From IMG/VR virus record IMGVR_UViG_3300031134_000653: a stretch of DNA of 64,000 bases; one strand, written 5' to 3'. The notes beneath the pieces were generated by a model. It ran no database searches. It was not told where the DNA came from and was given only the letters and a program-made list of their open reading frames with translations. Positions within the stretch are counted from its first letter, which is position 1. Each line of letters opens with the position of its first letter. Source of the stretch: an uncultured virus (IMG/VR IMGVR_UViG_3300031134_000653) (taxonomy: Duplodnaviria; Heunggongvirae; Uroviricota; Caudoviricetes). Shown here piece by piece: positions 1-64,000 of this stretch. The position numbers were made by a program, and so were the translations under genes.

Positions 1-180
1 CTATTTGTTCTTCTTAGCAGCTTTCTTGGCTTTCCTGAAAGCTTCTTCGTAGATGCTGTAATCGACAAGTCGATGTTCAGCTCCCTTGCGGCTCTTTCCT
101 TGGACTACCTTAGCTGCATCTTCTCTTCCTTTGAGAATCAACCGCCTGATTTCTGCATAGCGTTTTGTTTTTCTGCTCAT
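1..180 (-). CDS. small basic hypothetical protein (59 aa)
   Basis: Hand-translated MSRKTKRYAEIRR...KKAAKKNK*, below the ORF-track cutoff; AAGGA-type SD upstream. Confidence 0.65.
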   Translation of the reverse strand: MSRKTKRYAEIRRLILKGREDAAKVVQGKSRKGAEHRLVDYSIYEEAFRKAKKAAKKNK

Positions 181-339
181 CGTTATTCCTTCTTTTCCTT
201 ATCTCTATCTTACCACTTTAAAAGCCATAAAAGAAGTGGCATAACGTCCACTTTGGGAATGTTTTGACCCCCCATAATGGTTACATTTAGAGAAGATAAG
301 TTGGCTACAAATTGTACTCAACGGACATGGACAGGACAC

Positions 340-828
340 ATGCAAACCTTTTTACCTTACGCAGATTTCGAAGCATCAGTTCAAGCTCTTGATTACAAAA
401 GGTTAGGAAAACAGAGAGTAGAGACATATCAAATTCTCAAAGCTCTTCTTGGTTCACAAGGCGGTCTACATGGCGGATGGGCTCGTCACCCAGCTTCTCG
501 TATGTGGGAAGGCTATGAGTTAGCCCTTCTCAAATACCAAGAAGAAACTATCAAAGAATGGGTAGGTGTTCGAGGCTATAAAGATACCTGTTGGGAAAAA
601 TCTTGTGCACTGTTCACCCCAGAGCAGCTGGAAGACTACGCTGCAGGAAACTATGAAATGCCAGAATGGTTTGGTAACGAAGACTTCCATAACGCACACA
701 TCTCGAATCTGCTAAGAAAAGACTCTGAGTTTTATGCCTTAGCTTTAGGTCGCCCTGTTCCTGACAACTTAGAATATATTTGGCCAGGTAAAACATTGGA
801 AGAAGCAAAAATAGCTCAAAACGTTTGA
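340..828 (+). CDS. pyrimidine dimer DNA glycosylase/endonuclease V-like protein (MSMEG_6728 family)
   Basis: MQTFLPY..F..S...LD.KRLGKQRVE..QIL, GW..HPA..MW.GYE, PEW.G...FH.AH.SNLLRKD, Y.WP motifs; start reassigned to MQTF. Confidence 0.9.
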   Translation: MQTFLPYADFEASVQALDYKRLGKQRVETYQILKALLGSQGGLHGGWARHPASRMWEGYELALLKYQEETIKEWVGVRGYKDTCWEKSCALFTPEQLEDYAAGNYEMPEWFGNEDFHNAHISNLLRKDSEFYALALGRPVPDNLEYIWPGKTLEEAKIAQNV

Positions 829-903
829 AGCTAAGGTTGCTTTTACCATTCTCTTCAGATAGCATATAACCAATAGCAGTCTTGGTTATCAACTTGGAGA
901 GAA

Positions 904-1473
904 ATGCCTGTCGCCACCACACGTGGATATCGTGTTGCCATCAGCTGGGATGAGTTTGACCATGACTTCATCTATCGTTACAGTGAGTGGTATGACATGG
1001 GTCACGGTATCAACAACCGAGACACAGCAATTGCTTCTGCTGAGAAGAACTACGGAGCAGAATCTCGCAACAGTGCGGTCTCTTACAAAATTGAAGAGAA
1101 GACCACTGTCACCACTACTAATGTCGACATCAGTGAAGATGAAGTGGTGACAGAAACTACCACTGTCGTTGTCCGTACTGAAGTTTTTTGCACTCGCTAC
1201 CGTAAGCTTGCTGAGTACACTCAGAGTGTGCTGGTTCCACGTCGTGCAGCCGAGCAGCGTCGAGTTGATTCAGGTGAAGCAGCTTTGGAAGAAGCCTACC
1301 TTCAAGAAATCGAAGACAACACGAAACGTCACAGCAATAACGAAGCTTTGGTCTACACTGCAACAATTGCATACTTCAGCTTCAAAGACATGGAAATTCC
1401 TACCTACATGGTTCCTTCCGTAGCAACACCTAAGCCGAAGAATCTCATCAAGAAGGTACTTCGACTCAAATGA
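904..1473 (+). CDS. hypothetical protein
   Basis: 189 aa ORF with GGAG SD, followed by a terminator. Confidence 0.7.
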   Translation: MPVATTRGYRVAISWDEFDHDFIYRYSEWYDMGHGINNRDTAIASAEKNYGAESRNSAVSYKIEEKTTVTTTNVDISEDEVVTETTTVVVRTEVFCTRYRKLAEYTQSVLVPRRAAEQRRVDSGEAALEEAYLQEIEDNTKRHSNNEALVYTATIAYFSFKDMEIPTYMVPSVATPKPKNLIKKVLRLK

Positions 1474-1476
1474 AAA

Positions 1477-1526
1477 TTAAGTAGCAAATCCCTCCACACC
1501 AGAATGTGGAGGGATTTGCTACTTAA
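1477..1526. terminator. bidirectional hairpin terminator
   Basis: 22-bp perfect stem TTAAGTAGCAAATCCCTCCACA / TGTGGAGGGATTTGCTACTTAA between convergent genes. Confidence 0.85.
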
Positions 1527-1543
1527 CGCGAGCTTAGCTGGCT

Positions 1544-1852
1544 TTAGTTGTTTGCCTGCTTAGTAAGTTCAGCTGCTTTAGCCTGAAGAACAGCTGCCTG
1601 AGCCAACAATTCAGCACGAAGCTGCTCAGCAGCTGACTGCCCTGTCTCAAACTGCTCAACCTCATCAAGAGTTTTCGCTACATCAGAGTAATTGTCGCCA
1701 CCCTGCATGAAAGAGTCACTGTCTCTGACATCTACCTGAAGAAGAGCACTGATTCGCTCATCAATCAGATAATGGTCGCCCACTTTGTCCAGTTTGCCAT
1801 CAATATACAGTGCCGACCAATCGCTTGATCCTGAATAACGTACAAGTTCCAT
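1544..1852 (-). CDS. hypothetical protein with C-terminal coiled coil
   Basis: ORF MELVRYSG...; AAGG upstream. Confidence 0.7.
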   Translation of the reverse strand: MELVRYSGSSDWSALYIDGKLDKVGDHYLIDERISALLQVDVRDSDSFMQGGDNYSDVAKTLDEVEQFETGQSAAEQLRAELLAQAAVLQAKAAELTKQANN

Positions 1853-2000
1853 AACATCAACCTTTTCTCTCAACGCTTCTTCAAAATAGAAGAATTAACC
1901 TTATCATTGTACCAGGAAAACAAAGATGCGTCCACCCTAAAAAGCGGATTAGGATAGTGATGAGTTTTGCTTTATACTCTAAGTAAAGAAAGGTTGAACT

Positions 2001-2225
2001 ATGATTTTCGCTGTATGGTCTGAAGGTTATAACGCAACGGGTGAGAACTCGCCAGCTGTTCTTTTAGGGACGGCAGACACTATTGATTTCGATTCTGCTG
2101 TTTGTGCCGTTCAATCTCGGTCTGACTCTCCTCAGCTGTACCGCCAGCATGATGATGGTCATTGGACCTACTGGGGTTGCCGGCTGTTCGATAATCGCAC
2201 AAAAGCTGCAATCTCATTCGGTTGA
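2001..2225 (+). CDS. small phage-type hypothetical protein
   Basis: GAAAGG SD; WSEGY.ATG ... YWGCRLFD..A..SFG. Confidence 0.75.
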   Translation: MIFAVWSEGYNATGENSPAVLLGTADTIDFDSAVCAVQSRSDSPQLYRQHDDGHWTYWGCRLFDNRTKAAISFG

Positions 2226-2235
2226 GACTTACAAG

Positions 2236-3051
2236 CTACTTTGCAAGCATCTTCGCTGGTATTGTGTTGTTCGGCCAGCGTACATAAAAACCAGTCTGGG
2301 ATAGGAACTGTCTGGCTGGTTCATTGAACTTTGCTTCCCATTCAGAGTTGGTAGGAAAACGCTCTTTAGTCAACCAGTCAACAGACAAAGCCGACCTGTA
2401 GCAGTAGTTGTACTCATACCCTGTATCCAAGTAAAACTTCACCAACCTGTTTCGATGAGATAACGCATTTGCATGTTTCGCTTCAGCACGGTCTGAATTC
2501 TCTGGAATGGTTCCATCTCCTACGTTGGTAGGTACTCCAGATAAGAATTTGCCGTTCTCATCTGCATGCTTCATCAGGATACTCCGCAAATGACGGCCAA
2601 TTCCGTAACTTCTCAAATCAGCATCGACTTTGATGTCTACAGTGACTGAAGTGTATCCATTCAGAGTGTCTTCATACAATTGATAACGCAAGCCTTCAGG
2701 GTATGTTGCATAAGCGTAGGCTTCTATGTCCTCAACGCTATCAAAAGAAGGTATGACAGTTTTGTCTACCGCTTGTACTTGCTCGACTAAATCTGGGCGA
2801 GTCAAAGGAACATGGACAAGAACTCTTCCGCCGGTGACAGCATCTTTCAACCTCAAAGCCGCGAAACCATCCTGCTCCATGAGCATGACAGCTTCAGGGT
2901 TACTCATTTCTTTGACTTTTAGGTAAGTGCTGATGTCTTGATCTTTCAGGGCTTTATCCATCGCATGTTTGATAGATAATCCTTCAGGGCAGCGAGGATC
3001 GCCGCATCCACCCATCTGATGCTTTTTGGATCGGCATTTCTGTATTCCCAT
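2236..3051 (-). CDS. Cys-tag protein with C-terminal GNAT-like acetyltransferase domain
   Basis: N-term KCRS...GCGDPRCPEG; C-term V..DLRSYGIGRHL (acetyl-CoA motif A) and RLVKFY...GY. Confidence 0.6.
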   Translation of the reverse strand: MGIQKCRSKKHQMGGCGDPRCPEGLSIKHAMDKALKDQDISTYLKVKEMSNPEAVMLMEQDGFAALRLKDAVTGGRVLVHVPLTRPDLVEQVQAVDKTVIPSFDSVEDIEAYAYATYPEGLRYQLYEDTLNGYTSVTVDIKVDADLRSYGIGRHLRSILMKHADENGKFLSGVPTNVGDGTIPENSDRAEAKHANALSHRNRLVKFYLDTGYEYNYCYRSALSVDWLTKERFPTNSEWEAKFNEPARQFLSQTGFYVRWPNNTIPAKMLAK

Positions 3052-3122
3052 ACAATGTATCTAACAGATCAAGGACGGAGAGGAGAAGCTACTTCGAAAC
3101 AAGCTTTTCCTCCCCGTGGGGT

Positions 3123-3437
3123 TTACCTCGAAATGGTCTGCAGCATCCGGGCGACATCCTTCTGCCGACCCATGATTTCATGAGCTGAGTGTGCTACAGC
3201 CTGGCGGTTGTTCACCTGGATGGTTCCCATGTTGGTAACCATATCAACTGAGTAATGGACATCCACGTAGCACTTGTTATCAGGACCAATCTCGTCTGCA
3301 ACAGGTACGAAGCTGGGGTCAATAATGACCTGAATCAAGCCAAGCGGGATGTTGGGCGTAGTCCAATCAGAGTGGCGGAGCTCGCAAGAAAGAGTGACTG
3401 CATCGCCATCAGGGTAAGAGTAGGTGTTCTTGTACAT
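3123..3437 (-). CDS. hypothetical protein
   Basis: AGGAG SD upstream; 104 aa. Confidence 0.65.
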   Translation of the reverse strand: MYKNTYSYPDGDAVTLSCELRHSDWTTPNIPLGLIQVIIDPSFVPVADEIGPDNKCYVDVHYSVDMVTNMGTIQVNNRQAVAHSAHEIMGRQKDVARMLQTISR

Positions 3438-3600
3438 TATTTCTCCTGGCGTCCATCGATATTAGGGCTAATGAGGATCAACCTACCAAGGTTAGTAGTT
3501 CGATGCAAGTCTTTAGTCATAATCAGTTTCTCAGTTTTTATGAGTAACCCCGCTAAGTCATAAAAACAAGCAAGTTGATTCTGACTTAGCGGGATCAGAG

Positions 3601-3629
3601 TTGACAACCAGATTTTGGAGGAGTATAGT
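3601..3629 (+). promoter_or_regulatory. sigma70/SigA-type promoter
   Basis: TTGACA-17 nt-TATAGT. Confidence 0.8.
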
Positions 3630-3648
3630 CTCACTTGTAAGAAACCAA

Positions 3649-3683
3649 CGGGGTTACTTGAACGCCCGACAAAACAACAAGAA
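3649..3683 (+). ncRNA. 5' UTR hairpin element, copy 1 (GTTACTTGAAC motif)
   Basis: CGGG-GTT-ACTTG-AAC-G-CCCG then AAAACAACAAGAA; repeated at 31308 and 31713. Confidence 0.7.
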
Positions 3684-3694
3684 ATGAAAATCTA

Positions 3695-4153
3695 ATGGCT
3701 ATTCGCAATGACCAGATTCGCCCCGCTCTCACCTCGGCAATGGATGCACTTCCTATCCATTCGTACGGTGAAAGGGGACTCGGTAACTATCGCATCTTCC
3801 TCGAAGGACTTGTTCCTTATCCCTTTGGTCTTGCCACTCGCAAGATGAAGAACGGTCGCATGAAGCTGACTCTTTCGGCTGATGCCTACTACGGACTCTA
3901 CGGTACGAACCTTTTCGAGGGGATTCCTACGGTTGAACTCACTGCAGGTCAGTTCATGGACCCTGAGACGCTGGGTGAAGCTATCCTGGCTCTTATCGAG
4001 CAGGAGAAGGCGATGTTCATCCCTCGGATTGCTCCTGTAAACGCTGCAGACCTTGTTTACACCGATTTGGTTCTCGACTACGTTTACCTCAACGGTTACA
4101 GCGGCACAGAGAAGAACCAGGAATACCTCCGCTCGTTTGGTATGACTGTCTAA
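3695..4153 (+). CDS. hypothetical protein (candidate early gene)
   Basis: 152 aa behind a consensus promoter and the hairpin UTR. Confidence 0.8.
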   Translation: MAIRNDQIRPALTSAMDALPIHSYGERGLGNYRIFLEGLVPYPFGLATRKMKNGRMKLTLSADAYYGLYGTNLFEGIPTVELTAGQFMDPETLGEAILALIEQEKAMFIPRIAPVNAADLVYTDLVLDYVYLNGYSGTEKNQEYLRSFGMTV

Positions 4154-4158
4154 CCACT

Positions 4159-4198
4159 AAAGCCTGAAGCCCCACTGTTATGTGGGGCTTCAGGCTTT
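4159..4198. terminator. hairpin terminator
   Basis: AAAGCCTGAAGCCCCAC / GTGGGGCTTCAGGCTTT. Confidence 0.8.
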
Positions 4199-4252
4199 TA
4201 ATGATGAAGTAGGTTGAGTCCAACAGGATGTTGTTCTGTTGGACCCAACCTA

Positions 4253-4984
4253 CTAGGAGAGCTTGTATGAACGAGGAACGGCAACATTCCAACCGCTGGC
4301 AACTTCAACATAACCAGCAGCATTCAAAAGCTTGGTCATCCCAGGGATATGTCCAGCTCCCCACACAAGAGTGACTGGCTTGGTCTCCTTCAAAGCTGCC
4401 TCGATGGCAATCTCGTTCCGGTAATCAAGAATCGCCGGGTCCGTATTCAGAGCAGCAGGACTGAAAGTTTTGAAGAACTTCTGAATGATTTGAACCCAAC
4501 CCATGTTCTTAATAACCCAGACCATGACCTTGCCTACTTCAGATTCAGACTCTTTCAACTCTTCAAACTTGTCAACTGCTTCCGACATGTTCTTCAAAGA
4601 CTCGTTGGTCATTCGCCTGGCAACAGAAAGAACATCCGCGTCGATGTTTTTAGCATTCAGACCTTCGATTTTCAAGCCGGCTTTCTGGAAAGTCAACTTG
4701 GTAACTTCAGCCATCTTCAGAGAAATTGAAGCCATGCTTTTCAGACTGTCAACCTTCTGGCTTTCCTCCTCTGACAAAGGACCAACAAATCCTTTGACTC
4801 CTTCGAGGTGGAGGATTCCTTCTTTCGAAGCTTGGTTCATGAAATCTTGCAAGTTTGCCCAGAAGCTGTCATGAGCAAGGTGCATGACACCAGCAATATT
4901 GATGACATGCTGAGTGGCAGGGTTCTGGAACCGTACTGTCTTCACTTCCAGACCTGCGAAGGTGGAACGAACAGATGAAGGCAT
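4253..4984 (-). CDS. TraB/GumN-like metal-dependent protein
   Basis: GVMHLA, LEGV, RNEIA and WGAGHIPG motifs. Confidence 0.6.
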   Translation of the reverse strand: MPSSVRSTFAGLEVKTVRFQNPATQHVINIAGVMHLAHDSFWANLQDFMNQASKEGILHLEGVKGFVGPLSEEESQKVDSLKSMASISLKMAEVTKLTFQKAGLKIEGLNAKNIDADVLSVARRMTNESLKNMSEAVDKFEELKESESEVGKVMVWVIKNMGWVQIIQKFFKTFSPAALNTDPAILDYRNEIAIEAALKETKPVTLVWGAGHIPGMTKLLNAAGYVEVASGWNVAVPRSYKLS

Positions 4985-5080
4985 TGATGACCTAACTTTT
5001 AGAGTAGTGATGTTGAGAACATTCTACCAACAAATAAGGGGTACGTCAAACCTGGTTCGACGTACCCCTTGCCTCATTTG

Positions 5081-5521
5081 TTAGTAAATTCTAATCGATA
5101 CACCACTCATGAGGTCTTGGCCAGTGTATTTTTCAGGACACTCTGCTTTGGATTCGAGGAAGAAATCACCAAATCTTCCTTGGTCTGAACTGTCACGTTC
5201 ACGGAAATAAAAGTCATCACTGGATCGGAACTTCACCTCAGTGCCTTCAAGTAGTTCAAGGTCTTCCAAAAGCCAATCATCATTACATCCATCCGCATAG
5301 GAGTAGGTATCGACAAGCCATTTCTTCAGATAAGCCAGAGCTGTTTGCTCATCCGATGTCCCTTCGACATACCAAAAACCGCCATCTTCACCAAACTCCT
5401 CGGCAGTAAGTTTAGGAGTTGGTTCGCCTTTAGCAACATGTTGTAAAGCTACAATGTAAGATTCGCCAGTTTCAGCTACCCGAGCACGAACAGTTTTCTT
5501 CAGGGAGTTGTTCTTCGTCAT
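5081..5521 (-). CDS. protein with N-terminal K..VRAR.A.TGE.Y helix, RNA-leader-associated (A)
   Basis: MTKNNSLKKTVRARVAETGESYIVA; homologous N-terminus in the 32448 gene. Confidence 0.75.
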   Translation of the reverse strand: MTKNNSLKKTVRARVAETGESYIVALQHVAKGEPTPKLTAEEFGEDGGFWYVEGTSDEQTALAYLKKWLVDTYSYADGCNDDWLLEDLELLEGTEVKFRSSDDFYFRERDSSDQGRFGDFFLESKAECPEKYTGQDLMSGVSIRIY

Positions 5522-5675
5522 AGTTTTCTCATTCAATCCTGCAAACACCCCACGCCTGCTCACATATGTCTATGAGTAAACGGAAAGAACAGGATTCACA
5601 GGGAACCTTCCTTCTCATTAACGTCAGCCACGTGGGAGCTTTGACGTTTCAAAGATGGGCTGCTGTTACAGCCAT
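5522..5675 (-). ncRNA. pseudoknotted leader RNA, copy A
   Basis: Shares GGC..ACAGC.GCCC.TCT, AAGGTT..AATCCTGT and GAGC blocks with 32311-32447; loop CCCACG is complementary to downstream CGTGGG; extended -10 TGG-TAATAT at 5682-5690. Confidence 0.7.
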
Positions 5676-5717
5676 GAGAAAATATTACCATGAGGTGGAA
5701 CAACGGGTGAGAAAACG

Positions 5718-6155
5718 TTACCTGTTTAGCTTGAGATGGAATGCGGATGCTGGGAGAAATTTTTTCAGGTCTTCTCTCGCGTAGAGGTTGTTGTTGTATC
5801 TCCATGTGTCTAAAGTTTCATGAACTGCGAGCTGCCAATTTCCTTGAACGTCTTGCCACATGTAGTGTTCATCTACTGCTATGTTTTTGCCGGTCTGAAT
5901 GATTTCAATTTTCCAATCATCATGTTCGTACAGTGTAACTCGGGACCCGTCTTCAAGCTTGAGGTCCAACACCGGACCAAAGTTGTTGGTGGTGTAGACC
6001 CTTGAAACAGTTCCTGTAAGTTCAGGGATTCGGTCGTCTTCTTCATCCCAGGGTAAATCAATATCAGGTAGGTAGAGGTCTTTGTTGTATTCAGGATCGA
6101 ACATGCGAACATTATCGTTTTCCCGAAGGGCAGAGAAATAGTGGTGAATAGTCAT
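5718..6155 (-). CDS. hypothetical protein
   Basis: GGAG SD before MTIH. Confidence 0.7.
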   Translation of the reverse strand: MTIHHYFSALRENDNVRMFDPEYNKDLYLPDIDLPWDEEDDRIPELTGTVSRVYTTNNFGPVLDLKLEDGSRVTLYEHDDWKIEIIQTGKNIAVDEHYMWQDVQGNWQLAVHETLDTWRYNNNLYAREDLKKFLPASAFHLKLNR

Positions 6156-6344
6156 AGTAAAAGCTCCAATTAGTAGATGATGAGGAAAGTAGGTATACAC
6201 ATCTCATCTTTGGAGGAGCTCTGGAACTGATCTACAAGAAAATATTCATGTATAGACCGTACCATAAAAATAGCTTCAAAGTCAAACAAAGCGAATTGAT
6301 CTGATGCTTGATGGCACCTGGCTTGCAACTGTTAGAAATCTGAC

Positions 6345-7109
6345 ATGATGAAAAGTTTTTTCAAGAGTAGAGCCATCCGATCAGAAATACGCAAATGTCG
6401 TTCAGTTGATCCTTCACAGTGTCGCTACCATAGTCTTTACACCGGTTTGGCTGCTGCAGTGGAAGAAAAAGATATGAGCCGCTACTTAGACCTGAAAACA
6501 GCAATCTCAGAAGCGAATCGTGAAGCAGAACTGAAAGGGTTTATTGACGAATCCAACATCAATTCAGAACCCGAATTGACAGTAGATAAAAATGAAGAAG
6601 CTGAAAAATCGCTTACAATTGGTGACTTCTTGACTGATGACAAGGGAATCATCCAGGTGTACAGCAAAGACACTATAAGTTTTGAAAAAGATTACAGTGC
6701 TATGTATACCTTTGGAGAGTTTACTGACCTGGAAACAGCTAAACAACTTCATCAAGATGACCCCTACAAGAAACTCCAAAATGGTGACTGTGCTGACTTA
6801 GCTCATGAGTTGTACAATAACAACCCCTATGTTGTGAACATCTCAGAAGTCAATATTGGAGAAAGAATGCCAGGTATGGAAGAAGATGAATCCATTCATG
6901 TTATTGCTCTACTCAAAGACGGTAACTATGTGGACAGCCTTGGAATCTGGAGCAAAGAAACGATGGAAGCCGCTTGGAAGCAAATCGACCCTACCTCCCG
7001 TGTTACAGATTTCCCTTCCTTTGAAAAGAAAAAACCTTCACCAAACAACCTCCATCCTATCAACAACACAATTCGTAGGATGACGGATGCTTATTTCGAG
7101 AACAAGTAA
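6345..7109 (+). CDS. Cys/His-tag protein with C-terminal papain/transglutaminase-like (C-H-D) domain
   Basis: RKCRSVDPSQCRYH tag; NGDCADLA..L, IHVIA, YVDSLG give a putative triad. Confidence 0.55.
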   Translation: MMKSFFKSRAIRSEIRKCRSVDPSQCRYHSLYTGLAAAVEEKDMSRYLDLKTAISEANREAELKGFIDESNINSEPELTVDKNEEAEKSLTIGDFLTDDKGIIQVYSKDTISFEKDYSAMYTFGEFTDLETAKQLHQDDPYKKLQNGDCADLAHELYNNNPYVVNISEVNIGERMPGMEEDESIHVIALLKDGNYVDSLGIWSKETMEAAWKQIDPTSRVTDFPSFEKKKPSPNNLHPINNTIRRMTDAYFENK

Positions 7110-7189
7110 TAAGTTCACCAGCGATGCACGTAACTAGAACAAATAGGTAATACCCAAGCTGTACATATAACTTGGGCATTATCTATTTG

Positions 7190-7375
7190 TCATTTATTGT
7201 ATAGTCTCTGTTCTCTTCGAGCTTTCATTCGAAGAAGAATCAGTCCTTGCGGAGGAGCAATGAACTTATGGCTTACACCAAGTTCACTTACCCACAGTCC
7301 GCTGGCTCCATGTGACCAGCTTTCACCACACACAGCACATGAGTTAGGGTCAGGGATAACGATGTCCTTCGACAT
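7190..7375 (-). CDS. small Cys/His protein
   Basis: PNSCAVCG...H...W.....H.F..P...L.L.RMKARR; GAAAG SD. Confidence 0.65.
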   Translation of the reverse strand: MSKDIVIPDPNSCAVCGESWSHGASGLWVSELGVSHKFIAPPQGLILLRMKARREQRLYNK

Positions 7376-7569
7376 GTTTTCATCTTTCCGCACCAGTCAA
7401 CAGTTTAGGATTAACCAATTCAATCCTACGTGACAAAAGATAATTTACCACAGAGTTGTAGCAGTAGTCAACAAATATCTAGGGTTTTCGTCAAAATGAC
7501 TAAAAATGAACCGATACTTAGAAATGAGTTACAATTAGACTATCAACAAACGATGAAAGGAACACTATC

Positions 7570-8574
7570 ATGGGATACGGAACCTACTCAACAAGAGCTT
7601 ACGCAGCCACAACAGGAGCAAAGATTGCTTCTGGTTCAACCTTCGGATACGACCGCACAGCTCGTTCAACCGGACGCTACGAAGCCCACGATTCACTTGA
7701 CCCTAAGAAACTGAACGCTGAAGGCAAGAACCTCCGCGAATCTCGTGATGGTGCAGACCACCCTAATGCTGTACCTATCGTAGTCGGATTCGACAGCACA
7801 GGCTCAATGGCTAACACTCCCCGAATCGTGCAGGAGAAACTTGCCAACCTGTTCGGTCTTCTCCTCCGTAAAGGCTACGTAGAAGACCCACAGATTTCCA
7901 TTGCCACATACGGTGATGCATACTGTGACCGTGTGCCACTCCAGATTTCACAGTTCGAGTCAGACAACAAGATTGACGACAACCTCGACAACCTTCTTCT
8001 CGAAGGTGGCGGTGGTGGAAACGGTGGCGAGACCGCAACCCTTCTCTGGTACTACCTCAACAACCATGTGGCTACTGACGCTTGGGACAAGCGTGGCAAG
8101 AAAGGCTACCTGTTCTTGATTGCTGACGAAGTTGCCCTGGATTTGCGTCCTGACCAGATTACCAAATTCGTTGGTGCCACAGAAGCCCCTGCAGCTTCTG
8201 AACTGACAGCTGAGAAGCTTGCTTCGAAGTTGCAGGAGAAGTGGGAAGTGTTTGTTCTCCTCCTCGACAACCTTAGTGCTCACAGCCAGGGTTCGAAGAA
8301 GTTCTACGAGAACCTCTTCGGAGCCAAGAACCTCATCATCCTTGAAAACGATGAAACAGTCAGTGAGACCATCGGTGCTGTTCTGGGTCGCATGGAGAAT
8401 GATGACTTGGATGATGACGAACTCATCGATGACCTTGTTTCTGAGGGTGCTACTAAAGCTATTGCAGAGAAGACTGCAACTGCTGTCGCTCGTCTTGGTA
8501 ACGCTCCTCGCGGGTCTGTTGCGAAGACTAACGTTCGCGTAGACACTTCCGACACAGGTGTTGAGTTCCTGTAA
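7570..8574 (+). CDS. vWA-domain protein
   Basis: MIDAS motif DSTGSM, GDA..D..PLQ..QFE, EGGGGGN.GE, KKGYLF.I.DE. Confidence 0.85.
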   Translation: MGYGTYSTRAYAATTGAKIASGSTFGYDRTARSTGRYEAHDSLDPKKLNAEGKNLRESRDGADHPNAVPIVVGFDSTGSMANTPRIVQEKLANLFGLLLRKGYVEDPQISIATYGDAYCDRVPLQISQFESDNKIDDNLDNLLLEGGGGGNGGETATLLWYYLNNHVATDAWDKRGKKGYLFLIADEVALDLRPDQITKFVGATEAPAASELTAEKLASKLQEKWEVFVLLLDNLSAHSQGSKKFYENLFGAKNLIILENDETVSETIGAVLGRMENDDLDDDELIDDLVSEGATKAIAEKTATAVARLGNAPRGSVAKTNVRVDTSDTGVEFL

Positions 8575-8584
8575 GAATTCATGA

Positions 8585-8625
8585 AAGAGGGGACTAATCA
8601 TTTCAATATGGTTAGTCCCCTCTTT
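8585..8625 (+). terminator. intrinsic terminator
   Basis: GAGGGGACTAATCA / TGGTTAGTCCCCTC followed by a T-run. Confidence 0.8.
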
Positions 8626-8704
8626 TTCGTTGATTGTTTGTCCGATACAGACTGAACTATTACCCAACCTTGCGCGATATAGCTATCTCAGTTATACTAC
8701 AATT

Positions 8705-9550
8705 ATGACAATGTACTCTGCATACCTGGAAGAAGACCAAGCTTTTGTTCAGCTGTCTTCTCAGCAGATCAATCAAACTGTTCAAGACAGAGGAATTCTT
8801 TTACTGAAAGAAATTTTGGCTCTTTTCCCACAACAGGATGTTAACTTAACTCCGAATGCACAGGGACAAGCCAGAGAAGCACTCTTGAAAGTGCTAACCC
8901 GCAAACCAACACGACCTGAGAAAAACAACCAGCTTGTTGTTGAACATCTGTACTCCTACAATGCTGACTTTGATAATTTCACTGCCTCTTTCTTCTACGC
9001 ATACAGACAAGGTGTACTATATTTCAAGTATTCAGTTGATGGAAAAGCTGGACCGAGCAGAATTTTGTCGGAAGACCTTCTCAGCTTAGGTCATTGGCAG
9101 TCATACAAAAATGGTGAGATTACCATTCACCCGTCACCTCTGTCAGAGAATAAAACCAATCTTCAGTTGCTACCAATTCCTGATGTTGTTCTGCCTTCGA
9201 AAAGCAAGACGCAGGTAGAAGTAGAAATGCTTCTTGATGGCTTGTATGCACAAGAGAGAAAGCTCAGGACCGGAACTCTGTCAATCGAACAGGAGCATGT
9301 CCTTGATTCAACTATGGCTTCATGTCAGCAGATTGAAACTCTTATCTCAGGCAGTCGAGATTTTGCTACTAAAGACCAACAAGAAAAAGTCTACTCAAAC
9401 GCCATTCCAGCTTTGGACATGTTAGCGGTGCAACTGGATGCTGTCCGGCAAGAGCTGAATGCGAACGTGCTGCGTGAACTCACTATCATGCAGAGCTACT
9501 TGGTGTCCAAGCACAGCAATCTGACCCTGCCGGATAGTTCTGATGAATAG
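8705..9550 (+). CDS. hypothetical protein with helical C-terminus, paralog of 9649
   Basis: Shares KLR...LS.EQ...L......C ... EL...VLRE......YL with the next gene; leaderless TATACT-6-ATG. Confidence 0.7.
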   Translation: MTMYSAYLEEDQAFVQLSSQQINQTVQDRGILLLKEILALFPQQDVNLTPNAQGQAREALLKVLTRKPTRPEKNNQLVVEHLYSYNADFDNFTASFFYAYRQGVLYFKYSVDGKAGPSRILSEDLLSLGHWQSYKNGEITIHPSPLSENKTNLQLLPIPDVVLPSKSKTQVEVEMLLDGLYAQERKLRTGTLSIEQEHVLDSTMASCQQIETLISGSRDFATKDQQEKVYSNAIPALDMLAVQLDAVRQELNANVLRELTIMQSYLVSKHSNLTLPDSSDE

Positions 9551-9648
9551 GTTCTTCCAAATAAGATAAACAGGCGATGCTCCGCTTCTGCATGATAAAG
9601 TGGAGCATCGCCTGTTTTCAGTTTGATTGAATGAGAAAGTTTATATAG

Positions 9649-10434
9649 ATGATCCCTAAGTTCCATATAGAAAGAGCTAAGTCGCGTTATGCGATTCTCA
9701 TTTATTTGACCGAACAGCAAATGGCTCCTTCTAATATTGAGAATGGCAATCAGATTTTTTGCGAGCAAATATACCGAGCAACTCAAGAATTTTTCCCCGC
9801 TTCTGATTATGCTGCTGACCATATAGTATCGATGATACGTTCTTTACTTTTTCCATCTAAACGTTGGCTATGGAAATCAGCAGAACAAGGCAATAACGTC
9901 CGCTCTTACTCTTGGGGTAGTGACTCCCAGATTACTGTTACCATTAAGTTAGACAGAGAAACTCGCACTTTGCGATATCAGTATGTAAGCACTCCTTCAG
10001 CTGACTACAATTACGGTTCGGGCGGTCCAGTGGAAAATGAGAGTCTGAAAAACCTTACAAACGTTTTGACTGAACAAGATCAGCAAAAAACATTAGCACC
10101 TCAGATAGGTCAGAACATTTTAGTTACATTACATGGTTTGCAAAGACACATTGACAAGTTGAGGTCAAAGAAACTCTCTGTTGAGCAGCAGTTTGATTTA
10201 GAAAGACTGGCAAATGCTTGCAGAACTGTTGACAGGCTCTTGATCGAGCTGAGCCAGAATGATAGTTCTGAGGACGTTCAGCAAGAAACCATCTTAACGG
10301 CTGAGAAGTCCCTGGCTCAGATAGGCTCTTCAGTATCTTCTTTGGAGAAGGAACTATCTGAGGATGTCCTCCGTGAGATGAAGGTCCTGCAAATCTATTT
10401 GAACATGAGAAAAAACTCACTCGAAATCGAATGA
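9649..10434 (+). CDS. hypothetical protein, paralog of 8705
   Basis: Same C-terminal pattern as 8705; start uncertain. Confidence 0.7.
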   Translation: MIPKFHIERAKSRYAILIYLTEQQMAPSNIENGNQIFCEQIYRATQEFFPASDYAADHIVSMIRSLLFPSKRWLWKSAEQGNNVRSYSWGSDSQITVTIKLDRETRTLRYQYVSTPSADYNYGSGGPVENESLKNLTNVLTEQDQQKTLAPQIGQNILVTLHGLQRHIDKLRSKKLSVEQQFDLERLANACRTVDRLLIELSQNDSSEDVQQETILTAEKSLAQIGSSVSSLEKELSEDVLREMKVLQIYLNMRKNSLEIE

Positions 10435-10440
10435 GTTAAA

Positions 10441-10484
10441 AACTGAAGGGTCCCACCTCTAAGATAAGGTGGGACCCTTCAGTT
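10441..10484. terminator. bidirectional terminator
   Basis: AACTGAAGGGTCCCACCT / AGGTGGGACCCTTCAGTT. Confidence 0.8.
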
Positions 10485-10502
10485 CTCTATTGAGTAGATG
10501 GT

Positions 10503-10970
10503 TCAATAAACGTCCTCTTCGTACCCTCGGTTCCTGTTGTTGATTTCAGGAGCATCTCTTTCTGCTTTGCTCAGAATTGTCTGCATTGCAATGTAGTACG
10601 CTGCGATTACAGCAAGAATGACAATCACAACACCGATGAAGTTCAAACCAGTGAAGAGGCGGATGATACTGAAGTACAAACCGAAACCAGTCAGAACAAG
10701 ACCAGCAACTGTCATACCTGAAATGGGAGCTTTCTTAGCAGCTCCAGTAGACTTCGTGGTTGTCTTCGCACTCTTATGCAGGTAGAAGTTTACTACTCCT
10801 GTCAGTAGCCCAAGGAACGGAGCGATAAACGCCAGTACAAGTGTGACCGCACCTGCGATGAGAGCTCCTTTAGGGGAAGACCAGGCTCCAAGAAACCTGA
10901 AAAATTTAGTCTTAGCGAGTTTCTCTGTCGAAGAATCTCCATTGAGATTGGATGGATTTCCAGAAGTCAT
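10503..10970 (-). CDS. membrane protein
   Basis: Three to four hydrophobic segments; AAGGA SD. Confidence 0.75.
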   Translation of the reverse strand: MTSGNPSNLNGDSSTEKLAKTKFFRFLGAWSSPKGALIAGAVTLVLAFIAPFLGLLTGVVNFYLHKSAKTTTKSTGAAKKAPISGMTVAGLVLTGFGLYFSIIRLFTGLNFIGVVIVILAVIAAYYIAMQTILSKAERDAPEINNRNRGYEEDVY

Positions 10971-11150
10971 ATCTGTTCCTTATAGTTTCGTCATGCCCAG
11001 TGTTTTGCTGTCTATAGTTCAGTGTATCTGAATATTCTGAAGTACTCAACAAAACTGAACCATGATATTTTCTCAAAATGGATACCAGTCGGAATGTAAC
11101 CGATAATAATTTCGTATCCATCCTTTACAACATTGAAAGACTTCCCCCCT

Positions 11151-12206
11151 ATGCTTAGGCTTCGCTCCGTATTGCAATCCTCTCGTGCTGCCATCGACCT
11201 GGCGAGCATCATGGTTGGTATTATTGTCATTGGTCTCATCGGCGGTGTTATCGCCGCCACTGTTTTCGCTGTCATTCCATGGTCTCAAGACAAAGCAGCC
11301 AAACAACAGCTCGATTCTGTTCACACTGCAGAGAACGCATTTTTCGGTCTATCTTCTGACCCAAGTCAAAACCTTGTAGGAGGCAAAAAGAACAGCTTTG
11401 CCAATTCAAGTGAACTTGATTCGAATAGCTTGCTGTCAAAAAATACTTCTGGTACTTACTGCGTTGTTCCGACAACTGACGGCAAAGATTACCATGCCTA
11501 TTCTAAGTCTGGTTCAGGCAAATGGTTCTACGCATTGAACAGTAACAAAGAAGCAAAAGTGTTAACTACAGGAGTTATTCCTTGTCTGTTATCAGGTGAT
11601 GCAGCTGGAACAGTAGACCCCACCGTAGATGATGGTTCAGGAACAGTTCCCACAACTCCTGGCACAGGGACAGACACAGGTACAAATCCTACTACACCAG
11701 CAGTTCCCGCTGATGTCCTCATTAAAAACTATGATTTTGAAAACAAATCAACTACCGGATTCTCTGCTTTGAATTCTCCTCGTAGTTATTCCTTCTCTGT
11801 TATTCCCACAACACGCCCAGGAAGCACAAGTGCAAACGCTTTGCAGTTTGTTTCAGAAGCAGACTCAGTGGCTACTCAACCAACCATTGTTGTAGCGATT
11901 CCAAACATTGAATACGGTCAGAAATACCGTGTCACTGCATGGGTCTACAGAGGTCACAAAGATGCTAATCGAACACCAGTTGACTTCAATGTATTTGGAG
12001 TTTCCTACAACGGTGTTGACGGAAGAGGAGACCCTGTTCCAGCGGTGAACACCTGGACAAAAGTAACCTATGAAGTTACTGCCAAATACAGAGGTCTCGC
12101 CAGCAAGAAAATTGTTGAAAACAACTTCACCATTATCAACTCAGCCCCAGCTTATGTCAATTCAAGCTTACTGGTTGATGATATTTCAATCGAGAAAATT
12201 GGATAG
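11151..12206 (+). CDS. type IV pilin-like protein with C-terminal carbohydrate-binding-like domain
   Basis: AIDLASIMVGIIVIGLIGGVIAATVFAVIPWSQD N-terminal helix, Cys pair, PT/G linker, NYDFE...Y.VTAWV...W.KVT...LLVDDISI CBM-like pattern. Confidence 0.65.
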   Translation: MLRLRSVLQSSRAAIDLASIMVGIIVIGLIGGVIAATVFAVIPWSQDKAAKQQLDSVHTAENAFFGLSSDPSQNLVGGKKNSFANSSELDSNSLLSKNTSGTYCVVPTTDGKDYHAYSKSGSGKWFYALNSNKEAKVLTTGVIPCLLSGDAAGTVDPTVDDGSGTVPTTPGTGTDTGTNPTTPAVPADVLIKNYDFENKSTTGFSALNSPRSYSFSVIPTTRPGSTSANALQFVSEADSVATQPTIVVAIPNIEYGQKYRVTAWVYRGHKDANRTPVDFNVFGVSYNGVDGRGDPVPAVNTWTKVTYEVTAKYRGLASKKIVENNFTIINSAPAYVNSSLLVDDISIEKIG

Positions 12207-12217
12207 TAGTTATCATC

Positions 12218-12262
12218 TAAAGACAAAGGGAACAACCATTGTGGTTGTTCCCTTTGTCTTTA
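12218..12262. terminator. bidirectional terminator
   Basis: TAAAGACAAAGGGAACAACCA / TGGTTGTTCCCTTTGTCTTTA. Confidence 0.8.
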
Positions 12263-12583
12263 CTTCGTCAGCTTCCTCAGAATGCTGGCGTTCAGCTCAT
12301 CCCAGGTGGTCTCGCCTGTTCCCAGGTTAGCCTTCATGATGATGTCAGCACCTGTCGTTGCTGTCAAAGAATGAGCGTAAGCAATTTCACGCAACTGCCT
12401 CTTGAGCTTGTTGCGAGTGATAGCGTTACCTGTCTTCTTGGTGATGATGAAACCGTAACGTGTTACGTCATCGTCACGCTTGCGGATAAAAATGGTGACG
12501 GCAGGAGTGTGTACACGCTTACCCTTACGCATGGTGAGCGTGAAATCCTGCGGAGCCGTGATTCGGTTCTTCTTGGGCAACAT
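12260..12583 (-). CDS. rnpA: ribonuclease P protein component
   Basis: MLP..NR.....DF....R.G.R, RYGFII.KK.GNA..RNK.KR.LREI (RNR motif); AAGGAGGT SD. Confidence 0.92.
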   Translation of the reverse strand: MLPKKNRITAPQDFTLTMRKGKRVHTPAVTIFIRKRDDDVTRYGFIITKKTGNAITRNKLKRQLREIAYAHSLTATTGADIIMKANLGTGETTWDELNASILRKLTK

Positions 12584-12699
12584 TGTGTTACACCTCCTTC
12601 GTAGATTTGACTGTAACAGACGATTATCTCTTTGTCAACCATTGCCTCTTCTATGTAAGACATGGTATGATTGAAGAAGTAAATCGCAGGAGAAAACTT

Positions 12700-12993
12700 A
12701 TGACGCAAGAAAATATCACTACTGAAGCTTTAGCTGTTGCCGGCTACCCTCTCGCAGAAGAGATGGTGAACCTGGTAAACACTGACATGCTTCAGTTCTG
12801 GGATGAACACGAACCAGTTGAATACCTTTGGACAGAAAAACGTAAAGTTGTTTCGCTTGTCGATGAACAGGGTAAAGATTTCATCTTCAAACGTGAAGAT
12901 GGCGGACAGCTTGGTGTTTGGAAAGAGTACTTCCTGGACCCAGAGCAGTGGAAGAAGAATCGTGTACTGAAGATGCAAGGCATCACGTACTAA
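12700..12993 (+). CDS. hypothetical protein
   Basis: AGGAG SD before MTQEN; terminator follows. Confidence 0.7.
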   Translation: MTQENITTEALAVAGYPLAEEMVNLVNTDMLQFWDEHEPVEYLWTEKRKVVSLVDEQGKDFIFKREDGGQLGVWKEYFLDPEQWKKNRVLKMQGITY

Positions 12994-13005
12994 CGTAATA
13001 CTGTT

Positions 13006-13055
13006 AATGCAGAAATGAACGCCTACTTACCATGGGCGTTCATTTCTGCATTTTT
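13006..13055 (+). terminator. intrinsic terminator
   Basis: AATGCAGAAATGAACGCC / GGCGTTCATTTCTGCATT followed by a T-run. Confidence 0.8.
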
Positions 13056-13125
13056 GCTATTCTGATATATTGAATGTACATTTACACATTACACATTTAC
13101 ACATCAGATGTAATGAAATGTTTGT

Positions 13126-13171
13126 GCTATAGGTAAAGCCCAACCAGATTTGGTTGGGCTTTACCTATAGC
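13126..13171. terminator. hairpin terminator
   Basis: GCTATAGGTAAAGCCCAACC / GGTTGGGCTTTACCTATAGC. Confidence 0.8.
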
Positions 13172-13172
13172 G

Positions 13173-13670
13173 TTACCACTCTTTCTTGGGTCCGTGTAGT
13201 TTCAGCTCAATAGCTGCGAAAGCAGGAGCCAGTCTCTCGTTAGCCTCAGCTACCAACTGGGACTTTGCCCGAGTGTAGAAAATGAAGTTCTCGTTGGTGA
13301 TGGCGGGCCACACCATTTCCTCATGGGAAGGGAAGCCTGCTTCAGCAAGCAGTACGTTCAGCTTCTCGAAGATGTCCTTGAACGCCTCCACATGAAGGTT
13401 GTACCGCTCAGCAATAATATCCAACGGCTCCTCAGAGTAACCATGACTGTCAGCCCAATCGAAAAGTTCGCTGCTGCCGCGTTCAACCTTGTTGAAAGCC
13501 TCCTCTGCAGGGGTACCCTTCCATGAGTCAGAAACTCCGAAAGGCTGCGAGAACTTCGTCGGAATGCGGATAACCCAGGTCTCGTCGTAGTCAAGCTCAA
13601 CAATGGCGTCAGGATGCACATTTTTGGCATAGGCCAGCATCTGCTGGTGGTTCTTGGGTGAAGTGTCCAT
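13173..13670 (-). CDS. hypothetical protein
   Basis: Long ORF with a terminator downstream. Confidence 0.7.
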   Translation of the reverse strand: MDTSPKNHQQMLAYAKNVHPDAIVELDYDETWVIRIPTKFSQPFGVSDSWKGTPAEEAFNKVERGSSELFDWADSHGYSEEPLDIIAERYNLHVEAFKDIFEKLNVLLAEAGFPSHEEMVWPAITNENFIFYTRAKSQLVAEANERLAPAFAAIELKLHGPKKEW

Positions 13671-13839
13671 TATCTTGTCTTTCATAGGCGAATATATGTT
13701 TACCACCATACACCATGACTCAGAATAAGTCTACCCTCCCTCGAACAGGGGTCATGACCCGAATTGACAGTATGAGTGTTATATTGTAATATAAGAGGTG
13801 TTGAAGCACAGTGCTTCCAAGAACCATCACTGGAGAACC

Positions 13840-14196
13840 ATGTCCCCCGAAACGAATACCTCAGCAGAAGAAGCTTACTGGGCTGCTGCTTCTGAAGCTT
13901 TCAAAGCAACTGAGAAATTCGGGAAGAAGCTACGTAAAGATGCTCTTTCTATCTCACCTCGAAAATTCGATACCGAAATCCATTCACTTCAGAAATTCCG
14001 TGAACAGTCTGAAGCTTTCTCAGACCAGCTGGCTGAAGAGATTTCATCGCTCAGTGAGCAGCTTTCGTTGGAAGAGCTTTCCGCTAAGGTCCAGCTGTTT
14101 TTCACAGTCCAGAAGCTCAGTGACAATGTTGACTTGGTAGCAGCTTCAACCGCGAACACTCGTGACCGTATTCAGCTTATCAAAGCGATGTACTAA
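13840..14196 (+). CDS. helical hypothetical protein
   Basis: GGAG SD before MSPE. Confidence 0.7.
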   Translation: MSPETNTSAEEAYWAAASEAFKATEKFGKKLRKDALSISPRKFDTEIHSLQKFREQSEAFSDQLAEEISSLSEQLSLEELSAKVQLFFTVQKLSDNVDLVAASTANTRDRIQLIKAMY

Positions 14197-14254
14197 TACA
14201 GGTCTACCTACTTAGTAGCGGACCTGTGATAGACTGAGGACAGAAAGGTTTATT

Positions 14255-15544
14255 ATGAGGAAAGATGATATTGTCACAGGACTATTCTTAGGTGACGAAG
14301 GAAAAGGGACCGCTGTCGACTATCTTGCCCACCTAAACCGACCAGTTTCTGTTGTTCGAACAGGTGGCCCGCAAGCTGCACACAATGTTGTTAGCCCTGA
14401 CGGCACCCACCACACCTTTGCCCAGTTCGGCTCTGCTTCATTGCAGGAAGTTCCCACTATCCTGTCCAAGTACATGTTGGTCAATCCTTTCAACCTGGTC
14501 ACAGAAGGCGACCTTTTGTATGCGAAAACTGGAGGATGGAATCCTTTCAGTGACCTTCTCATTAGTGAGAATTCGCTCCTTATCACACCTCTCCACATTT
14601 TTCTGAATAAGAAAAGAGAAGACGCCCGAGGCAGCACCGCTCATGGTTCTACAGGTGAAGGCATCGGAGAAACACGACTGTTCCACATTCGCCATCCTGA
14701 GTATGCCCCAATCATGGGCGATTTGCAGCTCGGTAACCTGGACCGCCTGAAAACAAAGCTACAGGCTTTGTACGAATATGTTGAAGAGGAATGTTCCAAC
14801 ATCTGGGACGAAGGAACTGTCGATTCGCTTCATCAGGAGTACATAAACTTAGCGACAGATGAATTCCTCAACATCGTAGATGACGAGAAAATCTCTGAAC
14901 GCATCCGAGAGGGTTACACTATCTTCGAATGCTCACAAGGTGTTCTCCTGGACGAATCCTTAGGTTTCCACCCACATACCACCTGGACTGGTTCAACGTC
15001 TCAGAACGCCCAGCAGCTGCTCTCAGATGCAAATAAGTCTGCCGGTACAGTCATTGGAGTGACAAGAACGTACGCCACAAGACACGGAAATGGTCCTTTG
15101 CCTTCTGAGCTCCCTAACACGGATGAAAACATTACCAGAATGCCAGAAGACCATAATGCGTACGGTCATTACCAAGGAGGTTGGCGTCGAGGACACCTTG
15201 ACCTGCCCTTGCTTGAGTATGCAGTTCGAGCTAACAAAAAAGTAGACTTACTGTTCCTCACTCATTGCGATTTAGTCACAAAGGAATTCCAGGTAGTAAC
15301 CAGCTACCGAGACTGGAAAGATATTCCTTCAACGTTCTATGACCGCGATAGAGTCAAGCAGGAGGAAATTACCTCCCATCTTATGTCGTTGTCCTTAGAG
15401 GATGCCGAACTGACACAAGTTGAGTCTTTGGAAGAACTGGAAGAACTTCTTGAGCAGGAACTTGAAGTTCCAGTTGGCTACCGTTCATTCGGTAAAACTT
15501 ACGATGATAAGACTGTTGTTCAGGTAGGCTTCCAGCCTTCTTGA
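14255..15544 (+). CDS. adenylosuccinate synthetase-like protein (divergent PurA family)
   Basis: G..LGDEGKG..VD, GGPQAAHNV, HGSTG.GIG, FE.SQGVLLD..GFHP.TT, TR.Y.TRHGNGPLP.E, R.G.LD. Confidence 0.85.
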   Translation: MRKDDIVTGLFLGDEGKGTAVDYLAHLNRPVSVVRTGGPQAAHNVVSPDGTHHTFAQFGSASLQEVPTILSKYMLVNPFNLVTEGDLLYAKTGGWNPFSDLLISENSLLITPLHIFLNKKREDARGSTAHGSTGEGIGETRLFHIRHPEYAPIMGDLQLGNLDRLKTKLQALYEYVEEECSNIWDEGTVDSLHQEYINLATDEFLNIVDDEKISERIREGYTIFECSQGVLLDESLGFHPHTTWTGSTSQNAQQLLSDANKSAGTVIGVTRTYATRHGNGPLPSELPNTDENITRMPEDHNAYGHYQGGWRRGHLDLPLLEYAVRANKKVDLLFLTHCDLVTKEFQVVTSYRDWKDIPSTFYDRDRVKQEEITSHLMSLSLEDAELTQVESLEELEELLEQELEVPVGYRSFGKTYDDKTVVQVGFQPS

Positions 15545-15607
15545 GTTCCTGATTCAAGTAACGCCTCTCCGAAACGAGGGGCGTTACTTGCTGTTAGAAA
15601 TATGATT

Positions 15608-16516
15608 ATGACAAGAGTGAGATATCCAAGAGTTGCTGTAGGTAACGGCAGTTACTGTTACGCAGGACCTGATTGTAAGCTGCATGGCAAAGCTGCTAAT
15701 ACAAAAGTGGGATCATCTGATCTATCCACTGGGAACTTACCAGTTCAAACAGATGGGTGGTCACGTCAAGAATTTGCTTCGAAGTTGGAAGCCTGCAACA
15801 AAGCCTATGACGAAGCAGTTAAGGCTTCCAAGTTTGTGGAGAATCTTTCTGACCTGAAAGGTAACGCTCTTATGAAGGGCTACCTCGCCAGAGAATCAGA
15901 TGATGGTACCGGCTACCATGTATACAAAGCTGATGCCTCTTTGTTAGCAACTGGAACAAAAGTACTGTACCAAGAAATTGCATCCGCAGCCGCTGATGGT
16001 GTGCTGGCGCCTAAGAAAGCTAATGATCTCAGGAAAGAGCTGTCTGAGTATTCCAACCAAGTGTTAAGACCTCAAGCTGCTGAAGACAAGAAGCTGATGG
16101 AGAAACTCCAGAGTCGTTACGTCAAAGAAGGTGCTAACCAAGGAGCGATTCATAACCGCCAACAACAGCTTGCTTCTGCTCGCATACGTCAAGGATTGCC
16201 TGCTGTCTTAGATAAAGACACAGTTACTCCAGCTTTGTACCCAGTGACTGAGCTCAGCAACAAACAACTGTTGGAATACTACCAGTGCGGTAGGAAGAAA
16301 TCTTTCAATTCTGAACAAGAAGCCCAGTATTCCATTTCAGTTGTAGGTGACCCTTCTTTGCAGTCATACAAATGCTCTCATTGTGACAAAACACATACCG
16401 GTCATGGCGGCGGACAGAACTCTGAAGAAGAACAACTACTAAGTGCTGCACGGCATTGGGAGAAGTTCCCTGAAAAGTCTAACATGTTTGCTTTTGCTAA
16501 AGGTTTCATCAATTAG
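15608..16516 (+). CDS. Cys/His-tag protein with C-terminal C2H2-like zinc finger
   Basis: YCYAGPDCKLHG tag; CGRKKSF.SE..A ... YKCSHC...H.GHG; tandem paralog of 16536. Confidence 0.75.
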   Translation: MTRVRYPRVAVGNGSYCYAGPDCKLHGKAANTKVGSSDLSTGNLPVQTDGWSRQEFASKLEACNKAYDEAVKASKFVENLSDLKGNALMKGYLARESDDGTGYHVYKADASLLATGTKVLYQEIASAAADGVLAPKKANDLRKELSEYSNQVLRPQAAEDKKLMEKLQSRYVKEGANQGAIHNRQQQLASARIRQGLPAVLDKDTVTPALYPVTELSNKQLLEYYQCGRKKSFNSEQEAQYSISVVGDPSLQSYKCSHCDKTHTGHGGGQNSEEEQLLSAARHWEKFPEKSNMFAFAKGFIN

Positions 16517-16535
16517 GAACTGTTAGAAATAGTTC

Positions 16536-17390
16536 ATGACAAGAACTCGTTATCCACGCGTACCAGTAGGTAATGGTAGCTACTGTTATGCAGGACCTAC
16601 CTGCAAAATCCATTCCGCTTCCTCCGCTGGCTACCATATCCGGAAGATGGATGAAGCCAACGCAGAAAGTGTCAAAACTTTTCAGCGTTTGGTCAAAGAA
16701 GAAGGGCAGTTTGTTCCTGCTTTAGAAGACTTAGGTGACGAAGCTCTGTTGCGTGGAAGAGCTGCCTACTATTCAGAAAAAGATAAAGGCTTCTACGTGT
16801 ACAACTCATCCGACATCAATGTTGCTGTTGTAGAGATAGTCAAAAAGCCATTGAAAGACTTCAACCAAGCTGTAGTGGATGGTGTTTTCCCTAAAGACCA
16901 GGCGAACGATACAAGGAACAAGCTTCTCGCAATCTCAAAAACTCCTGGTTACAAAAGTCTACAAACTGAAAACCGCAAGACACTAACTGATTTCCAAAAC
17001 AGTTTCGATGCTTCTGAAGCTGCCATTGAGAAAAGAAACAAACAGCGAGAATTAGCTCGTAGTCTTTCTATCATACAGCCAAAAGTAATTTACGACAGAC
17101 CTGTCATGGTTCCTGAGAGTAAAATTGATGATGCAACCATGTTGGAATACTGGAGATGTGGTCGCAAAACAAAGTTCGAGGATGCTGCTGCTGGCACTAA
17201 AATGATTCAAGAACTCAACGAGACCGAAACTATGAGTACTTACATGTGTGACTACTGTCCTAAAGTTCACATTGGTCATGGTTTCGGTAAAGGTCCTGAA
17301 GATGAAGCTCTAGTCAAAGCTCGTGCTCATTGGACAGAGAATGCAGAAAAAGCCAACCTTTTTGCTTTCGCTAAAGGCTGGCTTAACTAA
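16536..17390 (+). CDS. Cys/His-tag protein with C-terminal zinc finger (paralog of 15608)
   Basis: YCYAGPTCKIHS tag; CGRKTKF...YMCDYC...HIGHG; shared FAFAKG C-terminus. Confidence 0.75.
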   Translation: MTRTRYPRVPVGNGSYCYAGPTCKIHSASSAGYHIRKMDEANAESVKTFQRLVKEEGQFVPALEDLGDEALLRGRAAYYSEKDKGFYVYNSSDINVAVVEIVKKPLKDFNQAVVDGVFPKDQANDTRNKLLAISKTPGYKSLQTENRKTLTDFQNSFDASEAAIEKRNKQRELARSLSIIQPKVIYDRPVMVPESKIDDATMLEYWRCGRKTKFEDAAAGTKMIQELNETETMSTYMCDYCPKVHIGHGFGKGPEDEALVKARAHWTENAEKANLFAFAKGWLN

Positions 17391-17399
17391 TCTCTGCAG

Positions 17400-17777
17400 T
17401 TAGAGGATGGACTGTCTAATCTGTCCGCTGTTAGCTTCCTGTACTTGGTCATTCAGAGTGATTGCTTCGTAAATCCAGTAGACGAACAAAGCCAGACCAA
17501 TGATTCCACCGATGAAAATGGCTGACGTGATTGCTGCGATGGCCCATGCGGCAAGAATGAAGAGACCGCGTTTCATGTTCCCGATGTAATACTGGTGAAC
17601 ACCGAAGATTCCCAAGAAGAACCACAGAACATAAGCTAAGACAACATTCTTAGGAGCTGCTGGTACTGGATGTGGAACTAAGTTTTTCTCCCAGGTGAGA
17701 CCGAAGATGTTGAAAGCTTTCTTTGGCTCTTGAGGGTTTGATGCTTGTTGGTACCCGTATGGGCTTTGGTCTGACAT
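17400..17777 (-). CDS. TM2 domain membrane protein
   Basis: K...LAYVLWFFLGIFGVHQYYIG. Confidence 0.85.
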   Translation of the reverse strand: MSDQSPYGYQQASNPQEPKKAFNIFGLTWEKNLVPHPVPAAPKNVVLAYVLWFFLGIFGVHQYYIGNMKRGLFILAAWAIAAITSAIFIGGIIGLALFVYWIYEAITLNDQVQEANSGQIRQSIL

Positions 17778-17854
17778 GAGGTTCCTTCCTACTCAGGTAC
17801 AAAAGTTATCGACTGTTTCAGGGTTTACAGAGAAAACATTCAGTTTGCATTCAA

Positions 17855-18184
17855 TTAGTGAAACGAATCTCCACAAGCACAGCTGCCGGCAGCGTTAGGG
17901 TTGTCAATAGTGAACCCTTGTTTTTCGATGGTGTCCTGGAAGTCAACAACAGCTCCTTCAAGGTAAGGGCTACTCATTTTGTCGACAATTACTTCAAGTT
18001 CACCGAAGTTCTGGATGAAGTCTCCATCATGTTCTCTTTCGTCAAAGAACAATGCATAGATGAGTCCGGAACACCCTCCAGGGCTGACTTGAACTCTAAG
18101 CCTCATATCTTCACGATTCTGGTCGGAAAGAAGCTGCCAGGCTTTATTTGAAGCCTGCTCTGTAAGATTGATGGGGAATGACAT
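17855..18184 (-). CDS. HesB/IscA/ErpA family Fe-S cluster carrier protein
   Basis: LRV.V.PGGCSGL.Y, VDKMS.PYL.GA.VDF, GFTIDNPNA.GSCACGDSFH. Confidence 0.95.
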   Translation of the reverse strand: MSFPINLTEQASNKAWQLLSDQNREDMRLRVQVSPGGCSGLIYALFFDEREHDGDFIQNFGELEVIVDKMSSPYLEGAVVDFQDTIEKQGFTIDNPNAAGSCACGDSFH

Positions 18185-18218
18185 TGATTTTCCTTTCAGT
18201 ACCTGGTATTATCAGTAC

Positions 18219-18764
18219 ATGTCTTCTATTTCTAAGGATACCGGAGTGTATCAGTCTTACTCATTTAGCATTTCTCCTCGGGTGAAGCGTAAGCAGTATG
18301 TTGTGGCGGAGAGCTACACCATCCCAGCGGAATCGACTGACCTGGTAGAGAAGTACAACCTGGAGCGAGACCTGACTTCGATGACGAAGTTGTTCCTTTC
18401 CATCGACCACATCATGAGCGGTTTGGATGAGAAGGACGAAGATTATGCGGGTCTTTACTACATCATCAAAATCATCCTCATCAAGCGCAGCGGTTCTGTG
18501 TTCCGTGAGGTCTTGGAGAATGTTCCTGTTGACCTTATCTCTGACCGACTGTGGTACGCATTCAATATGTTTGGCGACTGGTATTCTTCCACTGGTCCGA
18601 GCTTTGCTTACATGCCCAAGCCTGCACTCAAGCGTTTCCTGAAGGCTCATGGCGAAGAGCGAATGCGAAGCATGCATTGGGATGAGGTCAAGCCTTACCT
18701 GCTGATGCGTGGAGATAACATGTCCAAGAAGAGCAAGTTCTTCAAGGCTCTTGACTTGGCGTAA
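18219..18764 (+). CDS. hypothetical protein
   Basis: Leaderless TATTAT-6-ATG start. Confidence 0.7.
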   Translation: MSSISKDTGVYQSYSFSISPRVKRKQYVVAESYTIPAESTDLVEKYNLERDLTSMTKLFLSIDHIMSGLDEKDEDYAGLYYIIKIILIKRSGSVFREVLENVPVDLISDRLWYAFNMFGDWYSSTGPSFAYMPKPALKRFLKAHGEERMRSMHWDEVKPYLLMRGDNMSKKSKFFKALDLA

Positions 18765-18837
18765 CAGTTAGAGCAAACAAAGAGCTTCCAGCCTCACAAT
18801 TATGAGGTTGGAAGCTCTTTGTTGTTAGAATCTGCTT

Positions 18838-19209
18838 ATGAAGAAAATTCTTATTATCAGTGCTGCTGGTCTTGTTATCGTGGGTGTTATCGTTGCGATT
18901 TTTGTGATGTTCAAAATGGAGCATGACAAGATCATGGCAGAGGGTGTTGATACCCAGAGTGTCTCTGCAGTGGTTGAGTCCAGGAGAGAATCGCACAGTA
19001 CAGGTACAGGTAACTCTCGCCGTACAACATACGATACCGTTTACTATGTTGAGTATTCCTATGAAGCTAACGGCAGAGGCTACGAAATTTCCAGCCAGAA
19101 ATTCCAAACGAAAAGTTCAGCTGAAGCTCGTAAAGCTGAAGGTACAGTAACCATTCGTTACCTAGAGGAAAACCCTGACAGAGCTATCCTTTTTGATGCC
19201 AAAAAGTAA
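18838..19209 (+). CDS. DUF3592-like membrane-anchored protein
   Basis: N-terminal TM; Y.VEY.Y..NG..Y ... G.V.IRY...NP..A. Confidence 0.7.
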   Translation: MKKILIISAAGLVIVGVIVAIFVMFKMEHDKIMAEGVDTQSVSAVVESRRESHSTGTGNSRRTTYDTVYYVEYSYEANGRGYEISSQKFQTKSSAEARKAEGTVTIRYLEENPDRAILFDAKK

Positions 19210-19221
19210 TACCCAGTTCTT

Positions 19222-19263
19222 AAACGAAGAAGCCCCTCAGATGTCTGAGGGGCTTCTTCGTTT
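19222..19263. terminator. bidirectional terminator
   Basis: AAACGAAGAAGCCCCTCAGA / TCTGAGGGGCTTCTTCGTTT. Confidence 0.8.
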
Positions 19264-20162
19264 TACTTCCAACTCCAAGTGCGGGACGGGCGTCCACGAC
19301 TGGTTGAGTATGAAGTAGTCGACACATCATTCTGAGTGATGTAATCGGAGGAACGACTTACAGCGACTGCTGAGGCGGACCTGATAGCTGGTACTGTCCC
19401 ATAGTTCGGAGTCTCTTCAACTGCAGTGTCAACCCAACCAGTGCTTTTCAGCTGACGTGTCAGGTTTGAAGGGTCGTACGAATGGTCGGTGTCAGAATCA
19501 ATGTTGCTCATCTGAGTGAGAATCCCTCGAACAACTTTAGTGGTGAACACATCACCCAGGACAGACTTTGTGAATGTCTTAGATGACAGGAACTTCTCAC
19601 CGAACATGGTCACAGCTGCACGAACAATTGTGTTGTGGTCGAAAGGCAGCTCCACTTCATCTGACGCAATGAGGTGAATAGGAATACGACGAACTTTCTG
19701 TCCGTCTACTTCCACGTTGGGGTCGATGATGGCCAGCTTAGCAATTGCTACGGTAGCACCACGGGGGTCACGGTCAGGGTTATCAAAAGTCCCAAGGTCA
19801 AACACTGCACGCACGGTGTGGGCGGCAATGAGGGTCTTGCTGGCAAGAGCTCGAAGAGCGGCCTCTTCAAGCTGCTCGTGCGGGGTGAGGAGTACTCCAG
19901 GAAGAGCTGGCTCGCCCAGGAAAGGCTCGTAAAGCCGTTCAGCAACGAATACTTCAAGCTGGTTCGTTCGCTCGTTCACAGCCAACGGAATGACATCAAC
20001 ACTGATGTTTGGAAGGTCATACTTGGGGGCGATGAGGTCAACAGCAGCAGATGCGTAGTCCTCAGGGTTGGCGGTACGCCAGTCCACGCCGTCCAGGTTC
20101 TCTGACCAGTGGGTAGTGAGCTTTTCTGTGAGCTGACGCTTGCGAGCGTTAATTTCAGTCAT
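19263..20162 (-). CDS. NUDIX hydrolase with NrtR-like C-terminal wHTH
   Basis: SVDVI, R..EPF.G..ALPG, E.LE.AA.R, RDPRG, LPFDH..I, FT, SN..R, RGRP motifs; the NUDIX box lacks the REL.EE acidic residues. Confidence 0.8.
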   Translation of the reverse strand: MTEINARKRQLTEKLTTHWSENLDGVDWRTANPEDYASAAVDLIAPKYDLPNISVDVIPLAVNERTNQLEVFVAERLYEPFLGEPALPGVLLTPHEQLEEAALRALASKTLIAAHTVRAVFDLGTFDNPDRDPRGATVAIAKLAIIDPNVEVDGQKVRRIPIHLIASDEVELPFDHNTIVRAAVTMFGEKFLSSKTFTKSVLGDVFTTKVVRGILTQMSNIDSDTDHSYDPSNLTRQLKSTGWVDTAVEETPNYGTVPAIRSASAVAVSRSSDYITQNDVSTTSYSTSRGRPSRTWSWK

Positions 20163-20234
20163 AATGGAATCCTAACATGCTTTATCATGCAATCATACCA
20201 CAATTATCGTCACTTTGAAGTAAATACAGTGATG

Positions 20235-20717
20235 TTAGTTCTTTTTCTTAGAAGAGCGTGTCTTTTTGCCGTTTTTACGAACATCTGCTGAACGGATAGC
20301 TGCTTTACGTTTTCTCAAACGACTATTGTCAGGTCGAGGAGAAGATTGAGTCTTAGGTGTGGATGACATAATATCAACCACTGAAGCAAGCCTTCTTGGT
20401 GGACCAGCTGCTAACCGAATGAAGCCTTTGTTAGCTAACCCAACAACGATTTTTTCTGCGTTGGTTGAGAGGAGCATACTGGGAATAGCATTTTCCTCTA
20501 CCCAGTCCTCCTGAGCTACAAAAGTGTCCAACTCATCCAACTCCTTTTGTTGAGCAGGAGATAAAGAGAACCAGAAAGAGTTGCTGGCTGAATCCAAGTT
20601 TGATGCTGCCACGTTTTCCTGTTTGCGATTTCTGAAACTACTATAACCAGTAAGGAACCAGCCTACAACTACTATCAGAATGCAGATAAAGGCGAATAAT
20701 AATACAGGTGTTTCCAT
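20235..20717 (-). CDS. membrane-anchored protein with basic C-terminus
   Basis: N-terminal TM segment. Confidence 0.6.
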   Translation of the reverse strand: METPVLLFAFICILIVVVGWFLTGYSSFRNRKQENVAASNLDSASNSFWFSLSPAQQKELDELDTFVAQEDWVEENAIPSMLLSTNAEKIVVGLANKGFIRLAAGPPRRLASVVDIMSSTPKTQSSPRPDNSRLRKRKAAIRSADVRKNGKKTRSSKKKN

Positions 20718-20722
20718 GTTTT

Positions 20723-21316
20723 TCAGTCCCAGCTAAAAGGTAGGTTTACGGATTCAAGTACACGCACAATCTGCCCATGTTCACCATGTTCGCAGAAAGC
20801 CAGTTTTCTGAACGGAACCCTCATTTGCTCCAGTTCAGGAACAGCAGGAAGTTCATCTACTTTATCCGCTACTCCTACTGTGAAATGTGGAGAGTATGAT
20901 TCCAGGTTGTAACGATACCCTGTCTTTTCATAACTGACTCGTTCAGCTTCATTGCGGAACTCAGTCTTTTTCGGTGCAGCATCAACATCAATCCAGTCAG
21001 AAACAGAGTGGACAATAAGCTCATTCAGCTGCTTCAACCAGCTTGGGTTGGTGACCTCAAAGAAAAGCCAATGATCGTTCACATATTTCAGAGAACTAAG
21101 ATTTGCTTTAGGTTCACGGTTCAGCAAGTCAGAGTTTTTGAACTCTTCCAAGAAAGGAGTCGCAGTGAAGCCTGAGCGAATAGGAGCCTGAAGGACTGTG
21201 ACATGAGGAACAGCTGTGTGATCGTTCAAAGCCAAAGGCTCTCTGAAGTATTTCTGATTCAGATGAATGAGCTTAGCTTCAGTCTTCTTGTCAGGGAGTA
21301 AAGTAAAACCGTGCAT
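20723..21316 (-). CDS. 2H phosphoesterase superfamily protein
   Basis: Two HxT motifs (PHVTVL, PHFTVG); leaderless TATAAT-6-ATG. Confidence 0.75.
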   Translation of the reverse strand: MHGFTLLPDKKTEAKLIHLNQKYFREPLALNDHTAVPHVTVLQAPIRSGFTATPFLEEFKNSDLLNREPKANLSSLKYVNDHWLFFEVTNPSWLKQLNELIVHSVSDWIDVDAAPKKTEFRNEAERVSYEKTGYRYNLESYSPHFTVGVADKVDELPAVPELEQMRVPFRKLAFCEHGEHGQIVRVLESVNLPFSWD

Positions 21317-21434
21317 ACATTCATTATAGGTGCAGTAACCATTCAACGTGAAGAAAACGTTGTTTTGGCTTTGAGAACATGCTATAGTTGGCAACAGCAG
21401 TGCAACTCTGCAATTTAACCGAGAAGGAAATACT

Positions 21435-22016
21435 ATGACACAGAATTACCATACCCTGTCCACCCTCACCGCTCTCGCCATTGAAAATGATGTAGACTTC
21501 GAAGTCTGGCATGGTGTCACTACTGCTGCAGACCAGCGAACCCGAGCTCACATGATTATCAGTCCTGCCTACGCTCCTGCTGTTCAGGTGACTTTCGGGG
21601 ATAAAAAGCATGACCAGCGTGTCTCCCGCCTGGTCCTTGCAAGCGGTGACCTTCAGGTGAAACTTGCAGACCTCATTCGCACTATGGGTGAGAACACGGT
21701 TCGAAACCGCTGGAAGCATGACCTTCCGACAGAGGACTTTTCATACCAGAAGAAGTTTGAAGGCAAGGATGACACAATTGCGATTGACGGTCAGGTTGTT
21801 GAGTATCTTGGCAAAGAGGGAATTGTTCACTCTTACAAGGTGCTGATGAGGAACTTCATCCAGACAGCTTCAGGAACCATTGAGGAAGCAAGTCCGAGCG
21901 AGTTCCTGTACCAGGACACCATTATTGTACTGCCTTTGAAGAAGCTCAGAGGTCAGGGTAAGTACCAGTACCCGAACGTCATCACTGAGTTCCAGGGTAC
22001 AATTACTGACGACTAA
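21435..22016 (+). CDS. hypothetical protein
   Basis: AAGGA SD; 193 aa. Confidence 0.75.
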   Translation: MTQNYHTLSTLTALAIENDVDFEVWHGVTTAADQRTRAHMIISPAYAPAVQVTFGDKKHDQRVSRLVLASGDLQVKLADLIRTMGENTVRNRWKHDLPTEDFSYQKKFEGKDDTIAIDGQVVEYLGKEGIVHSYKVLMRNFIQTASGTIEEASPSEFLYQDTIIVLPLKKLRGQGKYQYPNVITEFQGTITDD

Positions 22017-22104
22017 CAACAGGCTTTAAGTCTGACTTTAGGCTTCCAGTATGCAGTTTTTCCTGCTATACTGGAAGCCTAAAGCATTTAAGAGGAGTAG
22101 TTCC

Positions 22105-23208
22105 ATGGGTAGTTTTGACATTGGTTGTGGCGTAAGCAACCTGCACATTGAATCAGGGAATCGTACAGGCGTATATCTTGTATCCACACGCCGGCGGGAT
22201 CGTTACTCTATTAGAGACACAGAAACTAAACTCTGCTACATCAACAACACTGATGTCTATAAACCCATCTTCCCTCCCGTGTTCGGAACTTACGACGACT
22301 ATGGTCAGTTGACTAACATTGAGGACAGCCTGACCACAAAGATGCTGGAGAAGATTTTCAACCGGCCTATCCAGGTCATTACTGACTGCATCGGCAACTC
22401 TTTCCGAGGCGGAGCTTATGACAGCTCTGGTCCTATCCTGAAAAACTATGGACCTCAGGACAACACGTTGCTGTCCAGCTACTCAGCCAGCCCTTCAGAT
22501 ATTCTGAAATCAGTAGGGTTTGTCCAAGAATCTGAGGATGTCTACAGCTTAGGTAAATACCAGCTTACGCTTGTAGACGGTTACAAAGCTCAGGTGAAGA
22601 ACGCTGAAACAGGTGAAGTCCTTGCAGATGAGAGGACCTACAACTCGTCTGACCCTTTGAACGTTTTCAGCGACGCCACAGGCATCTACCCTGGTTTTCA
22701 GCCTGAGGACTATGAAGCTGTTGACCTCTTAAACAACTCCAGTGCAATGTTCTTCCTCCCTTCAATGGTTGAAGGAGTGTACGAAGAAATCCAGAACGAG
22801 TACCTCGCTAAGAGAGACCTGGATTATCTTGTGGAGGATTGGGAAGGTTTCCAGAAGCAGCATGAACCTAAAGAAGAACTTGGTTCTTTCAACTTCTCCC
22901 GTCTGGGTGAGCGTGTCTCTGAAACCCTGACGAGAGAGACACATCTTCCTCACCAGTATTTTGCTACATTCGCCAATGAGCTTAGCTTAGATGAGCTGCT
23001 TGCGATTCAGAAACTGCTCACTGTTACAACAGCTGTAAATCGTATGATTCAGCCTTCCTACTGCGGTGAGCAGAATGGAAACGACGAAGCTTCTTTGGCT
23101 TTGAGCAAGCTGTCTGTAGCGTTCCTTGAAGCCCGCAGAGCAGAATGGGATGAAGAAAACGGTGAATACTATGATGAAGATGACGATGAAGATAGTGACG
23201 AAGACTAA
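22105..23208 (+). CDS. phage-type hypothetical protein with acidic tail
   Basis: GAGGAG SD; MGSF...CGVS.L.I..G, P.FG.YDDYG, GEQ motifs. Confidence 0.75.
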   Translation: MGSFDIGCGVSNLHIESGNRTGVYLVSTRRRDRYSIRDTETKLCYINNTDVYKPIFPPVFGTYDDYGQLTNIEDSLTTKMLEKIFNRPIQVITDCIGNSFRGGAYDSSGPILKNYGPQDNTLLSSYSASPSDILKSVGFVQESEDVYSLGKYQLTLVDGYKAQVKNAETGEVLADERTYNSSDPLNVFSDATGIYPGFQPEDYEAVDLLNNSSAMFFLPSMVEGVYEEIQNEYLAKRDLDYLVEDWEGFQKQHEPKEELGSFNFSRLGERVSETLTRETHLPHQYFATFANELSLDELLAIQKLLTVTTAVNRMIQPSYCGEQNGNDEASLALSKLSVAFLEARRAEWDEENGEYYDEDDDEDSDED

Positions 23209-23209
23209 A

Positions 23210-23635
23210 TCATCGTAGTTGGTTACGGTTGTAGCTTTGGTCTTGCAAAAATAGCAAATCAGCTATGATGCGGTTCACGTTTTCTCGATTTACATCCAGC
23301 TTCTCCAGTAGAAGTTCTTTGCTGTTGGTGATTCTCAACGTGTAAATCTCGCAGCCGAAAAGAACTGCGTTGAACACCTCTGAAATGCACCCACGAGCTT
23401 CAATCCAGTTTCCAAACAGGACCAGCACATCAGCTTCAGTAAGAGCGTTCATCTGCTCCCTGAAGCCGTTGGAAGGCTTTCCGGAGAACCTGGCATCATT
23501 GTAGGTAACTGCTGACGGATTGAAGATGTTTGTGTATCCTGCTGACTTCAGTGTTGCTTCAGTGACGTTAAAAGCATCAGTTGACAGGTCGTTATTCATT
23601 GACCCTGAAAGGTAGATGCGGGAGTCTGTTTTCAT
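23210..23635 (-). CDS. DUF4406 / nucleoside deoxyribosyltransferase-like protein
   Basis: IYLSG.M, FNP, L..AD.LVL..NW..ARG...E; ATGA overlap with upstream gene. Confidence 0.75.
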   Translation of the reverse strand: MKTDSRIYLSGSMNNDLSTDAFNVTEATLKSAGYTNIFNPSAVTYNDARFSGKPSNGFREQMNALTEADVLVLFGNWIEARGCISEVFNAVLFGCEIYTLRITNSKELLLEKLDVNRENVNRIIADLLFLQDQSYNRNQLR

Positions 23636-24471
23636 TTCGAAAGTCTACCTGCTTCAATATCTGCCCAGGTGGGTGTCACTAAATCAGCTCGAACATCATA
23701 ATGTTCAGGTTTCCAGTCATAGTCAATCATGCTGTTTCGTGTATTTTCAGCACGGTCGAACAGCTTTTTCTCCCAAGTCAAACGAACAAATAATCTGGAC
23801 CCGTCTCGTGCGTTACCACCAGCTTCATGCACAGCATAGGCATCAAAGAAGTAGAACATTTTCTCTTCAGCAATGCCGTACACTGGCTTGCCGTCATCAT
23901 CTTTAGCTACCTGAAGGTCAAATCCTTCGAATACGTTGAACTTGCTTGCATCTAAGTTAGCCACGAATGGCTGTGGGTAATATCTTGTCCCACCGTTAGT
24001 GACTGCTACATATGAGCGAGAAGTCTTTGTGCGTTCAGCGACACGCACTCCTTGGAACCCGTCAGTATGACAGCCAGCATGACGCTGCTGTTCACCTGCA
24101 GTCAGGAAAGGTGTGTAGTGCACACTCAGATAGGTGTAATATTCCTGCCAGTTTGGATTGTTGGTATGTTCGATATCAATGATGTCTTGCAAAGCAGGTA
24201 CCAATCCGACCCAGTTGTCAGGTATTGAGTACTCTGTATCTCCAGCCATCCGAACTGGCATGTCTAAACAATCAGCAACTTGAGCATCAAACTTTTTCTC
24301 GTTTTCAATTCCCAAAACCGGCACCGGAGCATGAATTTCAGTTTCGTGGTACAGAACGTCAAATGGACGTTCGTCTTCTTTGATATCGTCAATCACCCAC
24401 ATCACGTGAGGTTCTGCAGTGAGAACAGTACCGGTGGAAAGGGAGCGTGCAGGACGTTGAACAAAACTCAT
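23632..24471 (-). CDS. 2OG-Fe(II) dioxygenase-like protein
   Basis: HxD (GCHTDGF), distal H (VHEA) and R.FVR. Confidence 0.6.
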   Translation of the reverse strand: MSFVQRPARSLSTGTVLTAEPHVMWVIDDIKEDERPFDVLYHETEIHAPVPVLGIENEKKFDAQVADCLDMPVRMAGDTEYSIPDNWVGLVPALQDIIDIEHTNNPNWQEYYTYLSVHYTPFLTAGEQQRHAGCHTDGFQGVRVAERTKTSRSYVAVTNGGTRYYPQPFVANLDASKFNVFEGFDLQVAKDDDGKPVYGIAEEKMFYFFDAYAVHEAGGNARDGSRLFVRLTWEKKLFDRAENTRNSMIDYDWKPEHYDVRADLVTPTWADIEAGRLSK

Positions 24472-24578
24472 AATAGGATTCTTATCGGGTCTTGGTTGCC
24501 TTTTAAACAGATGACGTGAACCATCCTCAGCATATTTGAAGGATAGTCCACGTCAGGGTTGTTACGTTGGGCTTATTG

Positions 24579-24794
24579 TTAGCTTACAGTCTCTCCACCG
24601 TAGATTTCGAACCACTCGCCGCCCTCTTCTTCCTGGTAGTCGCTTTCGAGTTCAGTAATGAAAGTGTTGGTGTCTCCAGTGCTGTCAATGTCAATCTTAT
24701 CAGCAACCTTTTCAGCCTTCTCTCGGCTAAAAGGTCCGTAAACATTGACGCTTCCGCCTTCGTCAACCGCAACAACTACAGTCTTGTCTGCCAT
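24579..24794 (-). CDS. small acidic protein
   Basis: GGAG SD; VYGPF motif. Confidence 0.65.
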   Translation of the reverse strand: MADKTVVVAVDEGGSVNVYGPFSREKAEKVADKIDIDSTGDTNTFITELESDYQEEEGGEWFEIYGGETVS

Positions 24795-24870
24795 GGTGTA
24801 TGTCTCCAAAAATAGTGAGGGTAGAACCGAATAAGTTCTACCCTCACTATACTACAGCGTTACTGAAATA

Positions 24871-26004
24871 TCAAGGTGCGTAAGTGTATGATGTTGCCCA
24901 GTCAACCTGAAGGTTACCTTTCAAGGAAGGGTCTGGAATACGGGCGTTCCATGTTTCTGTTTCAGCCTGCAGAGTCCAACGGAAGTCAGTGCTTGGGGAT
25001 TTTGTGGTGGAGTTCACCAGTTCACCATCCCAGTACCATTTGATTCCAGAAGGAGTCCATTCGGTAGTTGCTACATGCCAGCTTTTGGCGTCAGTTTTGG
25101 AAAAAATTTCTTTAGCTGGTTCGAAGTTCATGCCTGAGTTTGTGAGAGTGCCTGGTACAGCCAAACCTGGACGCATGTGACCGTCAAGGTTTCCTTCTGG
25201 CCAGTCAATTTCTCCTTCATTCCAGTTGTCACTGCTTGGCCACTGCATGAACGCAATTTTGTAACCAACGAGTGTGTCTGAACGGAAACGGATTGAGTAA
25301 CGACCGTAAGTTTGTCCTTTATAGTCATTCAGTACTGGAGTTGCAACTAAAGGTCGACCGTTCTCTGTGTGAAGGTTGTAGTTCAAGGTTCCATTTGACA
25401 CGGTGAGAACTTTGTCAGGAGCGTAAGTTCCGTTACCTGAAGTGTCATTAAAACCATCATAGCCTCGCATGGACTCACCATAGACTTCATCGATTTGACC
25501 TAATCCAGCGTTTTTAGTGAAGTCTTCTTTGAAGTTTTGCTTCCAGTTGGGCAGGTCTCCTACTGGCATAGTTGCACTAACTCCATTTGTAGGAGTTTTA
25601 GGTGGTGTTGCTACAGCTTTCACTGTGAACTGTTTTTTGGTCCCTTCCCACCAAGTATTTTGGTACTGGACACAAGGGAAGTAAGTGTAAGTTCCTGGAG
25701 TGAAAGAACGTGAAGCTTTGAATGTAGTGCCTGTTGTTGTGACAGCTACTTTTTTGTTAGGAGTAAAGTCCAGGTCTTTGTTTTTGCTGTCACGTACACA
25801 GATACTGTAGTTCTGTGCTGTTATTTTTTGTGTTGACTTTACAACACCAGCTACAGAGACATTCAATCCTGAAACAGTTGCGTTGGATGACACTGTGGTG
25901 AATCGTGCTGCTGCGTTAGCTGGGGCTGCTCCTGTAACAAGAAGAGCTGGAAGCATGATGGCAGTAGCGAGAGTGAATAATATTTTTCGTTTTTGCGAGT
26001 TCAT
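24871..26004 (-). CDS. secreted glycoside hydrolase family 16
   Basis: Signal peptide (APANA), YGRY.IR, GEIDWPE catalytic motif, WH...EWTP..I.WY.DG. Confidence 0.85.
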   Translation of the reverse strand: MNSQKRKILFTLATAIMLPALLVTGAAPANAAARFTTVSSNATVSGLNVSVAGVVKSTQKITAQNYSICVRDSKNKDLDFTPNKKVAVTTTGTTFKASRSFTPGTYTYFPCVQYQNTWWEGTKKQFTVKAVATPPKTPTNGVSATMPVGDLPNWKQNFKEDFTKNAGLGQIDEVYGESMRGYDGFNDTSGNGTYAPDKVLTVSNGTLNYNLHTENGRPLVATPVLNDYKGQTYGRYSIRFRSDTLVGYKIAFMQWPSSDNWNEGEIDWPEGNLDGHMRPGLAVPGTLTNSGMNFEPAKEIFSKTDAKSWHVATTEWTPSGIKWYWDGELVNSTTKSPSTDFRWTLQAETETWNARIPDPSLKGNLQVDWATSYTYAP

Positions 26005-26118
26005 GGGTGTCCTTTTTCTATTGAGTCTTTGAACTTATCTGTACATTACCCCATTATGGGTGACAGTCTCAACGTAGGTTTACCTATTTTTTATATGAAT
26101 GTATGGTATGATACAATC

Positions 26119-26682
26119 ATGCCTCACATTCACACAGACCCTGGCCAGCATGATCTAACAGCTTCGGCGTACATCTTCAAAAAGAGCCCAGAAGCATCTG
26201 ATTACCGCCTACTTCTTCACATGCACAAAAAAGTGAAGAAATTGATGCAGCCAGGTGGTCATGTCGAGCTAGATGAAAGCCCTTGGCAGTCAATTCAGCA
26301 CGAACTGTTGGAAGAGACCGGTTATGAGCTCACCCAGTTGAGTTTGATGCAGCCAGCACATTTGACCCACATCATTTTGTCTAACCCTAAAGTGACTGTT
26401 CACCCTTATCCTCTTATCATGAACACTCATGAAGTGAACGACGGTCACAATGTTCATGCACATAACCATACAGATGTTAGCTACATGTTCTTCACAGAGC
26501 AGGAGCCTTTACATCTTCCAGGTGAAGACGAATCTCAGGATTTGCGTTGGATGACCAAAGAAGATATCCAAGCTTTGACTTATGATGAAATCAGTTCAGT
26601 TGCTTGTGAAGTCAGTTTAGCAGCATTTGCAATGCTTGAATCTGGTCTTTGGATACCCACAAAGTTGGATCTTTTCAACTGA
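26119..26682 (+). CDS. NUDIX hydrolase
   Basis: LLH.HKK....MQPGGHVE.DE......HEL.EETG; leaderless start. Confidence 0.88.
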   Translation: MPHIHTDPGQHDLTASAYIFKKSPEASDYRLLLHMHKKVKKLMQPGGHVELDESPWQSIQHELLEETGYELTQLSLMQPAHLTHIILSNPKVTVHPYPLIMNTHEVNDGHNVHAHNHTDVSYMFFTEQEPLHLPGEDESQDLRWMTKEDIQALTYDEISSVACEVSLAAFAMLESGLWIPTKLDLFN

Positions 26683-26749
26683 CAAAATGGTTTCTGACCA
26701 GCAATTATGGTAGAATTGTAGTACGGAAACAAACTCTCAAAGGATAATT

Positions 26750-27082
26750 ATGGCTGAAGATATTGTATTAGATGAACTGACCAAACTCTTAACTGATGAC
26801 TATTACGAGCTTTCCATGGAAGGCGATAAGATTGAGGCAGAAAAAAGTTCTGGTTTCTTTGAGACTGTTGCAGTAATCGAAGGTGATGACCGCCGCTGGG
26901 TACGAACAAATACAGTCATTACGTTACTTCCTGATGGTCGTTATGTTTCCTGGACGTACGACCATGGTCTGACTGAATCTCAGGACAATACTGGTCCTGC
27001 TGAGTACGGTAAGCCTCAGTATACTTTTGTCACTCCACGTGAAGTAGTCGTAACGACTACAGTCTGGGATAAAGTTTCTTGA
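26750..27082 (+). CDS. hypothetical protein
   Basis: AAGGA SD; RW, GLTE.Q motifs. Confidence 0.75.
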   Translation: MAEDIVLDELTKLLTDDYYELSMEGDKIEAEKSSGFFETVAVIEGDDRRWVRTNTVITLLPDGRYVSWTYDHGLTESQDNTGPAEYGKPQYTFVTPREVVVTTTVWDKVS

Positions 27083-27084
27083 AA

Positions 27085-27128
27085 ATAGAAGAAGCCCCGC
27101 ACCTGACACGGTGCGGGGCTTCTTCTAT
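27085..27128. terminator. bidirectional terminator
   Basis: ATAGAAGAAGCCCCGCACC / GGTGCGGGGCTTCTTCTAT. Confidence 0.8.
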
Positions 27129-27134
27129 GCGGAA

Positions 27135-27587
27135 TTACCTATGGTTGATGATTAGTTCATCACCGTTCATGAGTAGAACATGGTCTGGGAGGTTTACCAG
27201 CTGACCTTCATACAGGCTGATAGCAACTGCAACACTCACTTCGATGCCTTCAAGTTTCAGAGCTGGAATGGTGTACTGCGTGGCGAAGGCTTGCTTGCGA
27301 AACAGTGTGTCCTTCTCGATGCTGGCAGTGTAAAGCTCTGTCACCCACTTGCGAACACCCACGTTTGCTGCACCAGAAAGCAGAAGCAGCCAGACGATGA
27401 AAGCCGCAACGCTGTTCATCACAACCAGACCAAGAACGATACTGGCAACTGCAACCACAGCCCCGACCAGGCTGGCACGCTGAACGAGGTTGATGCTGGC
27501 GATACGAGAAGCTCGACCAGTAAAGTCGAACGGCGAGCTTTCGACATTGATTATAGTCGTCTCTTTGTTCTGCGAAATGATGTTCAT
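27135..27587 (-). CDS. membrane protein
   Basis: Two TM segments; GAGGAG SD. Confidence 0.7.
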   Translation of the reverse strand: MNIISQNKETTIINVESSPFDFTGRASRIASINLVQRASLVGAVVAVASIVLGLVVMNSVAAFIVWLLLLSGAANVGVRKWVTELYTASIEKDTLFRKQAFATQYTIPALKLEGIEVSVAVAISLYEGQLVNLPDHVLLMNGDELIINHR

Positions 27588-27715
27588 TTTTCTCCTCTAA
27601 ACCATCTATCAACCATAAGTGTTACGAACAGAATGATCGTAACAGAAGCTTCTCCAGAATGCAACTGGCACAGCTTCTGGTTGACAAAAAGGAGGGTTCG
27701 GAGTAGAGTTCAGAC

Positions 27716-27997
27716 ATGAACGATTTCATCTACATCATCCAGCGGTATTTTGACCCGCTTATGTCGAACAGTAACATCATTCTCGTCGGACTGGTTTTCG
27801 AAGAGGAGGAAGCTATCAGCATCGCTGAGGGCATTGACAACTACTACAGCCCGAGCGTCCACCGTGTTCCTCTGAACGTCTTCGATGGACCTGATGGTAC
27901 GAACCTGTCGAATCGTGAGAGCGAAATCTACGGCTACCGCAAGGCTGCTGACGGCGGCTGGCGTTGTGGTCGAATTCTCAACGGAGTAGCTGTCTGA
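27716..27997 (+). CDS. hypothetical protein
   Basis: TTGACA...TAGAGT-6-ATG leaderless promoter. Confidence 0.75.
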   Translation: MNDFIYIIQRYFDPLMSNSNIILVGLVFEEEEAISIAEGIDNYYSPSVHRVPLNVFDGPDGTNLSNRESEIYGYRKAADGGWRCGRILNGVAV

Positions 27998-28464
27998 TGC
28001 GTAAAGTTGACGTTCAGACCCCTGAGATAACTGAACTACTTGCTGTTGCTCCTCTGATGGACAAGGTAGGTGAGGTTATCGCACGACAGGTTGAGGTACT
28101 CACCCCTGTCTCCACAGTTATCAATGGTGAGTTCGTTGAGACAGAAAACTTTGCCCAGCCAGGTGACTTCATCGTCACTAATCCTGGCGGAGAAGAGTAT
28201 GTACTCACAGAAACTAATTTTTGGACACGCTACAACGCCAGTGACCGACACGGAATCTATGTCTCTAAGGGTTCGATTCGGGTGATTTCGAATCCTTATA
28301 ACGATGACATTGAGATTGACGCTCCTTGGGGTGCCCCGCAGTTCGGTGAGAAGAACTGTTACATTGCTGTGTCCATCACTTCAGACATCAATGATATCAG
28401 CACTGACCGTTACATCATCGCTGCTGATGCTCTGGCTGAAACTTACGCTTTTCGTTCCAACTAA
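27997..28464 (+). CDS. PGDYG-like domain protein
   Basis: A.PGDFIV.NP.GEEY....F...Y and APWG; TGATG coupling. Confidence 0.7.
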   Translation: MRKVDVQTPEITELLAVAPLMDKVGEVIARQVEVLTPVSTVINGEFVETENFAQPGDFIVTNPGGEEYVLTETNFWTRYNASDRHGIYVSKGSIRVISNPYNDDIEIDAPWGAPQFGEKNCYIAVSITSDINDISTDRYIIAADALAETYAFRSN

Positions 28465-28570
28465 GTAACCGAGAAGGACCTTCCTAAGTAGGTGAAGGCC
28501 CTTCTCTCTTTTAAGGCTCATTTCTGGCAAGATCAGGTATTATTGTAGTACAAGAAAAGGAACGACATAC

Positions 28571-29101
28571 ATGACTATCGTAGCTATCACAGGACACCGC
28601 CCAGAGAAAATTTTGAACCAAGACTGGGTTCATAAAACGTTAGCTGGCGTACTTCAGGAACTTGAACCTGAGAAGCTTATCCAAGGAATGGCTGCCGGCG
28701 TTGACTTGCTCTCCGCTGTAGTTGCCCATGAATGCGGTATTCCTTTCCTTTCAGCTCGTCCCTGGGCAGGTCACTCTCCTCGCGTGCAGGACAGCAACTT
28801 ATACGCCTGGGCAATTGATAACTCTGTTGAAGTTGTGAACGTTGACCCAGCCCAGCATTACGCTGGACCTTGGGTTTACCAGAAACGTAACGAATACATG
28901 GTGGACCATGCAACCATTGTTGTTGCTGTGTGGGATGGAACGTCAGGTGGTACAAAGAACTGTGTCATGTATGCCAAACGCAGGAAAGTTCCTTTGGTCG
29001 TCATCAACCCTGAAACTATGACTGTTACTTACCCTGCTGGGTATGGACCTAACGCCAAGCCTGTGGAGCCTGTTGAGGACGAAGCGAACTTCTTGTTCTA
29101 A
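28571..29101 (+). CDS. SLOG (YspA/DUF1273-like) family protein
   Basis: AITGHRP, GMA.GVD, RN.YMVD, AVWDG.SGGT.NCV.YA. Confidence 0.88.
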   Translation: MTIVAITGHRPEKILNQDWVHKTLAGVLQELEPEKLIQGMAAGVDLLSAVVAHECGIPFLSARPWAGHSPRVQDSNLYAWAIDNSVEVVNVDPAQHYAGPWVYQKRNEYMVDHATIVVAVWDGTSGGTKNCVMYAKRRKVPLVVINPETMTVTYPAGYGPNAKPVEPVEDEANFLF

Positions 29102-29164
29102 ACAGGTATAAAGTGTGATAGAATGAGGCATGTAAGCAAGCCAGCTTTTATGTTAGGAAAAATC

Positions 29165-29692
29165 ATGACATTCGACCACACTCTTTACCTGGACTTCGAT
29201 GGAGTTCTGAACGCTGTCGAACCTCAGCATGACAAGGTTGAGAATTTCGTCATCAAGATTGAAAACAGCCTCAACTTCCTGCCTGAGACTTTCATTGTGT
29301 ACTCCCCCAACGTGGTTGAGACACTTGAGCGTCTTCGTGAGCAGTACAAGATGGAGCTGGTGTGGCTGACTACCTGGAATGAGAACAACACTGTCCTTCG
29401 TCTTGCCGAGCATCTCAAAGGTCTGGACCATGGTCGTGTCCTCCCGGCTAATCTTCACACTGCCAAAGTTGGCAAGCGTGAATGGACTCAGTGGAAAGCT
29501 GAAGCCATTCTTGAAGACCAAAAAGCTTCTGAGCGTCCTTTCATCTGGGTTGATGACAATGCTCACAAGTACTGGGGTGAGGCTGTCAATGAAGGCACAG
29601 AAGCTTCCAGCCTCTTCGTGACACCGAACTCCACCTGGGGTCTTACCAAGAATAACCTTGACAAAATGGAGCAGTTCCTTAGCCAGAACTGA
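29165..29692 (+). CDS. HAD domain protein (Swiss Army knife RNA-repair type)
   Basis: LYLDFDGVLN, VWLTTW, WK, RPFIWVDD, GLT. Confidence 0.85.
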   Translation: MTFDHTLYLDFDGVLNAVEPQHDKVENFVIKIENSLNFLPETFIVYSPNVVETLERLREQYKMELVWLTTWNENNTVLRLAEHLKGLDHGRVLPANLHTAKVGKREWTQWKAEAILEDQKASERPFIWVDDNAHKYWGEAVNEGTEASSLFVTPNSTWGLTKNNLDKMEQFLSQN

Positions 29693-29700
29693 AAAACCTT

Positions 29701-30309
29701 ATGATGCATTTTACTTCAGACCACCATGCGGGTCATACAAACATCCTTCATCTGGGTGATGGTCGAGACTTCAAAAGCATCAGCCATATGCATGCAGAGA
29801 TTATCAACAGGCACAACAGTGTAGTTGGTTTCGATGATGACGTGTACTTCCTTGGTGACATTGCTATGGGCACTCTGGAAGACTCACTGAAAATCTTCTC
29901 AGGAATGATGGGTAACAAGTTCCTCATCCCTGGCAACCATGAGAAGATTTTCAGTGGGACTAACTCCAAGACTCGAATTCAGACATACACCCCTGTCTAT
30001 GAAGATGCAGGGTTTACTGTACTGCCCGAAAACACTTCAGTTGTTATTGACGGTCAAGAAGTTCTTCTTAGCCATTTCCCTTACTCCGAGAAACTGTTCA
30101 ACAAGACACAGACGGACAAGTTTGCTAAGAACCGTCCTGTAGATACAGGTCTTCCGCTTATTCATGGTCACACTCATCAGCGTCACCAGCATCAGGATGA
30201 CAGAAAACGAATGTTCCATGTGGGAATGGATTCAACCAACTTCACTCCTGTGTCTGAAGTTGAAATCATTGACTGGCTAAACCGTCTTAGGTCGAATAAG
30301 ATTCTCTGA
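29701..30309 (+). CDS. calcineurin-like metallophosphoesterase
   Basis: FTSDHH.GH.NI, LGD, GNHE, LSHFP, HGHTH, HVG.D. Confidence 0.9.
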   Translation: MMHFTSDHHAGHTNILHLGDGRDFKSISHMHAEIINRHNSVVGFDDDVYFLGDIAMGTLEDSLKIFSGMMGNKFLIPGNHEKIFSGTNSKTRIQTYTPVYEDAGFTVLPENTSVVIDGQEVLLSHFPYSEKLFNKTQTDKFAKNRPVDTGLPLIHGHTHQRHQHQDDRKRMFHVGMDSTNFTPVSEVEIIDWLNRLRSNKIL

Positions 30310-30708
30310 CCTTCTGGCTGGCACAAGGATATTCTGAGTCAGCTCTTCAGGCACTTTATCCGTGCTGAACTCTTTGATACTGCCATCCCTGTTCTTCCCT
30401 AAAGTTCGAACGTAGGCTTTTTTGGTTTGATTCCAGATGATGTAATCACCTACACTGACGACAGTGTAAGTGTAGTAATCAATCGAATCTCCGTAAGCGG
30501 AAACACCTTTCTGCCAGGTGATCGAATTTCCGTCTTTGCTAAGCTCCATCGAGTGAGGTGCAGGACCACCGACGAAATGAAGAAGCCGACTGTTTGATTT
30601 TTGGTTATTCAGTAGCTCAACCAAATCTTCTTTGGTTTCAATGTAAGCAACACGAATTCGGGGCAGTTCGACAGTGTAAGAAGCAATCTCTTTCATGATT
30701 TCTTTCAT
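30277..30708 (-). CDS. hypothetical protein
   Basis: ORF of about 140 aa. Confidence 0.6.
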   Translation of the reverse strand: MKEIMKEIASYTVELPRIRVAYIETKEDLVELLNNQKSNSRLLHFVGGPAPHSMELSKDGNSITWQKGVSAYGDSIDYYTYTVVSVGDYIIWNQTKKAYVRTLGKNRDGSIKEFSTDKVPEELTQNILVPARRSENLIRPKTV

Positions 30709-30807
30709 GTAGGGTTGGTTAACAAGCATACCAAGAGGCGAACCATCATTGAACTTTTTGCTGTTTCTTGGTATGATTGAACCACCTCACATGACGAAAG
30801 ATTGCTT

Positions 30808-31239
30808 ATGCTTGCCCGAAGTGCCAAATTTACGAAATCTAAATTCTTCTACGCTTTAGACTTCGAGAACCCTTACTCTCTTGAACTCAACGAAGGAACA
30901 TCATCTAACGGTGTCTCCTACAGATACATCAGCGTAACTTACCCTGCAATCTGGTTCAAAACTAAAGCAGGCTTGCTGACTGTGACAGAAGGTTCCCTGT
31001 CTCATAACACAAAGCAGGACACTGAGTTTAATCCGCAAGCAGTCAAAGAAGATGCTTTACGACACTTTGACGGTCGTTACGGTGGAAGCGTTGACTTCCA
31101 ATGGAATGGTGACAGCATGTGGTGTAGGCAGAAGACTCTTGCTGAGATGAATGAAGCCCAAGAACGACTTGACCAGCACCTGAAAAGGTTCCCTCTTGCT
31201 CCTGAAGGATATGAGGGTTGGTACAGCATCAAGGATTAG
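30808..31239 (+). CDS. hypothetical protein
   Basis: ORF with GAAAG SD. Confidence 0.7.
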   Translation: MLARSAKFTKSKFFYALDFENPYSLELNEGTSSNGVSYRYISVTYPAIWFKTKAGLLTVTEGSLSHNTKQDTEFNPQAVKEDALRHFDGRYGGSVDFQWNGDSMWCRQKTLAEMNEAQERLDQHLKRFPLAPEGYEGWYSIKD

Positions 31240-31253
31240 TTTTCAGAAACGGT

Positions 31254-31282
31254 TTGCTTTTTCTGATGGCAGGGTGTATGCT
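31254..31282 (+). promoter_or_regulatory. sigma70-type promoter
   Basis: TTGCTT-17-TATGCT, followed by CTTGTAAGAAAC as in the 3601 promoter. Confidence 0.7.
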
Positions 31283-31307
31283 CATGCTTGTAAGAAACAA
31301 AAGCCAA

Positions 31308-31344
31308 CGGGGTTACTTGAACGCCCGCTCTAAAACAACAAGAA
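31308..31344 (+). ncRNA. 5' UTR hairpin element, copy 2
   Basis: CGGGGTTACTTGAACGCCCG then AAAACAACAAGAA. Confidence 0.7.
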
Positions 31345-31356
31345 AGAATAGAAATC

Positions 31357-31692
31357 ATGTTTGATGTAGTGCTTGATGCAACTACCGAAGTTACCAAGCT
31401 CGAAGCTCAGCTCGCTGAGGCTCGTGCCAACCTGGCAAAGAAGGAAGCCCTCACCCCTGCTCAGCGTCTTGCTGAAGCAATTCATGAGGCTAAGGGTGGC
31501 ACTGACGGTCACCCTGATTGCTACTGGCGGGGTGAGTTCGCTTACAATGAAACCCCTGAAGGGTTCCATGCCTGGGAGCATGAGCGTTTCCTTGGCAAGG
31601 CAGAGAAGGTTCTCGCTCTTGTCAACAACGACCTGGCTGCTGCGTTGAAGATTGTGGGCATCATCACCCGCGATGACACCTACTTCGACTAA
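31357..31692 (+). CDS. hypothetical protein (candidate early gene)
   Basis: Follows the promoter and hairpin UTR. Confidence 0.8.
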   Translation: MFDVVLDATTEVTKLEAQLAEARANLAKKEALTPAQRLAEAIHEAKGGTDGHPDCYWRGEFAYNETPEGFHAWEHERFLGKAEKVLALVNNDLAAALKIVGIITRDDTYFD

Positions 31693-31712
31693 ACTCCACC
31701 CACACTAATTCT

Positions 31713-31750
31713 GCAGGGTTACTTGAACGCCTGCTATAAAACAACAAGAA
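31713..31750 (+). ncRNA. 5' UTR hairpin element, copy 3 (covarying)
   Basis: GCAGG-GTT-ACTTG-AAC-G-CCTGC then AAAACAACAAGAA. Confidence 0.7.
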
Positions 31751-31762
31751 AGAACTAAAACC

Positions 31763-32239
31763 ATGCTGATTGAATTCACTCACGACCACGTTACAACCCG
31801 GCTTTTCTTCCAGGATGACGCTGGTCGCCGTAGGGCTCTACTGCGAGCTATGGCTGCAGCACCTTTTACTGTCAACGCTCCTAACGAAGAGCTGACAAAC
31901 CTTGGTGTCCTGCGTGAGTACATCGATGCTTACAAGCTGCCTCAGGCAATGGTAGATATGGCTGGTCCTGCACTGAAGGCTCAGCTGGAGAAGCAGCGTA
32001 ACTTCACCGCAAGCATTGTTGCACGCAAGGAGGAGGGACATGACCTCACTCTGCACCGGGACCAGCTGCTGGCCCTGCCGGTAGATGAAGCTATCACCAA
32101 GGTGTTTTTCGCCAACGGTGAAGTTCAGAACGCTGTTGACTACATTGCTGTTGAGCTGGATAAGCTCTACACGAAGCTCACTTCGGATGGTTACACGTCG
32201 AAGAAAATTTACACACTGCACGAAGCTGAGATGGCATAA
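31763..32239 (+). CDS. hypothetical protein (candidate early gene)
   Basis: Follows hairpin copy 3. Confidence 0.8.
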   Translation: MLIEFTHDHVTTRLFFQDDAGRRRALLRAMAAAPFTVNAPNEELTNLGVLREYIDAYKLPQAMVDMAGPALKAQLEKQRNFTASIVARKEEGHDLTLHRDQLLALPVDEAITKVFFANGEVQNAVDYIAVELDKLYTKLTSDGYTSKKIYTLHEAEMA

Positions 32240-32306
32240 CCTGATTCTGAACGAAACGACCAGCATAAAAACTGGTCGTTTCGTCGTTAAGTGATAACCT
32301 TGTACA

Positions 32307-32447
32307 CAGAGGCATCCACACAGCTGCCCGTCTCAGATGTTCCTTCCTACGCAAGGGCGTCGTTGAGAGCAAGGTTTTAGAAATCCTGTGTCATACAAAC
32401 CTTTAACCATTTCGGTTGAGCGTAGGTTGACTGAGAATGGAAATCAA
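32307..32447 (+). ncRNA. pseudoknotted leader RNA, copy B
   Basis: Loop CCTACGC (32346-32352) is complementary to GCGTAGG (32420-32426); shares sequence blocks with copy A; extended -10 TGA-TAACCT at 32292-32300. Confidence 0.7.
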
Positions 32448-33512
32448 ATGACGAACGACCGAACCCGCAAACTCAAAATTCGGGAACGCATGACAGCTAC
32501 CGGGGAAGTCTTCTCTGTTGCCGCGAAAAGCATTGATGCTGAAATTACCAGCCACAAACCAGGCTGGCAGGCTTTCCTTGAAGGATTCGGGAACACTAAC
32601 CCAACCAAAGTTTGGCGTCCTGAAGGACTCAACGATTGGACACAACCGGTGTACTCTCTTGTGACTTCAGCCTGGGAAGGTGACACTACATCTCTACATG
32701 CTTTAGGTGCAGCCTACAAAGCTTTGGAAATGAAAGGTCATTATTTCTGCTTCCATCACTACACTGTAGAATACATTCAGTCTTGGTTCAGTCAGAAGCA
32801 AATTAGTCCATCAATGGACCAACTGCGGAATACCTTCAACCAGATGCATGACACTTTTCAGTACCTGGAAGACCATCGCTGGTTTGATTCAGCTTTAGCT
32901 GATGAAGCCACAGTTGAAGCTGCTCAAAAACTTGTGCAGTTCACAGAGAAAGACATCATTACCCGTATCAACGAATCTTTACAACAAGATGTCCGTACAG
33001 CTAAAAACACGAACTTCTACACCACTGACGGTATCATCATGATGAGCCTTCTCTGGTCAGTCCTTTCGCAGGATGAACGAATCGTATTCGTGGATGGACT
33101 GACCAAGCTTCTGAAAAACCTTCCATCCGTGGAAGAAGCGAACACTGATGACATCATCTACAGCAGGTATTACGTTCAACCTCCAATTGCTCGCCCAGAG
33201 CTTGCAGTGGGAGATGAAGTGAAGTTCAAAAAAGATGGTCAAAAGTGGACTGTTCGTGGCTCTTCTGAAAACTACACAGTTCTAACTCGTGTGCCTAAAA
33301 GCAAAACCACGTTAGGTCAAGATCAGTACACTATTGTGGACTGGTCAGTAAGCAACCGTGGAGCTCACAGCAGCTACGGCCATGCTGTGAAAACTGATGC
33401 TGATGTACAGACCATTCTTGAAGTTTTGGAAGACTCTACGAACGATATCGAGCTGAGTCGCAATCAGGTACCATGCCGTATTGAGCTGGTAAAGAAAGCC
33501 AAACAGAGATAA
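32448..33512 (+). CDS. protein with N-terminal K..IR.RM..TGE helix, RNA-leader-associated (B)
   Basis: MTNDRTRKLKIRERMTATGEVFSVAA. Confidence 0.75.
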   Translation: MTNDRTRKLKIRERMTATGEVFSVAAKSIDAEITSHKPGWQAFLEGFGNTNPTKVWRPEGLNDWTQPVYSLVTSAWEGDTTSLHALGAAYKALEMKGHYFCFHHYTVEYIQSWFSQKQISPSMDQLRNTFNQMHDTFQYLEDHRWFDSALADEATVEAAQKLVQFTEKDIITRINESLQQDVRTAKNTNFYTTDGIIMMSLLWSVLSQDERIVFVDGLTKLLKNLPSVEEANTDDIIYSRYYVQPPIARPELAVGDEVKFKKDGQKWTVRGSSENYTVLTRVPKSKTTLGQDQYTIVDWSVSNRGAHSSYGHAVKTDADVQTILEVLEDSTNDIELSRNQVPCRIELVKKAKQR

Positions 33513-33522
33513 CCTGCCAGGT

Positions 33523-33570
33523 TAAACAGTTGAGCCCGCCTAGTGACTTCTAGGCGGGCTCAACTGTTTA
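33523..33570. terminator. bidirectional terminator
   Basis: TAAACAGTTGAGCCCGCCTAG / CTAGGCGGGCTCAACTGTTTA. Confidence 0.8.
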
Positions 33571-33573
33571 GAA

Positions 33574-33903
33574 TCAGATGGTGGGAATCTCGGCTTCGAT
33601 GAACTCATCGATTTCAGAGATGGACAGTCCGTAACGAATGGAGACTTTGTTGTCTTCCACTCCTTCTGTTCTAACAGTGACCTGGTTCTGGTAGGACACC
33701 ATAATTTCTGCATTGACATCAGGGTAGTCCCATACGATGCGGATGCTGTTATCGTTCACGATGAACAAATCAGTGGGCCAAGCTTTTTCTTTGTTGCTGG
33801 CAATGAGAAGAATGTTGTTAGCATATTCTTCCAGATATTCAACCTCATCAGACGCTAAATGCTGGCTTAACTCATTAATCTGCTGTTGTGTAATCATGTC
33901 CAT
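33574..33903 (-). CDS. hypothetical protein, possible distant member of the GW...P...G...W family
   Basis: WPTDLF....SIRIVWD. Confidence 0.6.
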   Translation of the reverse strand: MDMITQQQINELSQHLASDEVEYLEEYANNILLIASNKEKAWPTDLFIVNDNSIRIVWDYPDVNAEIMVSYQNQVTVRTEGVEDNKVSIRYGLSISEIDEFIEAEIPTI

Positions 33904-33954
33904 AATCCTATCAGGAGGAAGCTGTATAGGGCGAAAATACAGTTTTAGAAAACT

Positions 33955-34266
33955 TCAAATTGAAAGTTTGGATTCAAAGCCGGCAAGAGCTAACAGCGGT
34001 GAATGATAGAATCCTGATTCTGCTACAGATGCACAGATAGGAGGGAAATACTCATCTGCCCAGAATCCATGCCAGTCGATGAAGCTTTCTTTTCTGTGCT
34101 TATTAATGAGGTCTTTGAGCCTGGTGCTAACTTTAGGGTCTTTTGATAAAAGCTCTAATATGCCAGAGCCTGCATGATTTCCATAAGCTCCAGAATAAGT
34201 CATTCCTCTTTTTAGGAATGACAGGAACTCTTGTTCTTCTTCAACGTTGTCAAAAAATGTTAACAT
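33955..34266 (-). CDS. hypothetical protein
   Basis: 103 aa ORF. Confidence 0.6.
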   Translation of the reverse strand: MLTFFDNVEEEQEFLSFLKRGMTYSGAYGNHAGSGILELLSKDPKVSTRLKDLINKHRKESFIDWHGFWADEYFPPICASVAESGFYHSPLLALAGFESKLSI

Positions 34267-34347
34267 AGTTTTGTTTCTTTCTTGGTAAAGGTAACTCTCT
34301 TATCGGATAAATGACTGGTTTGTCGGACATGGTTTAGACTTGCATGT

Positions 34348-34497
34348 ATGACAGACACTAAAGAGACTTTCGCTCAAGACGAAAAAGAATACGTGGACAG
34401 CCCAGAACTAATGGACTCCAGGCTATGGGTATTCTTCGGGACTGCCACAGCTGTTGCTTTAGGAGCAGGAGCTGGCGTTCTCGCATTGTTCCTTTAA
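34348..34497 (+). CDS. small membrane protein (49 aa)
   Basis: Hand-translated MTDTKETF...LWVFFGTATAVALGAGAGVLALFL*; leaderless TAGACT-7-ATG; terminator follows. Confidence 0.65.
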   Translation: MTDTKETFAQDEKEYVDSPELMDSRLWVFFGTATAVALGAGAGVLALFL

Positions 34498-34551
34498 CCA
34501 AGTTGACCCTCCCAGAGCTAAATTCTGGGAGGGTCAACCTACTCGAATGAG

Positions 34552-35043
34552 TTAGGACTGGCTGATTTCTGCATACTGGCTCAGGAGGTCACGCAGAGCC
34601 GTCTCATCAGCAGGCGGAGCGTACAGTACGGTCTTGCCATGCTCAACTGCCACAGCAATCTCAGCTGCCGTACCAACAGCCTCCGTGTCAGCAGGAGTGA
34701 CGACCACAACCACATCAGAGTTGATGATGGCTGAATCGTTCACCTTCTGAGCCTTCTCATGCCAAGCACCCTGCCATGCCTTGTGAGGGGAGTAAACAAG
34801 GTGACCTGCGTGAATGGTTGCAGTGCGGACGGCTTCACGCCAGGTGGAGTACTCAAGGTACTCGGGGGAGTCGAGTCGACCCCACCAGGTTCGAATGGGA
34901 CCTACGATGACAACAATAAGCGGCTCACCATCAGGAAGGTGGGCTTCAACAGCTCCATTTCCCTCCTGGGCAAGAAGCTTAATGAACTCAGGGTTGGTGT
35001 TTTCTCCACCTGAGAGAACGGAGTCTTCGATTGAAATGGGCAT
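34552..35043 (-). CDS. nucleoside deoxyribosyltransferase/DUF4406-like fold protein
   Basis: IVGPI, VYSPH, SDVVVV, GT..EI..A...GK.V. Confidence 0.65.
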   Translation of the reverse strand: MPISIEDSVLSGGENTNPEFIKLLAQEGNGAVEAHLPDGEPLIVVIVGPIRTWWGRLDSPEYLEYSTWREAVRTATIHAGHLVYSPHKAWQGAWHEKAQKVNDSAIINSDVVVVVTPADTEAVGTAAEIAVAVEHGKTVLYAPPADETALRDLLSQYAEISQS

Positions 35044-35150
35044 TGATTTCCAAACTTTGAAACGGATACGAATACCGTGAGAGTATCAGCTTTTTCTGTA
35101 AAAAGCAACACCTGGCAGATAACATTGGCAATCATATGTAAGGAGATGCC

Positions 35151-35399
35151 ATGTCCACCGTAAAAGACATTGTGTTAGAAAGTACAAATTATGAGTTAGC
35201 TGTCCCCGTAACAGCTAAAGAAAGCCACGAAGAGCTCACCCTCAGCGTCATTTTCCAAGCCGAAGATGACTGCGAAGCCAAGATGCTGTCTGTCGACATT
35301 CTAAACATCTGGTTAGGCTCCAATGTCAACAAGCCTAAAAGGTATGCCTCTTTGAATAACTCAGATGAAGGCTCTTTTGTCGCTCAACTGAACTGGTAG
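35151..35399 (+). CDS. hypothetical protein
   Basis: AAGGAG SD. Confidence 0.7.
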   Translation: MSTVKDIVLESTNYELAVPVTAKESHEELTLSVIFQAEDDCEAKMLSVDILNIWLGSNVNKPKRYASLNNSDEGSFVAQLNW

Positions 35400-35400
35400 T

Positions 35401-35796
35401 TCAGGATTCGATGGCTACATCGATGAACGCTTTAGCCTGCTCCAAAGTGGAATCTTCAAAAGTTGTGATTTTGTCATGAGATGCAGGGTGTAAGTCGAAA
35501 AGGCTCATGACAGTTCCACCAGGCTGAATTTCGATGTTTGTGACGGCTGTAGGACTGGACCATTCAACCAAGACGCCACCATCTTCCATTGGGAACACTC
35601 CAGGCATTTCGGCTTTTGTGTCCCAAGCGTAAACTGCGAGTTCCCATGCAGTATTGATTGCACCTTCATCTACAGTCTCAGCAATAGCTCCTTCATCCCA
35701 ACCTTCGGGTAAATCTCTTAGGTAGTTGAAGCGTTCGAAAAGCTGACCTACAGGTCCCTGTGGTTCAAAATCTTTCATCATAATCTCATCTTTCAA
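35401..35796 (-). CDS. GW...P..DGG..EW family protein (paralog array)
   Basis: LRDLPEGWD ... PGVFPMEDGGVLVEW. Confidence 0.75.
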   Translation of the reverse strand: MKDEIMMKDFEPQGPVGQLFERFNYLRDLPEGWDEGAIAETVDEGAINTAWELAVYAWDTKAEMPGVFPMEDGGVLVEWSSPTAVTNIEIQPGGTVMSLFDLHPASHDKITTFEDSTLEQAKAFIDVAIES

Positions 35797-36203
35797 TGTT
35801 GTTTAGCCAAACTGCTTTGAGGTATCTTACTATACTGCTCGACCAGCTGCTGAACAGTTGTTTTACGAACGCCTTGCCTCATGAGAGTGTACTCTCCACC
35901 AGCTTCAGTGTAGTAGACATCCCATTTGATTGTAGAACTGTAAGAGTGTTTGGGGTTTGCTTCAATGGCATGCAAACTACCATCGAGACCATCCCATTGA
36001 AAACATAGTCCACCTGGGGACATTGGAATAATGGTCGGAAGATGACCACCTGCTTCACGAATCTGCTGCAGCAGGAAAACTGTTTTCTTCAGGAAAAAAT
36101 CAGAGAAGCTTCGGTCAGTTCCCTCGCCATTCCATCCATCTGGGAAGGATCTAAACTTCTCATACTCCCAATACCATGGGTCATCCAGTTCAACATAAGC
36201 CAT
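35793..36203 (-). CDS. GW...P...GG...W family protein (paralog array)
   Basis: FPDGWNG ... PTIIPMSPGGLCFQW. Confidence 0.75.
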   Translation of the reverse strand: MAYVELDDPWYWEYEKFRSFPDGWNGEGTDRSFSDFFLKKTVFLLQQIREAGGHLPTIIPMSPGGLCFQWDGLDGSLHAIEANPKHSYSSTIKWDVYYTEAGGEYTLMRQGVRKTTVQQLVEQYSKIPQSSLAKQH

Positions 36204-36216
36204 AATCTATGTCCCT

Positions 36217-36651
36217 CTACCTTTTCTTCTGCATCTGTTGAGATGATCTGTACATATTCTCTACTTCACGCTCAGTGAATTTCTCAACCAGCAAACTGAC
36301 AACCTCGTCAGCATCGGTTGTGATTCTTGATTCCAGTAGGTTTGTTCTCAAGTCCCAGTGAGTAAAACAAATTTTGGACAACGGCAAATCAGGGTCATGT
36401 TCTACTTGCACAGAAACAGTGGTCATGATTGCAGCATCCTGCCAACTCATAACCATTCCTCGCCCTGCAGCTGCAACACGAACAGGTTCAGGGAACCCGA
36501 AATCAGAGCAGAAACTAAGCACACTTTCAGTGATGTTCAAAGAACTGACAGCTACTGCAGGTTCTACAGTTTCACCCCACCCGTTTTGAAGTTCGCTGAA
36601 GAGAGCAAGTCTATCAACCCAGTCTTGGGTGCTTGATCGAACGGTACTCAT
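36217..36651 (-). CDS. GW...G...W family protein (paralog array)
   Basis: LQNGWG ... PEP......GRGMVMSW; AGGAG SD. Confidence 0.75.
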   Translation of the reverse strand: MSTVRSSTQDWVDRLALFSELQNGWGETVEPAVAVSSLNITESVLSFCSDFGFPEPVRVAAAGRGMVMSWQDAAIMTTVSVQVEHDPDLPLSKICFTHWDLRTNLLESRITTDADEVVSLLVEKFTEREVENMYRSSQQMQKKR

Positions 36652-36812
36652 TTTTCTCCTAAAACAATGGCTTTCACCTTACTCAATTGTAGCACAAAAC
36701 AGAGAAGTAACAAAGCTTCAAAGGTCATAGATAATGGGATGTCTCAACAAATAAATCAAACTGGGAATACCTGGTATGCTTGATTTCCAAGCCCCTATAA
36801 GGAGTGAGCACC

Positions 36813-37217
36813 ATGAGCGTTTCATCTATCCCTGATAAAAGCAATATCAGTAGCGAACATGTTTACTATGATGTTCCACTGAAAGACTCTCGAACTGGTT
36901 ACCGAACAAAAGACCTCAATGAAGCTCAGAAAGCTGCAGCAGGTGCGTTTGGTGACGGGTCTGGCCGGATCACTAAAATCACCAACTCGACCCACCGTTT
37001 CGACAACTCTGAAGGCAACTCTGTTTACGCTACAGTAAAAACTCGGGAAGAGCTAAAGCCAGTGAAGAAATTTGACACTGACGGTAAGAAGCGAAACAAA
37101 GAGTATGCTGACCGCCAGAACTGTAACCACCCACAGACAAAAGAAGTCATGGTCGGCGCCGGCTGCAACAAAGACTACTACAGCCAGTGCACCAAATGTG
37201 GTCGAACTGTCGGATAA
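36813..37217 (+). CDS. protein with C-terminal zinc ribbon
   Basis: CNH...CTKCG; AAGGAG SD. Confidence 0.7.
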   Translation: MSVSSIPDKSNISSEHVYYDVPLKDSRTGYRTKDLNEAQKAAAGAFGDGSGRITKITNSTHRFDNSEGNSVYATVKTREELKPVKKFDTDGKKRNKEYADRQNCNHPQTKEVMVGAGCNKDYYSQCTKCGRTVG

Positions 37218-37331
37218 GCTCTGCAAGGCTCTGTGACAGCTTAACCTAAAAACTCGTGACGTTGTTCACGAAGACCAACAAAACCCCTCTGACAGTCTCC
37301 TGCGACCGCTCAGAGGGGTTTTAGGCTTATG

Positions 37332-38111
37332 TCACCAGGATGTTTCAGGCAAAACAGACTCCAAGAACATTTCGTGTTCTTTAAGGTTCCTGGACCTGTT
37401 TCGACTGCGAGGGATAAGCTCGTCAGCATCCTCAACGAGGTCTTTCACACTAATAAAGTCCAAGTCGTTCGTGATAATCAAAGAGACCTGCTGAATGTCG
37501 AACTTCCAAGTGAAGCAAAGACCAGAGCGAGGAATTGCTTCAATCGCAGTCGGGACGATACGGCTGTTCTCGCCACACAAACTGGTGAGTAACTCTTCAG
37601 CATGCCCAATCATCTGATAACGAGTTTCAGGGTCAACTCCATACCAACTGCTATCTTCGTCGTCATCGATAAGCTGGAAAGACTCACACCATACATCCCA
37701 CCAAGCTTCCCGAGTGTCGTCCACCAAAGGTGTCTTGGCTGTAATCACATACTTGAGTAAATAGCTTTCCAAAGACTCAAAATTCAGGGCAACTAAACTG
37801 GAGCTATCCAACTCAGGATGGGTGGTGTGAATCGGATAGTCTGAGTTGCCTGTAATAGTGACAGCAATGCGAGAATCGTTAGTTCCATCCCATTCCATCA
37901 CCACCAAATACCCAGGAACATTAGGATAACGTGAGTTACTCATTTTCAGTTCAGGTTGTGGCTTATCATTAGCAACCATCACATTAGTGAGTCGTGAAAC
38001 TGTTTCAAAAATTACTTCAGAACTGATGACTCCCTCAAGACGAGAAGACATTTCTACCAAAGACACAGGAATCATTGGATCAGTGTTCGTATCGTTTACC
38101 GCGTTGCTCAT
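37332..38111 (-). CDS. two-domain hypothetical protein related to the GW/P..G..W array
   Basis: VPTAIEAIPRSGLCFTW resembles PTIIPMSPGGLCFQW. Confidence 0.65.
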   Translation of the reverse strand: MSNAVNDTNTDPMIPVSLVEMSSRLEGVISSEVIFETVSRLTNVMVANDKPQPELKMSNSRYPNVPGYLVVMEWDGTNDSRIAVTITGNSDYPIHTTHPELDSSSLVALNFESLESYLLKYVITAKTPLVDDTREAWWDVWCESFQLIDDDEDSSWYGVDPETRYQMIGHAEELLTSLCGENSRIVPTAIEAIPRSGLCFTWKFDIQQVSLIITNDLDFISVKDLVEDADELIPRSRNRSRNLKEHEMFLESVLPETSW

Positions 38112-38273
38112 GAACTCTTATCTCCTTAGATATAGTCTTTCCATCCAGTCTACCCTATTTGAAGTTTTCGAGCCAGTGAATGTAGCACCTAGTAATGACT
38201 CCTTGCGTAGATGCGATCTATCTGCTATTCTTCTCTCAAGCCTACACAAATAGAAAAGGAGAAGGTGAGTTCA

Positions 38274-38927
38274 ATGAATGAAGTAACAAGTGCCCTGTAT
38301 TCTTATCCCCGGACACCTCACCTTCCCGAAAGTCCCGGTTCGACTTCTGACGACAAGTGGGCATCGCCGGCGACTCTGGAGTTCCTGGATTCAGGAATTG
38401 AGCTGGTGACCACCATCAAGATGGACGGTGGAAACGTTAGCCTTTACCCTGACTACTTCCATGCACGTAGCCTTGACTCTGGAACACACGCTTGGGACAC
38501 CCTTGCTAAGCAGATTTGGAGTCGAGTTCGTTTCGACATTCCAGAAGGTTACCGAGTGAGCTGCGAAAGCATGTACGCTCGCCGCAGTGTGGCATATGAG
38601 AACCTGAAAAGCCCTCTCTACGTCATTGGCATCTGGAATGACAACAACGAGATGATTTCCTGGGATGAGACAGAAGAGTGGGCTGACCTGCTTGAACTGC
38701 CTACTGTCCCTGTCATCTACCGTGGTACCAGCCTGAAAGACGCTCGAACTGTTTGGGAAAAGAACTACGACTCTGAGACTTCCGAAGGTTTCGTTGTTCG
38801 AAATGCAGCTGCCATTCCTTACGAAAACTTCAACCATAACATTGCTAAGTATGTCCGAGCCAACCATGTCACCACGCGTGCTGACTGGCGTCACCGCGAT
38901 GACTTCGCATTAAATACTTTTGAATAA
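38274..38927 (+). CDS. RNA ligase family protein
   Basis: YPRTPHLP.SPG..SDD, K(M)DG.N motif I, HARS, E.MYAR.S..Y, EGFVVR, AKYVR..H. Confidence 0.88.
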   Translation: MNEVTSALYSYPRTPHLPESPGSTSDDKWASPATLEFLDSGIELVTTIKMDGGNVSLYPDYFHARSLDSGTHAWDTLAKQIWSRVRFDIPEGYRVSCESMYARRSVAYENLKSPLYVIGIWNDNNEMISWDETEEWADLLELPTVPVIYRGTSLKDARTVWEKNYDSETSEGFVVRNAAAIPYENFNHNIAKYVRANHVTTRADWRHRDDFALNTFE

Positions 38928-38966
38928 AAATAATTGTGATACTCTTTTACCACCTATCCAATTAAG

Positions 38967-39926
38967 GTGTATATGTGTACTCAAAATGACTCTCAAGAAT
39001 TAGATAATTTTTTTTCCTACGATTACATGGGAGTGTACGCTAAACTTTTTGAGACTTTGCCTGATTTGGATACAAATTTGATTTGGGAAGCAGATGGTTT
39101 CAAAATTCTAAAGAAGCTTTACTATAGCAAAGCTTCTTTAGGCCACGAGAATAATCAACACTGGTACCCAAAGTTCTTAATTCGAAATTTCAATAAAGAT
39201 TTAAATAGAGAAGTCTATTTGGATAATACAGGACTACATCGAAGACCCCTGAAAATTTCAAAACCCTATGATTTTTTATATTCAGCGAAAAACCAGTGGT
39301 CAGCCCAAGTCGAAGGTATTTTTACTGGGGTGGAGGGACTGCTTGCCAATCGGTTTGCTCAGTATAATGTTGGGAAAAATCCTCATTTGTTAGGTGTTCA
39401 TTTAAATGTTTCTGAGGCTTCTAGACTGACTTTTGCTTTGTTGGCAGTAATTAACATTCTTAGAACTCCTAGCATTATAAAAAATTTAGGCTCGGAAGTC
39501 CCTAACAATAATGTAACGTCATATGATGCAGTATTTTTAGACCCCGGCAATGTTGATTACATAATACAAACGGCAATTTTTTTAGCAGGAGGAACTTGGG
39601 AAGTTCACACTTCACCCAATCTAGAACTACTCTTGGGAGAAGAAGCAGTTAAACTTGTACATCAACAACAAGGTATTACAAAATATAAGCATTTTACTAA
39701 TTCAGCAATATATCTACCCCTGACTTTTGATTCAATTTTGACAATTACGCCACCCAATTCAGATGGCAGCAAATGGAAAAGCATAAGAAATTATCATGGA
39801 AATTGGATGCCTGGACTAGATCCAAACGATTGTGTTTTACATACCTACAATTCACACACTCTTGGATATTGCAAGTATCATTTTACTCATAGTCAATCAA
39901 AAAATTTCATAACTGAATTACCTTGA
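38967..39926 (+). CDS. DUF4238-like protein in AT-rich island
   Basis: NQHWYPKFLIRNF, E..F...E, LRTP, YLPL motifs. Confidence 0.5.
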   Translation: MYMCTQNDSQELDNFFSYDYMGVYAKLFETLPDLDTNLIWEADGFKILKKLYYSKASLGHENNQHWYPKFLIRNFNKDLNREVYLDNTGLHRRPLKISKPYDFLYSAKNQWSAQVEGIFTGVEGLLANRFAQYNVGKNPHLLGVHLNVSEASRLTFALLAVINILRTPSIIKNLGSEVPNNNVTSYDAVFLDPGNVDYIIQTAIFLAGGTWEVHTSPNLELLLGEEAVKLVHQQQGITKYKHFTNSAIYLPLTFDSILTITPPNSDGSKWKSIRNYHGNWMPGLDPNDCVLHTYNSHTLGYCKYHFTHSQSKNFITELP

Positions 39927-39964
39927 TATCCTTCAATATGCCAGGTTAAACAGATAAAAAAATC

Positions 39965-41203
39965 ATGACTGATGTGATAGAAAGATATCTGATAGTAAAT
40001 GAACGAGAAAGAAGGCATTTTCTTACCACTCATAAACAAGCTTGGAAAGCTTTAGCTACAGAACTTAGTGAACCAATTGGAAATTATGAATTATTGCCTA
40101 TGGATATTGAAGTTCCTACTGATAGAGAGGGTCAAACTAATCGAATTTTGACTTTTACGTACTTGTATTACATTAATTTGTGCTTAGACCAAGCTATCAA
40201 AAAAGCGGAAAAATCCAGAACTGTACGGCAACATACTGTTCCTAACTTTCGAAACAGACTTTTTTCCCAAGAACTACCAGAAGATTTAGTCATCAATCTT
40301 TATAATGGAGAGTTTGAGATTTTTCCTAAAGGTATGCCAGTCTCATTACAGGATTCGTCTGATCCAAGCGTATCTCCCATTGTAGTAGATAATAGCCTTA
40401 TATCTATTGTCAATAACATTTATGATTTTACGACAGACATAAAATTACCAAAAAAGACAGTAGAAGAATTTTTTTCAAGCATTGAGACATACGCCGGTCA
40501 AGTGTTCAAAAATATTCAGAACGGACAATTCTCGTTAAATCTTGTAGACCGAATTAAAATTTCGGTCTATGTTTTAGCCCAATATTTGCGGGTTACAATA
40601 CGCAAAAATTCATTTGACCAATCAGCTGAAGAAATATTTGCAACACTACAAGATGTCTTAGGCCCTGATGTTTATCCACCACGAATTCCAAACACGGGAA
40701 CTGATAATTTTGGTTATATTATATTAGAGTTATTCGATAGCTTAGACTTAATTTCTAACTTTTTCAGCAGGTCTTGGACCTGGGTAGAAATGCCAACAGG
40801 AACCTTGTTCACTTTGAGAGGACTGTCATATTTTGACAATGATTTGTCAATTTTATTCGGGGGAGGATTGCATAATACAAAACAACTAATATTGCCAGTT
40901 CATCCAAATTTGGTTCTAACTATGGAACAAAGTAATTTAGGTACACCAGATAAACGAATAGTAGCAACTTCCGAGTTAGAAAAGTTTATTAATATGATGA
41001 TAGTACTTTCTGCTGGATGTGAAGCAGAAACAAATTCTCTATATTATAGACCAGATCATTCACCCATTGAGAACAAAACGTTGTGGACTCCTTATTTAAG
41101 AGACGCATATTACTACGGACTTGATTATGCAATAATAGCCAATCCGAAACAAAGATTTGCAAATCAAGTATTTGAAGTACCTAGTTTCTTTCATAAGTCG
41201 TAA
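39965..41203 (+). CDS. DUF4238-like protein in AT-rich island
   Basis: RQHTVPNF...F, N.YD, VE.FF..IE, QYLR, LPVHP.LVL, IN. Confidence 0.55.
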   Translation: MTDVIERYLIVNERERRHFLTTHKQAWKALATELSEPIGNYELLPMDIEVPTDREGQTNRILTFTYLYYINLCLDQAIKKAEKSRTVRQHTVPNFRNRLFSQELPEDLVINLYNGEFEIFPKGMPVSLQDSSDPSVSPIVVDNSLISIVNNIYDFTTDIKLPKKTVEEFFSSIETYAGQVFKNIQNGQFSLNLVDRIKISVYVLAQYLRVTIRKNSFDQSAEEIFATLQDVLGPDVYPPRIPNTGTDNFGYIILELFDSLDLISNFFSRSWTWVEMPTGTLFTLRGLSYFDNDLSILFGGGLHNTKQLILPVHPNLVLTMEQSNLGTPDKRIVATSELEKFINMMIVLSAGCEAETNSLYYRPDHSPIENKTLWTPYLRDAYYYGLDYAIIANPKQRFANQVFEVPSFFHKS

Positions 41204-41742
41204 GCAACAAGCTTACCTGTACTGTCATAACCGACTTGGGCACTGTCCACATAGCCTACCCAGTCAGGAAGTTCCGAGTACTTCGCTGAAGTTGTTCGAA
41301 CTTTCTCCATGACAAGAACATCCACTCCGTCAATTTTATCCCAGCTGTTAGTGGCAACTGGGATAAAAGAGTCTTCTTCTTGACCTGCACGGTATTCGTA
41401 ACCGTTTGCAAGTTCACCTTCATCAGTGAAAGGGACTTTGAGTACGTTTCCGTCTTTCAAGTCAAACACTGCACGAGTTCGACCAATTTTCGGTGTCCCG
41501 TATGTGTCAACCATCTTTTTCATGAGAGCGCGAACTTTTGCTGTGTAATCTCCCCAGTCGCATCTGCTGAGGTTATCTTCGATGTATGCTAATCGAATTT
41601 CACGAGTTTTTTGTTTCTGTTCTTGTTCTTCTCGTATCCGTAAATACTCATCAGCGTTAGAGGTCACAGGGCTGGAAGAAGGTGTTCCATGAGTGCGGCA
41701 GCGAGCAGGTTCTTTAGCTCGGCATCTCACTTTGGTTGTCAT
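41191..41742 (-). CDS. Cys/His-tag protein with minimal kinase-like domain
   Basis: RCRAKEPARCRTHG tag; IGRTRAVF....VLKVP....G..AN..E, LVMEKV, D..QVG......VAYD. Confidence 0.6.
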   Translation of the reverse strand: MTTKVRCRAKEPARCRTHGTPSSSPVTSNADEYLRIREEQEQKQKTREIRLAYIEDNLSRCDWGDYTAKVRALMKKMVDTYGTPKIGRTRAVFDLKDGNVLKVPFTDEGELANGYEYRAGQEEDSFIPVATNSWDKIDGVDVLVMEKVRTTSAKYSELPDWVGYVDSAQVGYDSTGKLVAYDL

Positions 41743-41751
41743 GTGCTATTA

Positions 41752-42183
41752 CTAACGGTTTTGCTCAGCCCAGGTTGAGAGTGTTCCTTCACAGACTGCC
41801 ACAGCATGGTCGCCGCTGGCTGTGTTGTGGATGATGATGTCCTGATAGCTGATTTGACATTCAGCTTCACCGTTAGTGGATAGTGATTCGACTGTCATTT
41901 TCACTTTGTCCCCTGCAGCTCCACTGGTTGTCTTTGTCCACGGAACAAGGCTGTCTGTTCCAGGTTCACCTGTCTGGTCTGTTGAGGTGGGTGTGATGGT
42001 CACTTTGACATCATCAGCACCATCACCAGTCGTTCCGTCAGCTCGGTAGATTAGACCTTGGACTGTTTCGCTGTTCTGGTAAATCTCTTGACCTGGTTTG
42101 GATTCTCCTGCACAGCCAGCTAAGAAAACGGTGGCCAGTAATGGAATTGACACAATCATTGTGCGTTTAAAAAAGTTCTGCAT
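41752..42183 (-). CDS. lipoprotein, MmpS-like
   Basis: Lipobox LAGC; VPW.KT, C.I...., A.C pattern. Confidence 0.65.
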   Translation of the reverse strand: MQNFFKRTMIVSIPLLATVFLAGCAGESKPGQEIYQNSETVQGLIYRADGTTGDGADDVKVTITPTSTDQTGEPGTDSLVPWTKTTSGAAGDKVKMTVESLSTNGEAECQISYQDIIIHNTASGDHAVAVCEGTLSTWAEQNR

Positions 42184-42229
42184 GGTTACCAGTTTATCGG
42201 TAACCATGCAGAACTTCAGTTTTTGCTGT

Positions 42230-42694
42230 TTAACGGTTTTCTTGTTCCGCAAGTACAGCTACGTCGTTACGGAAGAGGACCACACGGTCATGACTGATGT
42301 GAATCATGTCACCTTCTTCGAGGGTTGGCTGGATTGAACGGTAGAGGAACTCGAACATGAGTGTAATGCCCAGATTATCTACATCGATGTTACGTTTTTC
42401 CACTACAGTGTTGTAGGCAATTTGCACGTCTTTGATGAAATCAATTGCTTCTTGACCGTCGTACTGGAGCTCGTAATAATCTGGCTGGTACGCACGATCA
42501 CTTGGGTCGTGGAAGAGAATGCCGCGAGGTTCAGGACCTTCTACGTTTTCGTCAACTACCATGTTGTTGAGTAGTTTTACACTGGTGCGTAAGTCACGGA
42601 AACGTTTGGCTTTCATTACTTCGCCTTGCTCAATTTCTTCTTCCGCTTTGACACGGGCAAGGTAGATTTCACGCTCTTCTGATGACTTCCACAT
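42230..42694 (-). CDS. hypothetical protein
   Basis: 154 aa ORF with a structured leader. Confidence 0.7.
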   Translation of the reverse strand: MWKSSEEREIYLARVKAEEEIEQGEVMKAKRFRDLRTSVKLLNNMVVDENVEGPEPRGILFHDPSDRAYQPDYYELQYDGQEAIDFIKDVQIAYNTVVEKRNIDVDNLGITLMFEFLYRSIQPTLEEGDMIHISHDRVVLFRNDVAVLAEQENR

Positions 42695-42855
42695 GGGGGT
42701 TCGCTTTCATATAGTTAGATACTGTAACAATCGGCGGTTATCGCCTGATTAGTGCATCTAATGCAGATGATTCACAGTAAAGTTCGGGTTGTGTCATATC
42801 GCTAACAAGATGAAAATACTATGAGTGGTTTTCATGTGCAAGATATGGTAGAATT

Positions 42856-43095
42856 ATGGCACTTATACAGAAAGATGTGGAACTGCTCATGGCGGATGCT
42901 GCGGAAAGAACTGAACCCACTGTGTCATCTGACACAAATTCTGACAACCCTGTTGTTACTGCTATCCAGCAGGTCAAAGAAGACATTGCTAATGGTCGTG
43001 TTGCACAGATAGAAATCAACCAGAACACCACTCGTCCGATTGACGAGTTGGACAAAGATTTCATGCAGTACGCTGCTGAAAGATGGGATGACTAA
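42856..43095 (+). CDS. small acidic protein ending AERWDD
   Basis: C-terminus shared with the 43949 ORF; start may be 42889. Confidence 0.7.
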   Translation: MALIQKDVELLMADAAERTEPTVSSDTNSDNPVVTAIQQVKEDIANGRVAQIEINQNTTRPIDELDKDFMQYAAERWDD

Positions 43096-43256
43096 TGTCT
43101 GGAAAACACAACGCTAAAGATGCTGTTGAAGCTCAGAAGACTGAGAAAGTTACTTCTTTACGTACTTGGAAGGAAACGAAAGACACGTTCCAGAAAGTAT
43201 GCGATGTCAGCAGCTCTGAAAGCAAAGCTGGGGCAAGGCCGGAGGATGATGTCTGA
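43095..43256 (+). CDS. small hypothetical protein (53 aa)
   Basis: Hand-translated MSGKHNAK...PEDDV*; TAATG coupling to the previous gene. Confidence 0.6.
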   Translation: MSGKHNAKDAVEAQKTEKVTSLRTWKETKDTFQKVCDVSSSESKAGARPEDDV

Positions 43257-43515
43257 GTTCTGGAAACCTCGTTACGGGGCAGCCCGTAAAGTCGCCTGGC
43301 GCCGAGTCAAGCACCTGCTCATTTGTGTAGTAGCTATGGTAGTTAGCTTGAATGTCTTACAGGATGCACCTAAGTTTATTCTGGGAACTGTTCTTTTGGT
43401 CGGTCTTGGAGCTGTTGCTGTATTCTTTATCAGGTACCTCATGGCTGAAGCGGATGCATTTCAAGCTGCTATTTTAGATGAAGAGAAGAGTGTTACTCAT
43501 GACCACAAGCATTGA
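43246..43515 (+). CDS. small membrane protein
   Basis: Two TM segments; start 43246 or 43249. Confidence 0.65.
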   Translation: MMSEFWKPRYGAARKVAWRRVKHLLICVVAMVVSLNVLQDAPKFILGTVLLVGLGAVAVFFIRYLMAEADAFQAAILDEEKSVTHDHKH

Positions 43516-43705
43516 CCGTTTCAATGAAGACCAGCTGGTTCATTTTGTTGCCACTTACCGCTGGTCTGGTTCAGATTCTGACATGGACCTTCTATACCAG
43601 GTGATGGATAGCGACAATTTCAGCCATGAAGTTGATGAGCAGTTGACTGGGGCTTACCCTACATGGCGTCGTGATGTAGTTGCTTATGGGAAAGAGAACT
43701 CCTAA
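43499..43705 (+). CDS. small hypothetical protein
   Basis: MTTSIDRF...; lies within the operon. Confidence 0.65.
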   Translation: MTTSIDRFNEDQLVHFVATYRWSGSDSDMDLLYQVMDSDNFSHEVDEQLTGAYPTWRRDVVAYGKENS

Positions 43706-43734
43706 CTCTGGGTAGAGTTCAAAGGTGAAATTAT

Positions 43735-43941
43735 ATGATGTTAATGATGTGGATTGCGATTGCTGTTAGTGCTGTTGCTCTGGCTGGATGCGTATTTCTT
43801 TTGTTGACTGCAGCAACTCCGAAGAAGGTTGCGAAGTCACAACAAAAGGCTTTGGATTCTTCCCTTGCGTTAGAAAAAGCCCTTGAAGGGATTCATGGTA
43901 CTCTGAGAGAAGACTCTCCGCAGCAGAACCAGAAGATGTAA
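43735..43941 (+). CDS. small membrane-anchored protein
   Basis: N-terminal TM; AAGGTG SD. Confidence 0.65.
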   Translation: MMLMMWIAIAVSAVALAGCVFLLLTAATPKKVAKSQQKALDSSLALEKALEGIHGTLREDSPQQNQKM

Positions 43942-43948
43942 ACAAGAT

Positions 43949-44110
43949 ATGGATTACCAAAAAAGAGCGACTCCCATTTTTGATGCCTTACATAGGGATT
44001 ATCAGAATGAGAATCCGCATCATGCAATTGTCACGAGTGGTGATTTTCATCCAGTTGATGACAATGAAGAAGAATTTTTCAAATACCAAGCAGAACGATG
44101 GGATGATTAG
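43949..44110 (+). CDS. small acidic protein ending AERWDD (53 aa)
   Basis: Hand-translated MDYQKRATPIFD...PVDDNEEEFFKYQAERWDD*. Confidence 0.7.
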   Translation: MDYQKRATPIFDALHRDYQNENPHHAIVTSGDFHPVDDNEEEFFKYQAERWDD

Positions 44111-44111
44111 C

Positions 44112-44363
44112 ATGACTAATTTTGATAAGAACGCAGCCAAGGGTTTCCTGAAAGCTGTAGTGAACGAAGCTAAAGTACAGAAAGAAAAGCTGCCTGAGTA
44201 TACTCAGAAGGCTAAAGAAGTTGCTGCAGAGCAGAAGGCAAACCTTCCTGGTAACATCGAAAAGGCTAAAGTTGTTGCTGCTCAGCAGAAAGCAAACATG
44301 CCTGAGAATATCGACAAGGCGAAAACTGTTGCTGGCCAGATCAAGCGTGGTCTGTTCAAGTAA
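44112..44363 (+). CDS. small protein with three 18-aa amphipathic repeats
   Basis: QK..(L/M)P....KAK.VA repeated three times. Confidence 0.7.
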   Translation: MTNFDKNAAKGFLKAVVNEAKVQKEKLPEYTQKAKEVAAEQKANLPGNIEKAKVVAAQQKANMPENIDKAKTVAGQIKRGLFK

Positions 44364-44371
44364 AGTCGCAT

Positions 44372-44423
44372 AAAATAGGGAAGCCCTCCAAACCGTTAGA
44401 TGTTTGGAGGGCTTCCCTATTTT
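44372..44423. terminator. bidirectional terminator
   Basis: AAAATAGGGAAGCCCTCCAAAC / GTTTGGAGGGCTTCCCTATTTT. Confidence 0.85.
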
Positions 44424-44427
44424 GGGT

Positions 44428-45579
44428 TTAGCTTAGTACAAAGCTAAATGTTTGTGTACTTGTGTGAGCTGTGATGGTTGCACCCTTGAGGTGTTCCTGC
44501 ATCTGACTGTAGGTTTTGTAAGGAGCTTTGCCCTGGAAACCGAAGTAGTCCAAAGTGATTGACTTGATGATTTTGTCTTCGTTCAGCACAACCTTCATGC
44601 GGTCATTGTAGTTGACTCGGCTATTGTAGTCAGTTGGCTTCAAGTCTGATTTGTCTCCTACTTGGGTGTACACTGTACCATCAGTAGCAGTCATTGTGAT
44701 GCCTTTACCGTAACGGTCAAGGTAGAATTCTGATTCCCATTCACCAGCTTCGTTCTTGAAGAACATTTCACTGGAAAGGTCAGTGAACCCTGCAACCTGT
44801 TCAGCTGAAGGGTTTTCAACTACAGCGTTCATGGTCCAGTAAACTTCTTGGCGGTTCTGAGCTTTGATTGCGTCAATTTCAGCTCGTGTACCGTAAGCAC
44901 TACTGTTCATCTGGTTAAGTGGGTCCATGGAATATGTGGCGTTAGTAACAGAGCCTTCTGAAGCTCCGCCACCTACTGGACCGTAAGCGATGCTGTCATC
45001 AGGTTCAGCAGGCTGTCCGCCACCGTTGTCACCACCATCTCCAGGTGGGGCTGGCTCTGTTTTGGTGGGAGTTGCTCCGTATCGAGTGTCAACGGTAAAA
45101 ACGTTGCCGGAAGCGGAAGTTACGTAAGCAATATAGAATGGCTTGTTGTCGTCTTTGCCGGCGTAGATGTAAACTTTATCATCACCAAATTCTTTCAAGT
45201 CAAGCAAAGAACCAACGTCTTTACCTTTCAAAGGTGACTCCAGGTTCACAACTTCACCATCACCTGTTTGACCTTGAACATCTGCTTTAGGGTCGGCTAG
45301 TGCATCTTTGTTCGCATAAGAATCTTGGCCAGCTTCTGAAGCGAAACCACGGTAAGTGTTTTCTGCTGTTGCGATTGAGTCAAGCTGTTGTTTAGCGGCA
45401 TTGTCCTGAGACCAAGGAATTACTGCGAAGACTGTGGCTGCGATTACTCCACCAATCAAGCCAATGACGATGATACCTACCATGATTGAGGCAAGGTCGA
45501 TGGCACCGTTTTCGTTGACGAATACTTCACGAGACAACTTTCGTTGACGCATTTTGTTCGTGATGTCGTTTTTAGGCAT
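44428..45579 (-). CDS. type IV pilin-like protein (paralog of 11151, different C-terminus)
   Basis: Basic leader then ENG/AIDLASIMVGIIVIGLIGGVIAATVFAVIPWSQD.AAKQQLDS..TAEN. Confidence 0.65.
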   Translation of the reverse strand: MPKNDITNKMRQRKLSREVFVNENGAIDLASIMVGIIVIGLIGGVIAATVFAVIPWSQDNAAKQQLDSIATAENTYRGFASEAGQDSYANKDALADPKADVQGQTGDGEVVNLESPLKGKDVGSLLDLKEFGDDKVYIYAGKDDNKPFYIAYVTSASGNVFTVDTRYGATPTKTEPAPPGDGGDNGGGQPAEPDDSIAYGPVGGGASEGSVTNATYSMDPLNQMNSSAYGTRAEIDAIKAQNRQEVYWTMNAVVENPSAEQVAGFTDLSSEMFFKNEAGEWESEFYLDRYGKGITMTATDGTVYTQVGDKSDLKPTDYNSRVNYNDRMKVVLNEDKIIKSITLDYFGFQGKAPYKTYSQMQEHLKGATITAHTSTQTFSFVLS

Positions 45580-45732
45580 AAAGGTAGAGCTCTTTCTGAA
45601 GCGTTAGCGGAAGTGTTCTACGATTATCGGTAGTTCACCTGGTAAGCCATAAGACTGTCTAACTATTTTTAAACACAAAGCGGTGACATCCTTGCTATTA
45701 GCAGATGTCACCGCTTTATTTACAGCCAGAAA

Positions 45733-46146
45733 TTACTCGTCAAAATCTGTCATGATGTCAAGATTCAGGAACTGAGCCAGCTCTCGCAGAGGAACCAGCG
45801 AATCTTCATCAGGCACAGGACCACCCTCCTGTGCCATCACAATGATGGTGGTCTTCATTGAGGTTTCAGGAGCGAATACTTCGAACTGCTTAATGCCCAT
45901 CGTCGTGAGGTCAGCGAGAATAGCCAGTACAACCTCGACTGAAGCTTCCTTGTCTACACCAGGCTCGTTGGCTGTGACGTAACGTGTTGTCAGCTCACCC
46001 TGAGTACTCAGCGACGAAGCAGCCAGAGCGTTGTTAGCGAAGCCTCCGTCGTAGAACCCAGCTTTTGCTGACCAACCATATTTGCCGCTGCCAGCGTAAC
46101 CGTAAGTCACGACGATGCTGTTGAACCAGTAGCCTGAACCAATCAT
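45733..46146 (-). CDS. hypothetical protein
   Basis: GGAG SD. Confidence 0.7.
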   Translation of the reverse strand: MIGSGYWFNSIVVTYGYAGSGKYGWSAKAGFYDGGFANNALAASSLSTQGELTTRYVTANEPGVDKEASVEVVLAILADLTTMGIKQFEVFAPETSMKTTIIVMAQEGGPVPDEDSLVPLRELAQFLNLDIMTDFDE

Positions 46147-46204
46147 TTTCTCTCCAAAGATAGGGCGGATGATGGGTTCAGTCTATGGCATATTTTGCGT
46201 GTTG

Positions 46205-46612
46205 TCAATTAGTGTTTGACGGTTCAAAATCAAGAGATACACTGTTCATGCAGAACCTATCCCCAGTTGGTGTCTGATAAGCATCATCGAACAAATGCCC
46301 TAAATGCGAACCGCAAGTTGCACAGAGAACTTCTGTTCGCGTCATGAGCCAGGAACGGTCTGTTTTGAGTTCAACCGCTTCAGGAGCGATGGGTTCATAG
46401 AAAGAAGGCCAGCCTGAACCGGATTCAAATTTTGTTGTTGACTTGAACAAAGGAGCTTTGCAAGCTTTACAGTGGAAGACACCTTCGTTGTGTTCATCTA
46501 ACAAAATACCAGTCCATGGTCGTTCAGTGCCAGCTTTGCGAAGTACATCAAACTCTTCAGCTGTCAGTTCTTTTTTCCATTCTGATTCAGTCTTATCAAC
46601 TTTGTATGACAT
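46205..46612 (-). CDS. msrB: peptide-methionine (R)-S-oxide reductase
   Basis: W...LT.EE..VLR..GTERPWTG, CKAC..PLF.S.TKF.SG.GWPSF, R.EV.C..CGSHLGH.FDD, RFCMNS; GGAGG SD. Confidence 0.96.
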   Translation of the reverse strand: MSYKVDKTESEWKKELTAEEFDVLRKAGTERPWTGILLDEHNEGVFHCKACKAPLFKSTTKFESGSGWPSFYEPIAPEAVELKTDRSWLMTRTEVLCATCGSHLGHLFDDAYQTPTGDRFCMNSVSLDFEPSNTN

Positions 46613-46723
46613 TGTATAACCTCCATGGTTGTTTGTGTCATAGGTATAACAGTTGCACCCACTGAAAAGTTCCCTTAAACGACTTTGACCCTCCTCTATA
46701 TAGAGGAGGGTCAAAGTTTATTC

Positions 46724-46957
46724 TTAGTTCAAAGTTGTTTCACGGATGGTCAGCTCCTGTTTGGAAGGCTCAACTACTGCAGGCACAGAGAACAGCATCT
46801 TGTCCATCAAAGTGGAGATGAGTTCCATGGGCACTGAAGTCCTTGAAACCTCCCGACGAGGAGAATCACCCTGGTACTCAACAATCTGAGCCCAACCGCT
46901 GTAATCAGAACGATGAATGATTTCGTATCGACCGTCGATGCTTTTGATGGTTTCCAT
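46724..46957 (-). CDS. small hypothetical protein
   Basis: 77 aa ORF before a terminator. Confidence 0.6.
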   Translation of the reverse strand: METIKSIDGRYEIIHRSDYSGWAQIVEYQGDSPRREVSRTSVPMELISTLMDKMLFSVPAVVEPSKQELTIRETTLN

Positions 46958-47040
46958 TTTACTTCTCAGGCTCCTTTGCCGTGTTGAGTAATCTCTATCG
47001 GTTTAACCCGTTAGTTGATGCAATGTCAGCGTCTTTGCTG

Positions 47041-47673
47041 TTAGTTGGAAGCATACTGAGTGTCGAAAGAGAAGTCAAGACTTTTCTCAACTTCTTCTTG
47101 AGTGAAAGTCTCATGTCCGACCACTTTGAACATCCAACGGTTACCCATGATGCTGATAGTTCCAGGGTCTTCGTAAGCATTCACATAACGCTGAACACCC
47201 GACATGTATCCATGACTTGCATGAGTTCTCTCATCCACCATGATGCGACGAGTCAAAGGAGCAAACTTGCGAAGCTTCAATTCATACACATGAACAGGAG
47301 TGTCTTCGTGGTACTGCAGGTTGGCATGAACCAACTGGTTTGCCCGAGCCAACGCAGTGTCATGAGTACCAGCATGAATGATGGTGTCATCCGTCATTTT
47401 GAACGCGGTATCCCAGCTTGCATTCCTGGAGGAATGAAACCAAGACCCAGATTTAGCAATGTCAAAATCAAGCAAGTCGGCTGCAGAGGACAAAACGTTG
47501 ATTCCGCTGTGGATTACCTCTGAAGTCCACAGGTAGTACCCACAAGAACAGTCTGACCTTTGGCGATTCACCATGTAGTAGCTTCGAGGAAAAGCTTCAG
47601 CACAACCAGGACAGACAATGCCTGACATGTCAGGATTGCTTTCCACTCGGAGAGTACTGCTGAGAACCTTCAT
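47041..47673 (-). CDS. zinc-ribbon protein with possible ART-like C-terminal domain
   Basis: CPGC...CSCG; WFHSS, IHAGT...A..R, Y.N..EDPG.IS; the fold call is weak. Confidence 0.45.
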   Translation of the reverse strand: MKVLSSTLRVESNPDMSGIVCPGCAEAFPRSYYMVNRQRSDCSCGYYLWTSEVIHSGINVLSSAADLLDFDIAKSGSWFHSSRNASWDTAFKMTDDTIIHAGTHDTALARANQLVHANLQYHEDTPVHVYELKLRKFAPLTRRIMVDERTHASHGYMSGVQRYVNAYEDPGTISIMGNRWMFKVVGHETFTQEEVEKSLDFSFDTQYASN

Positions 47674-47854
47674 AATTACGACCCTACACCACACACTCCA
47701 AAATAGTCAACTCCTCTGTAAGCGATTCTAAGAGCGTAGAGTTTTACGGCTCACACGTAGACCATAAGACGTTTAACCCCAGGGAGAACGGCTCACAAGT
47801 AGGTTTAGAGGCAATTTAGAGCTGTTCAACAGATGCTCTGGTAGAATCAGGGCT

Positions 47855-48337
47855 ATGACTGTCTATACATCTCCTGAAGTTCTTCCAGAGCATCTCGAAC
47901 TGCCTATCTTTTTAGCCGGCGGGATCAGCAACTGTCCTGACTGGCAAGCCAAACTGATTGCTCAGTTAGATGCTCCTACTATCACTCTTATCAACCCCCG
48001 TAGAGAGAAATACGAGGACAGTGAAGAAGTAGCTCGTGCTCAAATCAAATGGGAGTATGATGCTTTCAAGCTGGTTGAAAACGATCCATTCTCTGCCGGA
48101 GCAAACAATTGGGGTTCCGTACTGTTTTGGTTCCCCGAAGAAACTCTCTGCCCAATCACTCTATTAGAGCTGGGTAAAATGACACAGCAAAGAACACCTA
48201 TTTTTGTTGGTGTTCACCCGAACTACGCTCGTAAGTTGGATGTTGAAGTGCAGTTACAGCTTGCGAGACCAGAAGTGACTATTGTTTACTCTCTGGAAGA
48301 TTTAGCTCGCCAAATCGAAGACCATTACGTTCTATAA
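47855..48337 (+). CDS. nucleoside 2-deoxyribosyltransferase-like protein
   Basis: IFLAGGI..CPDWQ, NPRR, QI.WE, LFWFP....PITLLELG, Y.RK.DV. Confidence 0.88.
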   Translation: MTVYTSPEVLPEHLELPIFLAGGISNCPDWQAKLIAQLDAPTITLINPRREKYEDSEEVARAQIKWEYDAFKLVENDPFSAGANNWGSVLFWFPEETLCPITLLELGKMTQQRTPIFVGVHPNYARKLDVEVQLQLARPEVTIVYSLEDLARQIEDHYVL

Positions 48338-48352
48338 CCGAAAGAAGAAAAC

Positions 48353-48763
48353 ATGTTCAGCGACGGACAAAAACTCCAGATCAATGGAGACCGAAAAGAT
48401 ATGCTTTTCAAAGCAATTGAGTTTGCTTTAGAGTACGCCAACTCCAAAGTAGTCAGCTACAAAGTAGAAGGGGATAAGATCACCTTTTATTGGTATGCAG
48501 TAGAAGGTGCTTACCCTCTACCTCCTACAAAAAACTTTGAGACAATCAGCAACATGGCTTGGGATCACCTCCAGTCAGATGAAGCTCAGGCTGCTGGGGA
48601 GAAAAGAGATGACATTGACGGTACAATCCGCAAAGGTTGGGAGATTTTTATCCCTCAGACATACATCTACCAGGAAACAGAGCATAACAAAACATACAAA
48701 GACCCTCAGGCTTTTTACGCGATCTTCGCAGTGAAATTTGCTTGGATGTACTACGGCAAGTAG
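48353..48763 (+). CDS. hypothetical protein
   Basis: D.DG....GW ... W.YYGK pattern. Confidence 0.75.
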   Translation: MFSDGQKLQINGDRKDMLFKAIEFALEYANSKVVSYKVEGDKITFYWYAVEGAYPLPPTKNFETISNMAWDHLQSDEAQAAGEKRDDIDGTIRKGWEIFIPQTYIYQETEHNKTYKDPQAFYAIFAVKFAWMYYGK

Positions 48764-48816
48764 CACCAAAAACAAAGAAGCAGGAAAGGAATTTTACCCT
48801 TTCCTGCTTCTTTGTT

Positions 48817-49275
48817 TTAACGAGTCAGTTCGACACCATAGTACACTCTACGCAGTGTCCACTTTTCTCTCTTATCTATCGCCATATACCTTTGAGCCTC
48901 TTCCTTAGACGGGAAGAAGAACACGTTTGTTAGTTCAATGTCCCTACCAAACTGTCTACCAATCGTGTGAACAATCCAAGCTTCAGTACCGGTAGTTTCA
49001 GTCACTGGAAATCCAGGAGCCACATACCGAACGTTCTTGTGGTCATTCATTTCCCATCCGTGGCGGAGCATCCGCCCAAAAGGAAGAAAGCTAACTTTTA
49101 CCCCAACGTTACGAGTATCCGATGCAACAAAATTAGTTGCTGCTTCCTGGGTGAGAAACACTCGCAGTAACGAAGCGTTGAAGTCGTTGTCCCTTACTCC
49201 TGTACGCATTCCTTCATAGAAGGCTACCCAGACACCAAGAGTGTTGTTGAATCCTGTTGGAAAAACTGTGTTCAT
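48817..49275 (-). CDS. hypothetical protein with internal duplication
   Basis: Two VF....E.A..(F/Y) halves; AGGGAG SD. Confidence 0.65.
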   Translation of the reverse strand: MNTVFPTGFNNTLGVWVAFYEGMRTGVRDNDFNASLLRVFLTQEAATNFVASDTRNVGVKVSFLPFGRMLRHGWEMNDHKNVRYVAPGFPVTETTGTEAWIVHTIGRQFGRDIELTNVFFFPSKEEAQRYMAIDKREKWTLRRVYYGVELTR

Positions 49276-49333
49276 GATAATGCTCCCTTTTCGGAACTAT
49301 ATCAGGCTTTTTCCTTGTATGCAAACCCTTGCT

Positions 49334-49858
49334 TTAGCGGGTGATACGGACCACTTCGCACCGACTGACTTTTGGTTCACCATACAGAGTGTTCAGTTTT
49401 GTCAACGTGCTTTCCCGAAGAGGAGTGAATGAATCAACGATAATGTGTGTCGTAGATAACTGAGCTCCAGGGACTCCTGCTTCAACCAGTTCTTGGATGA
49501 CGAACATGGGGTCTTTGTTCGCAGCAGAAAACCTGTACCTGAGATGAGTTTCATTTCCAGGTTTGTATACGACTCGTACAGCATCTTGGTTGAAGAGCTC
49601 ACGCAAAGCAGCAGCAACTTTTTCTATGTCCTTACGGTTACCTGAAATCTTTGTCGTCACTGACGGTTCATGCGAGCCTTCCCAAATACCAATTGTTTTG
49701 TGAAGAGCATTCGACTGGATGTTGTTGCTTGAAACCAGCTTGTTGTAAGTGTCAACAAAGGTGTTGTACTTGGAGGAAGAGTAAAATGGGTCATCAAAAG
49801 AAGGTTTGACACTCACATCTGTATCAGTGAACGGGGTGAGACTGTAGTAAGCTTTCAT
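49334..49858 (-). CDS. hypothetical protein, possible SAM-lyase/DUF3293-like fold
   Basis: IG.WEG..EPS ... A..L..LFNQDAV; ATGA overlap. Confidence 0.5.
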   Translation of the reverse strand: MKAYYSLTPFTDTDVSVKPSFDDPFYSSSKYNTFVDTYNKLVSSNNIQSNALHKTIGIWEGSHEPSVTTKISGNRKDIEKVAAALRELFNQDAVRVVYKPGNETHLRYRFSAANKDPMFVIQELVEAGVPGAQLSTTHIIVDSFTPLRESTLTKLNTLYGEPKVSRCEVVRITR

Positions 49859-50535
49859 GACCAATCAGTAATAATCATCGGACGTAAACGTTTCCATGAG
49901 TCAACATCCACAAAAAGTTCCAACCATTCGCAAATGTTGACTACATCTGTAGGAACATTCGGAACCTTGCGGGTAATCGCTTGCTCGATGGATTCATACC
50001 CACTCTCAGCAGCAGCTTTGCGAGAATAATCATTGTCCAGGTTGAACCTCAAAACATTCATAATCTCCTTGGAAAGAACTTGACCAGTTTCAGAATCCAT
50101 ATAAGACCCTGAGTAAGGGAATTGACCATACTTCAAAACACGGTAACTGTTTTCACCCATAAGGTCATCATCAACATCCTCAGCTTCAGCGTAATCAATA
50201 GCATCATCTGAGTGCTTCCACTCGTTGACAACCAAAAACGGAGTCACAACTACTGCAGTTTTGCCATTTGGCATGTCTACAATAGTCACAAAATCTCGAC
50301 TGGTAACTTTGCTGAAATTGCCATTGATGTCATTCTGTAACCAGCTGATGTCACTACCTGGAAGGTCAAGCCCGTCTTTCTCAGTCGGGTTAGCTTCTTT
50401 CCTTTTTAGGAACTCCAAGTATTCGGACATGGATAAGTGCTTATTGCCTTTGTGTTTGGTGTTGATTACGGAATCATAGTCTTCTTCCGTAAGGACAACG
50501 CCATATCCCATTACCTTGTGAATCCTGATCCCCAT
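49855..50535 (-). CDS. hypothetical protein
   Basis: MGIRIHK.MGYG ... LRPMI...WS; GGAG SD. Confidence 0.75.
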   Translation of the reverse strand: MGIRIHKVMGYGVVLTEEDYDSVINTKHKGNKHLSMSEYLEFLKRKEANPTEKDGLDLPGSDISWLQNDINGNFSKVTSRDFVTIVDMPNGKTAVVVTPFLVVNEWKHSDDAIDYAEAEDVDDDLMGENSYRVLKYGQFPYSGSYMDSETGQVLSKEIMNVLRFNLDNDYSRKAAAESGYESIEQAITRKVPNVPTDVVNICEWLELFVDVDSWKRLRPMIITDWS

Positions 50536-50626
50536 GTTTACTCCAGTAGAAAATGTGTCTGTTAAAATGTCTCAGTTGTGAGACACCTTATGCCAGGTGT
50601 CTCACAACTGAAATGTGGAAGGAGAG

Positions 50627-51103
50627 TTATTCCAGATTCTCCAGGTCATACCCTTCGTACTCACCATCGGCACGGTAGTCGATGACAGCCAGAGCAAGAG
50701 GAGCAGGGTTGCGCTGCTTGAAACCTTCAGAGTCATCAGTAGTGAACTGATGGGCGTCTTCAGGGGCAACACTGACGACCTTCTCCAATGCTGCAAACCA
50801 TGCGTCCTCGTTCTTCTTCTCACGCTCCCAAACGGTACGGCGTTTCTGGATGGCAGCACGCTTCTTCTTCGTTTCACTCAAGAAGGGCTCAGGCAAAGCT
50901 TCGACCTGCTCTTCTGTGAAAGCAACCAGCTTCTGCTCTTCACCGTTCAGAGGAAACTCTCCGTCATACTCGCGGTGATACCAGTATCCTTCTTCGACTC
51001 TCTGCTTCAGAATCACAGCACATGCTCGTGCCAGCTTCTGATTGTCAGAAGCGTCGAAATACCGCTCACCATACTTTTCTCGGAAGATGATAACGCGTCC
51101 CAT
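50627..51103 (-). CDS. hypothetical protein
   Basis: AAGGA SD; R.D.EYEG C-terminus. Confidence 0.75.
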   Translation of the reverse strand: MGRVIIFREKYGERYFDASDNQKLARACAVILKQRVEEGYWYHREYDGEFPLNGEEQKLVAFTEEQVEALPEPFLSETKKKRAAIQKRRTVWEREKKNEDAWFAALEKVVSVAPEDAHQFTTDDSEGFKQRNPAPLALAVIDYRADGEYEGYDLENLE

Positions 51104-51198
51104 ATTAGAGTCCTTTGTGTAGAAAATGTACTTACGATTAGTGCCATTCTACCACTTTTTCCTTGCTGTTTCAAGCCATAACTGGTAGAATAACAACT

Positions 51199-51576
51199 AT
51201 GAGTACAGAGTACAGTGGGTATGTCGGATATGGTTTCTACGCCAACTATTCAGCTGACTCTTTCAACATCCTAAAAGAGTTCTATGAGGAAACTACTGGT
51301 AACGAATACCTTCTGAACAAAGACCCTGACTGGGCTCACTGGTATGTTGAAGCTCTTGATTTTGGTCTACCTGTCCAAGTCAGTGTCGAAAAAGATGGAG
51401 AGCACCGAATCATCTTAGTGTTGGCGGATAAGCATTCCTGGTTTGATACTACTTTGGTAGGTGCCAGACACGTCAGGACACCAGACATAGGTAACCTTTC
51501 CAGAAAACTGGTGGATGACCTTGCCAAGAAAATGGATGTCGAAGCCGGCATCATCATGTACGCAACATACGAATGA
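51199..51576 (+). CDS. hypothetical protein (paralog of 51589)
   Basis: YSG.VG(Y/F)GF ... F.ILK.FYE..T ... LA....V..G...Y shared; leaderless. Confidence 0.75.
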   Translation: MSTEYSGYVGYGFYANYSADSFNILKEFYEETTGNEYLLNKDPDWAHWYVEALDFGLPVQVSVEKDGEHRIILVLADKHSWFDTTLVGARHVRTPDIGNLSRKLVDDLAKKMDVEAGIIMYATYE

Positions 51577-51588
51577 GAAGAGAAAATA

Positions 51589-51969
51589 ATGGGATTAGAT
51601 TACAGCGGTAGTGTTGGTTTTGGATTTGTTTCACCTTACAACAAAGAGGTGTTTGAGATTCTTAAAGGTTTCTATGAGAAGAAGACCAGCGAAACATACG
51701 AACCTGAAGACGAGTATGACGGCATGGACCAGAACATCTCTCATCGCATGTTCCCTGGTGTGATGGTTCAGACTGTCTGGTTCGAAAGCACTGGAAACCG
51801 TCAGCTTTTTGTCATGTACGACAAAACTCGTGTCTCCTTGGAACGAACAGACATGGAAGGACGCTACATCACTGTTCCCGAAAACAACTTAGCTATCGAC
51901 ATCATAGAAGAGCTGGCTGATTTGCTTGGAGTGGACACAGGAATGGTCATCTACTCCGAGTATTCGTGA
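51589..51969 (+). CDS. hypothetical protein (paralog of 51199)
   Basis: Same shared pattern as 51199. Confidence 0.75.
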   Translation: MGLDYSGSVGFGFVSPYNKEVFEILKGFYEKKTSETYEPEDEYDGMDQNISHRMFPGVMVQTVWFESTGNRQLFVMYDKTRVSLERTDMEGRYITVPENNLAIDIIEELADLLGVDTGMVIYSEYS

Positions 51970-51970
51970 G

Positions 51971-52747
51971 TTAGTGACTTTCCACTAAAGTAACTATCGT
52001 GGCATGAGCAGAGCTTCTTCTCGCTGTTTTGGAAGGGTTGCTTATTCTGCGATGCGGGAGTACTTGCTCCACGACAAATTCTTTGTCTCGTGGGTGCAGG
52101 TACTCCTGTTCTTTTTCGCTGAAAGTCTGTCCGTAGTTTGACACTGGAGCTCCAGGACGGGTTTTCATGACGAAGACAAGGTTACCTAAACCTCTGTCCG
52201 GTTCATCTGCAAGGTATTCTTCCCAGTCAGCTTGAGTTGGGAACGTAGATGTACCAATAGGTGGCTGCAAGTCTGCATGTGATTCTGGAAGGAAGTCGAA
52301 AAGAGCGTCAGGGTTTGGTGTGGTTGACGTGAACCCAGCAAGTTTTACTCGACCTTTGACAGGGAACTGCTGCTTTACCCATTCTTCAGCTTCTTCTCTA
52401 CTTCGGAAATCTTGGTAACACTTTGTGGCACGGTAAGTGATGACTGTTTCTGCTGGAGCAATCTCTTCGTATTTTTTCAACGCACTGTCAAGCTGTTTGA
52501 TTCGCTCAAGAGTATCTGCAGAAGGAGTCAAATCCGCACCATGCAGGTGGGCGTTCATCTCCATGTAGCTCTGGTCCAAATAATCTGTAACTGCTGCTAC
52601 CTCGTATTTGTTGAGGAACAACTTCAGCTTTTCCGATTCCCGAGTATGGGTGTTGTAGTCTAGGCTGGTTGAGGTGAAAACGTACTCGCCAGTCTCACCA
52701 TGCACACGGCAAGCGGAAGGGTTCTTTGCTTGGCATTTTCTTTTCAT
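51971..52747 (-). CDS. Cys/His-tag ADP-ribosyltransferase (R-S-E, VIP2/Alt-like)
   Basis: RKCQAKNPSACRVHG tag; Y....Y..MN..L, I..LDSAL, TYRA, GFTSTT, EQEYL.PR...F.V. Confidence 0.8.
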   Translation of the reverse strand: MKRKCQAKNPSACRVHGETGEYVFTSTSLDYNTHTRESEKLKLFLNKYEVAAVTDYLDQSYMEMNAHLHGADLTPSADTLERIKQLDSALKKYEEIAPAETVITYRATKCYQDFRSREEAEEWVKQQFPVKGRVKLAGFTSTTPNPDALFDFLPESHADLQPPIGTSTFPTQADWEEYLADEPDRGLGNLVFVMKTRPGAPVSNYGQTFSEKEQEYLHPRDKEFVVEQVLPHRRISNPSKTARRSSAHATIVTLVESH

Positions 52748-52815
52748 GGAGAATTCCTAACAAAAAGATTGGGACCCCTCCCATTTGAGGGGTCCCAATC
52801 GCTTCATTCTTTCAA

Positions 52816-53565
52816 CTATTTCTGGATTTCATCCAAAATAGCCCACATCTCATCCTCAGTTTTGCCTTCAAACTTCTTACGCCACATCTCCTGCTGAGCT
52901 TCAAAATAAGCTTTGCTGGCATCCAGACCTTCATACAACCAGATTCTATCCATCTCTGACAGCTGCTGGTCTTCGGGTACATCTTTGAGTTCTGCGACTA
53001 AGGTCGAGAAAATTTCAAACGCTTCATCATTATTGAGGAAACCGTTGTAGCTGTTATCCTGACCTTCATGTTCGGGACCAGAGGTGGAAGCAATTTTTGC
53101 AATGCGAGTAGGCGAGAACTGAGTCTCTTCCTCTTCTGTTGCTCCGGCATAGGAAGTTTTGTGGTCGAGGAGTCTTTTACTCATTTCATAGTCGTTTTGA
53201 CTAATCTCTTCATCCAAGTAACTCTGTTCCAGCTTCTCCAGACTCTGAATCAGATTTTCTTTTTCTCTTAACGCTTTGAGTTCTTCAATCTCCACATCGT
53301 AAGGACCCAATTTGAGACGGGCCTGGTTATGACGGAACCGGAAGTAGAAGCGGAGACCATCAAGGTAGCCGAAAGCCTGAACAGGCATGGCTCCGTAGAA
53401 AGGAGCTGTGAACTTCAAACCCCTGTCAGCGAACTTGGATTCTAATTTCTCAACCATCACTGCAGTTGCTGCACGCTCTGCTGCCAGGTTCTCCAAAACA
53501 TCAGCATCGATGTCTAAGATCATTTTAAAAGCGTTTTCAGTGTTGTCATCCATCATATTAGGCAT
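52816..53565 (-). CDS. hypothetical protein
   Basis: G.MPVQA.G..DG.RFYFRFRH motif. Confidence 0.7.
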   Translation of the reverse strand: MPNMMDDNTENAFKMILDIDADVLENLAAERAATAVMVEKLESKFADRGLKFTAPFYGAMPVQAFGYLDGLRFYFRFRHNQARLKLGPYDVEIEELKALREKENLIQSLEKLEQSYLDEEISQNDYEMSKRLLDHKTSYAGATEEEETQFSPTRIAKIASTSGPEHEGQDNSYNGFLNNDEAFEIFSTLVAELKDVPEDQQLSEMDRIWLYEGLDASKAYFEAQQEMWRKKFEGKTEDEMWAILDEIQK

Positions 53566-53617
53566 AAGCCTAATTGTAACACAACAACAGCTGTAGAACA
53601 AGCCCGATAGCGTTAGT

Positions 53618-54370
53618 ATGACTACTGCTATTTCTCATATGGATTGCCTTGAATTTTTGGCAACCTTACCTGACGACAGTGTTGATTTGGTTCTCACTGA
53701 CCCTCCTTACCAGATTGGGTTTGACGGAGGTAAAGGTTGGGATAAACAGTGGAAAACTGAAGCAGAATACTTGTCCTGGTGCAAACAATGGACTGCAGAG
53801 TGTGTGCGTGTTCTCAAACCTGGGCGCATGCTCATCGTATGGGGAACGTTAAAAACAGACACTTTCTTACGGTATAAGTTGGATGTTTTGAACAGTTTCG
53901 AAGAACTCTCCGGTCAGAATGAAATTATCTGGTCTTACAACTGGGGTGGACGCAGCAAGAAGAACTTTGCACGCAAACACGAGTATGCTTGGTGCTACTC
54001 AAAAGGGAAAGAGTTCCTGTTCAACGCTGATGAAGTGCGGGTTGAACGTAAAATGAAAACCAGTATGAGAACAGGAACAGCTCATGACAAGGGAACCATT
54101 CCTACTCTCATCTGGGAGAAAAACAACCACACCATGTCGAAGGACTTCATCAACTGGCATCCTACGACAAAAAATGTAGACATCCTTCAAAGAATCATCG
54201 CGGCTTACACCAACGAAGGTGATACAGTTCTTGATATTTTCATGGGTTCAGGGTCAACAGCTGTCGCAGCTCACCATTTGAACAGAAACTCAATCGGGTG
54301 CGAAAGAGATGACGAGTATTTTGAAAAACTTCAAACACGCATCGCTAATGCTGAAGAAGCTCAGGGTTAG
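53618..54370 (+). CDS. DNA methyltransferase (N6-A/N4-C, beta class), orphan
   Basis: SVDLVLTDPPY, RVLKPG, HPT.K, GD.VLD.FMGSGST. Confidence 0.92.
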   Translation: MTTAISHMDCLEFLATLPDDSVDLVLTDPPYQIGFDGGKGWDKQWKTEAEYLSWCKQWTAECVRVLKPGRMLIVWGTLKTDTFLRYKLDVLNSFEELSGQNEIIWSYNWGGRSKKNFARKHEYAWCYSKGKEFLFNADEVRVERKMKTSMRTGTAHDKGTIPTLIWEKNNHTMSKDFINWHPTTKNVDILQRIIAAYTNEGDTVLDIFMGSGSTAVAAHHLNRNSIGCERDDEYFEKLQTRIANAEEAQG

Positions 54371-54638
54371 GTTTGCCTACAGAAAGCACAATCACTACAG
54401 TAATTGTGGTGATTGTAGTAAAGAAATTGTAAGCTAACCCTCTATCAAACCATCCTGGAAACTTCGAATTCTCTGGTTTGTCAGCGATAAGTGAACCCAT
54501 GTCATAAAAACCCATGTAATTCACATATAGTCCTATAACGAACATGGCGATTAGAAGTAAAATCCACCATTTGGTACTCGCATAAGGAATGCGAGTAGGT
54601 ACTTTTGTACCATCAGCCTGAACCAGCATCTTAGCCAT
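54345..54638 (-). CDS. small membrane protein
   Basis: Two TM segments; TAATG coupling. Confidence 0.65.
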   Translation of the reverse strand: MAKMLVQADGTKVPTRIPYASTKWWILLLIAMFVIGLYVNYMGFYDMGSLIADKPENSKFPGWFDRGLAYNFFTTITTITVVIVLSVGKPNPELLQH

Positions 54639-55036
54639 TAGGACGCTATTGCTCCGTAGATAATCCATACTACAGCAGTGACAGGGATAGCTGCTGCTGG
54701 CCACCATGCAGCTAAACGGCAAATTGCCCGTGATACTGGCTTGCCAGTTGTACGACTGATTTCGTTTCTTATCCCATAGATGATGAAGCCGTAAGCAACT
54801 AGCCAGATGAGCGGGCTGATGAATGTGCCAAAAACAAGGATGAAGGAATCGAATCCGTTCTTGTCTCCAGCAGCAGAACTACCAAAAGCTGCTGGGTAAA
54901 ACAACCCGAGGATGAAAGTTACTGCGAAAAGTCCTACAGCAGTCCATCCAGCTATGTCACGCTCTTTTAACGCATTCTCGTAGGAAGGTTCCTGAGAGAA
55001 GATTCTGTCATGGGCTGAGCCCGGCATGTTGGTCAT
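54638..55036 (-). CDS. membrane protein
   Basis: Three TM segments; GTTAG-N10-ATG upstream. Confidence 0.7.
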   Translation of the reverse strand: MTNMPGSAHDRIFSQEPSYENALKERDIAGWTAVGLFAVTFILGLFYPAAFGSSAAGDKNGFDSFILVFGTFISPLIWLVAYGFIIYGIRNEISRTTGKPVSRAICRLAAWWPAAAIPVTAVVWIIYGAIAS

Positions 55037-55064
55037 AAGGGAGTCTCTAACATTCGGGGGTGGT

Positions 55065-55448
55065 TTATAATATCCATGTGGCAAAAAGGAACGTCGACAA
55101 ACACGTAAGCACACCCCATATAACTAACCCTGCACTTTTGATTGCTGAGTCGAAAAAATACAGTCTTGTTGATTGGGGTACGAATCTTGAGATTCCAAAG
55201 AGTACTGCAACCAAACCAGAAAAAGTGCCATACAAAATGTACGCATTTGAAAAACAGAGCGAAGCAAGAGCGAACAGTACAACAATCGGAGTTGCTTCAA
55301 CATGAAATACAGTCAACAGCGTGTAAGTCAAAGGACCAGCTACAAATAAGAACATGCTGATGCCCAACAAAGGCAAAGCGATAGCTCCCAGCTTAGTCCT
55401 TTGTGACGGCACAAAGGTATCTGTGTCAGGAATCAGCTCTAAAGTCAT
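55065..55448 (-). CDS. membrane protein
   Basis: Three to four TM segments. Confidence 0.7.
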   Translation of the reverse strand: MTLELIPDTDTFVPSQRTKLGAIALPLLGISMFLFVAGPLTYTLLTVFHVEATPIVVLFALASLCFSNAYILYGTFSGLVAVLFGISRFVPQSTRLYFFDSAIKSAGLVIWGVLTCLSTFLFATWIL

Positions 55449-55606
55449 AGTAGAGGAACTTATCGGCTTTGACCGTTGTTGCCAGTAACGACGCTGTAAG
55501 CGATTCTAACGGACTCAATCCAATCGGCAACACGTTGCTCACAGACTGCTCGAAAGCTGCTCCTGAGTCATCTGGGAGTCACACAGAGGTATTCTACGGC
55601 TTGTTG

Positions 55607-56254
55607 TCAGACGTAGAGAACGTGTGGGGAGTTCTGGCGTACTGTAACTCGCATGGGCTTGAGCTTAGCAACGGTGGCATCCTCTACAAACAGCCCCGCC
55701 CATCGAGCAAACTGAACAACTTCAGCAGGTACACCAAGCCTGGTCTGATTCAGGAACGCAGCACCGTCAGAGAAACCGAACTGCTTCGCAAAGCTATCAA
55801 CCTTGCTCTTCTCCTGGACATCACCATAAGCGAACATAGCCAACAGGTTCTGGTACGGCTTTTCAGCCAGGTGCTGCATTCGACCTTCAGGTAGACGAAC
55901 ATAACGCTTGGTCTGGTACGGAGCAGGAGCCTGATTTAGCTCTACCACTTCCACAGAATTCTCAGACTGAAGAGTGTAGTCAACAATGTTGTCCACTCGA
56001 ACACCAGGCTTACCTGCGAACGGCGACAGCACCATGAGAAGACCTTCTGTTTCACTCACAGGAATGATTCGGAAGAACTCGTTAGCTTTTCCTGAAGCGA
56101 GACGAACACCATTGGAGACAACTGTCTTAGCATAGTCTGCAAGGTCGGCCAGTCCAGTCAGAGCTGGCGAAAACGAGTTCACCCGGGCGTCAGAAAGAAC
56201 CCCATTGGTCAGACGAACGCGAACAGCGTATCCAATGTAACTGGTTGTAGTCAA
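55607..56254 (-). CDS. hypothetical protein
   Basis: GAGGGA SD, TTG start; C-terminus resembles 49855 (P..V.....W..LF......LKPM). Confidence 0.65.
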   Translation of the reverse strand: MTTTSYIGYAVRVRLTNGVLSDARVNSFSPALTGLADLADYAKTVVSNGVRLASGKANEFFRIIPVSETEGLLMVLSPFAGKPGVRVDNIVDYTLQSENSVEVVELNQAPAPYQTKRYVRLPEGRMQHLAEKPYQNLLAMFAYGDVQEKSKVDSFAKQFGFSDGAAFLNQTRLGVPAEVVQFARWAGLFVEDATVAKLKPMRVTVRQNSPHVLYV

Positions 56255-56318
56255 AGTCCCTCTTCAAGTCTAAAGGCGGTGGAGTTTGAATATATCAAAG
56301 CCCACCGCCTTTGTCAAC

Positions 56319-56615
56319 TCAGGAGATAGCGTTCTCAACTTCATGAACCAAAGAAGGGATTGTTTCCCAACCTGTGATGAGGTAACTGTTACCTGTACCT
56401 CTAATTTTCATGTCCATCAAAGTGTACTGCCCTTGCAATGCTTTCAAAGAAAGTCGGCGTTTAGAGTTCTCTGGAAAGGTCACTCGTTTCTGAGTAACTA
56501 AAGTGCCTTTCACTTCAGCAAACCTAAAATGTTCACCATCTTTTGCTGAAGAGTACTCCCAGGTCGCTTTGTAGAGGTCTTTTTCACATATGTCCATGAT
56601 GTGCTCCGTTACCAA
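56319..56615 (-). CDS. hypothetical protein
   Basis: Last ORF of the minus-strand operon. Confidence 0.6.
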   Translation of the reverse strand: MVTEHIMDICEKDLYKATWEYSSAKDGEHFRFAEVKGTLVTQKRVTFPENSKRRLSLKALQGQYTLMDMKIRGTGNSYLITGWETIPSLVHEVENAIS

Positions 56616-57598
56616 ATCCTGTTGGAAGGATATTCGATGTGGAACGGTGTTTGCTCTCCATCGACAGTCAATGTGGTAGTGAAAGCAGAAGGTGTTGCAA
56701 TGTCAGGGTCTGCAGATGATTTTTCTTTGAAATCATTAGTGAATGTCCCTTTATCTGTTCCTGCAGGTACGGTCAGAGCAATGGTGTTCTGGTTTGTTCC
56801 TGCTGCACCTGAGAGGTAGATGCTTGTTTTCTGCACGTTGTATGTGGAAGTTCCAAAACGACCCATGTAGGCTGTGGCATTATTCCAAATTGTTGTATCT
56901 GGTACACCAATAGCAGCTTTTTCATCTTCTGTTGAGAAAGCTCCTTCTACAGTTACTCCACCTTCTGTCTTGAGGGTGACTTTGTAGGAAGTGTTTTCAA
57001 TCACAGGCAGCGATTTGATGATGCTGTCCCAGGCACTGGCCAGAACCTCTCCACCTCCATTATTACTGCTCTCCATTTCAATGGTCACAATTCTATGTCC
57101 CGAGGCGTCAATGTTTGAAGAGTACTTCAGAGAAGAGTATCCAACACCTGATGCTAAATCATTGAAAGAACTGTAAGCATTCTGATAAGTATCATCCACG
57201 TAATCTGAAGGTGACACGCTTTCAAAATCAAAAGCATATCGGTCATCTACAGATGTACCTCTCACGTTATAGATGTGAGGCTCCTCCTGAATCTCTTTCT
57301 GGATGTTAGTACCCAAAACACTCAACCCGCCTTCACCTAAAGCAGCTGAATTTGCACCGTTAGTGTCCGCGAATTTGAAGACAACATCGCTGGAAGGCAA
57401 ACCGGTTGCCACTTCACGGTCAGTGGTTTCAAGCTGAAGACCCTGCAAACCATAAGGGACATAGTTGTCGCTGCGGAAGTTGTTTGTTGGAAAGATTTCC
57501 AGAGTGAAAGCCCACAGGAGGATAACTATTCCCATGGCTACAGCCACAATACCTAAACCAGTGACGACGAAGGCCTGTTTTGTTTTTGTTCTAATCAT
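56609..57598 (-). CDS. membrane-anchored extracellular protein
   Basis: N-terminal TM then a Ser/Thr/Asp-rich ectodomain. Confidence 0.75.
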   Translation of the reverse strand: MIRTKTKQAFVVTGLGIVAVAMGIVILLWAFTLEIFPTNNFRSDNYVPYGLQGLQLETTDREVATGLPSSDVVFKFADTNGANSAALGEGGLSVLGTNIQKEIQEEPHIYNVRGTSVDDRYAFDFESVSPSDYVDDTYQNAYSSFNDLASGVGYSSLKYSSNIDASGHRIVTIEMESSNNGGGEVLASAWDSIIKSLPVIENTSYKVTLKTEGGVTVEGAFSTEDEKAAIGVPDTTIWNNATAYMGRFGTSTYNVQKTSIYLSGAAGTNQNTIALTVPAGTDKGTFTNDFKEKSSADPDIATPSAFTTTLTVDGEQTPFHIEYPSNRIW

Positions 57599-57602
57599 GT
57601 TC

Positions 57603-60230
57603 TCAGTTCCCTTCAGAAATCAATGGTAAAGCATAAGGAGTGTTCTGGGTGGAAGATGAACCTAACACGTTATACGAGTTAGAACCCCAACCCCATACAA
57701 CACCGTTGGTGTCAACTCCTAAGGCATAACCATTGGCAATAGAAATCTGCTCGAAGTTCAATGTCACTTGTGTTTCCTGTTCGTTGTTGAGCTGGAGAAC
57801 GTTGTTTGCATTATCTCCCCAACCTTTCAGCTCACCATCTGTAGTGATACCAAAAGTGGTTCCGTTACCAGCAGCAACAAACTTGTATGACGTTGAAGTG
57901 TCTGCTTCAGTGAAAGTTCGCTGTTCTTCCTGGTTTTGAACACCCAGAGAGTCATCGCCCCAGTTCCATAATTGACCTTCGTCAGTCAAAGCAAGTACAT
58001 GTTTGTTACCTGCTGCAACCTGCTTCACCCCAGTCAAAGGATACTGCTGAACTTCATCACCTAAGCTTGAACCCCAGATGAAAACAGTGTCTTTGCTGGC
58101 GGCAATAGCTACCTGTTGTCCTGCTGCCAGATATTCAAGGCTACTTCCGACTGGAACAGGCACAGGGTACAAACTGTTAGCTGTCGCAAGAGGTCCAAGA
58201 AGCTTGGACTCACCAGAACCCCAGCCCCACATTTGACCTGTTTCATCTACAGCCAAAGTGTACAGATAACCTGCTTTGGCTTGCTTGAACGTGTCAATAA
58301 TTTTTGCAGTGACAGCAGGCACAGTTTTGTCTGAGGCTGCACCGTTACCAAATTCACCGTCAGTATTCTGACCCCAACCCACTAACTGGTTTGAAACATC
58401 CAAACCAACAGCACCATTATTGTAAGGTGCAACTGTTCTCAACTGACTGGTCAAGTCAACCGGGGCAAAAGCTTGCTTATCAGTGCTGTTCGCACCCAGC
58501 TGGCCTTTAGTGTTGTCGCCCCAAGCTCGGACAGTTGTACCTGTCGTAGCATATACAGTTCCGATTCCAGCAACTACAGTGTCATAGCCTGAAGCTCGTT
58601 TCTGAGGTGTCAGAACTTTCGCTTCCTGAGCAGGGTCAGTAAGCAGTTCACCGTTAGTGTTTTTACCCCAAACATAGACATCAGTGCCCGATACTGCAGC
58701 GGCAAACTTATTACCCGCAGTGATGGAAGAAGCTTTTGCGAGGATACTCACAGGAACCTGAGTGTGAGCGTTAGCATCGTCCACATTGATACCTGTCTGA
58801 CCGTCAGCATCAGAACCCCAAGCGTAGAGGCGGTTCAAAGCGTCAATGGCGTAACCGTTCTCGCTACCCAAAGCAATTTTGGTGAACTTCAGCTGTTGTG
58901 TGATGATTTCAGGCGCAACAGCGTTGCCTCTCAGCGCAGGTTCTGCGATGACAGCTGGTTTGATGCCTGAAGTGTCAGTCGCCTGGAAAGTAGCATCAAC
59001 CTGGGTGGTGCACTCAGCAACGTAGTCATCAGGGTCGACAGGAGTCGGCTGAATAGGAGCAGGTGAAGGAGCTACTGTCGGTTCTGGGCTTCTTGTAGGT
59101 GCAGGTGTGGCAGTAGGGTTAGGCGCTGGAGTAGGCGTAGCAGTAGGTCGAGGTGTAGGGTTTGCTGCTTTGTAAGCTGCATCCTGTTCAGCTTGCTTAC
59201 GGTCAGCTTCTTCCCGAGCAGTTTCCCGAGCGTCAGCTACTTTAGCTGCCACACAAGCGTTAATGAGACCCTGACGACGGGTTGCATCGTTGGCTTTGAT
59301 TCGGGCAATCTCTCGTTCTACTCGCTCATTCTCTTCAACCTGAAGCTGACGCCAGTCAGTACCAATACCAAGTTCTCCATGGGCGTTCTCACCCCATGAG
59401 TACATGTATCCATTTGAACTCAAAGCAAGCACTGTCTGGGACTGGATGTTTGTTGCTACAGAGTTCCAGCTGTTACCTGCAGCGGTTGGAGCTGGTGTGT
59501 TTCGTGCAGTGTTGGTTCCGTCACCAAGCTGTCCAGCATCATTGTTACCCCAAGAGTAAAGCTCGCCTGCTGCTGTGCGTGCAAAGCTGAAATTCTTTCC
59601 AGCATATACATCTGTGAAGCGAGCATCGGTCGAAGCAACGCCAGGAGTGTTCCGTGCAGTGTTGGTTCCGTCACCAAGCTGTCCAGCATCATTGTTACCC
59701 CAGGACCAAAGGCGTCCTTCTCCATCCAAAGCAAGGGTGAAGTCTGCACCTGCTGCGATTTTATCGTAACGTAAAGCTGCTGTCACCTGGGTGGGAGTGT
59801 AAGTAGGGTTGGTTGTACCGTTACCAGATTGTCCAATGTCGTTAGGACCCCAAGTGAAGATATGACCGCTTTCGCTGGTTGCAACACTGTGGTCGTAAGG
59901 AGAGTCGATGCTGGAGATTTTCTCAGGCAGTTCAACTTTGTTCCAGCCAGAAATATTCACAGTCTGACCTGCAGTAATACCCAGCTGACCTTGGCTGTTC
60001 CAGCCTCGTGAGTAGACGGTACCGTCACTGGCAATGACGGTGGCAAAAGTTTCACCAGCGGATACCTCTGAAGCTTTGATGAAGTTCTGCTCTTCAGAGG
60101 CTTGCACGTTGGTCAAGTTCTGCGAAAGCACTAAAGCCGCACCTGTTACAAAAATTGCACCGATAGTGAGAAGCTTCTTGCTTGTGGTGGCTAAAGGTTT
60201 TGTTGTGGTATCCATGTTATTACACTTCAC
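57603..60230 (-). CDS. secreted RCC1-repeat beta-propeller protein with central coiled-coil and Pro/Thr insert
   Basis: Signal peptide (VQA), many G.(L/V)..WG.N..GQLG repeats. Confidence 0.9.
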   Translation of the reverse strand: MKCNNMDTTTKPLATTSKKLLTIGAIFVTGAALVLSQNLTNVQASEEQNFIKASEVSAGETFATVIASDGTVYSRGWNSQGQLGITAGQTVNISGWNKVELPEKISSIDSPYDHSVATSESGHIFTWGPNDIGQSGNGTTNPTYTPTQVTAALRYDKIAAGADFTLALDGEGRLWSWGNNDAGQLGDGTNTARNTPGVASTDARFTDVYAGKNFSFARTAAGELYSWGNNDAGQLGDGTNTARNTPAPTAAGNSWNSVATNIQSQTVLALSSNGYMYSWGENAHGELGIGTDWRQLQVEENERVEREIARIKANDATRRQGLINACVAAKVADARETAREEADRKQAEQDAAYKAANPTPRPTATPTPAPNPTATPAPTRSPEPTVAPSPAPIQPTPVDPDDYVAECTTQVDATFQATDTSGIKPAVIAEPALRGNAVAPEIITQQLKFTKIALGSENGYAIDALNRLYAWGSDADGQTGINVDDANAHTQVPVSILAKASSITAGNKFAAAVSGTDVYVWGKNTNGELLTDPAQEAKVLTPQKRASGYDTVVAGIGTVYATTGTTVRAWGDNTKGQLGANSTDKQAFAPVDLTSQLRTVAPYNNGAVGLDVSNQLVGWGQNTDGEFGNGAASDKTVPAVTAKIIDTFKQAKAGYLYTLAVDETGQMWGWGSGESKLLGPLATANSLYPVPVPVGSSLEYLAAGQQVAIAASKDTVFIWGSSLGDEVQQYPLTGVKQVAAGNKHVLALTDEGQLWNWGDDSLGVQNQEEQRTFTEADTSTSYKFVAAGNGTTFGITTDGELKGWGDNANNVLQLNNEQETQVTLNFEQISIANGYALGVDTNGVVWGWGSNSYNVLGSSSTQNTPYALPLISEGN
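59497..59702. repeat. near-identical 56-bp direct repeat, 150 bp apart
   Basis: 59497-59552 vs 59647-59702, one mismatch; encodes WGNNDAGQLGDGTNTARNT twice. Confidence 0.85.
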
Positions 60231-60834
60231 TTTCTGCGAAGAACGATTTCATTTCTTCTACGCCGTTATGGTCGTTTCGTTCTTCAATACGACGGGTTGC
60301 TCGCTGTCTGGCTTTGCTAATGTGTTTGATGGAGCGTTGGTCCTGTGACAAGCGTCCATGCATGCCAAAGATATATACCAAGCCAAGAGCAAAAGCTGCA
60401 GAAAGAAGCAAGATGAGACCCAAAGGTGAGCTGGCGACGCTGAATAGGAATCCTACAGCTGGGACACTGAACTGCTCTTTATATGTTACGTCTCTAATTT
60501 TGTAAGGGAATTCATCAGGAAGAGCCCGCTGGTCGCTTTTCAATGAAATGTTGTAGTACTGGTCATCATCTGTAGTGATTTCAAGCACTCGTCCGATGAG
60601 GTTGCGTTGAGATTCACCGACACCGATGGTAACGATGTCACCAGCTTTAATGTCTTTCTCAGGGGTAAGCTTGGAAACGATCAACGACCCGTTGCGTACG
60701 TCAGGTGACATGGCACTGGTAGCAACAGGAGCAACACGCCATTCAGTAAATGAGTTCACCCCTTGAATGCCTGCTGCTAACACGCTGAACACAGCAACTA
60801 CACCCAGTAGAGCTGCAACTAATTTTCGTTTCAC
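60220..60834 (-). CDS. signal peptidase I (S26/SipW-like), apparently degenerate
   Basis: TM, V.TSAMSP....GSLIV, I..GDIVT, LIGRV, LK.D, VP.VG, TM. Confidence 0.65.
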   Translation of the reverse strand: MKRKLVAALLGVVAVFSVLAAGIQGVNSFTEWRVAPVATSAMSPDVRNGSLIVSKLTPEKDIKAGDIVTIGVGESQRNLIGRVLEITTDDDQYYNISLKSDQRALPDEFPYKIRDVTYKEQFSVPAVGFLFSVASSPLGLILLLSAAFALGLVYIFGMHGRLSQDQRSIKHISKARQRATRRIEERNDHNGVEEMKSFFAESEV

Positions 60835-61008
60835 TTTTTTCCTTACCCGAAATCCTGAATGTTACTCTACCACAGGTTCGGGAAGAATGGAAGAACCTCA
60901 AGCTTTCATTCTAAAAAAGTGTTTTCTGTAAAATAACAGATAAAAGGTTGACATTGCTGCGAATTGTGTTACCGTTATGGTATATACATACGTGAAAGGA
61001 CAACATAA

Positions 61009-61200
61009 ATGCTGAGGCACCTGATTGGACGGGTACTTTTAGTCTTTGGTGTCGCCTTTTTCATCGCTGTTGTTTCACCAATCATTCTGACATCACAAGC
61101 TGCGTTGATTATTCTGTCCGCAGCTCTGATTACTTTGTCAATCTCACTATTTACAGCATTGATCGTATCAAAAGAAGAAAAGGTGGTCCCTCATGCCTGA
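61009..61200 (+). CDS. small 2-TM protein
   Basis: GAAAGGA SD; TTGACA upstream. Confidence 0.7.
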   Translation: MLRHLIGRVLLVFGVAFFIAVVSPIILTSQAALIILSAALITLSISLFTALIVSKEEKVVPHA

Positions 61201-61399
61201 GCAGAACAACTGGAAGTTCAAGTACACTGCTTGGTCTCGCAGACTGGTGTTTGACAGGATGATTGGTTTTGTCTTTTTCGCCATCGGTATCCTCTTCTCT
61301 GCCCCCTTACTTATTTGGTCGGGGTCAGTGTTCTTCCTTCTTGCAGCAATCGACGCTCATTACAAGAACAAAGCCGAAAAGCAAATCGAAATAGACTAA
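61193..61399 (+). CDS. small 2-TM protein
   Basis: Overlaps the previous stop; AAGGTGG SD. Confidence 0.7.
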   Translation: MPEQNNWKFKYTAWSRRLVFDRMIGFVFFAIGILFSAPLLIWSGSVFFLLAAIDAHYKNKAEKQIEID

Positions 61400-62001
61400 C
61401 TCATTCCGTACAGGTCTTCAACCAAATGGAATGGCAGCTGGATAGTTGTCGATAAATCCTGTACAGGGACGCCCAAACGGATGTACTTCAATACATCTTG
61501 GTATTTGAACTGAGGATTACGTGCTTGGAGGTCTTCCAGAACTTCCAACCAAATCTCCGCGTCTTCAGAGATGCCGGCAGCAACCAGGAACGCTATTTCG
61601 GTAAAGCTGTACTGACGTACCAGACTGTTCATGGTGTCAATGTCAACGTCTCTGAACATCTCAGCATTATCTAAATACTTGTCATCTGCCGTTGTAACGT
61701 AACCTTTTCTGAGTAGGATGTCTGCACGCCAGTTTGGACTGTTTGATTGAGTCAACTGGGCATAATCTTCTGCAATTTTAGACAGAAGGATGTTTAGAAG
61801 AATCAGGTCCCGAGATTCAGGGTAAGGATTGAAAGAGGCTTTCATAAGCCCCGAAGATGGTAAAACCCAACCCAAGCCAACTCGAAGAGCGTCAATACCT
61901 TTTTTAGGGTCTGGTGGCAGGACAGTTGTGAAGGTAAAACTATTCTCTAGCTCTTGCTTTTGGAGGAAGCCATCCAGCTCCAACATTATCCATTCGTTCA
62001 T
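61396..62001 (-). CDS. hypothetical protein
   Basis: ATGA coupling. Confidence 0.7.
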   Translation of the reverse strand: MNEWIMLELDGFLQKQELENSFTFTTVLPPDPKKGIDALRVGLGWVLPSSGLMKASFNPYPESRDLILLNILLSKIAEDYAQLTQSNSPNWRADILLRKGYVTTADDKYLDNAEMFRDVDIDTMNSLVRQYSFTEIAFLVAAGISEDAEIWLEVLEDLQARNPQFKYQDVLKYIRLGVPVQDLSTTIQLPFHLVEDLYGMS

Positions 62002-62498
62002 GAAACGACCTCTACTTTTGTTACACGAGGATAAGTTTGAGAAATAGGGATGCTTACTCCTGTTGATTCAAACTTGTAGCTTTGACCGACAGTAAGGTTA
62101 GCTGCAGGTGAACCTCCTTGGAGAGCTTCTGTGTCCCATTCAAAGCGACCGCAGTCAGTTTCGAAGAAGTTGGTTGTGTTCGTTCGTGTGACTGTGCAGG
62201 TTTCTGAACCTTCGAAGTATTTTCCTGATAGCAAATCAGGAATGGTCTGTGGATTCACAAACAGATAGAATCCGAGGCTGATTGCGATGAGAATAACAAA
62301 GCCAGTAGCAACCCGACGAAGGTTCAATGCACCTTTTTGAGTTTGACCTGCAAGTTTTCTGCGTTTGCGTTTTGTCGTCATACGCTTAGGGGCTTGAATA
62401 GGAGCTCTTACTCTGTTTCCAGCAGATCGAGTGGGAGTTTTAGAAAAAGATGGAGGCGCTTGAATAGGAGCTCGGGACTCACTTCTTTCATCAGGCAT
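61998..62498 (-). CDS. single-pass membrane protein
   Basis: Basic N-terminus with a repeated RAPIQAP, then TM and a Cys-pair ectodomain. Confidence 0.7.
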   Translation of the reverse strand: MPDERSESRAPIQAPPSFSKTPTRSAGNRVRAPIQAPKRMTTKRKRRKLAGQTQKGALNLRRVATGFVILIAISLGFYLFVNPQTIPDLLSGKYFEGSETCTVTRTNTTNFFETDCGRFEWDTEALQGGSPAANLTVGQSYKFESTGVSIPISQTYPRVTKVEVVS

Positions 62499-62612
62499 AA
62501 TTTTCCATTCGGGTTACTTTCTACACGCTTAATATCGGAACACTGAGGGTTGACTTTACTATACTCGTCTGGTAAGCTTCTGATAAGTCTATTTACACGA
62601 AGAGGATCGTTC

Positions 62613-63095
62613 ATGACATTGCTTGTCAGCCAGATCGAGTCGACTAAAGGCTCCGTAACATTTCCGTTTGTTCAAGAGTTTGTAACAACCTTGCATTACG
62701 GAAACATTTTGAAACCTGTACTTGAAACTACAGGCACTTCATACACTTCAGATATTTCTGCTGTCGATGGTGAAGCTGTAGAAACCTTGGTAATTACATT
62801 CGACTCGGTTGAGCAGGTTTTTTCTTACCTGCTGTTCGAACAGCGTTACGTTATTGCAGAGATGCTCAAAGAAACTGCAGCTCTTGAGCAGCAGAAAATC
62901 CGCAAGCCTGGAAGCTTCAAGAAGGTTTCTGTTCCTACAACACCTGCTAACGAAATTATCAGACGCATCAGTAAGTCTTACTCGAACGTAATTGCATTAG
63001 TTAGTGACACCACCCAGAAAGAACGGTTCACTGTTGAGGATGCAGTGGTAGCAGATTATTTAGCTCTTCTCCACAATGAATCAACTGCTCAGTAA
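62613..63095 (+). CDS. hypothetical protein
   Basis: GAGGA SD before MTLLVS. Confidence 0.7.
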   Translation: MTLLVSQIESTKGSVTFPFVQEFVTTLHYGNILKPVLETTGTSYTSDISAVDGEAVETLVITFDSVEQVFSYLLFEQRYVIAEMLKETAALEQQKIRKPGSFKKVSVPTTPANEIIRRISKSYSNVIALVSDTTQKERFTVEDAVVADYLALLHNESTAQ

Positions 63096-63149
63096 CATGC
63101 TGAAGCCCAATAGAGAATACAGGTCAGCATGCAAGAAAGGCATACGAAC

Positions 63150-64000
63150 GTGAAAACAGTCCATCTTATCTCCCACCAGAATTGGCATCGGGATGAACTG
63201 GCGACTTCTGGCGAATGGACTGTTGATTATTCGCATGGTTTAGATGTCCCTGCTTATGAGCAGAAGGATGCATGGTGGCTTCCTCAAGCCCAAGCTGTTC
63301 AGCTGCTGCGAGCGGTTGAACATCATGGTCTTCCTGAACTCACTTTCACCGCACCAGCTCCTTACCTTCTGGATACTGTCCCTTCAGAGCTTTTGGGTCG
63401 CAGGGTAGAGACGATGACAGCTGAAGAAGCTGTATCAACTCTTTTCGAATGGCCCACTCTGTGGTGGAAGATGGCTACTGCTAAAAATGACCTGTTCCTG
63501 GCTAAAGAGCGAGACCATGCTGAACTGTTGAACTTGGTTCAGACTTTGGAACTTCCCACTACAGCAATCCTTCAATCTTCGACACCTTTGCCAGAAATTA
63601 TTTCAGAGTACCGCTTCTTTGTGGCAAAGAAGAAGCATGAGTACCTCATCCTGGCATCCAGCGGATACCTCAACAACGGAGTCAGCGTGTATGACGGAGC
63701 TGTGTTTGAGGAGAAGGAAGAGGAGAAAGCTGCAGAAGTCGTAGAACAGCTTTTTGACGCAGACATTGACCTCCCGCCTTCTTTTGTTGTGGATGTTGCT
63801 GTCACTGTTGACGGGGCTTTCATTCTTGAGTTCAACCCATCCTGGTGTTCAGGGTGGTATGAGTGTGAGATTGATGGAGTTCTTACTACCATTGAACGAG
63901 CTTTCAGAGTGACTCCTCGTGAGTACAAAGCTTGGGCTTATAACCCTGACCCTGTGCTGTTACAGAAGTTTGCTAACCCTGGAAGACGAATCTGGGGAAC
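63150..64000 (+). CDS. ATP-grasp protein (R2K/DUF4343-like), runs off the window
   Basis: Hand-translated from GTG after GAAAGG: LLGRRV, EYRFFV, FVVDVA, ILEFNPSWCSGWY. Confidence 0.8.
   Translation, partial: MKTVHLISHQNWHRDELATSGEWTVDYSHGLDVPAYEQKDAWWLPQAQAVQLLRAVEHHGLPELTFTAPAPYLLDTVPSELLGRRVETMTAEEAVSTLFEWPTLWWKMATAKNDLFLAKERDHAELLNLVQTLELPTTAILQSSTPLPEIISEYRFFVAKKKHEYLILASSGYLNNGVSVYDGAVFEEKEEEKAAEVVEQLFDADIDLPPSFVVDVAVTVDGAFILEFNPSWCSGWYECEIDGVLTTIERAFRVTPREYKAWAYNPDPVLLQKFANPGRRIWG

Follow-up and report, generated by a model that had tools for sequence, protein, structure and literature searches.

Six genes dispersed over the window (the whole 64,000-nucleotide stretch of DNA that was analysed) encode stand-alone proteins, apparently of effector type, that carry at their N-termini a short Cys/His module, the tag, or a divergent form of it. 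The pattern of conservation indicates that the tag is a family with hundreds of members, selected at the protein level, and in sequence relatives it sits where a phage portal domain gives way to a C-terminal effector domain. Given this position, the tag is probably a label on enzymes carried along by the virus particle.

The tag in the six genes

The predicted translations of all six ORFs (P0001-P0006) match those quoted in the preliminary description. The module consists of a Cys-x-Ala-Lys-[Asp/Asn]-Pro-x-Thr-Cys-Arg-x-His-Gly knuckle, placed 4-20 residues after the Met in the six genes, and many members continue with a two-helix hairpin, among them P0002 and, with a degenerate module, P0001, for a length of about 45 residues in all. 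P0006 (51971..52747, minus strand) has a canonical tag at C5-G17 (nt 52697-52735) followed by an ADP-ribosyltransferase payload, and P0005 (41191..41742, minus) has a canonical tag at C7-G19 (nt 41686-41724) and a small, tentatively kinase-like payload. P0002 (6345..7109, plus) contains the variant CRSVDPSQCRYHS (nt 6396-6434), the helical hairpin to about nt 6524 and a payload of no known family. P0003 (15608..16516, plus) combines the divergent tag YCYAGPDCKLHG (nt 15656-15688) with a C-terminal Cys/His finger region; its start is probably the ATG at 15608, and an alternative ATG lies upstream at 15602. The tandem paralog P0004 (16536..17390, plus) has the divergent tag YCYAGPTCKIHS (nt 16584-16616). 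P0001 (2236..3051, minus) has a degenerate tag from C6 to G24 (nt 2980-3036) with no His in register, in agreement with its earlier description as a His-less variant, and continues into the shared hairpin helix and a payload of no known family.

A six-frame regular-expression search of the window for C.{5,7}C[RK].H gave six matches, whereas 30 shuffled sequences averaged 1.0 and never exceeded 3. Five of these are the N-termini at 6345(+), 15602/15608(+), 16536(+), 41742(-) and 52747(-), while the sixth is in a junk frame at 19845(-). P0002, P0005 and P0006 have the C, P, C and H in C-x7-C-x2-H register within about 20 residues of the start, and the spacing in P0003 and P0004 is C-x5-C-x2-H. 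An HMM of the module, built from tagged proteins found elsewhere and with P0002, P0005 and P0006 in its training set, matched these three with E-values of 1.3e-14, 2.4e-13 and 4.9e-15, respectively. The values for P0001 (0.71, with the helix part aligned), P0004 (0.75) and P0003 (9.9) were non-significant. The proposal that all six proteins share a Cys/His tag is thus borne out for five of the six at the level of the pattern C-x5-7-C-[RK]-x-H, but only three of the six pass the HMM. In terms of sequence, P0002, P0005 and P0006 are solid members of the family, and P0001, P0003 and P0004 are divergent.

Several features support the divergent three as members. The motif is N-terminal in them too, in P0001 as a degenerate form, and they share a promoter-like element with the other tagged genes. 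The helix after the tag of P0001 is the one that it was said to have in common with P0002. For P0003, the C-terminal Zn-finger region has a homolog in P0134 (E 4e-08), a protein with a canonical tag. The tag is canonical or near-canonical in two orthologs of P0002 (P0027 and P0078). An ortholog of P0005 (P0025) contains the complete knuckle and hairpin module, and nine orthologs of P0006 keep C5, A7, C13, H16 and G20.

Conservation and predicted fold of the tag family

A profile HMM of 44 tag segments retrieved 383 protein clusters at E<=1e-3 from among 1.84 billion representatives. Among the best 150 of the 383 clusters, 146 were genuine, and the tag was located at or near the N-terminus in 145, with a leader of 4-6 amino acids before the first Cys in 103 of these 145 database members. 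The two Cys, the Pro and the His are invariant in the exact C-x7-C-x2-H register in all 146 genuine matches from this set, and other positions are kept in most of them (Ala in 139, Lys in 139, Asp/Asn in 144, Arg in 128 and Gly in 140). Synonymous codons vary at all conserved residues of the tag, of which there are 45 distinct DNA versions. The search thus recovered a coherent family that is nearly always N-terminal. In viral collections, the strict DNA pattern of the tag had only two matches among 2.9 million IMG/VR contigs, and a tblastn search of 50,697 deposited phage records with one module query identified no tag, the single match having an E-value of 2.

These data bear on whether the shared N-termini could be a by-product with no function as a tag, because a 5' gene segment and its promoter were recently duplicated, or because of an RNA-level need of leaderless translation. 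Such an origin would account for the constant pairing of tag and promoter element, and the first codons of leaderless mRNAs can affect initiation. Against it stand the conservation of amino acids while synonymous codons vary freely, the retention of the tag in 383 diverged clusters, the occurrence of the motif in the interior of portal-fused proteins and giant ORFs, a long way from start codons, and a confidently predicted fold. On this sequence evidence the by-product origin is largely refuted, and we give it very little credence.

The AlphaFold2 (AF2) model of the module, computed from the 44-sequence alignment, has a mean pLDDT of 93-98 for the blocks covering residues 11-40 and of 74 for the block 1-10. 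With such a deep alignment, the module is thus confidently predicted to fold into a knuckle and a helical hairpin. In the AF2 model of P0006, tag residues 1-19 have pLDDT values below 50, and the ADP-ribosyltransferase (ART) fold has a value of 80.7. A Foldseek search of the module against the PDB matched no solved structure (best E = 3). The C-x7-C-x2-H spacing and the invariant Pro, together with a Gly that is invariant in all but a few members, are typical of metal-binding loops and resemble zinc knuckles and fingers. The tag differs from these in that only three candidate metal ligands are invariant (Cys, Cys and His), rather than the four expected of a zinc finger, and in that it matches no solved structure of this kind. 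Nor is it a known stand-alone zinc finger by family assignment, since no Pfam family covers the module and the sole zinc-finger match, to Zn_clus, was obtained with one segment at an E-value of 0.016, below the cut-off.

Payloads and the shared upstream element

The sequences downstream of the tag are highly diverse. A set of 159 tagged proteins fell into approximately 84 payload groups by BLAST, the majority of payloads having no known family. Those classified by Pfam include ADP-ribosyltransferases, GNAT, NUDIX, RlaP nucleotidyltransferase, RLIG1-like and GGACT proteins, and a restriction-endonuclease-like domain. The sequence comparisons thus support the notion that the tag is fused to many different, unrelated payloads and that these are swappable.

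Within the window, the payload of P0006 is confirmed by sequence as an ADP-ribosyltransferase. It matches the Pfam family ADPrib_exo_Tox (7e-11, 42.2 bits with a cut-off of 23.4), and its R / S-T-S / E-x-E catalytic pattern (R106, T140-S141-T143, E213 and E215) is invariant in 10 sequences. P0006 also matches the Alt-like phrog_802, through the ART domain only (2.7e-05). P0005 has no Pfam match, and a language-model search placed it with Kinase-PolyVal and T7 kinase clusters at 0.90-0.91, so that its kinase-like assignment is a lead only. The payloads of P0001 and P0002 matched neither Pfam families nor PDB sequences, which leaves their previous naming as GNAT-like and papain-like, respectively, unsupported by these searches. 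The C-termini of the six had also been described as unrelated. This agrees with the lack of BLAST relationships among the payloads, except that P0003, which also has a weak match to phrog_14788, and P0004 are paralogs (32% identity, E 1e-49). Searches for relatives of the P0005 or P0006 payloads that are fused to a portal or MuF domain found none, which is weak evidence against the head-adaptor reading given below.

All six genes are preceded by the 9-mer GTTAGnnAT/C, after which come 5 nt (6 nt for the start at 15608) and the ATG. The element is GTTAGGAAT before P0006 (52753..52761, minus), GTTAGTAAT before P0005 (41748..41756, minus) and GTTAGATAC before P0001 (3057..3065, minus). The same sequence, GTTAGAAAT, precedes P0002 (6331..6339, plus), P0003 (15593..15601, plus; 6 nt before ATG 15608) and P0004 (16522..16530, plus). 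Because the spacer between element and ATG is so short, there is no room for a Shine-Dalgarno (SD) sequence, and the earlier observation of GTTAG without an SD is correct for all six.

The element is strongly associated with tagged genes. The window contains nine GTTAGnnAT sites, six of which are followed 5-6 nt on by a start codon and a long ORF, and five of these six ORFs are tagged. In the window, the element precedes five of six tagged genes and four of the 83 ORF calls that lack a tag (p 1.7e-5, Fisher test), and 23 of the 30 ORFs behind the element are tagged when other loci are taken together with the window. It is nevertheless not exclusive to tagged genes, because untagged genes also have it. 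These include a DUF3592 membrane protein gene (18824..19209, plus), which has GTTAGAATC, 5 nt and ATG 18838, and a gene for a 299-aa protein (19263..20176, minus), which has GTTAGGATT, 5 nt and ATG 20162; the other two untagged starts are at 4984(-) and 55114(-). The upstream regions of tagged genes elsewhere contain the element at exactly 5 nt in 31 of 49 distinct regions; in four others it is placed 21 nt upstream and followed by an AAGGAG-type SD. The contigs of one RNA run include none that lies on the start of a tagged gene. Judged by its sequence and placement, GTTAGnnAT-N5-ATG looks like a 9-bp promoter-like element for leaderless mRNAs, rather than a translation signal.

Portal proteins and the role of the module

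The window is part of an element of approximately 0.8 Mb, and the giant contigs measure 0.73-0.88 Mb. Neither the window nor the flanks of the giant contigs yielded genes for capsid, portal or terminase proteins, and the element is putatively phage-like. None of the six window proteins contains a portal or MuF Pfam domain. In relatives, the analogy to MuF-fused toxins drawn in the preliminary description becomes a direct link at the sequence level, because the motif joins the portal part to the effector part. It is found at position ~529 between Portal_Mu(55-396) and PBECR1(597-687) in L006, at 544 between Portal_Mu(70-425) and LPD3(636-725) in L034, and after Phage_portal_3 in L001/L087 and L049. 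In L008 and L015, the gene order is terminase, Portal_Mu and a tagged 137-aa PBECR2-like protein, the start of which overlaps the end of the portal gene. The portals of these two loci have a degenerate tag remnant where the fused portals have the intact tag.

MuF and portal fusions are taken as a sign of packaging into the head and injection in passages of PMC5512222 and PMC9503650, the latter of which also discusses head-packaged ARTs. The tagged proteins share classes of variable effector domain (ART, NUDIX, PBECR, LPD3 and the kinase-PolyVal lead) with effectors that are attached to head proteins through a portal or MuF fusion, namely the polyvalent proteins of Iyer et al. 2017 (PMC5512222) and the MuF polymorphic toxins of Jamet et al. 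2017 (PMC5576092). C-terminal domains from the conflict-system repertoire comprise ART in P0006 and ART, GNAT, NUDIX, NTase, PBECR and LPD3 in the tagged relatives. The window proteins differ in that they are encoded by separate genes with their own promoter-like element and without a portal or MuF domain. The main texts of both papers do not mention cysteine, and that of PMC5512222 mentions neither knuckle nor ribbon, so the module appears to be undescribed in these texts.

The T4 capsid-targeting sequence and Alt offer an analogy in that a short N-terminal element is placed on enzymes, including an ART, thought to be delivered together with the DNA. The signal of T4 is not known to be Cys/His-based, the prohead protease removes it, and we know of no sequence likeness between it and the tag. 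Loading of the tagged proteins into the virion is plausible. The reading of the module as a label for virion loading or docking is partly supported, by the coherent N-terminal family, the swappable payloads, the tie to GTTAG and the link to portals. What somewhat weakens the case for a pure address label is the presence of the module in proteins already fused to a portal. The label would be redundant in these, and the module may do another conserved job.

One such job could be performed inside the host cell, with the module as a docking or nucleic-acid-binding element that brings modifying enzymes to one hub (RNA polymerase, ribosome or DNA), the genes being an early co-transcribed host-takeover class and the module no packaging label. 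Its retention where the effector is covalently joined to a portal fits a role after delivery, and a class of genes for immediate expression would be well served by the single, simple promoter with leaderless starts to which the tag is closely tied. In addition, the payloads are enzymes that modify macromolecules or nucleotides, and the compact predicted fold is a plausible binding unit. However, the Foldseek search revealed no likeness to solved DNA-, RNA- or protein-binding domains, and host docking alone leaves the recurrent position beside portal domains and genes unexplained. We regard it as unlikely, at about a one-in-four level of belief.

The position of the motif, always directly before the variable part, also recalls motifs such as VENN and PT-TG, which mark the pre-toxin junction in polymorphic toxins. 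The module could be a junction or processing element of this sort, a site at which effector cassettes are exchanged by recombination, and may self-cleave at [Asp/Asn]-Pro, releasing the effector from the portal or a short N-terminal stub. Self-cleaving Asn-Pro or Asp-Pro motifs occur in other proteins (FlhB NPTH, GDPH and FrpC), and the dipeptide is present in 144 of the 146 members. In L008 and L015, the tag remnant at the portal C-terminus and the new gene after it, whose tag is intact, resemble displaced or orphan toxin modules. Yet the freedom of synonymous codons and the low DNA conservation would make homologous recombination at the tag inefficient between distant members, and cleavage would strip the first invariant Cys from stand-alone proteins, in which just 4-6 residues precede it, so that cutting there would be pointless. 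The tag furthermore differs from pre-toxin motifs in its phage-head rather than secretion-system context, in starting free-standing proteins and in being a predicted folded mini-domain. We consider this function improbable, distinctly more so than host docking.

The explanation that we tentatively prefer, with slightly less than even confidence in it as a whole, is that the module serves as an N-terminal adaptor for effector cassettes of the phage head, which would leave the head together with the DNA. Points against it are the missing capsid, portal and terminase genes in the window and the flanks of the giant contigs, the near absence of the tag from the phage and IMG/VR searches, the three window genes that fail the HMM, the low pLDDT of the knuckle in the P0006 model, the limit of three invariant ligands without a zinc-finger family match, and the redundancy of a label in portal fusions. 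In the 0.8-Mb element, the cassette would have come loose from the portal and proliferated as many separate genes. A putative metal-stabilised knuckle, formed by Cys, Cys, His and a possible fourth ligand, would dock the enzymes non-covalently to the portal or the inner capsid, so that they would be loaded and delivered along with the DNA. GTTAGnnAT, exactly 5 nt before the ATG, would serve as a -10-like promoter element, with the transcript beginning on the A of the ATG or immediately beside it to give a leaderless mRNA, and the tagged genes would thereby form one co-regulated class.

The tag as a conserved protein module

All six window ORFs were re-translated, and the translations are those quoted in the preliminary description. 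Across the six translated frames of the window, the motif C-x5-7-C-[R/K]-x-H matches six times, compared with 1.0 on average and at most 3 matches in 30 shuffled versions. Five of the matches are ORF N-termini, at 6345(+), 15602/15608(+), 16536(+), 41742(-) and 52747(-), and the remaining one lies in a non-ORF frame at 19845(-). P0001 (2236..3051(-)) carries the degenerate, His-less variant of the tag that had been reported for it, and the helix said to follow the tag is also present in this protein. Every open frame of the window was scored for membership with an HMM of the modules of the tagged proteins collected here, a training set that included P0002, P0005 and P0006, for which the E-values were 1.3e-14 (P0002, 6345..7109(+)), 2.4e-13 (P0005, 41191..41742(-)) and 4.9e-15 (P0006, 51971..52747(-)). 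P0001 (E 0.71), P0004 (16536..17390(+), E 0.75) and P0003 (15608..16516(+), E 9.9) rank directly after these three, with scores that are not significant. P0003 and P0004 are tandem paralogs, and P0134, a protein from outside the window with a canonical tag, is homologous to P0003 over the C-terminal Cys/His region (E 4e-08). The same upstream element precedes P0001, P0003, P0004 and the significant members. This element, the helix in P0001 and the homology between P0134 and P0003 indirectly suggest that all three belong to the family.

The core motif was back-translated to degenerate DNA patterns, and three collections were scanned. The viral contigs contained two loci, the collection of one genome per prokaryote species 14, and the metagenome contigs 81, of which 27 sit on only five contigs of 725-883 kb each. 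Six of the 14 loci in prokaryote genomes were judged real, and the other eight were rejected as chance matches in non-coding frames of high GC. The loci from the metagenome and viral scans (L017-L099) represent 67 distinct contexts. The first Cys is located at most 12 residues from the ATG that opens a protein of 125-407 aa in 51 of these, the position of the motif is internal or ambiguous in 13, and three were dropped as chance matches.

A database profile made from 44 N-terminal tag segments retrieved 383 proteins at E<=1e-3 among 1.84 billion representatives, consistent with the coherent family that had been proposed. The best 150 of the 383 matches comprised 146 new genuine members, two known P0006 orthologs and two artefacts, P0016 and P0103, which are tandem-repeat translations and were discarded as false. 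All 146 new members contain C-x7-C-x2-H, and most have also kept the Pro (146), Asp/Asn (144), Gly (140), Ala (139), Lys (139) and Arg (128), with four to six residues ahead of the first Cys in 103 of 145. The motif is internal in one member, P0159, where it lies at residue 228. The N-terminal 220 residues of this protein looked MuF-like by eye; they gave no Pfam match, and no MuF claim is made. Ten members that were looked up came from run assemblies only. Among nine homologs of P0006 (46-99% identity), C5, A7, C13, H16 and G20 are invariant, and P10 and R14 are kept in at least 90%. The 45 distinct DNA versions of the tag use several synonymous codons at the conserved residues, and selection therefore acts on the protein. 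That the common N-termini are a by-product without tag function is largely excluded by these data and has a very small probability.

Many members extend the knuckle with the pattern ...HG-A-x-x-R-M-E-K-A-x-x-x-G-D-x-x-A-Y-F-x-A-R-x-E. The AF2 model of a 108-aa member, computed with a 44-row alignment, contains helices at residues 15-28 and 32-56, with a mean pLDDT of 74 in the block 1-10 and of 93-98 in the blocks spanning residues 11-40. P0006 lacks the hairpin, and in its AF2 model the knuckle (residues 1-19) is below pLDDT 50 and the ADP-ribosyltransferase (ART) domain is well folded. Foldseek found no match to the module model in the PDB (best E-value 3), and the tag is covered by no Pfam model, even when tag segments are scanned alone at E<=10. 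An Atlas search with the tag alone yielded sub-threshold matches only (best 0.85; DUF7207 0.84), and DUF7207 was absent from the Pfam scan at E<=10. The module is a confidently predicted, conserved mini-domain without a Pfam family or a solved structural relative. Searches against deposited phages gave no match for P0006 (tblastn) or for window positions 14000-20000 (near-identity DNA search), and a single match at E = 2, which was discarded, for one module (tblastn).

The element upstream of the tagged genes

The GTTAG that had been noted ahead of all six genes is indeed present, and lies within a 9-mer, GTTAGnnAT, which reads GTTAGATAC upstream of 3051. The spacer between the 9-mer and the ATG is 5 nt, or 6 nt for the ATG at 15608. 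The window contains nine GTTAGnnAT sites. At six of them a start codon that opens a long ORF comes 5-6 nt further on, and tagged genes account for five of these six ORFs. By the looser criterion of GTTAG alone, the element is enriched before tagged ORF calls in the window (5/6 versus 4/83 untagged calls with a minimum length of 90 aa; Fisher p 1.7e-5), and the tagged count becomes 6/6 if P0003 starts at 15608. Among the 49 distinct regions upstream of tagged genes elsewhere, 31 have the element at exactly 5 nt, and no -35-like conservation is visible in this set. Four regions instead have the element 21 nt upstream, followed by an AAGGAG-type Shine-Dalgarno sequence. Across loci and window, GTTAGnnAT-N5-ATG precedes 30 distinct ORFs, of which 23 encode the tag, three a one-residue variant, three looser Cys pairs and one none of these; since the loci were selected for a tagged central gene, the figures from the window are the unbiased ones.

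From these sequences we infer that the element may be a -10-like promoter with the transcription start at or beside the ATG, which would yield a leaderless mRNA. Parts of the window are present in four runs from four studies, all as contigs, which do not show transcript starts. The contigs of the one run recorded as RNA lie as small pieces on 16 of 30 bins, none over the starts of tagged genes, and are silent on expression. A second upstream element, TTGAACGCC-N6-AAAACAACAAGAAA, occurs at 31317-31345 and 31723-31751(+), before the genes at 31357 and 31763 (two matches, zero expected), and a version that is one base shorter lies before 3695. It may represent a further promoter or leader class.

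Portal fusions and payloads

The motif is also found in portal proteins. In a Kiritimatiellae MAG (L006), a single 703-aa protein contains Portal_Mu (55-396), the motif (at about 529) and PBECR1 (597-687), and the protein at L034 similarly contains Portal_Mu (70-425), the motif (544) and LPD3 (636-725). At L001/L087 and L049, the motif follows Phage_portal_3. A tblastn search with the tag plus PBECR1 of L006 matched Helicobacter phages through the PBECR1 part only, not the tag. Two further loci, L008 and L015, encode a terminase, a Portal_Mu protein and then a 137-aa protein that opens with MSDEC-QAKDPATCRVHG and has a weak match to PBECR2. Their Portal_Mu proteins (L008 1829-3619(-), L015 536-2992(+)) have a degenerate copy of the tag at the end, and the gene that follows, with a 4-nt start/stop overlap, encodes the intact tag and the PBECR2-like domain. 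In the portal alignment, unfused portals carry the degenerate remnant CRN----CPQDGG exactly at the site of the intact tag in the fused ones. Judged from sequence, the L008/L015 arrangement resembles the replacement of an effector at the tag. The module could be a processing or recombination junction, a reading that we consider improbable.

A complete virus record of 251,769 bp with inverted terminal repeats (L099/L108, 121.7-129.8 kb) contains two adjacent giant ORFs with the motif in each. They encode acidic proteins of 1178 and 1480 aa, neither of which has a Pfam match, and the same pair is present in a Fibrobacter MAG (L004). A terminase match in this record, about 20 kb from the motif ORFs and below the family cut-off, was set aside.

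In the portions of the literature considered here, portal and MuF fusions are taken to signal head packaging and injection (PMC5512222, PMC9503650), and the word "cysteine" is absent from the main text of the polyvalent-protein paper (PMC5512222) and of the MuF-toxin paper (PMC5576092). The best-supported interpretation is that the tag is an N-terminal adaptor of head-associated effector cassettes, which in this lineage has been released from the portal and amplified into a dispersed, co-regulated gene family. The mechanism that we prefer, with a probability just short of even, is that the tagged proteins would be loaded into the virion through non-covalent docking.

The payloads are diverse. 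BLAST at 1e-4 placed the 159 tagged proteins in 84 groups; in the largest, 41 members are joined partly via the hairpin region. Pfam matches at E<=0.01 were obtained for 13 of 38 locus payloads (five ADPrib_exo_Tox, two GNAT, NUDIX, RlaP, RLIG1-like, a DnaJ zinc finger and two weak matches). At E<=1e-4, 12 of the 146 database members had matches (two ART, two GNAT, GGACT, LRV, PGDYG, OB-fold, a DnaJ finger, and a DUF4379 array with a REase-like domain) and 134 had none. Of the names proposed for the window payloads, ART for P0006 is verified by Pfam and is the sole one to be so, and no support was obtained for a GNAT-like P0001 or a papain-like P0002. The kinase-like assignment of P0005 is a lead only. 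PDB sequence searches with P0001, P0002 and P0005 gave nothing meaningful, and searches for P0005 and P0006 in longer, fused form were negative. Two tandem paralogous small genes without a family match, at 51163-51576(+) and 51589-51969(+), converge on the 3' end of P0006, and a possible role for the pair is an immunity-like or regulatory one beside this ART gene.

The giant elements and the meaning of the tag

Over 6043 nt, window positions 49698-55736 share 91% identity with a section of a 788,683-bp metagenome contig. Phage-typical accessory genes are present in the window and in the giant-contig flanks (pyrimidine-dimer glycosylase, a PurA-like enzyme, RNA ligases, Tpt1, Macro, NUDIX, RNR, ThyA, DHFR, GyrB and DNA methylases); no virion genes (capsid, portal, terminase) were seen in either. 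A docking role of the module within the host cell after entry is also conceivable, and we give it about one chance in four, below that of loading into the virion.

Several other genes of the window deserve mention. The PurA-like adenylosuccinate synthetase (14255-15544(+)) and a phrog_2971-type protein (7570-8574(+)) have an identical spread in deposited phages (Mycobacterium 201, Rhizobium 10 and Vibrio 6 records), and this shared distribution suggests that they form a functional pair. The proteins encoded at 11133-12206(+) and 44428-45579(-) share a pilin-like hydrophobic N-terminus (IDLASIMVGIIVIGLIGGV...), and all four sequencing runs have a depth peak at 10673-11339, with many contig breaks at 11166-11321. 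The pattern looks like a conserved leader common to many diverged genes. The 875-aa product of the gene at 57603-60230(-) has a signal-like N-terminus and contains many RCC1 repeats (Pfam RCC1-like domain, 6.7e-111).

Proteins that a phage sends into the cell along with its DNA are hard to spot in sequence data, except as fusions to MuF or a portal. If the module marks co-injected proteins that are encoded separately, it provides a simple search key, which has already retrieved 383 clusters. More speculatively, the Cys2-His knuckle and hairpin might be a portable capsid-loading or DNA-escort signal, the phage equivalent of a secretion signal, by means of which phage-like elements of about 0.8 Mb would deliver perhaps 10-40 separate enzymes (an extrapolated figure), all switched on together by a leaderless promoter class. 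If capsid loading is true, the tag would be a sequence handle by which all injected proteins of uncultured giant phages could be listed. The 725-883-kb contigs with tagged genes would, if they are phages, equal or surpass the genome of 735 kb that is called the largest described in the 2020 account considered here (PMC7162821).

If the module does mark co-injected proteins, the 383 clusters, with 134 of the 146 examined members lacking a Pfam match, would be an extensive, as yet unexplored reservoir of enzymes that modify the host and of possible counter-defence factors. The family is tied to a distinctive putative promoter and apparently leaderless transcripts, in elements that, if viral, would be among the largest phage genomes, and it would offer a testable case of a head-fused effector cassette that became a dispersed multigene family. 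Should the packaging idea fail, the module would still be a conserved, predicted mini-domain coupled to effector diversification.

What the first reader, a model, noticed from the sequence alone, without database searches (positions are those of the whole stretch)
3635..31762. Three copies of a covarying bulged hairpin plus AAAACAACAAGAA in SD-poor 5' UTRs
Seen: 3649 and 31308 read CGGG-GTT-[ACTTG]-AAC-G-CCCG, and 31713 reads GCAGG-GTT-[ACTTG]-AAC-G-CCTGC. The outer stem changes compensatorily while the loop and bulged G stay invariant. Each is followed by AAAACAACAAGAA and an A-rich run to the ATG of an unrelated protein (3695, 31357, 31763). Copies 1 and 2 sit behind 17-bp-spaced sigma70 promoters and share CTTGTAAGAAAC near +1; copy 3 is intercistronic. 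Inference: a cis-acting RNA (protein-binding operator, processing or stabilising site, or translation enhancer) that defines an early regulon.
Basis: partly seen in the sequence, partly recalled or inferred. Interest (0 to 1): 0.72.

Follow-up and report, generated by a model that had tools for sequence, protein, structure and literature searches.

The report
Miniature NAD-type riboswitches on giant element
The three repeated gene leaders are most likely tiny pseudoknot riboswitches built like the known NAD+-II class; they would switch a set of genes on a giant actinobacterial mobile element on only when the cell's NAD pool falls.

Summary
The three copies are real, but the hairpin and the A-rich box form one structure: an H-type pseudoknot. 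Loop CUUG pairs with tail CAAG. A second type pairs CUCC with GGAG, the SD (20 of 20 contexts pair; 0/500 shuffles). The core maps onto the NAD+-II (pnuC) riboswitch: G6-U7, A31-C32-G33, A-run, C46-A47. Helix P1a is absent, as in engineered constructs that still bind NMN (PMC9841397). The motif was found only on 725-883 kb low-GC elements and shorter metagenome contigs, probably Micrococcales megaplasmids. It leads 13 gene families, including pncA, a pncA operon and a Nampt-like gene; six of these promoters also carry NrtR-type boxes. Best reading: translational OFF switches for NMN/NAD+ (0.72). Against this: no binding or RNA data, a flipped pocket-floor pair, pseudoknot covariation from one contig, and no known NAD link for 10 of 13 families, including the window's three. 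'SD-poor' is wrong: AGAAAG is an actinobacterial SD. A published 'mini-NAD+-II' class is recalled but was not retrievable. Verdict: new variant of a known kind.

The parts
3601..3629 (+). sigma70-type promoter of copy 1 (TTGACA-17-TATAGT)
   Evidence: sequence; predicted only
3649..3681 (+). Copy 1 aptamer: P1 3649-3652/3665-3668; G6-U7 equivalents 3653-3654; pseudoknot 5' strand 3657-3660; A31-C32-G33 equivalents 3662-3664; A-run 3671-3674; C46 equivalent 3675; pseudoknot 3' strand 3678-3681
   Evidence: mapping onto PMC10085692 numbering
3680..3684 (+). SD of copy 1 (AGAAA); its first 2 nt lie in the pseudoknot
3695..4153 (+). 152-aa protein of no known family, led by copy 1
   Evidence: no Pfam or PHROG match; one 95% identical relative
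31254..31282 (+). sigma70-type promoter of copy 2 (TTGCTT-17-TATGCT)
   Evidence: sequence; predicted only
31308..31342 (+). Copy 2 aptamer: P1 31308-31311/31324-31327; pseudoknot 31316-31319/31339-31342; G33 equivalent 31323; C46 equivalent 31336
31341..31346 (+). SD of copy 2 (AGAAAG); its first 2 nt lie in the pseudoknot
31357..31692 (+). 111-aa protein (weak phrog_12218, unknown function); its homolog in another element (L136) is also motif-led
31713..31748 (+). Copy 3 aptamer (intercistronic): P1 31713-31717/31730-31734; pseudoknot 31722-31725/31745-31748; G33 equivalent 31729; C46 equivalent 31742
31747..31752 (+). SD of copy 3 (AGAAAG); its first 2 nt lie in the pseudoknot
31763..32239 (+). 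158-aa protein of no known family, led by copy 3
   Evidence: no Pfam or PHROG match; Atlas hits under 0.9, hypothetical

Best explanation
Each copy is a 33-36 nt riboswitch aptamer with the NAD+-II fold but no helix P1a. Shown by sequence comparison: P1 forms; the loop pairs with the tail as a 4-bp pseudoknot whose 3' strand takes in the first 2-4 nt of the SD in most copies; and the nucleotides of the NMN pocket are present. Inferred: NMN, NR or NAD+ binds the G33:C46-equivalent pair, stabilises the pseudoknot and blocks ribosome loading, so the genes are translated only when the nicotinamide-nucleotide pool is low. Inferred: the element uses this to run NAD salvage (pncA, Nampt-like) and about ten small unknown proteins as one low-NAD regulon. 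At some promoters an NrtR-type DNA box would add ADP-ribose-dependent transcriptional release.
For: Pseudoknot: the complement of the loop 4-mer lies once, 9-13 nt into the tail, in 20 of 20 distinct contexts (17 CUUG/CAAG, 3 CUCC/GGAG). P1 plus pseudoknot: 99.3% of cells paired, 4 pairs with double changes, 0/500 shuffles for covariation score, and slid controls lower. The type-2 copies were found by the hairpin alone, so their tail was not selected. Core identity: G6, U7, A31, C32, G33, the A-run, C46 and A47 of NAD+-II (passages of PMC10085692) all have same-letter counterparts in 17 of 17 aligned rows. The type-2 pseudoknot CUCC/GGAG equals the Streptococcus one without its extra G. P1a is dispensable: constructs linking G15 directly to the ACG strand bind NMN by ITC (PMC9841397 section 19), and a two-strand P1a-less form assembles only with NMN. 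Gene context: pncA directly (L125:11539), a pncA operon (L115, L117, L122) and a Nampt-like gene (L118). An independent NAD signal: GTCA-N3-TGAC boxes with A/T flanks, 10 sites against 1.08 in shuffles, with the same core before nrtR-nadA in 3 of 4 Microbacteriaceae genomes. Tandem aptamers occur at L125 and L136.
Against: No ligand-binding, reporter or transcript data (one search was uninformative). The pair under the ligand is G-C here but C5-G34 in NAD+-II, where C5 contacts the NMN phosphate and C5U prevented complex formation. G9 and G15 read A, U8 reads A in type 2, and only two A's, not four, lie between C46 and the pseudoknot. Pseudoknot covariation rests on one contig (JAAIGE0101188732.1; 2 of 17 rows), and related rows inflate shuffle tests. 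Invariance of the type-1 core was partly fixed by the search pattern. 10 of 13 motif-led gene families, including all three in the window, have no known NAD link. In L118 and L127 the best SD lies just downstream of the pseudoknot, not in it. No Rfam family matched, even weakly in a meaningful way.
Confidence: 0.72

Rival explanations
1. Same pseudoknot riboswitch, different ligand: a variant whose flipped floor pair and altered tetrad tier retune it to another NAD-related or nucleotide signal (nicotinamide, ADP-ribose or an immune nucleotide).
For: The floor pair is G-C in 17 of 17 rows, against C5-G34 in NAD+-II. Most target genes are not NAD enzymes.
Against: G33 and C46, which make the nicotinamide hydrogen bonds, and the G6:C32:A47:U7 tetrad are all kept. 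SD sequestration of pncA and a Nampt-like gene fits repression by the pathway's product, not by its substrate.
Confidence: 0.12
2. Protein-binding translational operator, like the Aca1/Aca2 5' UTR hairpins, read by a regulator of the element.
For: Geometry resembles Aca1 motifs: about 20 nt, close behind the TSS, about 20 nt before the start codon, also intercistronic (PMC13551039 results). A DNA palindrome accompanies six leaders.
Against: It does not explain the loop-tail covariation or the match to the NMN pocket. The DNA palindrome matches host NrtR sites and is absent from the window's three copies. No aca-like HTH gene was recognised among the motif-led genes, though whole elements could not be searched.
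Confidence: 0.08
3. Ligand-independent 5' stabiliser or translation enhancer: a hairpin at the transcript start plus an unstructured A/C-rich ribosome standby site.
For: In 9 of 17 contexts with a promoter call the core starts 10-12 nt after the -10 box, so P1 is at the 5' end. The tail is A-rich.
Against: It needs neither invariant loop letters nor loop-tail pairing; copy 3 and the second tandem aptamers are internal.
Confidence: 0.05
4. Double-stranded DNA operator downstream of the promoter (the core reads GT-N7-AC, as NrtR sites do).
For: GT-N7-AC is the NrtR core (passage of PMC2330246).
Against: The symmetric register shows no covariation (61.7% paired, 375/500 shuffles). It lacks GTCA/TGAC and A/T flanks. 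Orientation is fixed to the sense strand.
Confidence: 0.02

Closest known systems
NAD+-II riboswitch (pnuC motif, Streptococcus; PMC7749635, structures PMC10085692 and PMC9841397)
   Same: P1, A-run behind it, long-range pseudoknot over the RBS; G6, U7, A31, C32, G33, C46 and A47 kept; type-2 pseudoknot CUCC/GGAG; NAD-salvage genes downstream in some copies.
   Different: No P1a; floor pair G-C instead of C5-G34; G9 and G15 read A; shorter tail; type-1 pseudoknot CUUG/CAAG; found on a giant actinobacterial element in up to 5-6 copies, mostly before unknown genes; tandem aptamers.
Engineered delta-P1a NAD+-II aptamers (PMC9841397, section 19)
   Same: Pseudoknot strand joined to the ACG strand directly or by a few nucleotides; these bind NMN (best Kd 18.3 uM) and NAD+ more weakly.
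   Different: Artificial; they keep C5-G34, G15 and the Streptococcus tail.
'Mini-NAD+-II' riboswitches (Breaker laboratory; recalled from memory, not seen in any call)
   Same: As recalled: natural P1a-less NAD+-II variants forming an H-type pseudoknot before nicotinamide-salvage genes.
   Different: Could not be compared: the paper was not retrieved (searches; look-up). Whether its consensus admits the G-C floor and CUUG/CAAG, or lists plasmid copies, is unknown.
preQ1-I riboswitch (review PMC11625349)
   Same: Small H-type pseudoknot with an A-rich tail; burial of only two SD nucleotides in the Tte example.
   Different: A cytosine specificity base is required just before the 3' strand of P1; here that position is G. 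No queuosine genes downstream.
Aca1/Aca2 5' UTR RNA motifs (PMC13551039)
   Same: Size and position in the leader; several operons per element.
   Different: Protein-bound hairpins tied to aca operons; no pseudoknot in the results section read.
T4-type PeSL cassettes (PMC4122927)
   Same: Repeated promoter/stem-loop/SD module before unrelated small genes.
   Different: Their stem-loop lies upstream of the promoter; here it lies in the transcript.

Membership tests
NAD+-II riboswitch | P1 helix | tested here: met
   4 pairs; two show double changes (C-G/U-A/A-U and G-C/A-U)
NAD+-II riboswitch | Pseudoknot between the internal loop and the RBS-containing tail | tested here: met
   20 of 20 contexts; two compensatory pairs, from one contig; SD overlap 2-4 nt in most copies, none in L118 and L127
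NAD+-II riboswitch | G33:C46 pair that binds nicotinamide | tested here: met
   Both letters invariant in 17 of 17 rows at the positions given; partly fixed by the search pattern for type 1
NAD+-II riboswitch | G6:C32:A47:U7 tetrad | tested here: met
   All four letters invariant; the 3D arrangement itself was not tested
NAD+-II riboswitch | U8:A50:A31:G15 tetrad | tested here: inconclusive
   A31 and a tail A kept; G15 position is A; U8 is U in type 1 and A in type 2
NAD+-II riboswitch | C5-G34 pair under the ligand (C5 N4 to the NMN phosphate) | tested here: not met
   G-C in 17 of 17 rows; C5U blocked complex formation in PMC10085692
NAD+-II riboswitch | Helix P1a | tested here: not met
   Absent in all copies; dispensable for NMN binding in vitro
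NAD+-II riboswitch | Association with NAD salvage or transport genes | tested here: inconclusive
   3 of 13 motif-led units (pncA, 207-aa/pncA operon, Nampt-like); none of the window's three
NAD+-II riboswitch | Binds NMN, NR or NAD+ and not NADH | not testable with these tools
   needs in-line probing or ITC
mini-NAD+-II (recalled) | Match to the published consensus or covariance model | not testable with these tools
   paper not retrieved
preQ1-I riboswitch | Cytosine specificity base before the 3' strand of P1, and U directly after the floor G | tested here: not met
   G in both places once P1 is fixed by covariation; no Rfam hit
Aca1/Aca2 RNA motifs | HTH aca gene in the regulated operon with its DNA motif at the promoter | tested here: inconclusive
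   None recognised among motif-led genes; whole elements not searchable
PeSL cassettes | Stem-loop upstream of the promoter | tested here: not met
   The structure lies downstream of the -10 box in 17 of 17 promoter calls (definition)
NrtR operator (for the hairpin itself) | 21-bp symmetric palindrome with GT-N7-AC | tested here: not met
   GT-N7-AC is present, but the symmetric register is unsupported and the host core GTCA-N3-TGAC is missing

The most novel reading that the evidence does not exclude
A giant mobile element carries its own multi-copy NAD-pool riboswitch, partly stacked with ADP-ribose-sensing NrtR boxes, as a detector for NAD+ cleavage. Cleavage by NADase defence systems or ADP-ribosyltransferases lowers NMN/NAD+ and raises ADP-ribose together. 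The riboswitch would then mark about ten unknown small proteins, including the window's three, as candidate counters to NAD-depleting defence or stress, and could be used as bait to find more.
Probability: 0.3. Interest if true: 0.85.

Novelty: new variant of a known kind. Interest (0 to 1): 0.66.

Why it matters
NAD+ riboswitches are rare (PMC7749635: NAD+-I limited to Acidobacteria, NAD+-II described from Streptococcus). Natural P1a-less copies with a flipped pocket floor and two alternative pseudoknot sequences test which contacts the NMN pocket really needs, in a 33-36 nt RNA that is easy to synthesise. The regulon gives a first functional handle on unknown genes of 700-900 kb uncultured elements: if the switch senses NAD, these proteins are made when NAD falls. 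That is the condition created by defence systems that break NAD+ to ADP-ribose and nicotinamide, which phages counter with Nampt-containing NARP2 (bioRxiv 10.1101/2024.02.11.579819, abstract and passages).

Tried and rejected
IMG/VR DNA scans gave only chance matches: 0 of 69, 0 of 45 (17, 22), 0 of 4 (114, 119), 0 of 7 (131, 135). IMG/VR protein scans found no relatives. The GTDB-wide type-1 pattern found nothing. Model R2 found nothing in 151 Microbacteriaceae genomes, in 61 loci including the Leifsonia 701-kb contig, or above noise in three named plasmids; a type-2 pattern found nothing in 401 genomes of the phylum. These are 'not found in those searched'. An exact pattern hit in G003:C5 was chance inside a GC-rich stretch without P1 or tail; it was dropped from A4 and A5 but is in A3. 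Model R1 was built from A3 with a structure string off by one column and was not used. Weak R2 hits in L117/121/122/123 lie in coding sequence. Laying four RNA runs gave 31 short contigs scattered over 19.5 kb (27 listed), none of the listed ones across a hairpin; this says nothing about expression. The 207-aa protein folded at pLDDT 80 but matched nothing at Z 5 or more and had no usable Atlas hit. Rfam gave no hit at gathering scores and only unrelated E>1 hits. A literature search for the motif letters returned 77 papers; the 20 listed held only the A-rich word and were unrelated. Rejected readings: symmetric DNA operator, PeSL, preQ1-I, SD-less leaders. Considered from memory only and dropped without test: ANTAR sites, CRISPR-repeat-like RNAs, rrn boxA complement.
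Full report
Observation. The 16-letter core occurs three times without mismatch, against 0.33 expected with up to three mismatches, and each is followed by the exact A-rich box. An unfiltered covariance-model scan finds no fourth copy in the window. Rfam has no match. No whole genome is held for the window.

Where else it occurs. A two-part pattern found 22 metagenome loci, on contigs of 725, 789, 879 and 883 kb and on shorter ones, with 39-54% G+C. One 789-kb contig is nearly the same element as the window (motif-led proteins 95-99% identical) and holds five copies. That pattern fixed the type-1 core and most of the box, so invariance among these hits is partly built in. A search of the same loci with up to three mismatches in the hairpin alone gave a second type, three copies on contig JAAIGE0101188732.1, two of them in tandem behind a type-1 copy. 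The motif was not found in IMG/VR, in GTDB by exact pattern, in 151 Microbacteriaceae genomes by model, or in three named plasmids.

What the element is. The window encodes a repeated pilin-like protein whose relatives lie on Micrococcales plasmids such as pACHL01 and on large Microbacteriaceae contigs. The 701-kb Leifsonia sp. Leaf264 contig matches 8 of 89 window ORFs and 22 of 205 locus ORFs, among them gyrAB, the NAD-dependent ligase and the Nampt-like gene. Of its 149 proteins scanned against Pfam (out of 697 called), some match plasmid RepA, type IV pilus ATPases, FtsK/SpoIIIE and ArdC; none matched a terminase or capsid family. Four protein scans of IMG/VR found no relative. I infer a Micrococcales megaplasmid. 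This rests on a distant relative, and a giant phage is not excluded.

Structure. On 15 distinct hairpin rows the bulged register has 12 cells with double changes (0/500 shuffles), whereas the symmetric register expected of a DNA palindrome shows no covariation. The reason is that the loop pairs with the tail. In 20 of 20 distinct contexts the complement of the loop 4-mer occurs exactly once, 9-13 nt into the tail and always after AAACAA: CUUG with CAAG in 17, CUCC with GGAG in 3. With P1 and this helix, 99.3% of cells pair and four pairs show double changes (0/500 shuffles for the covariation score; slid controls lower). The two pseudoknot changes come from one contig, so they count as one evolutionary event, but the tail of those copies was not selected by the search.

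Ribosome-binding site. The rDNA of Leifsonia and Frigoribacterium reads CCTCCTTTCT at the 16S end (the mature RNA end was not determined), so AGAAAG is an SD in these hosts. 24 of 24 leader contexts have a 5-7 nt match at 4-9 nt aligned spacing, against 27 of 87 window ORFs and 263 of 3000 random positions (for the two tandem leaders the match belongs to the second aptamer). The pseudoknot takes in the first 2 nt of the SD in the window's copies, 3 nt in L115, L117 and L135, and the GGAG in type 2; in L118 and L127 the SD lies just beyond it. Burial of two SD nucleotides is described for the Tte preQ1-I switch (passage of PMC11625349). Promoter-like sites were called for 17 of 24 contexts, without a chance control, and 9 of these put P1 at the very start of the transcript.

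Match to NAD+-II. Passages of PMC10085692 give the NAD+-II numbering: P1, then G6 U7 U8 G9, the pseudoknot strand C10-C14, G15, helix P1a, A31 C32 G33, the second P1 strand, an A5 run, C46 A47-A50 and the pseudoknot strand G51-G54. Nicotinamide is bound by the G33:C46 pair under the G6:C32:A47:U7 tetrad. The motif here reads P1, G U U/A A, pseudoknot strand, A, A C G, P1, linker, A-run, C A A, pseudoknot strand. P1a is missing, but constructs that join G15 to the ACG strand directly or through 1-3 C's bind NMN (best Kd 18.3 uM) and bind NAD+ more weakly (PMC9841397 section 19). Differences: the floor pair is G-C, not C5-G34 (C5 contacts the NMN phosphate, and C5U blocked assembly); G9 and G15 read A; U8 is A in type 2; and the tail is two A's shorter. 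So it is built like NAD+-II but fails two features of the described class, and I do not file it as a plain member. preQ1-I is excluded by a G at the cytosine specificity position.

Gene context. Collapsing orthologs, the motif leads 13 gene families. Three units are NAD salvage: pncA directly (L125), an operon of a 207-aa protein, a small ORF and pncA (L115, L117, L122), and a Nampt-like gene, cut off by the contig end (L118). Two loci encode LRV-repeat-like proteins (Pfam LRV for L135; L130 by BLASTP to it). The rest, including the window's three proteins, have no assigned function. Separately, a DNA palindrome GTCA-N3-TGAC with A/T flanks occurs 10 times in 242 kb against 1.08 in shuffles (two of the ten are orthologous; one lacks an obvious promoter), six times just upstream of motif-bearing promoters. 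The same core precedes the gene upstream of nadA in 3 of 4 Microbacteriaceae genomes. I take that gene as nrtR from its position and from Table 1 of PMC2330246; I did not scan it. That paper gives GT-N7-AC as the NrtR core and ADP-ribose as the releasing ligand. The window's three copies have no such box.

Mechanism. Shown: P1, the pseudoknot, its overlap with the SD in most copies, the pocket letters, and NAD genes behind some copies. Inferred: an oxidised nicotinamide nucleotide stabilises the pseudoknot and blocks initiation, so translation is on when the pool is low (0.72). Rivals are a changed ligand (0.12), a protein-bound operator of the Aca type, whose geometry is similar (results section of PMC13551039; 0.08), a passive stabiliser or enhancer (0.05) and a DNA site (0.02). 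RNA-run contigs were too sparse to bear on the leader. The bolder reading is that low NMN/NAD+ plus high ADP-ribose, the signature of NAD+ cleavage by defence systems (abstract and passages of bioRxiv 10.1101/2024.02.11.579819), releases salvage enzymes and unknown counter-measures together (0.3).

Novelty. I recall a Breaker-laboratory report of natural 'mini-NAD+-II' riboswitches. Searches and look-up 143 did not retrieve it, so this is memory only. The compact class is therefore probably known. What appears new is this variant (G-C floor, CUUG/CAAG pseudoknot, tandem pairs) and its use as a multi-copy regulon on giant actinobacterial elements. The motif letters were not found among the listed papers. 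Papers seen: PMC7749635 part 1 of 4; PMC10085692, PMC11625349, PMC2330246, PMC4122927 and the NARP preprint as abstract or passages; PMC9841397 passages and section 19; PMC13551039 abstract and results. No figures or supplements were seen; the published consensus alignments there bear on the membership rows.

Noticed in passing
window 7485-7505; L134:4762-4782; L115:9931, L117:9936, L118:431, L125:11433, L130:276, L135:528: NrtR-type palindrome (GTCA-N3-TGAC with T/A flanks). In the window it precedes the 334-aa phrog_2971 gene (7570-8574), which has no riboswitch. A conserved CCGATA/ACGATA follows most boxes at about the -35 position.
   Followed up: partly
window 51971-52747 (-); L124:17300-18214, L125:9134-9949 and 14622-15668, L136:866-1888: Several ADP-ribosyltransferase-domain genes (PF03496) on these elements, possible NAD consumers. 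At least two begin with a short C-x-A-K-x-P-x-x-C-x-x-H motif that also starts unrelated proteins (window 41191-41742; a variant in 6345-7109).
   Followed up: no
window 11133-12206 and 44428-45579; L124, L132: Paralogous proteins with a constant pilin-like N-terminus (DLASIMVG...) and variable C-termini (CBM_4_9, DUF285, RCC1 in a plasmid relative); 14 matches on the Leifsonia 701-kb contig. A good marker for this class of element.
   Followed up: partly
L115:10043-10666, L117:10042-10668: 207-aa protein family (9 representatives, invariant D-x-x-EGRGW-x-x-P) heading the pncA operon; confident model (pLDDT 80) without a clear fold match.
   Followed up: partly
window 29123-30309, 38211-38927, 34552-35043, 47855-48337: RNA-repair and nucleotide-salvage-like genes: HAD_SAK_2, metallophosphoesterase, RNA ligase, two nucleoside 2-deoxyribosyltransferase-like ORFs; also adenylosuccinate synthetase (14255-15544) and a pyrimidine-dimer glycosylase (277-828).
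   Followed up: no
window 3515-3586: 29-nt imperfect inverted repeat ending 15 nt upstream of the -35 box of copy 1; not seen before the other window copies.
   Followed up: no
window 1477-1526, 10426-10499, 44372-44423, 48769-48818: Long near-perfect inverted repeats between convergent genes, probably bidirectional terminators.
   Followed up: no
G001:C5 (L203-L238): The Leifsonia 701-kb contig carries flagellar genes, Cas3, a PARP-domain protein, Ro60/TROVE, RtcB, DnaE and a ribonucleotide reductase besides RepA.
   Followed up: no
L127:14768-14808: Long hairpin (-28.6 kcal/mol for the 62-nt stretch) followed by CAGAAACAAGAA, resembling the type-2 tail; not a copy of the aptamer.
   Followed up: no

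Follow-up and report, generated by a model that had tools for sequence, protein, structure and literature searches.

Double-pseudoknot leader RNAs linked to a portable N-terminal protein module in giant phage-like genomes and mobile DNA of Actinomycetota

Two leader loci and their genes

The window, a 64-kb stretch of DNA from an uncultured virus of the Caudoviricetes, was analysed at its full length. It contains two loci at which a structured leader RNA precedes an open reading frame, referred to as copy A (minus strand) and copy B (plus strand). The helices of the leader are P1, P2 (in three parts), P3, P4 (variable) and P5, and there are two long-range pairings. Pseudoknot 1 is formed by the P1 loop and the strand directly 3' of P3, and pseudoknot 2 is a kissing loop between the P2 loop and the P5 loop. 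Both loci are matched by R1, a covariance model that was built from 24 family members and includes neither pseudoknot. The features are as follows.

Copy A
5682..5690, minus, extended -10-like box TGgTAATAT, about 7 nt before P1, read by eye
5522..5675, minus, whole leader RNA, R1 match
5658..5673, minus, P1, GGCTG(T)/(G)CAGCC, alignment helix 1
5667-5663, minus, P1 loop AACAG, 5' strand of pseudoknot 1, alignment helix 2
5613..5655, minus, P2 with base TCTT/GAGA, middle ACGTCA/TGACGT and top GCT/GGC, alignment helices 3-5
5636-5630, minus, P2 loop CCCACGT, 5' strand of pseudoknot 2
5588..5607, minus, P3 and 3' strand of pseudoknot 1, alignment helices 2 and 6
5607-5593, minus, P3 hairpin GGTTC/GAATC
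5592-5588, minus, CTGTT, 3' strand of pseudoknot 1, pairs with AACAG
5541..5576, minus, P4 and P5 region, from sequence and helices 6 and 8 of the larger alignment (A9)
5576-5559, minus, P4 hairpin CTCATA/TATGTGAG, overlapping P5
5563-5557 with 5547-5541, minus, P5
5555-5549, minus, GCGTGGG in the P5 loop, 3' strand of pseudoknot 2
5081..5521, minus, ORF A, 146 aa, ATG at 5521
5521-5432, minus, residues 1-30 of ORF A, N-terminal module MTKNNSLKKTVRARVAETGESYIVALQHVA
5036..5070, minus, terminator-like hairpin 3' of ORF A

Copy B
32292..32300, plus, extended -10-like box TGaTAACCT, read by eye
32307..32447, plus, whole leader RNA, R1 match
32311..32328, plus, P1, GGCA (32311-14) and TGCC (32325-28)
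32319-32323, plus, P1 loop strand CACAG, 5' strand of pseudoknot 1
32331..32368, plus, P2, TCTCA/TGAGA, GATG/CGTC and CTT/AAG
32331-35 with 32364-68, plus, P2 base TCTCA/TGAGA
32346-32352, plus, P2 loop CCTACGC, 5' strand of pseudoknot 2
32373..32390, plus, P3 and 3' strand of pseudoknot 1, alignment helices
32373-32385, plus, P3 GGTTT/AAATC
32386-32390, plus, CTGTG, 3' strand of pseudoknot 1, pairs with CACAG
32406-32417, plus, small hairpin AACC/GGTT, overlapping P5 (region 32406..32434)
32412-17 with 32429-34, plus, P5 TCGGTT/GACTGA
32420-32426, plus, GCGTAGG in the P5 loop, 3' strand of pseudoknot 2
32448..33512, plus, ORF B, 354 aa, ATG at 32448
32448-32537, plus, residues 1-30 of ORF B, module MTNDRTRKLKIRERMTATGEVFSVAAKSID

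An earlier note on this DNA had described an ordered architecture of five elements in both copies, and all five were found again where it had placed them. Their assignment changes in part. The stretch from AAGGTT to AATCCTGT, taken as a single element, is present (32371-32389 in copy B) but consists of two parts, the P3 hairpin and one strand of pseudoknot 1, a second pseudoknot that had been missed. The short hairpin ending in GAGC exists as P4, but shares nucleotides with the 5' strand of P5. The leaders had also been placed just after an extended -10 element. Such boxes are readable by eye in both copies, but a two-hexamer promoter scan called nothing at either position. TGGTAnnnT boxes are found at the equivalent position in loci orthologous to copy B.

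ORF A matched no Pfam family, and the cargo of ORF B matched neither a Pfam family nor a PDB fold. Over their first 40 residues the two proteins are 28% identical. Beyond residue 40 they are unrelated, as had been claimed, except for one weak 26-residue BLASTP match (E 0.002). The common module, about 30 codons long, consists of two helices, the first one basic, with a T-G-E turn between them; AlphaFold2 predicts helices at residues 3-18 and 22-35 separated by a turn, with a mean block pLDDT of 92-93 over residues 11-30. The module family is large (3543 cluster representatives at E<=0.001), and the module lies within the first 5 residues in 123 of the best 150 representatives. In a fold search it matched no known RNA-binding fold and resembled only the N-terminal helices of HU weakly (E>3).

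A leader RNA family absent from Rfam 15

In the 64-kb window, R1 has only two matches, namely copy B (32309-32453, plus; 93.5 bits, E 2e-26) and copy A (5516-5675, minus; 79.6 bits, E 3e-22), the latter covering the first two codons as well. Since the model picks exactly these two places, the similarity of the copies is beyond chance. The comparison with Rfam proposed in the earlier note was run on Rfam 15 (4227 models) and matched no family: there were no matches in the whole window at the gathering threshold, only chance rows far under threshold for the two copies at E<=10, and nothing on the leader at E<=1 in 18 further actinobacterial and IMG/VR loci. The statement that the RNA is not assignable to a named family therefore stands. 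Likewise, no known class of self-cleaving ribozyme was matched. Both loci are members of one family of 5' leader RNAs of about 140-170 nt that is absent from the catalogues searched.

Covariation of the fold

The fold is borne out by two alignments. In alignment A8 (MAFFT only, 24 sequences), 91.2% of the cells are standard pairs, compared with 37-45% when the partners are slid; both sides vary in 30 of the 41 pairs, and the observed values were reached by none of 500 shuffles. In alignment A9 (52 sequences), 91.1% are paired, compared with 35-48% in slid controls. Over the two alignments, 30-33 of the 41 pairs show compensatory changes. A strain variant in P2 of copy B (32359 G>A) converts a U.G pair into U-A.

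Both pseudoknots are supported in A9, pseudoknot 1 with 88.9% paired and covariation in all five pairs, and pseudoknot 2 with 97.8% paired and covariation in 4/7. The proposed pairing of the apical loop with a 3' complement is thereby confirmed, but the complement sits in the loop of P5; because it is this loop that pairs with the P2 loop, the contact is a kissing loop. The junctions contain invariant nucleotides (GGACAAGG / GAGCAAGG), and these are kept together with both pseudoknots from phage-like DNA of 45% GC to actinobacteria of 70%+ GC. The leader has an aptamer-like conserved fold with covariation support.

There is a modest sign of an alternative pairing where P4 and P5 overlap. With the 3' strand of P5 omitted, a median of 5/7 nt of its 5' strand are paired, compared with 4.0 in shuffles, and 10/46 sequences reach z<-1.64. 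This suggestive signal and the aptamer-like complexity, retained over the whole GC range, are points in favour of an orphan riboswitch, the main rival to the autoregulation considered below. Its core (P1-P3/P5) would bind either a small molecule or an ion that signals the state of the host to mobile elements and would tune translation, the module being linked by descent only. We regard this as somewhat unlikely, in part for reasons that concern the ribosome-binding site.

Position at the ribosome-binding site

The 5' end of the leader coincides with the transcription start or is close to it, and its 3' end lies just before the ribosome-binding site. In the aligned members only a few nucleotides separate the end of P5 from the purine-rich Shine-Dalgarno (SD) sequence, so that a structured element lies at the ribosome-binding site of the module gene, as an operator would. 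Pairing of the SD shows no excess with the P4 region (median z -0.22, 4/46 sequences at <=0.05) or with the 3' strand of P5 (median z +0.5, 1/47 at <=0.05), and no conserved helix sequestering the SD was found in the aligned leaders (46-47 sequences). No terminator follows the element, and the leader runs directly into the SD and start codon. Both results count against the orphan riboswitch; with no SD-sequestering switch found, a steric protein operator fits better than a classical riboswitch platform.

The 5' terminal position would also suit an RNA acting alone, be it a self-cleaving ribozyme, a stabiliser at the 5' end or an enhancer of translation, and so would the nested double-pseudoknot architecture and the occurrence on mobile elements. 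This is highly improbable: no Rfam ribozyme family was matched even at E<=10, apart from glmS, self-cleaving ribozymes rarely have a fixed place in front of a single gene family, and a stabiliser would not require so much conserved structure. A type III toxin-antitoxin RNA was rejected, the element being present in one copy per gene with neither tandem repeats nor a terminator before the ORF.

Linkage of the leader to the module

The leader RNA was found in giant phage-like contigs, in two IMG/VR contigs, in Actinomycetota chromosomes and in Streptomyces and Micromonospora plasmids. It precedes orthologues of protein B of only about 40% identity as well as other types of cargo in the two IMG/VR contigs and on the plasmids. 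The search yielded 41 model matches without reference to the protein, and a module ORF lies downstream in 28 of them. Among the assessable new matches of at least 40 bits, 22/24 are followed by the module and 2/24 by a decayed module. In the reverse direction, the RNA is present at 17/18 actinobacterial module genes that were found by peptide pattern.

RNA and protein domain co-occur across lineages with two kinds of exception. Two full leaders (L263, L266) precede ClpC-like genes that lack the module, and no second leader is found within 1.5 kb of them; in one of these genomes a module gene (L262) has a leader of the subtype that precedes the ClpC-like gene (L266). Conversely, one Streptomyces module subfamily has the RNA at 0/80 loci. 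Homologues without the RNA, which the earlier note had named as an argument against its proposal, are confined to this one subfamily, and a relative of it (L295) does carry the RNA.

The domains found as cargo are mutually unrelated (DnaB_C-like, AAA_33, FHA, KH, Cys-rich), many are without a family, and the gene neighbourhoods are heterogeneous. No single pathway or transport function is common to the controlled genes. Several genomes have more than one leader with differing cargo, namely three in G203, two in G002, two on pSLUN2 and at least two in the window. The leader and the first 30 or so codons move as one, and the C-terminal domains behind them are many and unrelated; such fusions lie in mobile regions of Actinomycetota genomes, in plasmids and in giant phage-like genomes. 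The proposal of a portable structured RNA with a basic-helix module on variable cargo is well supported by these comparative data.

The same data bear on the alternatives. The leaders before ClpC-like genes agree with an orphan riboswitch; against it, the controlled genes have the module in common and not a pathway, and a free-standing riboswitch would be expected more often on genes without the module, a situation that applies to just 2 among the 30 matches with a recognisable gene. The leader could also be an operator for another trans-acting factor, a protein of the host or the element or a further RNA, with the module serving as a DNA- or protein-binding head unrelated to the RNA. The ClpC-like genes would fit here too, and the several copies per genome could form a regulon. 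Such a factor is improbable, as it leaves the tight linkage (22/24) unexplained except by descent and no candidate co-occurs in the neighbourhoods.

Predicted translational autoregulation

The reading that we favour, with a probability of roughly 0.4, is that the leader is a translational-control operator and the module its protein partner, with autoregulation resulting from predicted binding between module and leader. Newly made module would bind the folded leader, which adjoins the SD region, and once bound it would restrict new rounds of initiation on the mRNA that encodes it. Sister mRNAs with the same leader, for example those of ClpC-like genes, may be targets as well. Operating in this way, the cassette would build an expression limit into any cargo gene. 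In favour of this reading are the covarying fold with both pseudoknots, the two-way linkage of RNA and module, the diversity of the cargo, the large module family with its predicted N-terminal helices, the closeness of P5 to the SD, and the genome in which a module gene and a ClpC-like gene have one leader subtype in common.

Several observations argue against autoregulation. The leader and the first 30 codons could be linked simply by being inherited together, provided that recombination joints lie at the domain boundary. Two full leaders serve genes without the module, and the 80/80 RNA-less genes of the Streptomyces subfamily imply that the module can work without the RNA. With its size, its two pseudoknots and its invariant junction nucleotides, the RNA resembles a riboswitch or ribozyme more than most protein operators, and the module is not a known RNA-binding fold.

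A self-contained, portable RNP cassette is an unlikely reading. Here the nascent helical hairpin would bind the double-pseudoknot leader of its own mRNA in cis and co-translationally, and Actinomycetota plasmids, integrated elements and giant phages would reuse the pair on many genes. With such binding, the fused cargo would be made in a self-limiting burst or kept tethered to its own message.

If confirmed, the leader family is a new, widespread class of structured RNA, whose two covarying tertiary contacts make it a good target for structure determination, and it gives the first hint of what a very common unannotated N-terminal module does. The pairing of a leader with the first 30 codons would reveal a route by which mobile elements and very large phages equip newly acquired genes with ready-made post-transcriptional control, and would offer Streptomyces engineering a compact control part that can be transferred.

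Comparison with known systems

The mRNA leader of phage T4 gene 32 is a 5' pseudoknot operator for autogenous translational repression. In both cases a phage gene has a pseudoknotted 5' leader that lies upstream of the ribosome-binding site; binding of the gene's own product to it is a proposal for the present RNA. In contrast, the T4 leader is one simple pseudoknot with cooperative single-strand binding; it is not a portable unit and has no link with an N-terminal module. The leaders of ribosomal-protein genes, for example the rpsO (S15) pseudoknot operator, imitate sites in rRNA, each acting for a single protein. They are likewise structured, lie beside the SD and relate to the protein encoded downstream, whereas the present RNA serves many proteins with only 30 residues in common. 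To our knowledge, a leader paired with the first 30 codons regardless of cargo is not seen in known riboswitches or ribosomal-protein leaders.

Orphan riboswitch candidates found by comparative genomics (Weinberg et al. 2010, 2017; Stav et al. 2019) are similar in having a conserved covarying 5' UTR structure, a ligand that is unknown, genes of unknown function and often mobile DNA. The present RNA differs in that it matches no Rfam 15 motif and shows no recognisable expression platform.

Type III toxin-antitoxin RNAs consist of ToxI-like pseudoknot repeats in a tandem array, with a terminator between the array and the toxin gene. They too are pseudoknotted, lie just upstream of a protein gene and occur in mobile elements and phages, whereas the present RNA is the mRNA leader itself, in single copy and unterminated before the ORF. 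The arginine-rich N-terminal peptide of Lambda N has as its partner boxB, a 15-nt hairpin used for antitermination. Common to both systems are a short basic helix at the extreme N-terminus of a phage protein and a nearby RNA structure; the present RNA, in contrast, is a double pseudoknot of about 150 nt before the protein's own start codon.

Two leader copies in the window

Both copies of the leader RNA were found in the sequence where the earlier note had placed them, and each belongs to a transcription unit of its own:

5675-5522 (-), leader RNA, copy A
5081-5521 (-), ORF A, protein A (146 aa)
32307-32447 (+), leader RNA, copy B
32448-33512 (+), ORF B, protein B (354 aa)

In both copies the leader extends to the ribosome site, and a terminator is called 3' of ORF A. 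The extended -10 element described upstream is recognizable by eye as a box about 7 nt ahead of the first hairpin, but a strict promoter scan made no call. R1, a covariance model of the leader RNA, matches the window at these two places only. The leader had been left without a named RNA family, and Rfam 15 indeed holds no match to it at gathering thresholds (noise only at E≤10); the actinobacterial members are likewise without an Rfam match. Single-sequence MFE z-scores of the leaders are unremarkable (-0.01 to -2.18).

Fold and covariation

In a MAFFT alignment of 24 sequences, phage-like and actinobacterial leaders align over their full length.

Elements of the leader RNA
P1: hairpin; a 5-nt loop strand pairs with the strand directly 3' of P3 (pseudoknot 1), for example CACGC:GCGUG, CGCGC:GCGCG and UGUGC:GCACA, with CACAG:CUGUG in window copy B, AACAG:CUGUU in window copy A and GACAG:CUGUC in the IMG/VR locus L221
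P2: three parts, including a conserved C.A or U-A position
L2: 7-nt loop of P2, CCYACRC
Junction: GA-GGACAAGG, in phage-like members GAGCAAGG
P3: local, GGGUC/GACUC or GGUUU/AAAUC, with a conserved G.U
P4: variable
P5: loop with GYGURGG, paired to L2 (pseudoknot 2)
3' of P5: purine-rich Shine-Dalgarno sequence (SD), then AUGAC

In this alignment 91.2% of the cells are paired, compared with 37-45% when partners are slid, and both sides changed in 30 of 41 pairs; the observed values were reached by 0 of 500 shuffles, a control that ignores relatedness, as the slid control does not. The 52 matches fitted to R1 give the same picture (91.1% paired vs 35-48% slid). R1 was built from nested helices only, so that the pseudoknots are not in the model. 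Across these 52 sequences, pseudoknot 1 is 88.9% paired with covariation at 5 of 5 pairs, and pseudoknot 2 is 97.8% paired with covariation at 4 of 7. The pairing between the apical loop and its 3' complement, proposed from the two window copies, is thus upheld across the family. A first P3 model for copy B, with a long-range AAGGUUU/AAACCUU helix, was abandoned: the family alignment gives a local P3, and the related contig L001 lacks that 3' strand.

The N-terminal module and its cargo

The leader precedes genes whose first ~30 residues form a basic helix-TGE-helix module, with the consensus M-T-x-D/N-x-x-R-K-x-A-I-R-x-R-M-A-x-T-G-E-P-Y-S-V-A-A-R (38 sequences). AlphaFold2 predicts a helix at residues 3-18, a turn and a second helix at 22-35, with block mean pLDDT of 92-93 for residues 11-30. 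A full HMMER scan returned 3543 representatives at E≤0.001 (257 at 1e-10), in proteins of 41-411 aa; by hand count, the module starts within the first five residues in 123 of the best 150. No family for the module was found in Pfam, NCBIfam or PHROGs, and a PDB sequence search gave no relevant match. Foldseek returned nothing at E≤0.001, its weak rows including HU N-terminal helices, and ESM Atlas scores of 0.81 were uninformative.

The cargo, i.e. the remaining C-terminal part, had been described as diverging completely between proteins A and B. A weak local similarity (E 0.002) links central stretches of protein A (residues 42-67, also 89-136) to the beta-rich C-terminus of protein B (251-298); judged from this sequence similarity, the two cargos may be distantly related. 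A fold search with cargo B gave nothing at E≤0.001, and neither protein has relatives in IMG/VR.

A profile built on residues 1-40 located the module on DnaB_C-like ATPases, AAA_33, FHA and KH proteins and Streptomyces hypotheticals. The leader was also found on two IMG/VR contigs with new cargo, L221 (loop pair CCUACAC with GUGUAGG) and the G+C-rich L220, which adjoins an integrase (CCCACGC with GCGUGGG). In GTDB genomes a back-translated peptide pattern gave 24 loci, 18 of them true N-terminal modules and all Actinomycetota. A complementary loop pair is visible by eye in 16 of these 18, and R1 matches 17, weakly at L232, which lies at a contig start; L234 is unmatched. Scans with an RNA pattern yielded 94 stretches in IMG/VR, none with the remaining elements, and 38 in GTDB genomes, none of them real. 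The idea of a portable RNA and module on variable cargo is borne out by the same leader upstream of diverse cargo outside the window. In the literature covered, module peptides had no match, keyword searches gave only known motif catalogues, and no description of the leader RNA or the module was found.

Linkage of leader and module

Linkage was counted on the 41 R1 matches not used as seeds. A module ORF lies downstream of 28, a decayed module downstream of two (16 residues retained at L279, just MTADK at L278) and a ClpC-like AAA+ gene downstream of two; one is cut by a contig end. The module is absent at the other eight, all of them at ≤31.7 bits and probably false matches. Among assessable matches of ≥40 bits, 22 of 24 have the module. 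The ClpC-like genes (MFERFTDRSRR...) lack the module and follow complete leaders (L263, 1501-1649; L266, 1501-1662), with no second leader within 1.5 kb. At L261, two leaders lie on opposite strands 210 nt apart, one that of a module gene and the other truncated at the contig end.

Homologous proteins lacking the RNA, which the earlier note had named as evidence against its reading, occur in a Cys-rich Streptomyces subfamily, where all 80 loci are without it; L295, a relative of the subfamily, has a full leader. Three genomes of this subfamily gave no R1 match. In place of the RNA, the loci of the subfamily have a short leader whose hairpin sequesters the SD. This different leader, about 70 nt upstream of position 1501 in L102-L181, is strongly conserved, and its hairpin, CCUCCUGG-loop(GCUGCGUGAAC)-CCAGGAGG, buries the SD.

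Distribution

The RNA is present in all five genomes reached from seed loci, with a second copy in one. Within the family of a Micromonospora genome it was found in 8 of 41 genomes (E≤0.001), within that of a Nonomuraea genome in 15 of 40, and within that of a Streptomyces genome in 3 of 40 (E≤1e-4). In a phylum-wide sample, 6 of 151 genomes match, but only the match in the seed genome and that at L257 are credible. Nine plasmid records match by blastn; the two inspected are pVMKU (Micromonospora maris) and pSLUN2 (Streptomyces lunaelactis), and pSLUN2 carries two copies. Genes for integrase, FtsK/SpoIIIE and relaxase, Tn3 transposase fragments and many family-less ORFs surround the leaders, a gene content that marks these neighbourhoods as mobile or variable regions.

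Orthologues of protein B and related strains

Five relatives of protein B were found in the protein collection (39-97% BLASTP identity), and all of them keep the N-terminus MTNDRxRKxxIRERMAxTGE. They are encoded at seven metagenome loci, four on contigs of 240-883 kb (L001, 789 kb; L002, 240 kb; L003, 879 kb; L005, 883 kb); if these are phages, the genomes carrying the cassette are very large. The leader is upstream of the gene in 6 of 6 loci that include the gene start. Its P1 and P2 show covariation, and its sequence blocks are far more conserved than the protein B orthologues (~40% identity). In the near-identical strain L001 (4876-5006; 96% protein identity), leader B is 14 nt shorter within the variable P4 region, with every element outside P4 intact, so that P4 seems dispensable.

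A related strain contig differs at 65 of 1401 positions. Among the 40 difference rows listed out of 79, an indicative count only, just one falls inside the 141-nt leader B: 32359 G>A, also present in L001, turns a U.G pair of P2 into U-A. Loose ends of other population contigs hold at least one further leader paralogue, with CUCCUACAC upstream, which runs on into TTG-ACC-ACC-AAC-AAG (MTTNK). Contigs of two RNA libraries overlap leader B, covering 32323-32473 and parts of ORF B; they are too weak as proof of transcription, since the libraries may contain DNA, ends and strand are not shown, and uncovered parts are meaningless.

Genomic context in the window

The window has 45% G+C and about 96 tightly packed ORFs on both strands, with no tRNA, and looks like part of a very large phage; GenBank phages gave no DNA or protein match to its sequences. 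The few ORFs with a Pfam match include a pyrimidine-dimer glycosylase, a PurZ-like adenylosuccinate synthetase, an RNA ligase, NUDIX, a DNA methylase, RCC1 repeats and an ADP-ribosyltransferase. Further features are:

14255-15544 (+), adenylosuccinate-synthetase homologue; best PHROG the PurZ-type '2-aminooxy adenylosuccinate synthetase' (E 1e-66)
51971-52747 (-), ADP-ribosyltransferase-exoenzyme-like ORF
57603-60230 (-), 875-aa RCC1-repeat protein
6345, 15602, 16536, 18838, 19263-20162 (-), 41191-41742 (-), 47855 and 51971-52747 (-), example starts with TGTTAGAAT-like boxes
5534-5521, 32437-32450, 9630-9651, 51572-51591 and 62498-62515 (-), GAATG(G/A)RAA sites

From the PurZ-type homologue, the phage DNA may contain a modified purine (2-aminoadenine). 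The TGTTAGAAT-like extended -10 boxes lie 4-9 nt upstream of ATG in many genes, a spacing that suggests leaderless or near-leaderless mRNAs for many of them. The GAATG(G/A)RAA motif, 8-15 nt upstream of several start codons, often starts a mini-ORF of 2-5 codons with a stop that overlaps the main ATG or directly adjoins it. A mini-uORF in the leader (AUG within GAAUGG, stop overlapping the main AUG) was dropped as a candidate because the motif also precedes other window genes, and thus looks like a general ribosome-site motif.

Candidate mechanism

Two models of SD occlusion were dropped. In one, the P4 region would sequester the SD; the median z was -0.22, with 4 of 46 sequences at ≤0.05. In the other, the P5 3' strand would serve as anti-SD; the median z was +0.5, with 1 of 47 at ≤0.05. 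P5 tends to share its 5' strand with P4, also in both window copies, with a modest excess (median 5 of 7 nt paired vs 4.0 in shuffles; z<-1.64 in 10 of 46). Since neither the P4 region nor the P5 3' strand shows preferential pairing with the SD, a conserved fold stands directly upstream of an apparently open SD.

A riboswitch is a serious rival, as the architecture of the leader is as elaborate as that of an aptamer and the leader can occur without the module. Given the apparently open SD, the close association of RNA and module and the diverse cargo, we consider a protein operator, to which the module binds, the most likely reading of the leader. By binding upstream of the SD, the module would control translation of its own gene, and the ClpC-like genes would be targets in trans of this autogenous regulator.
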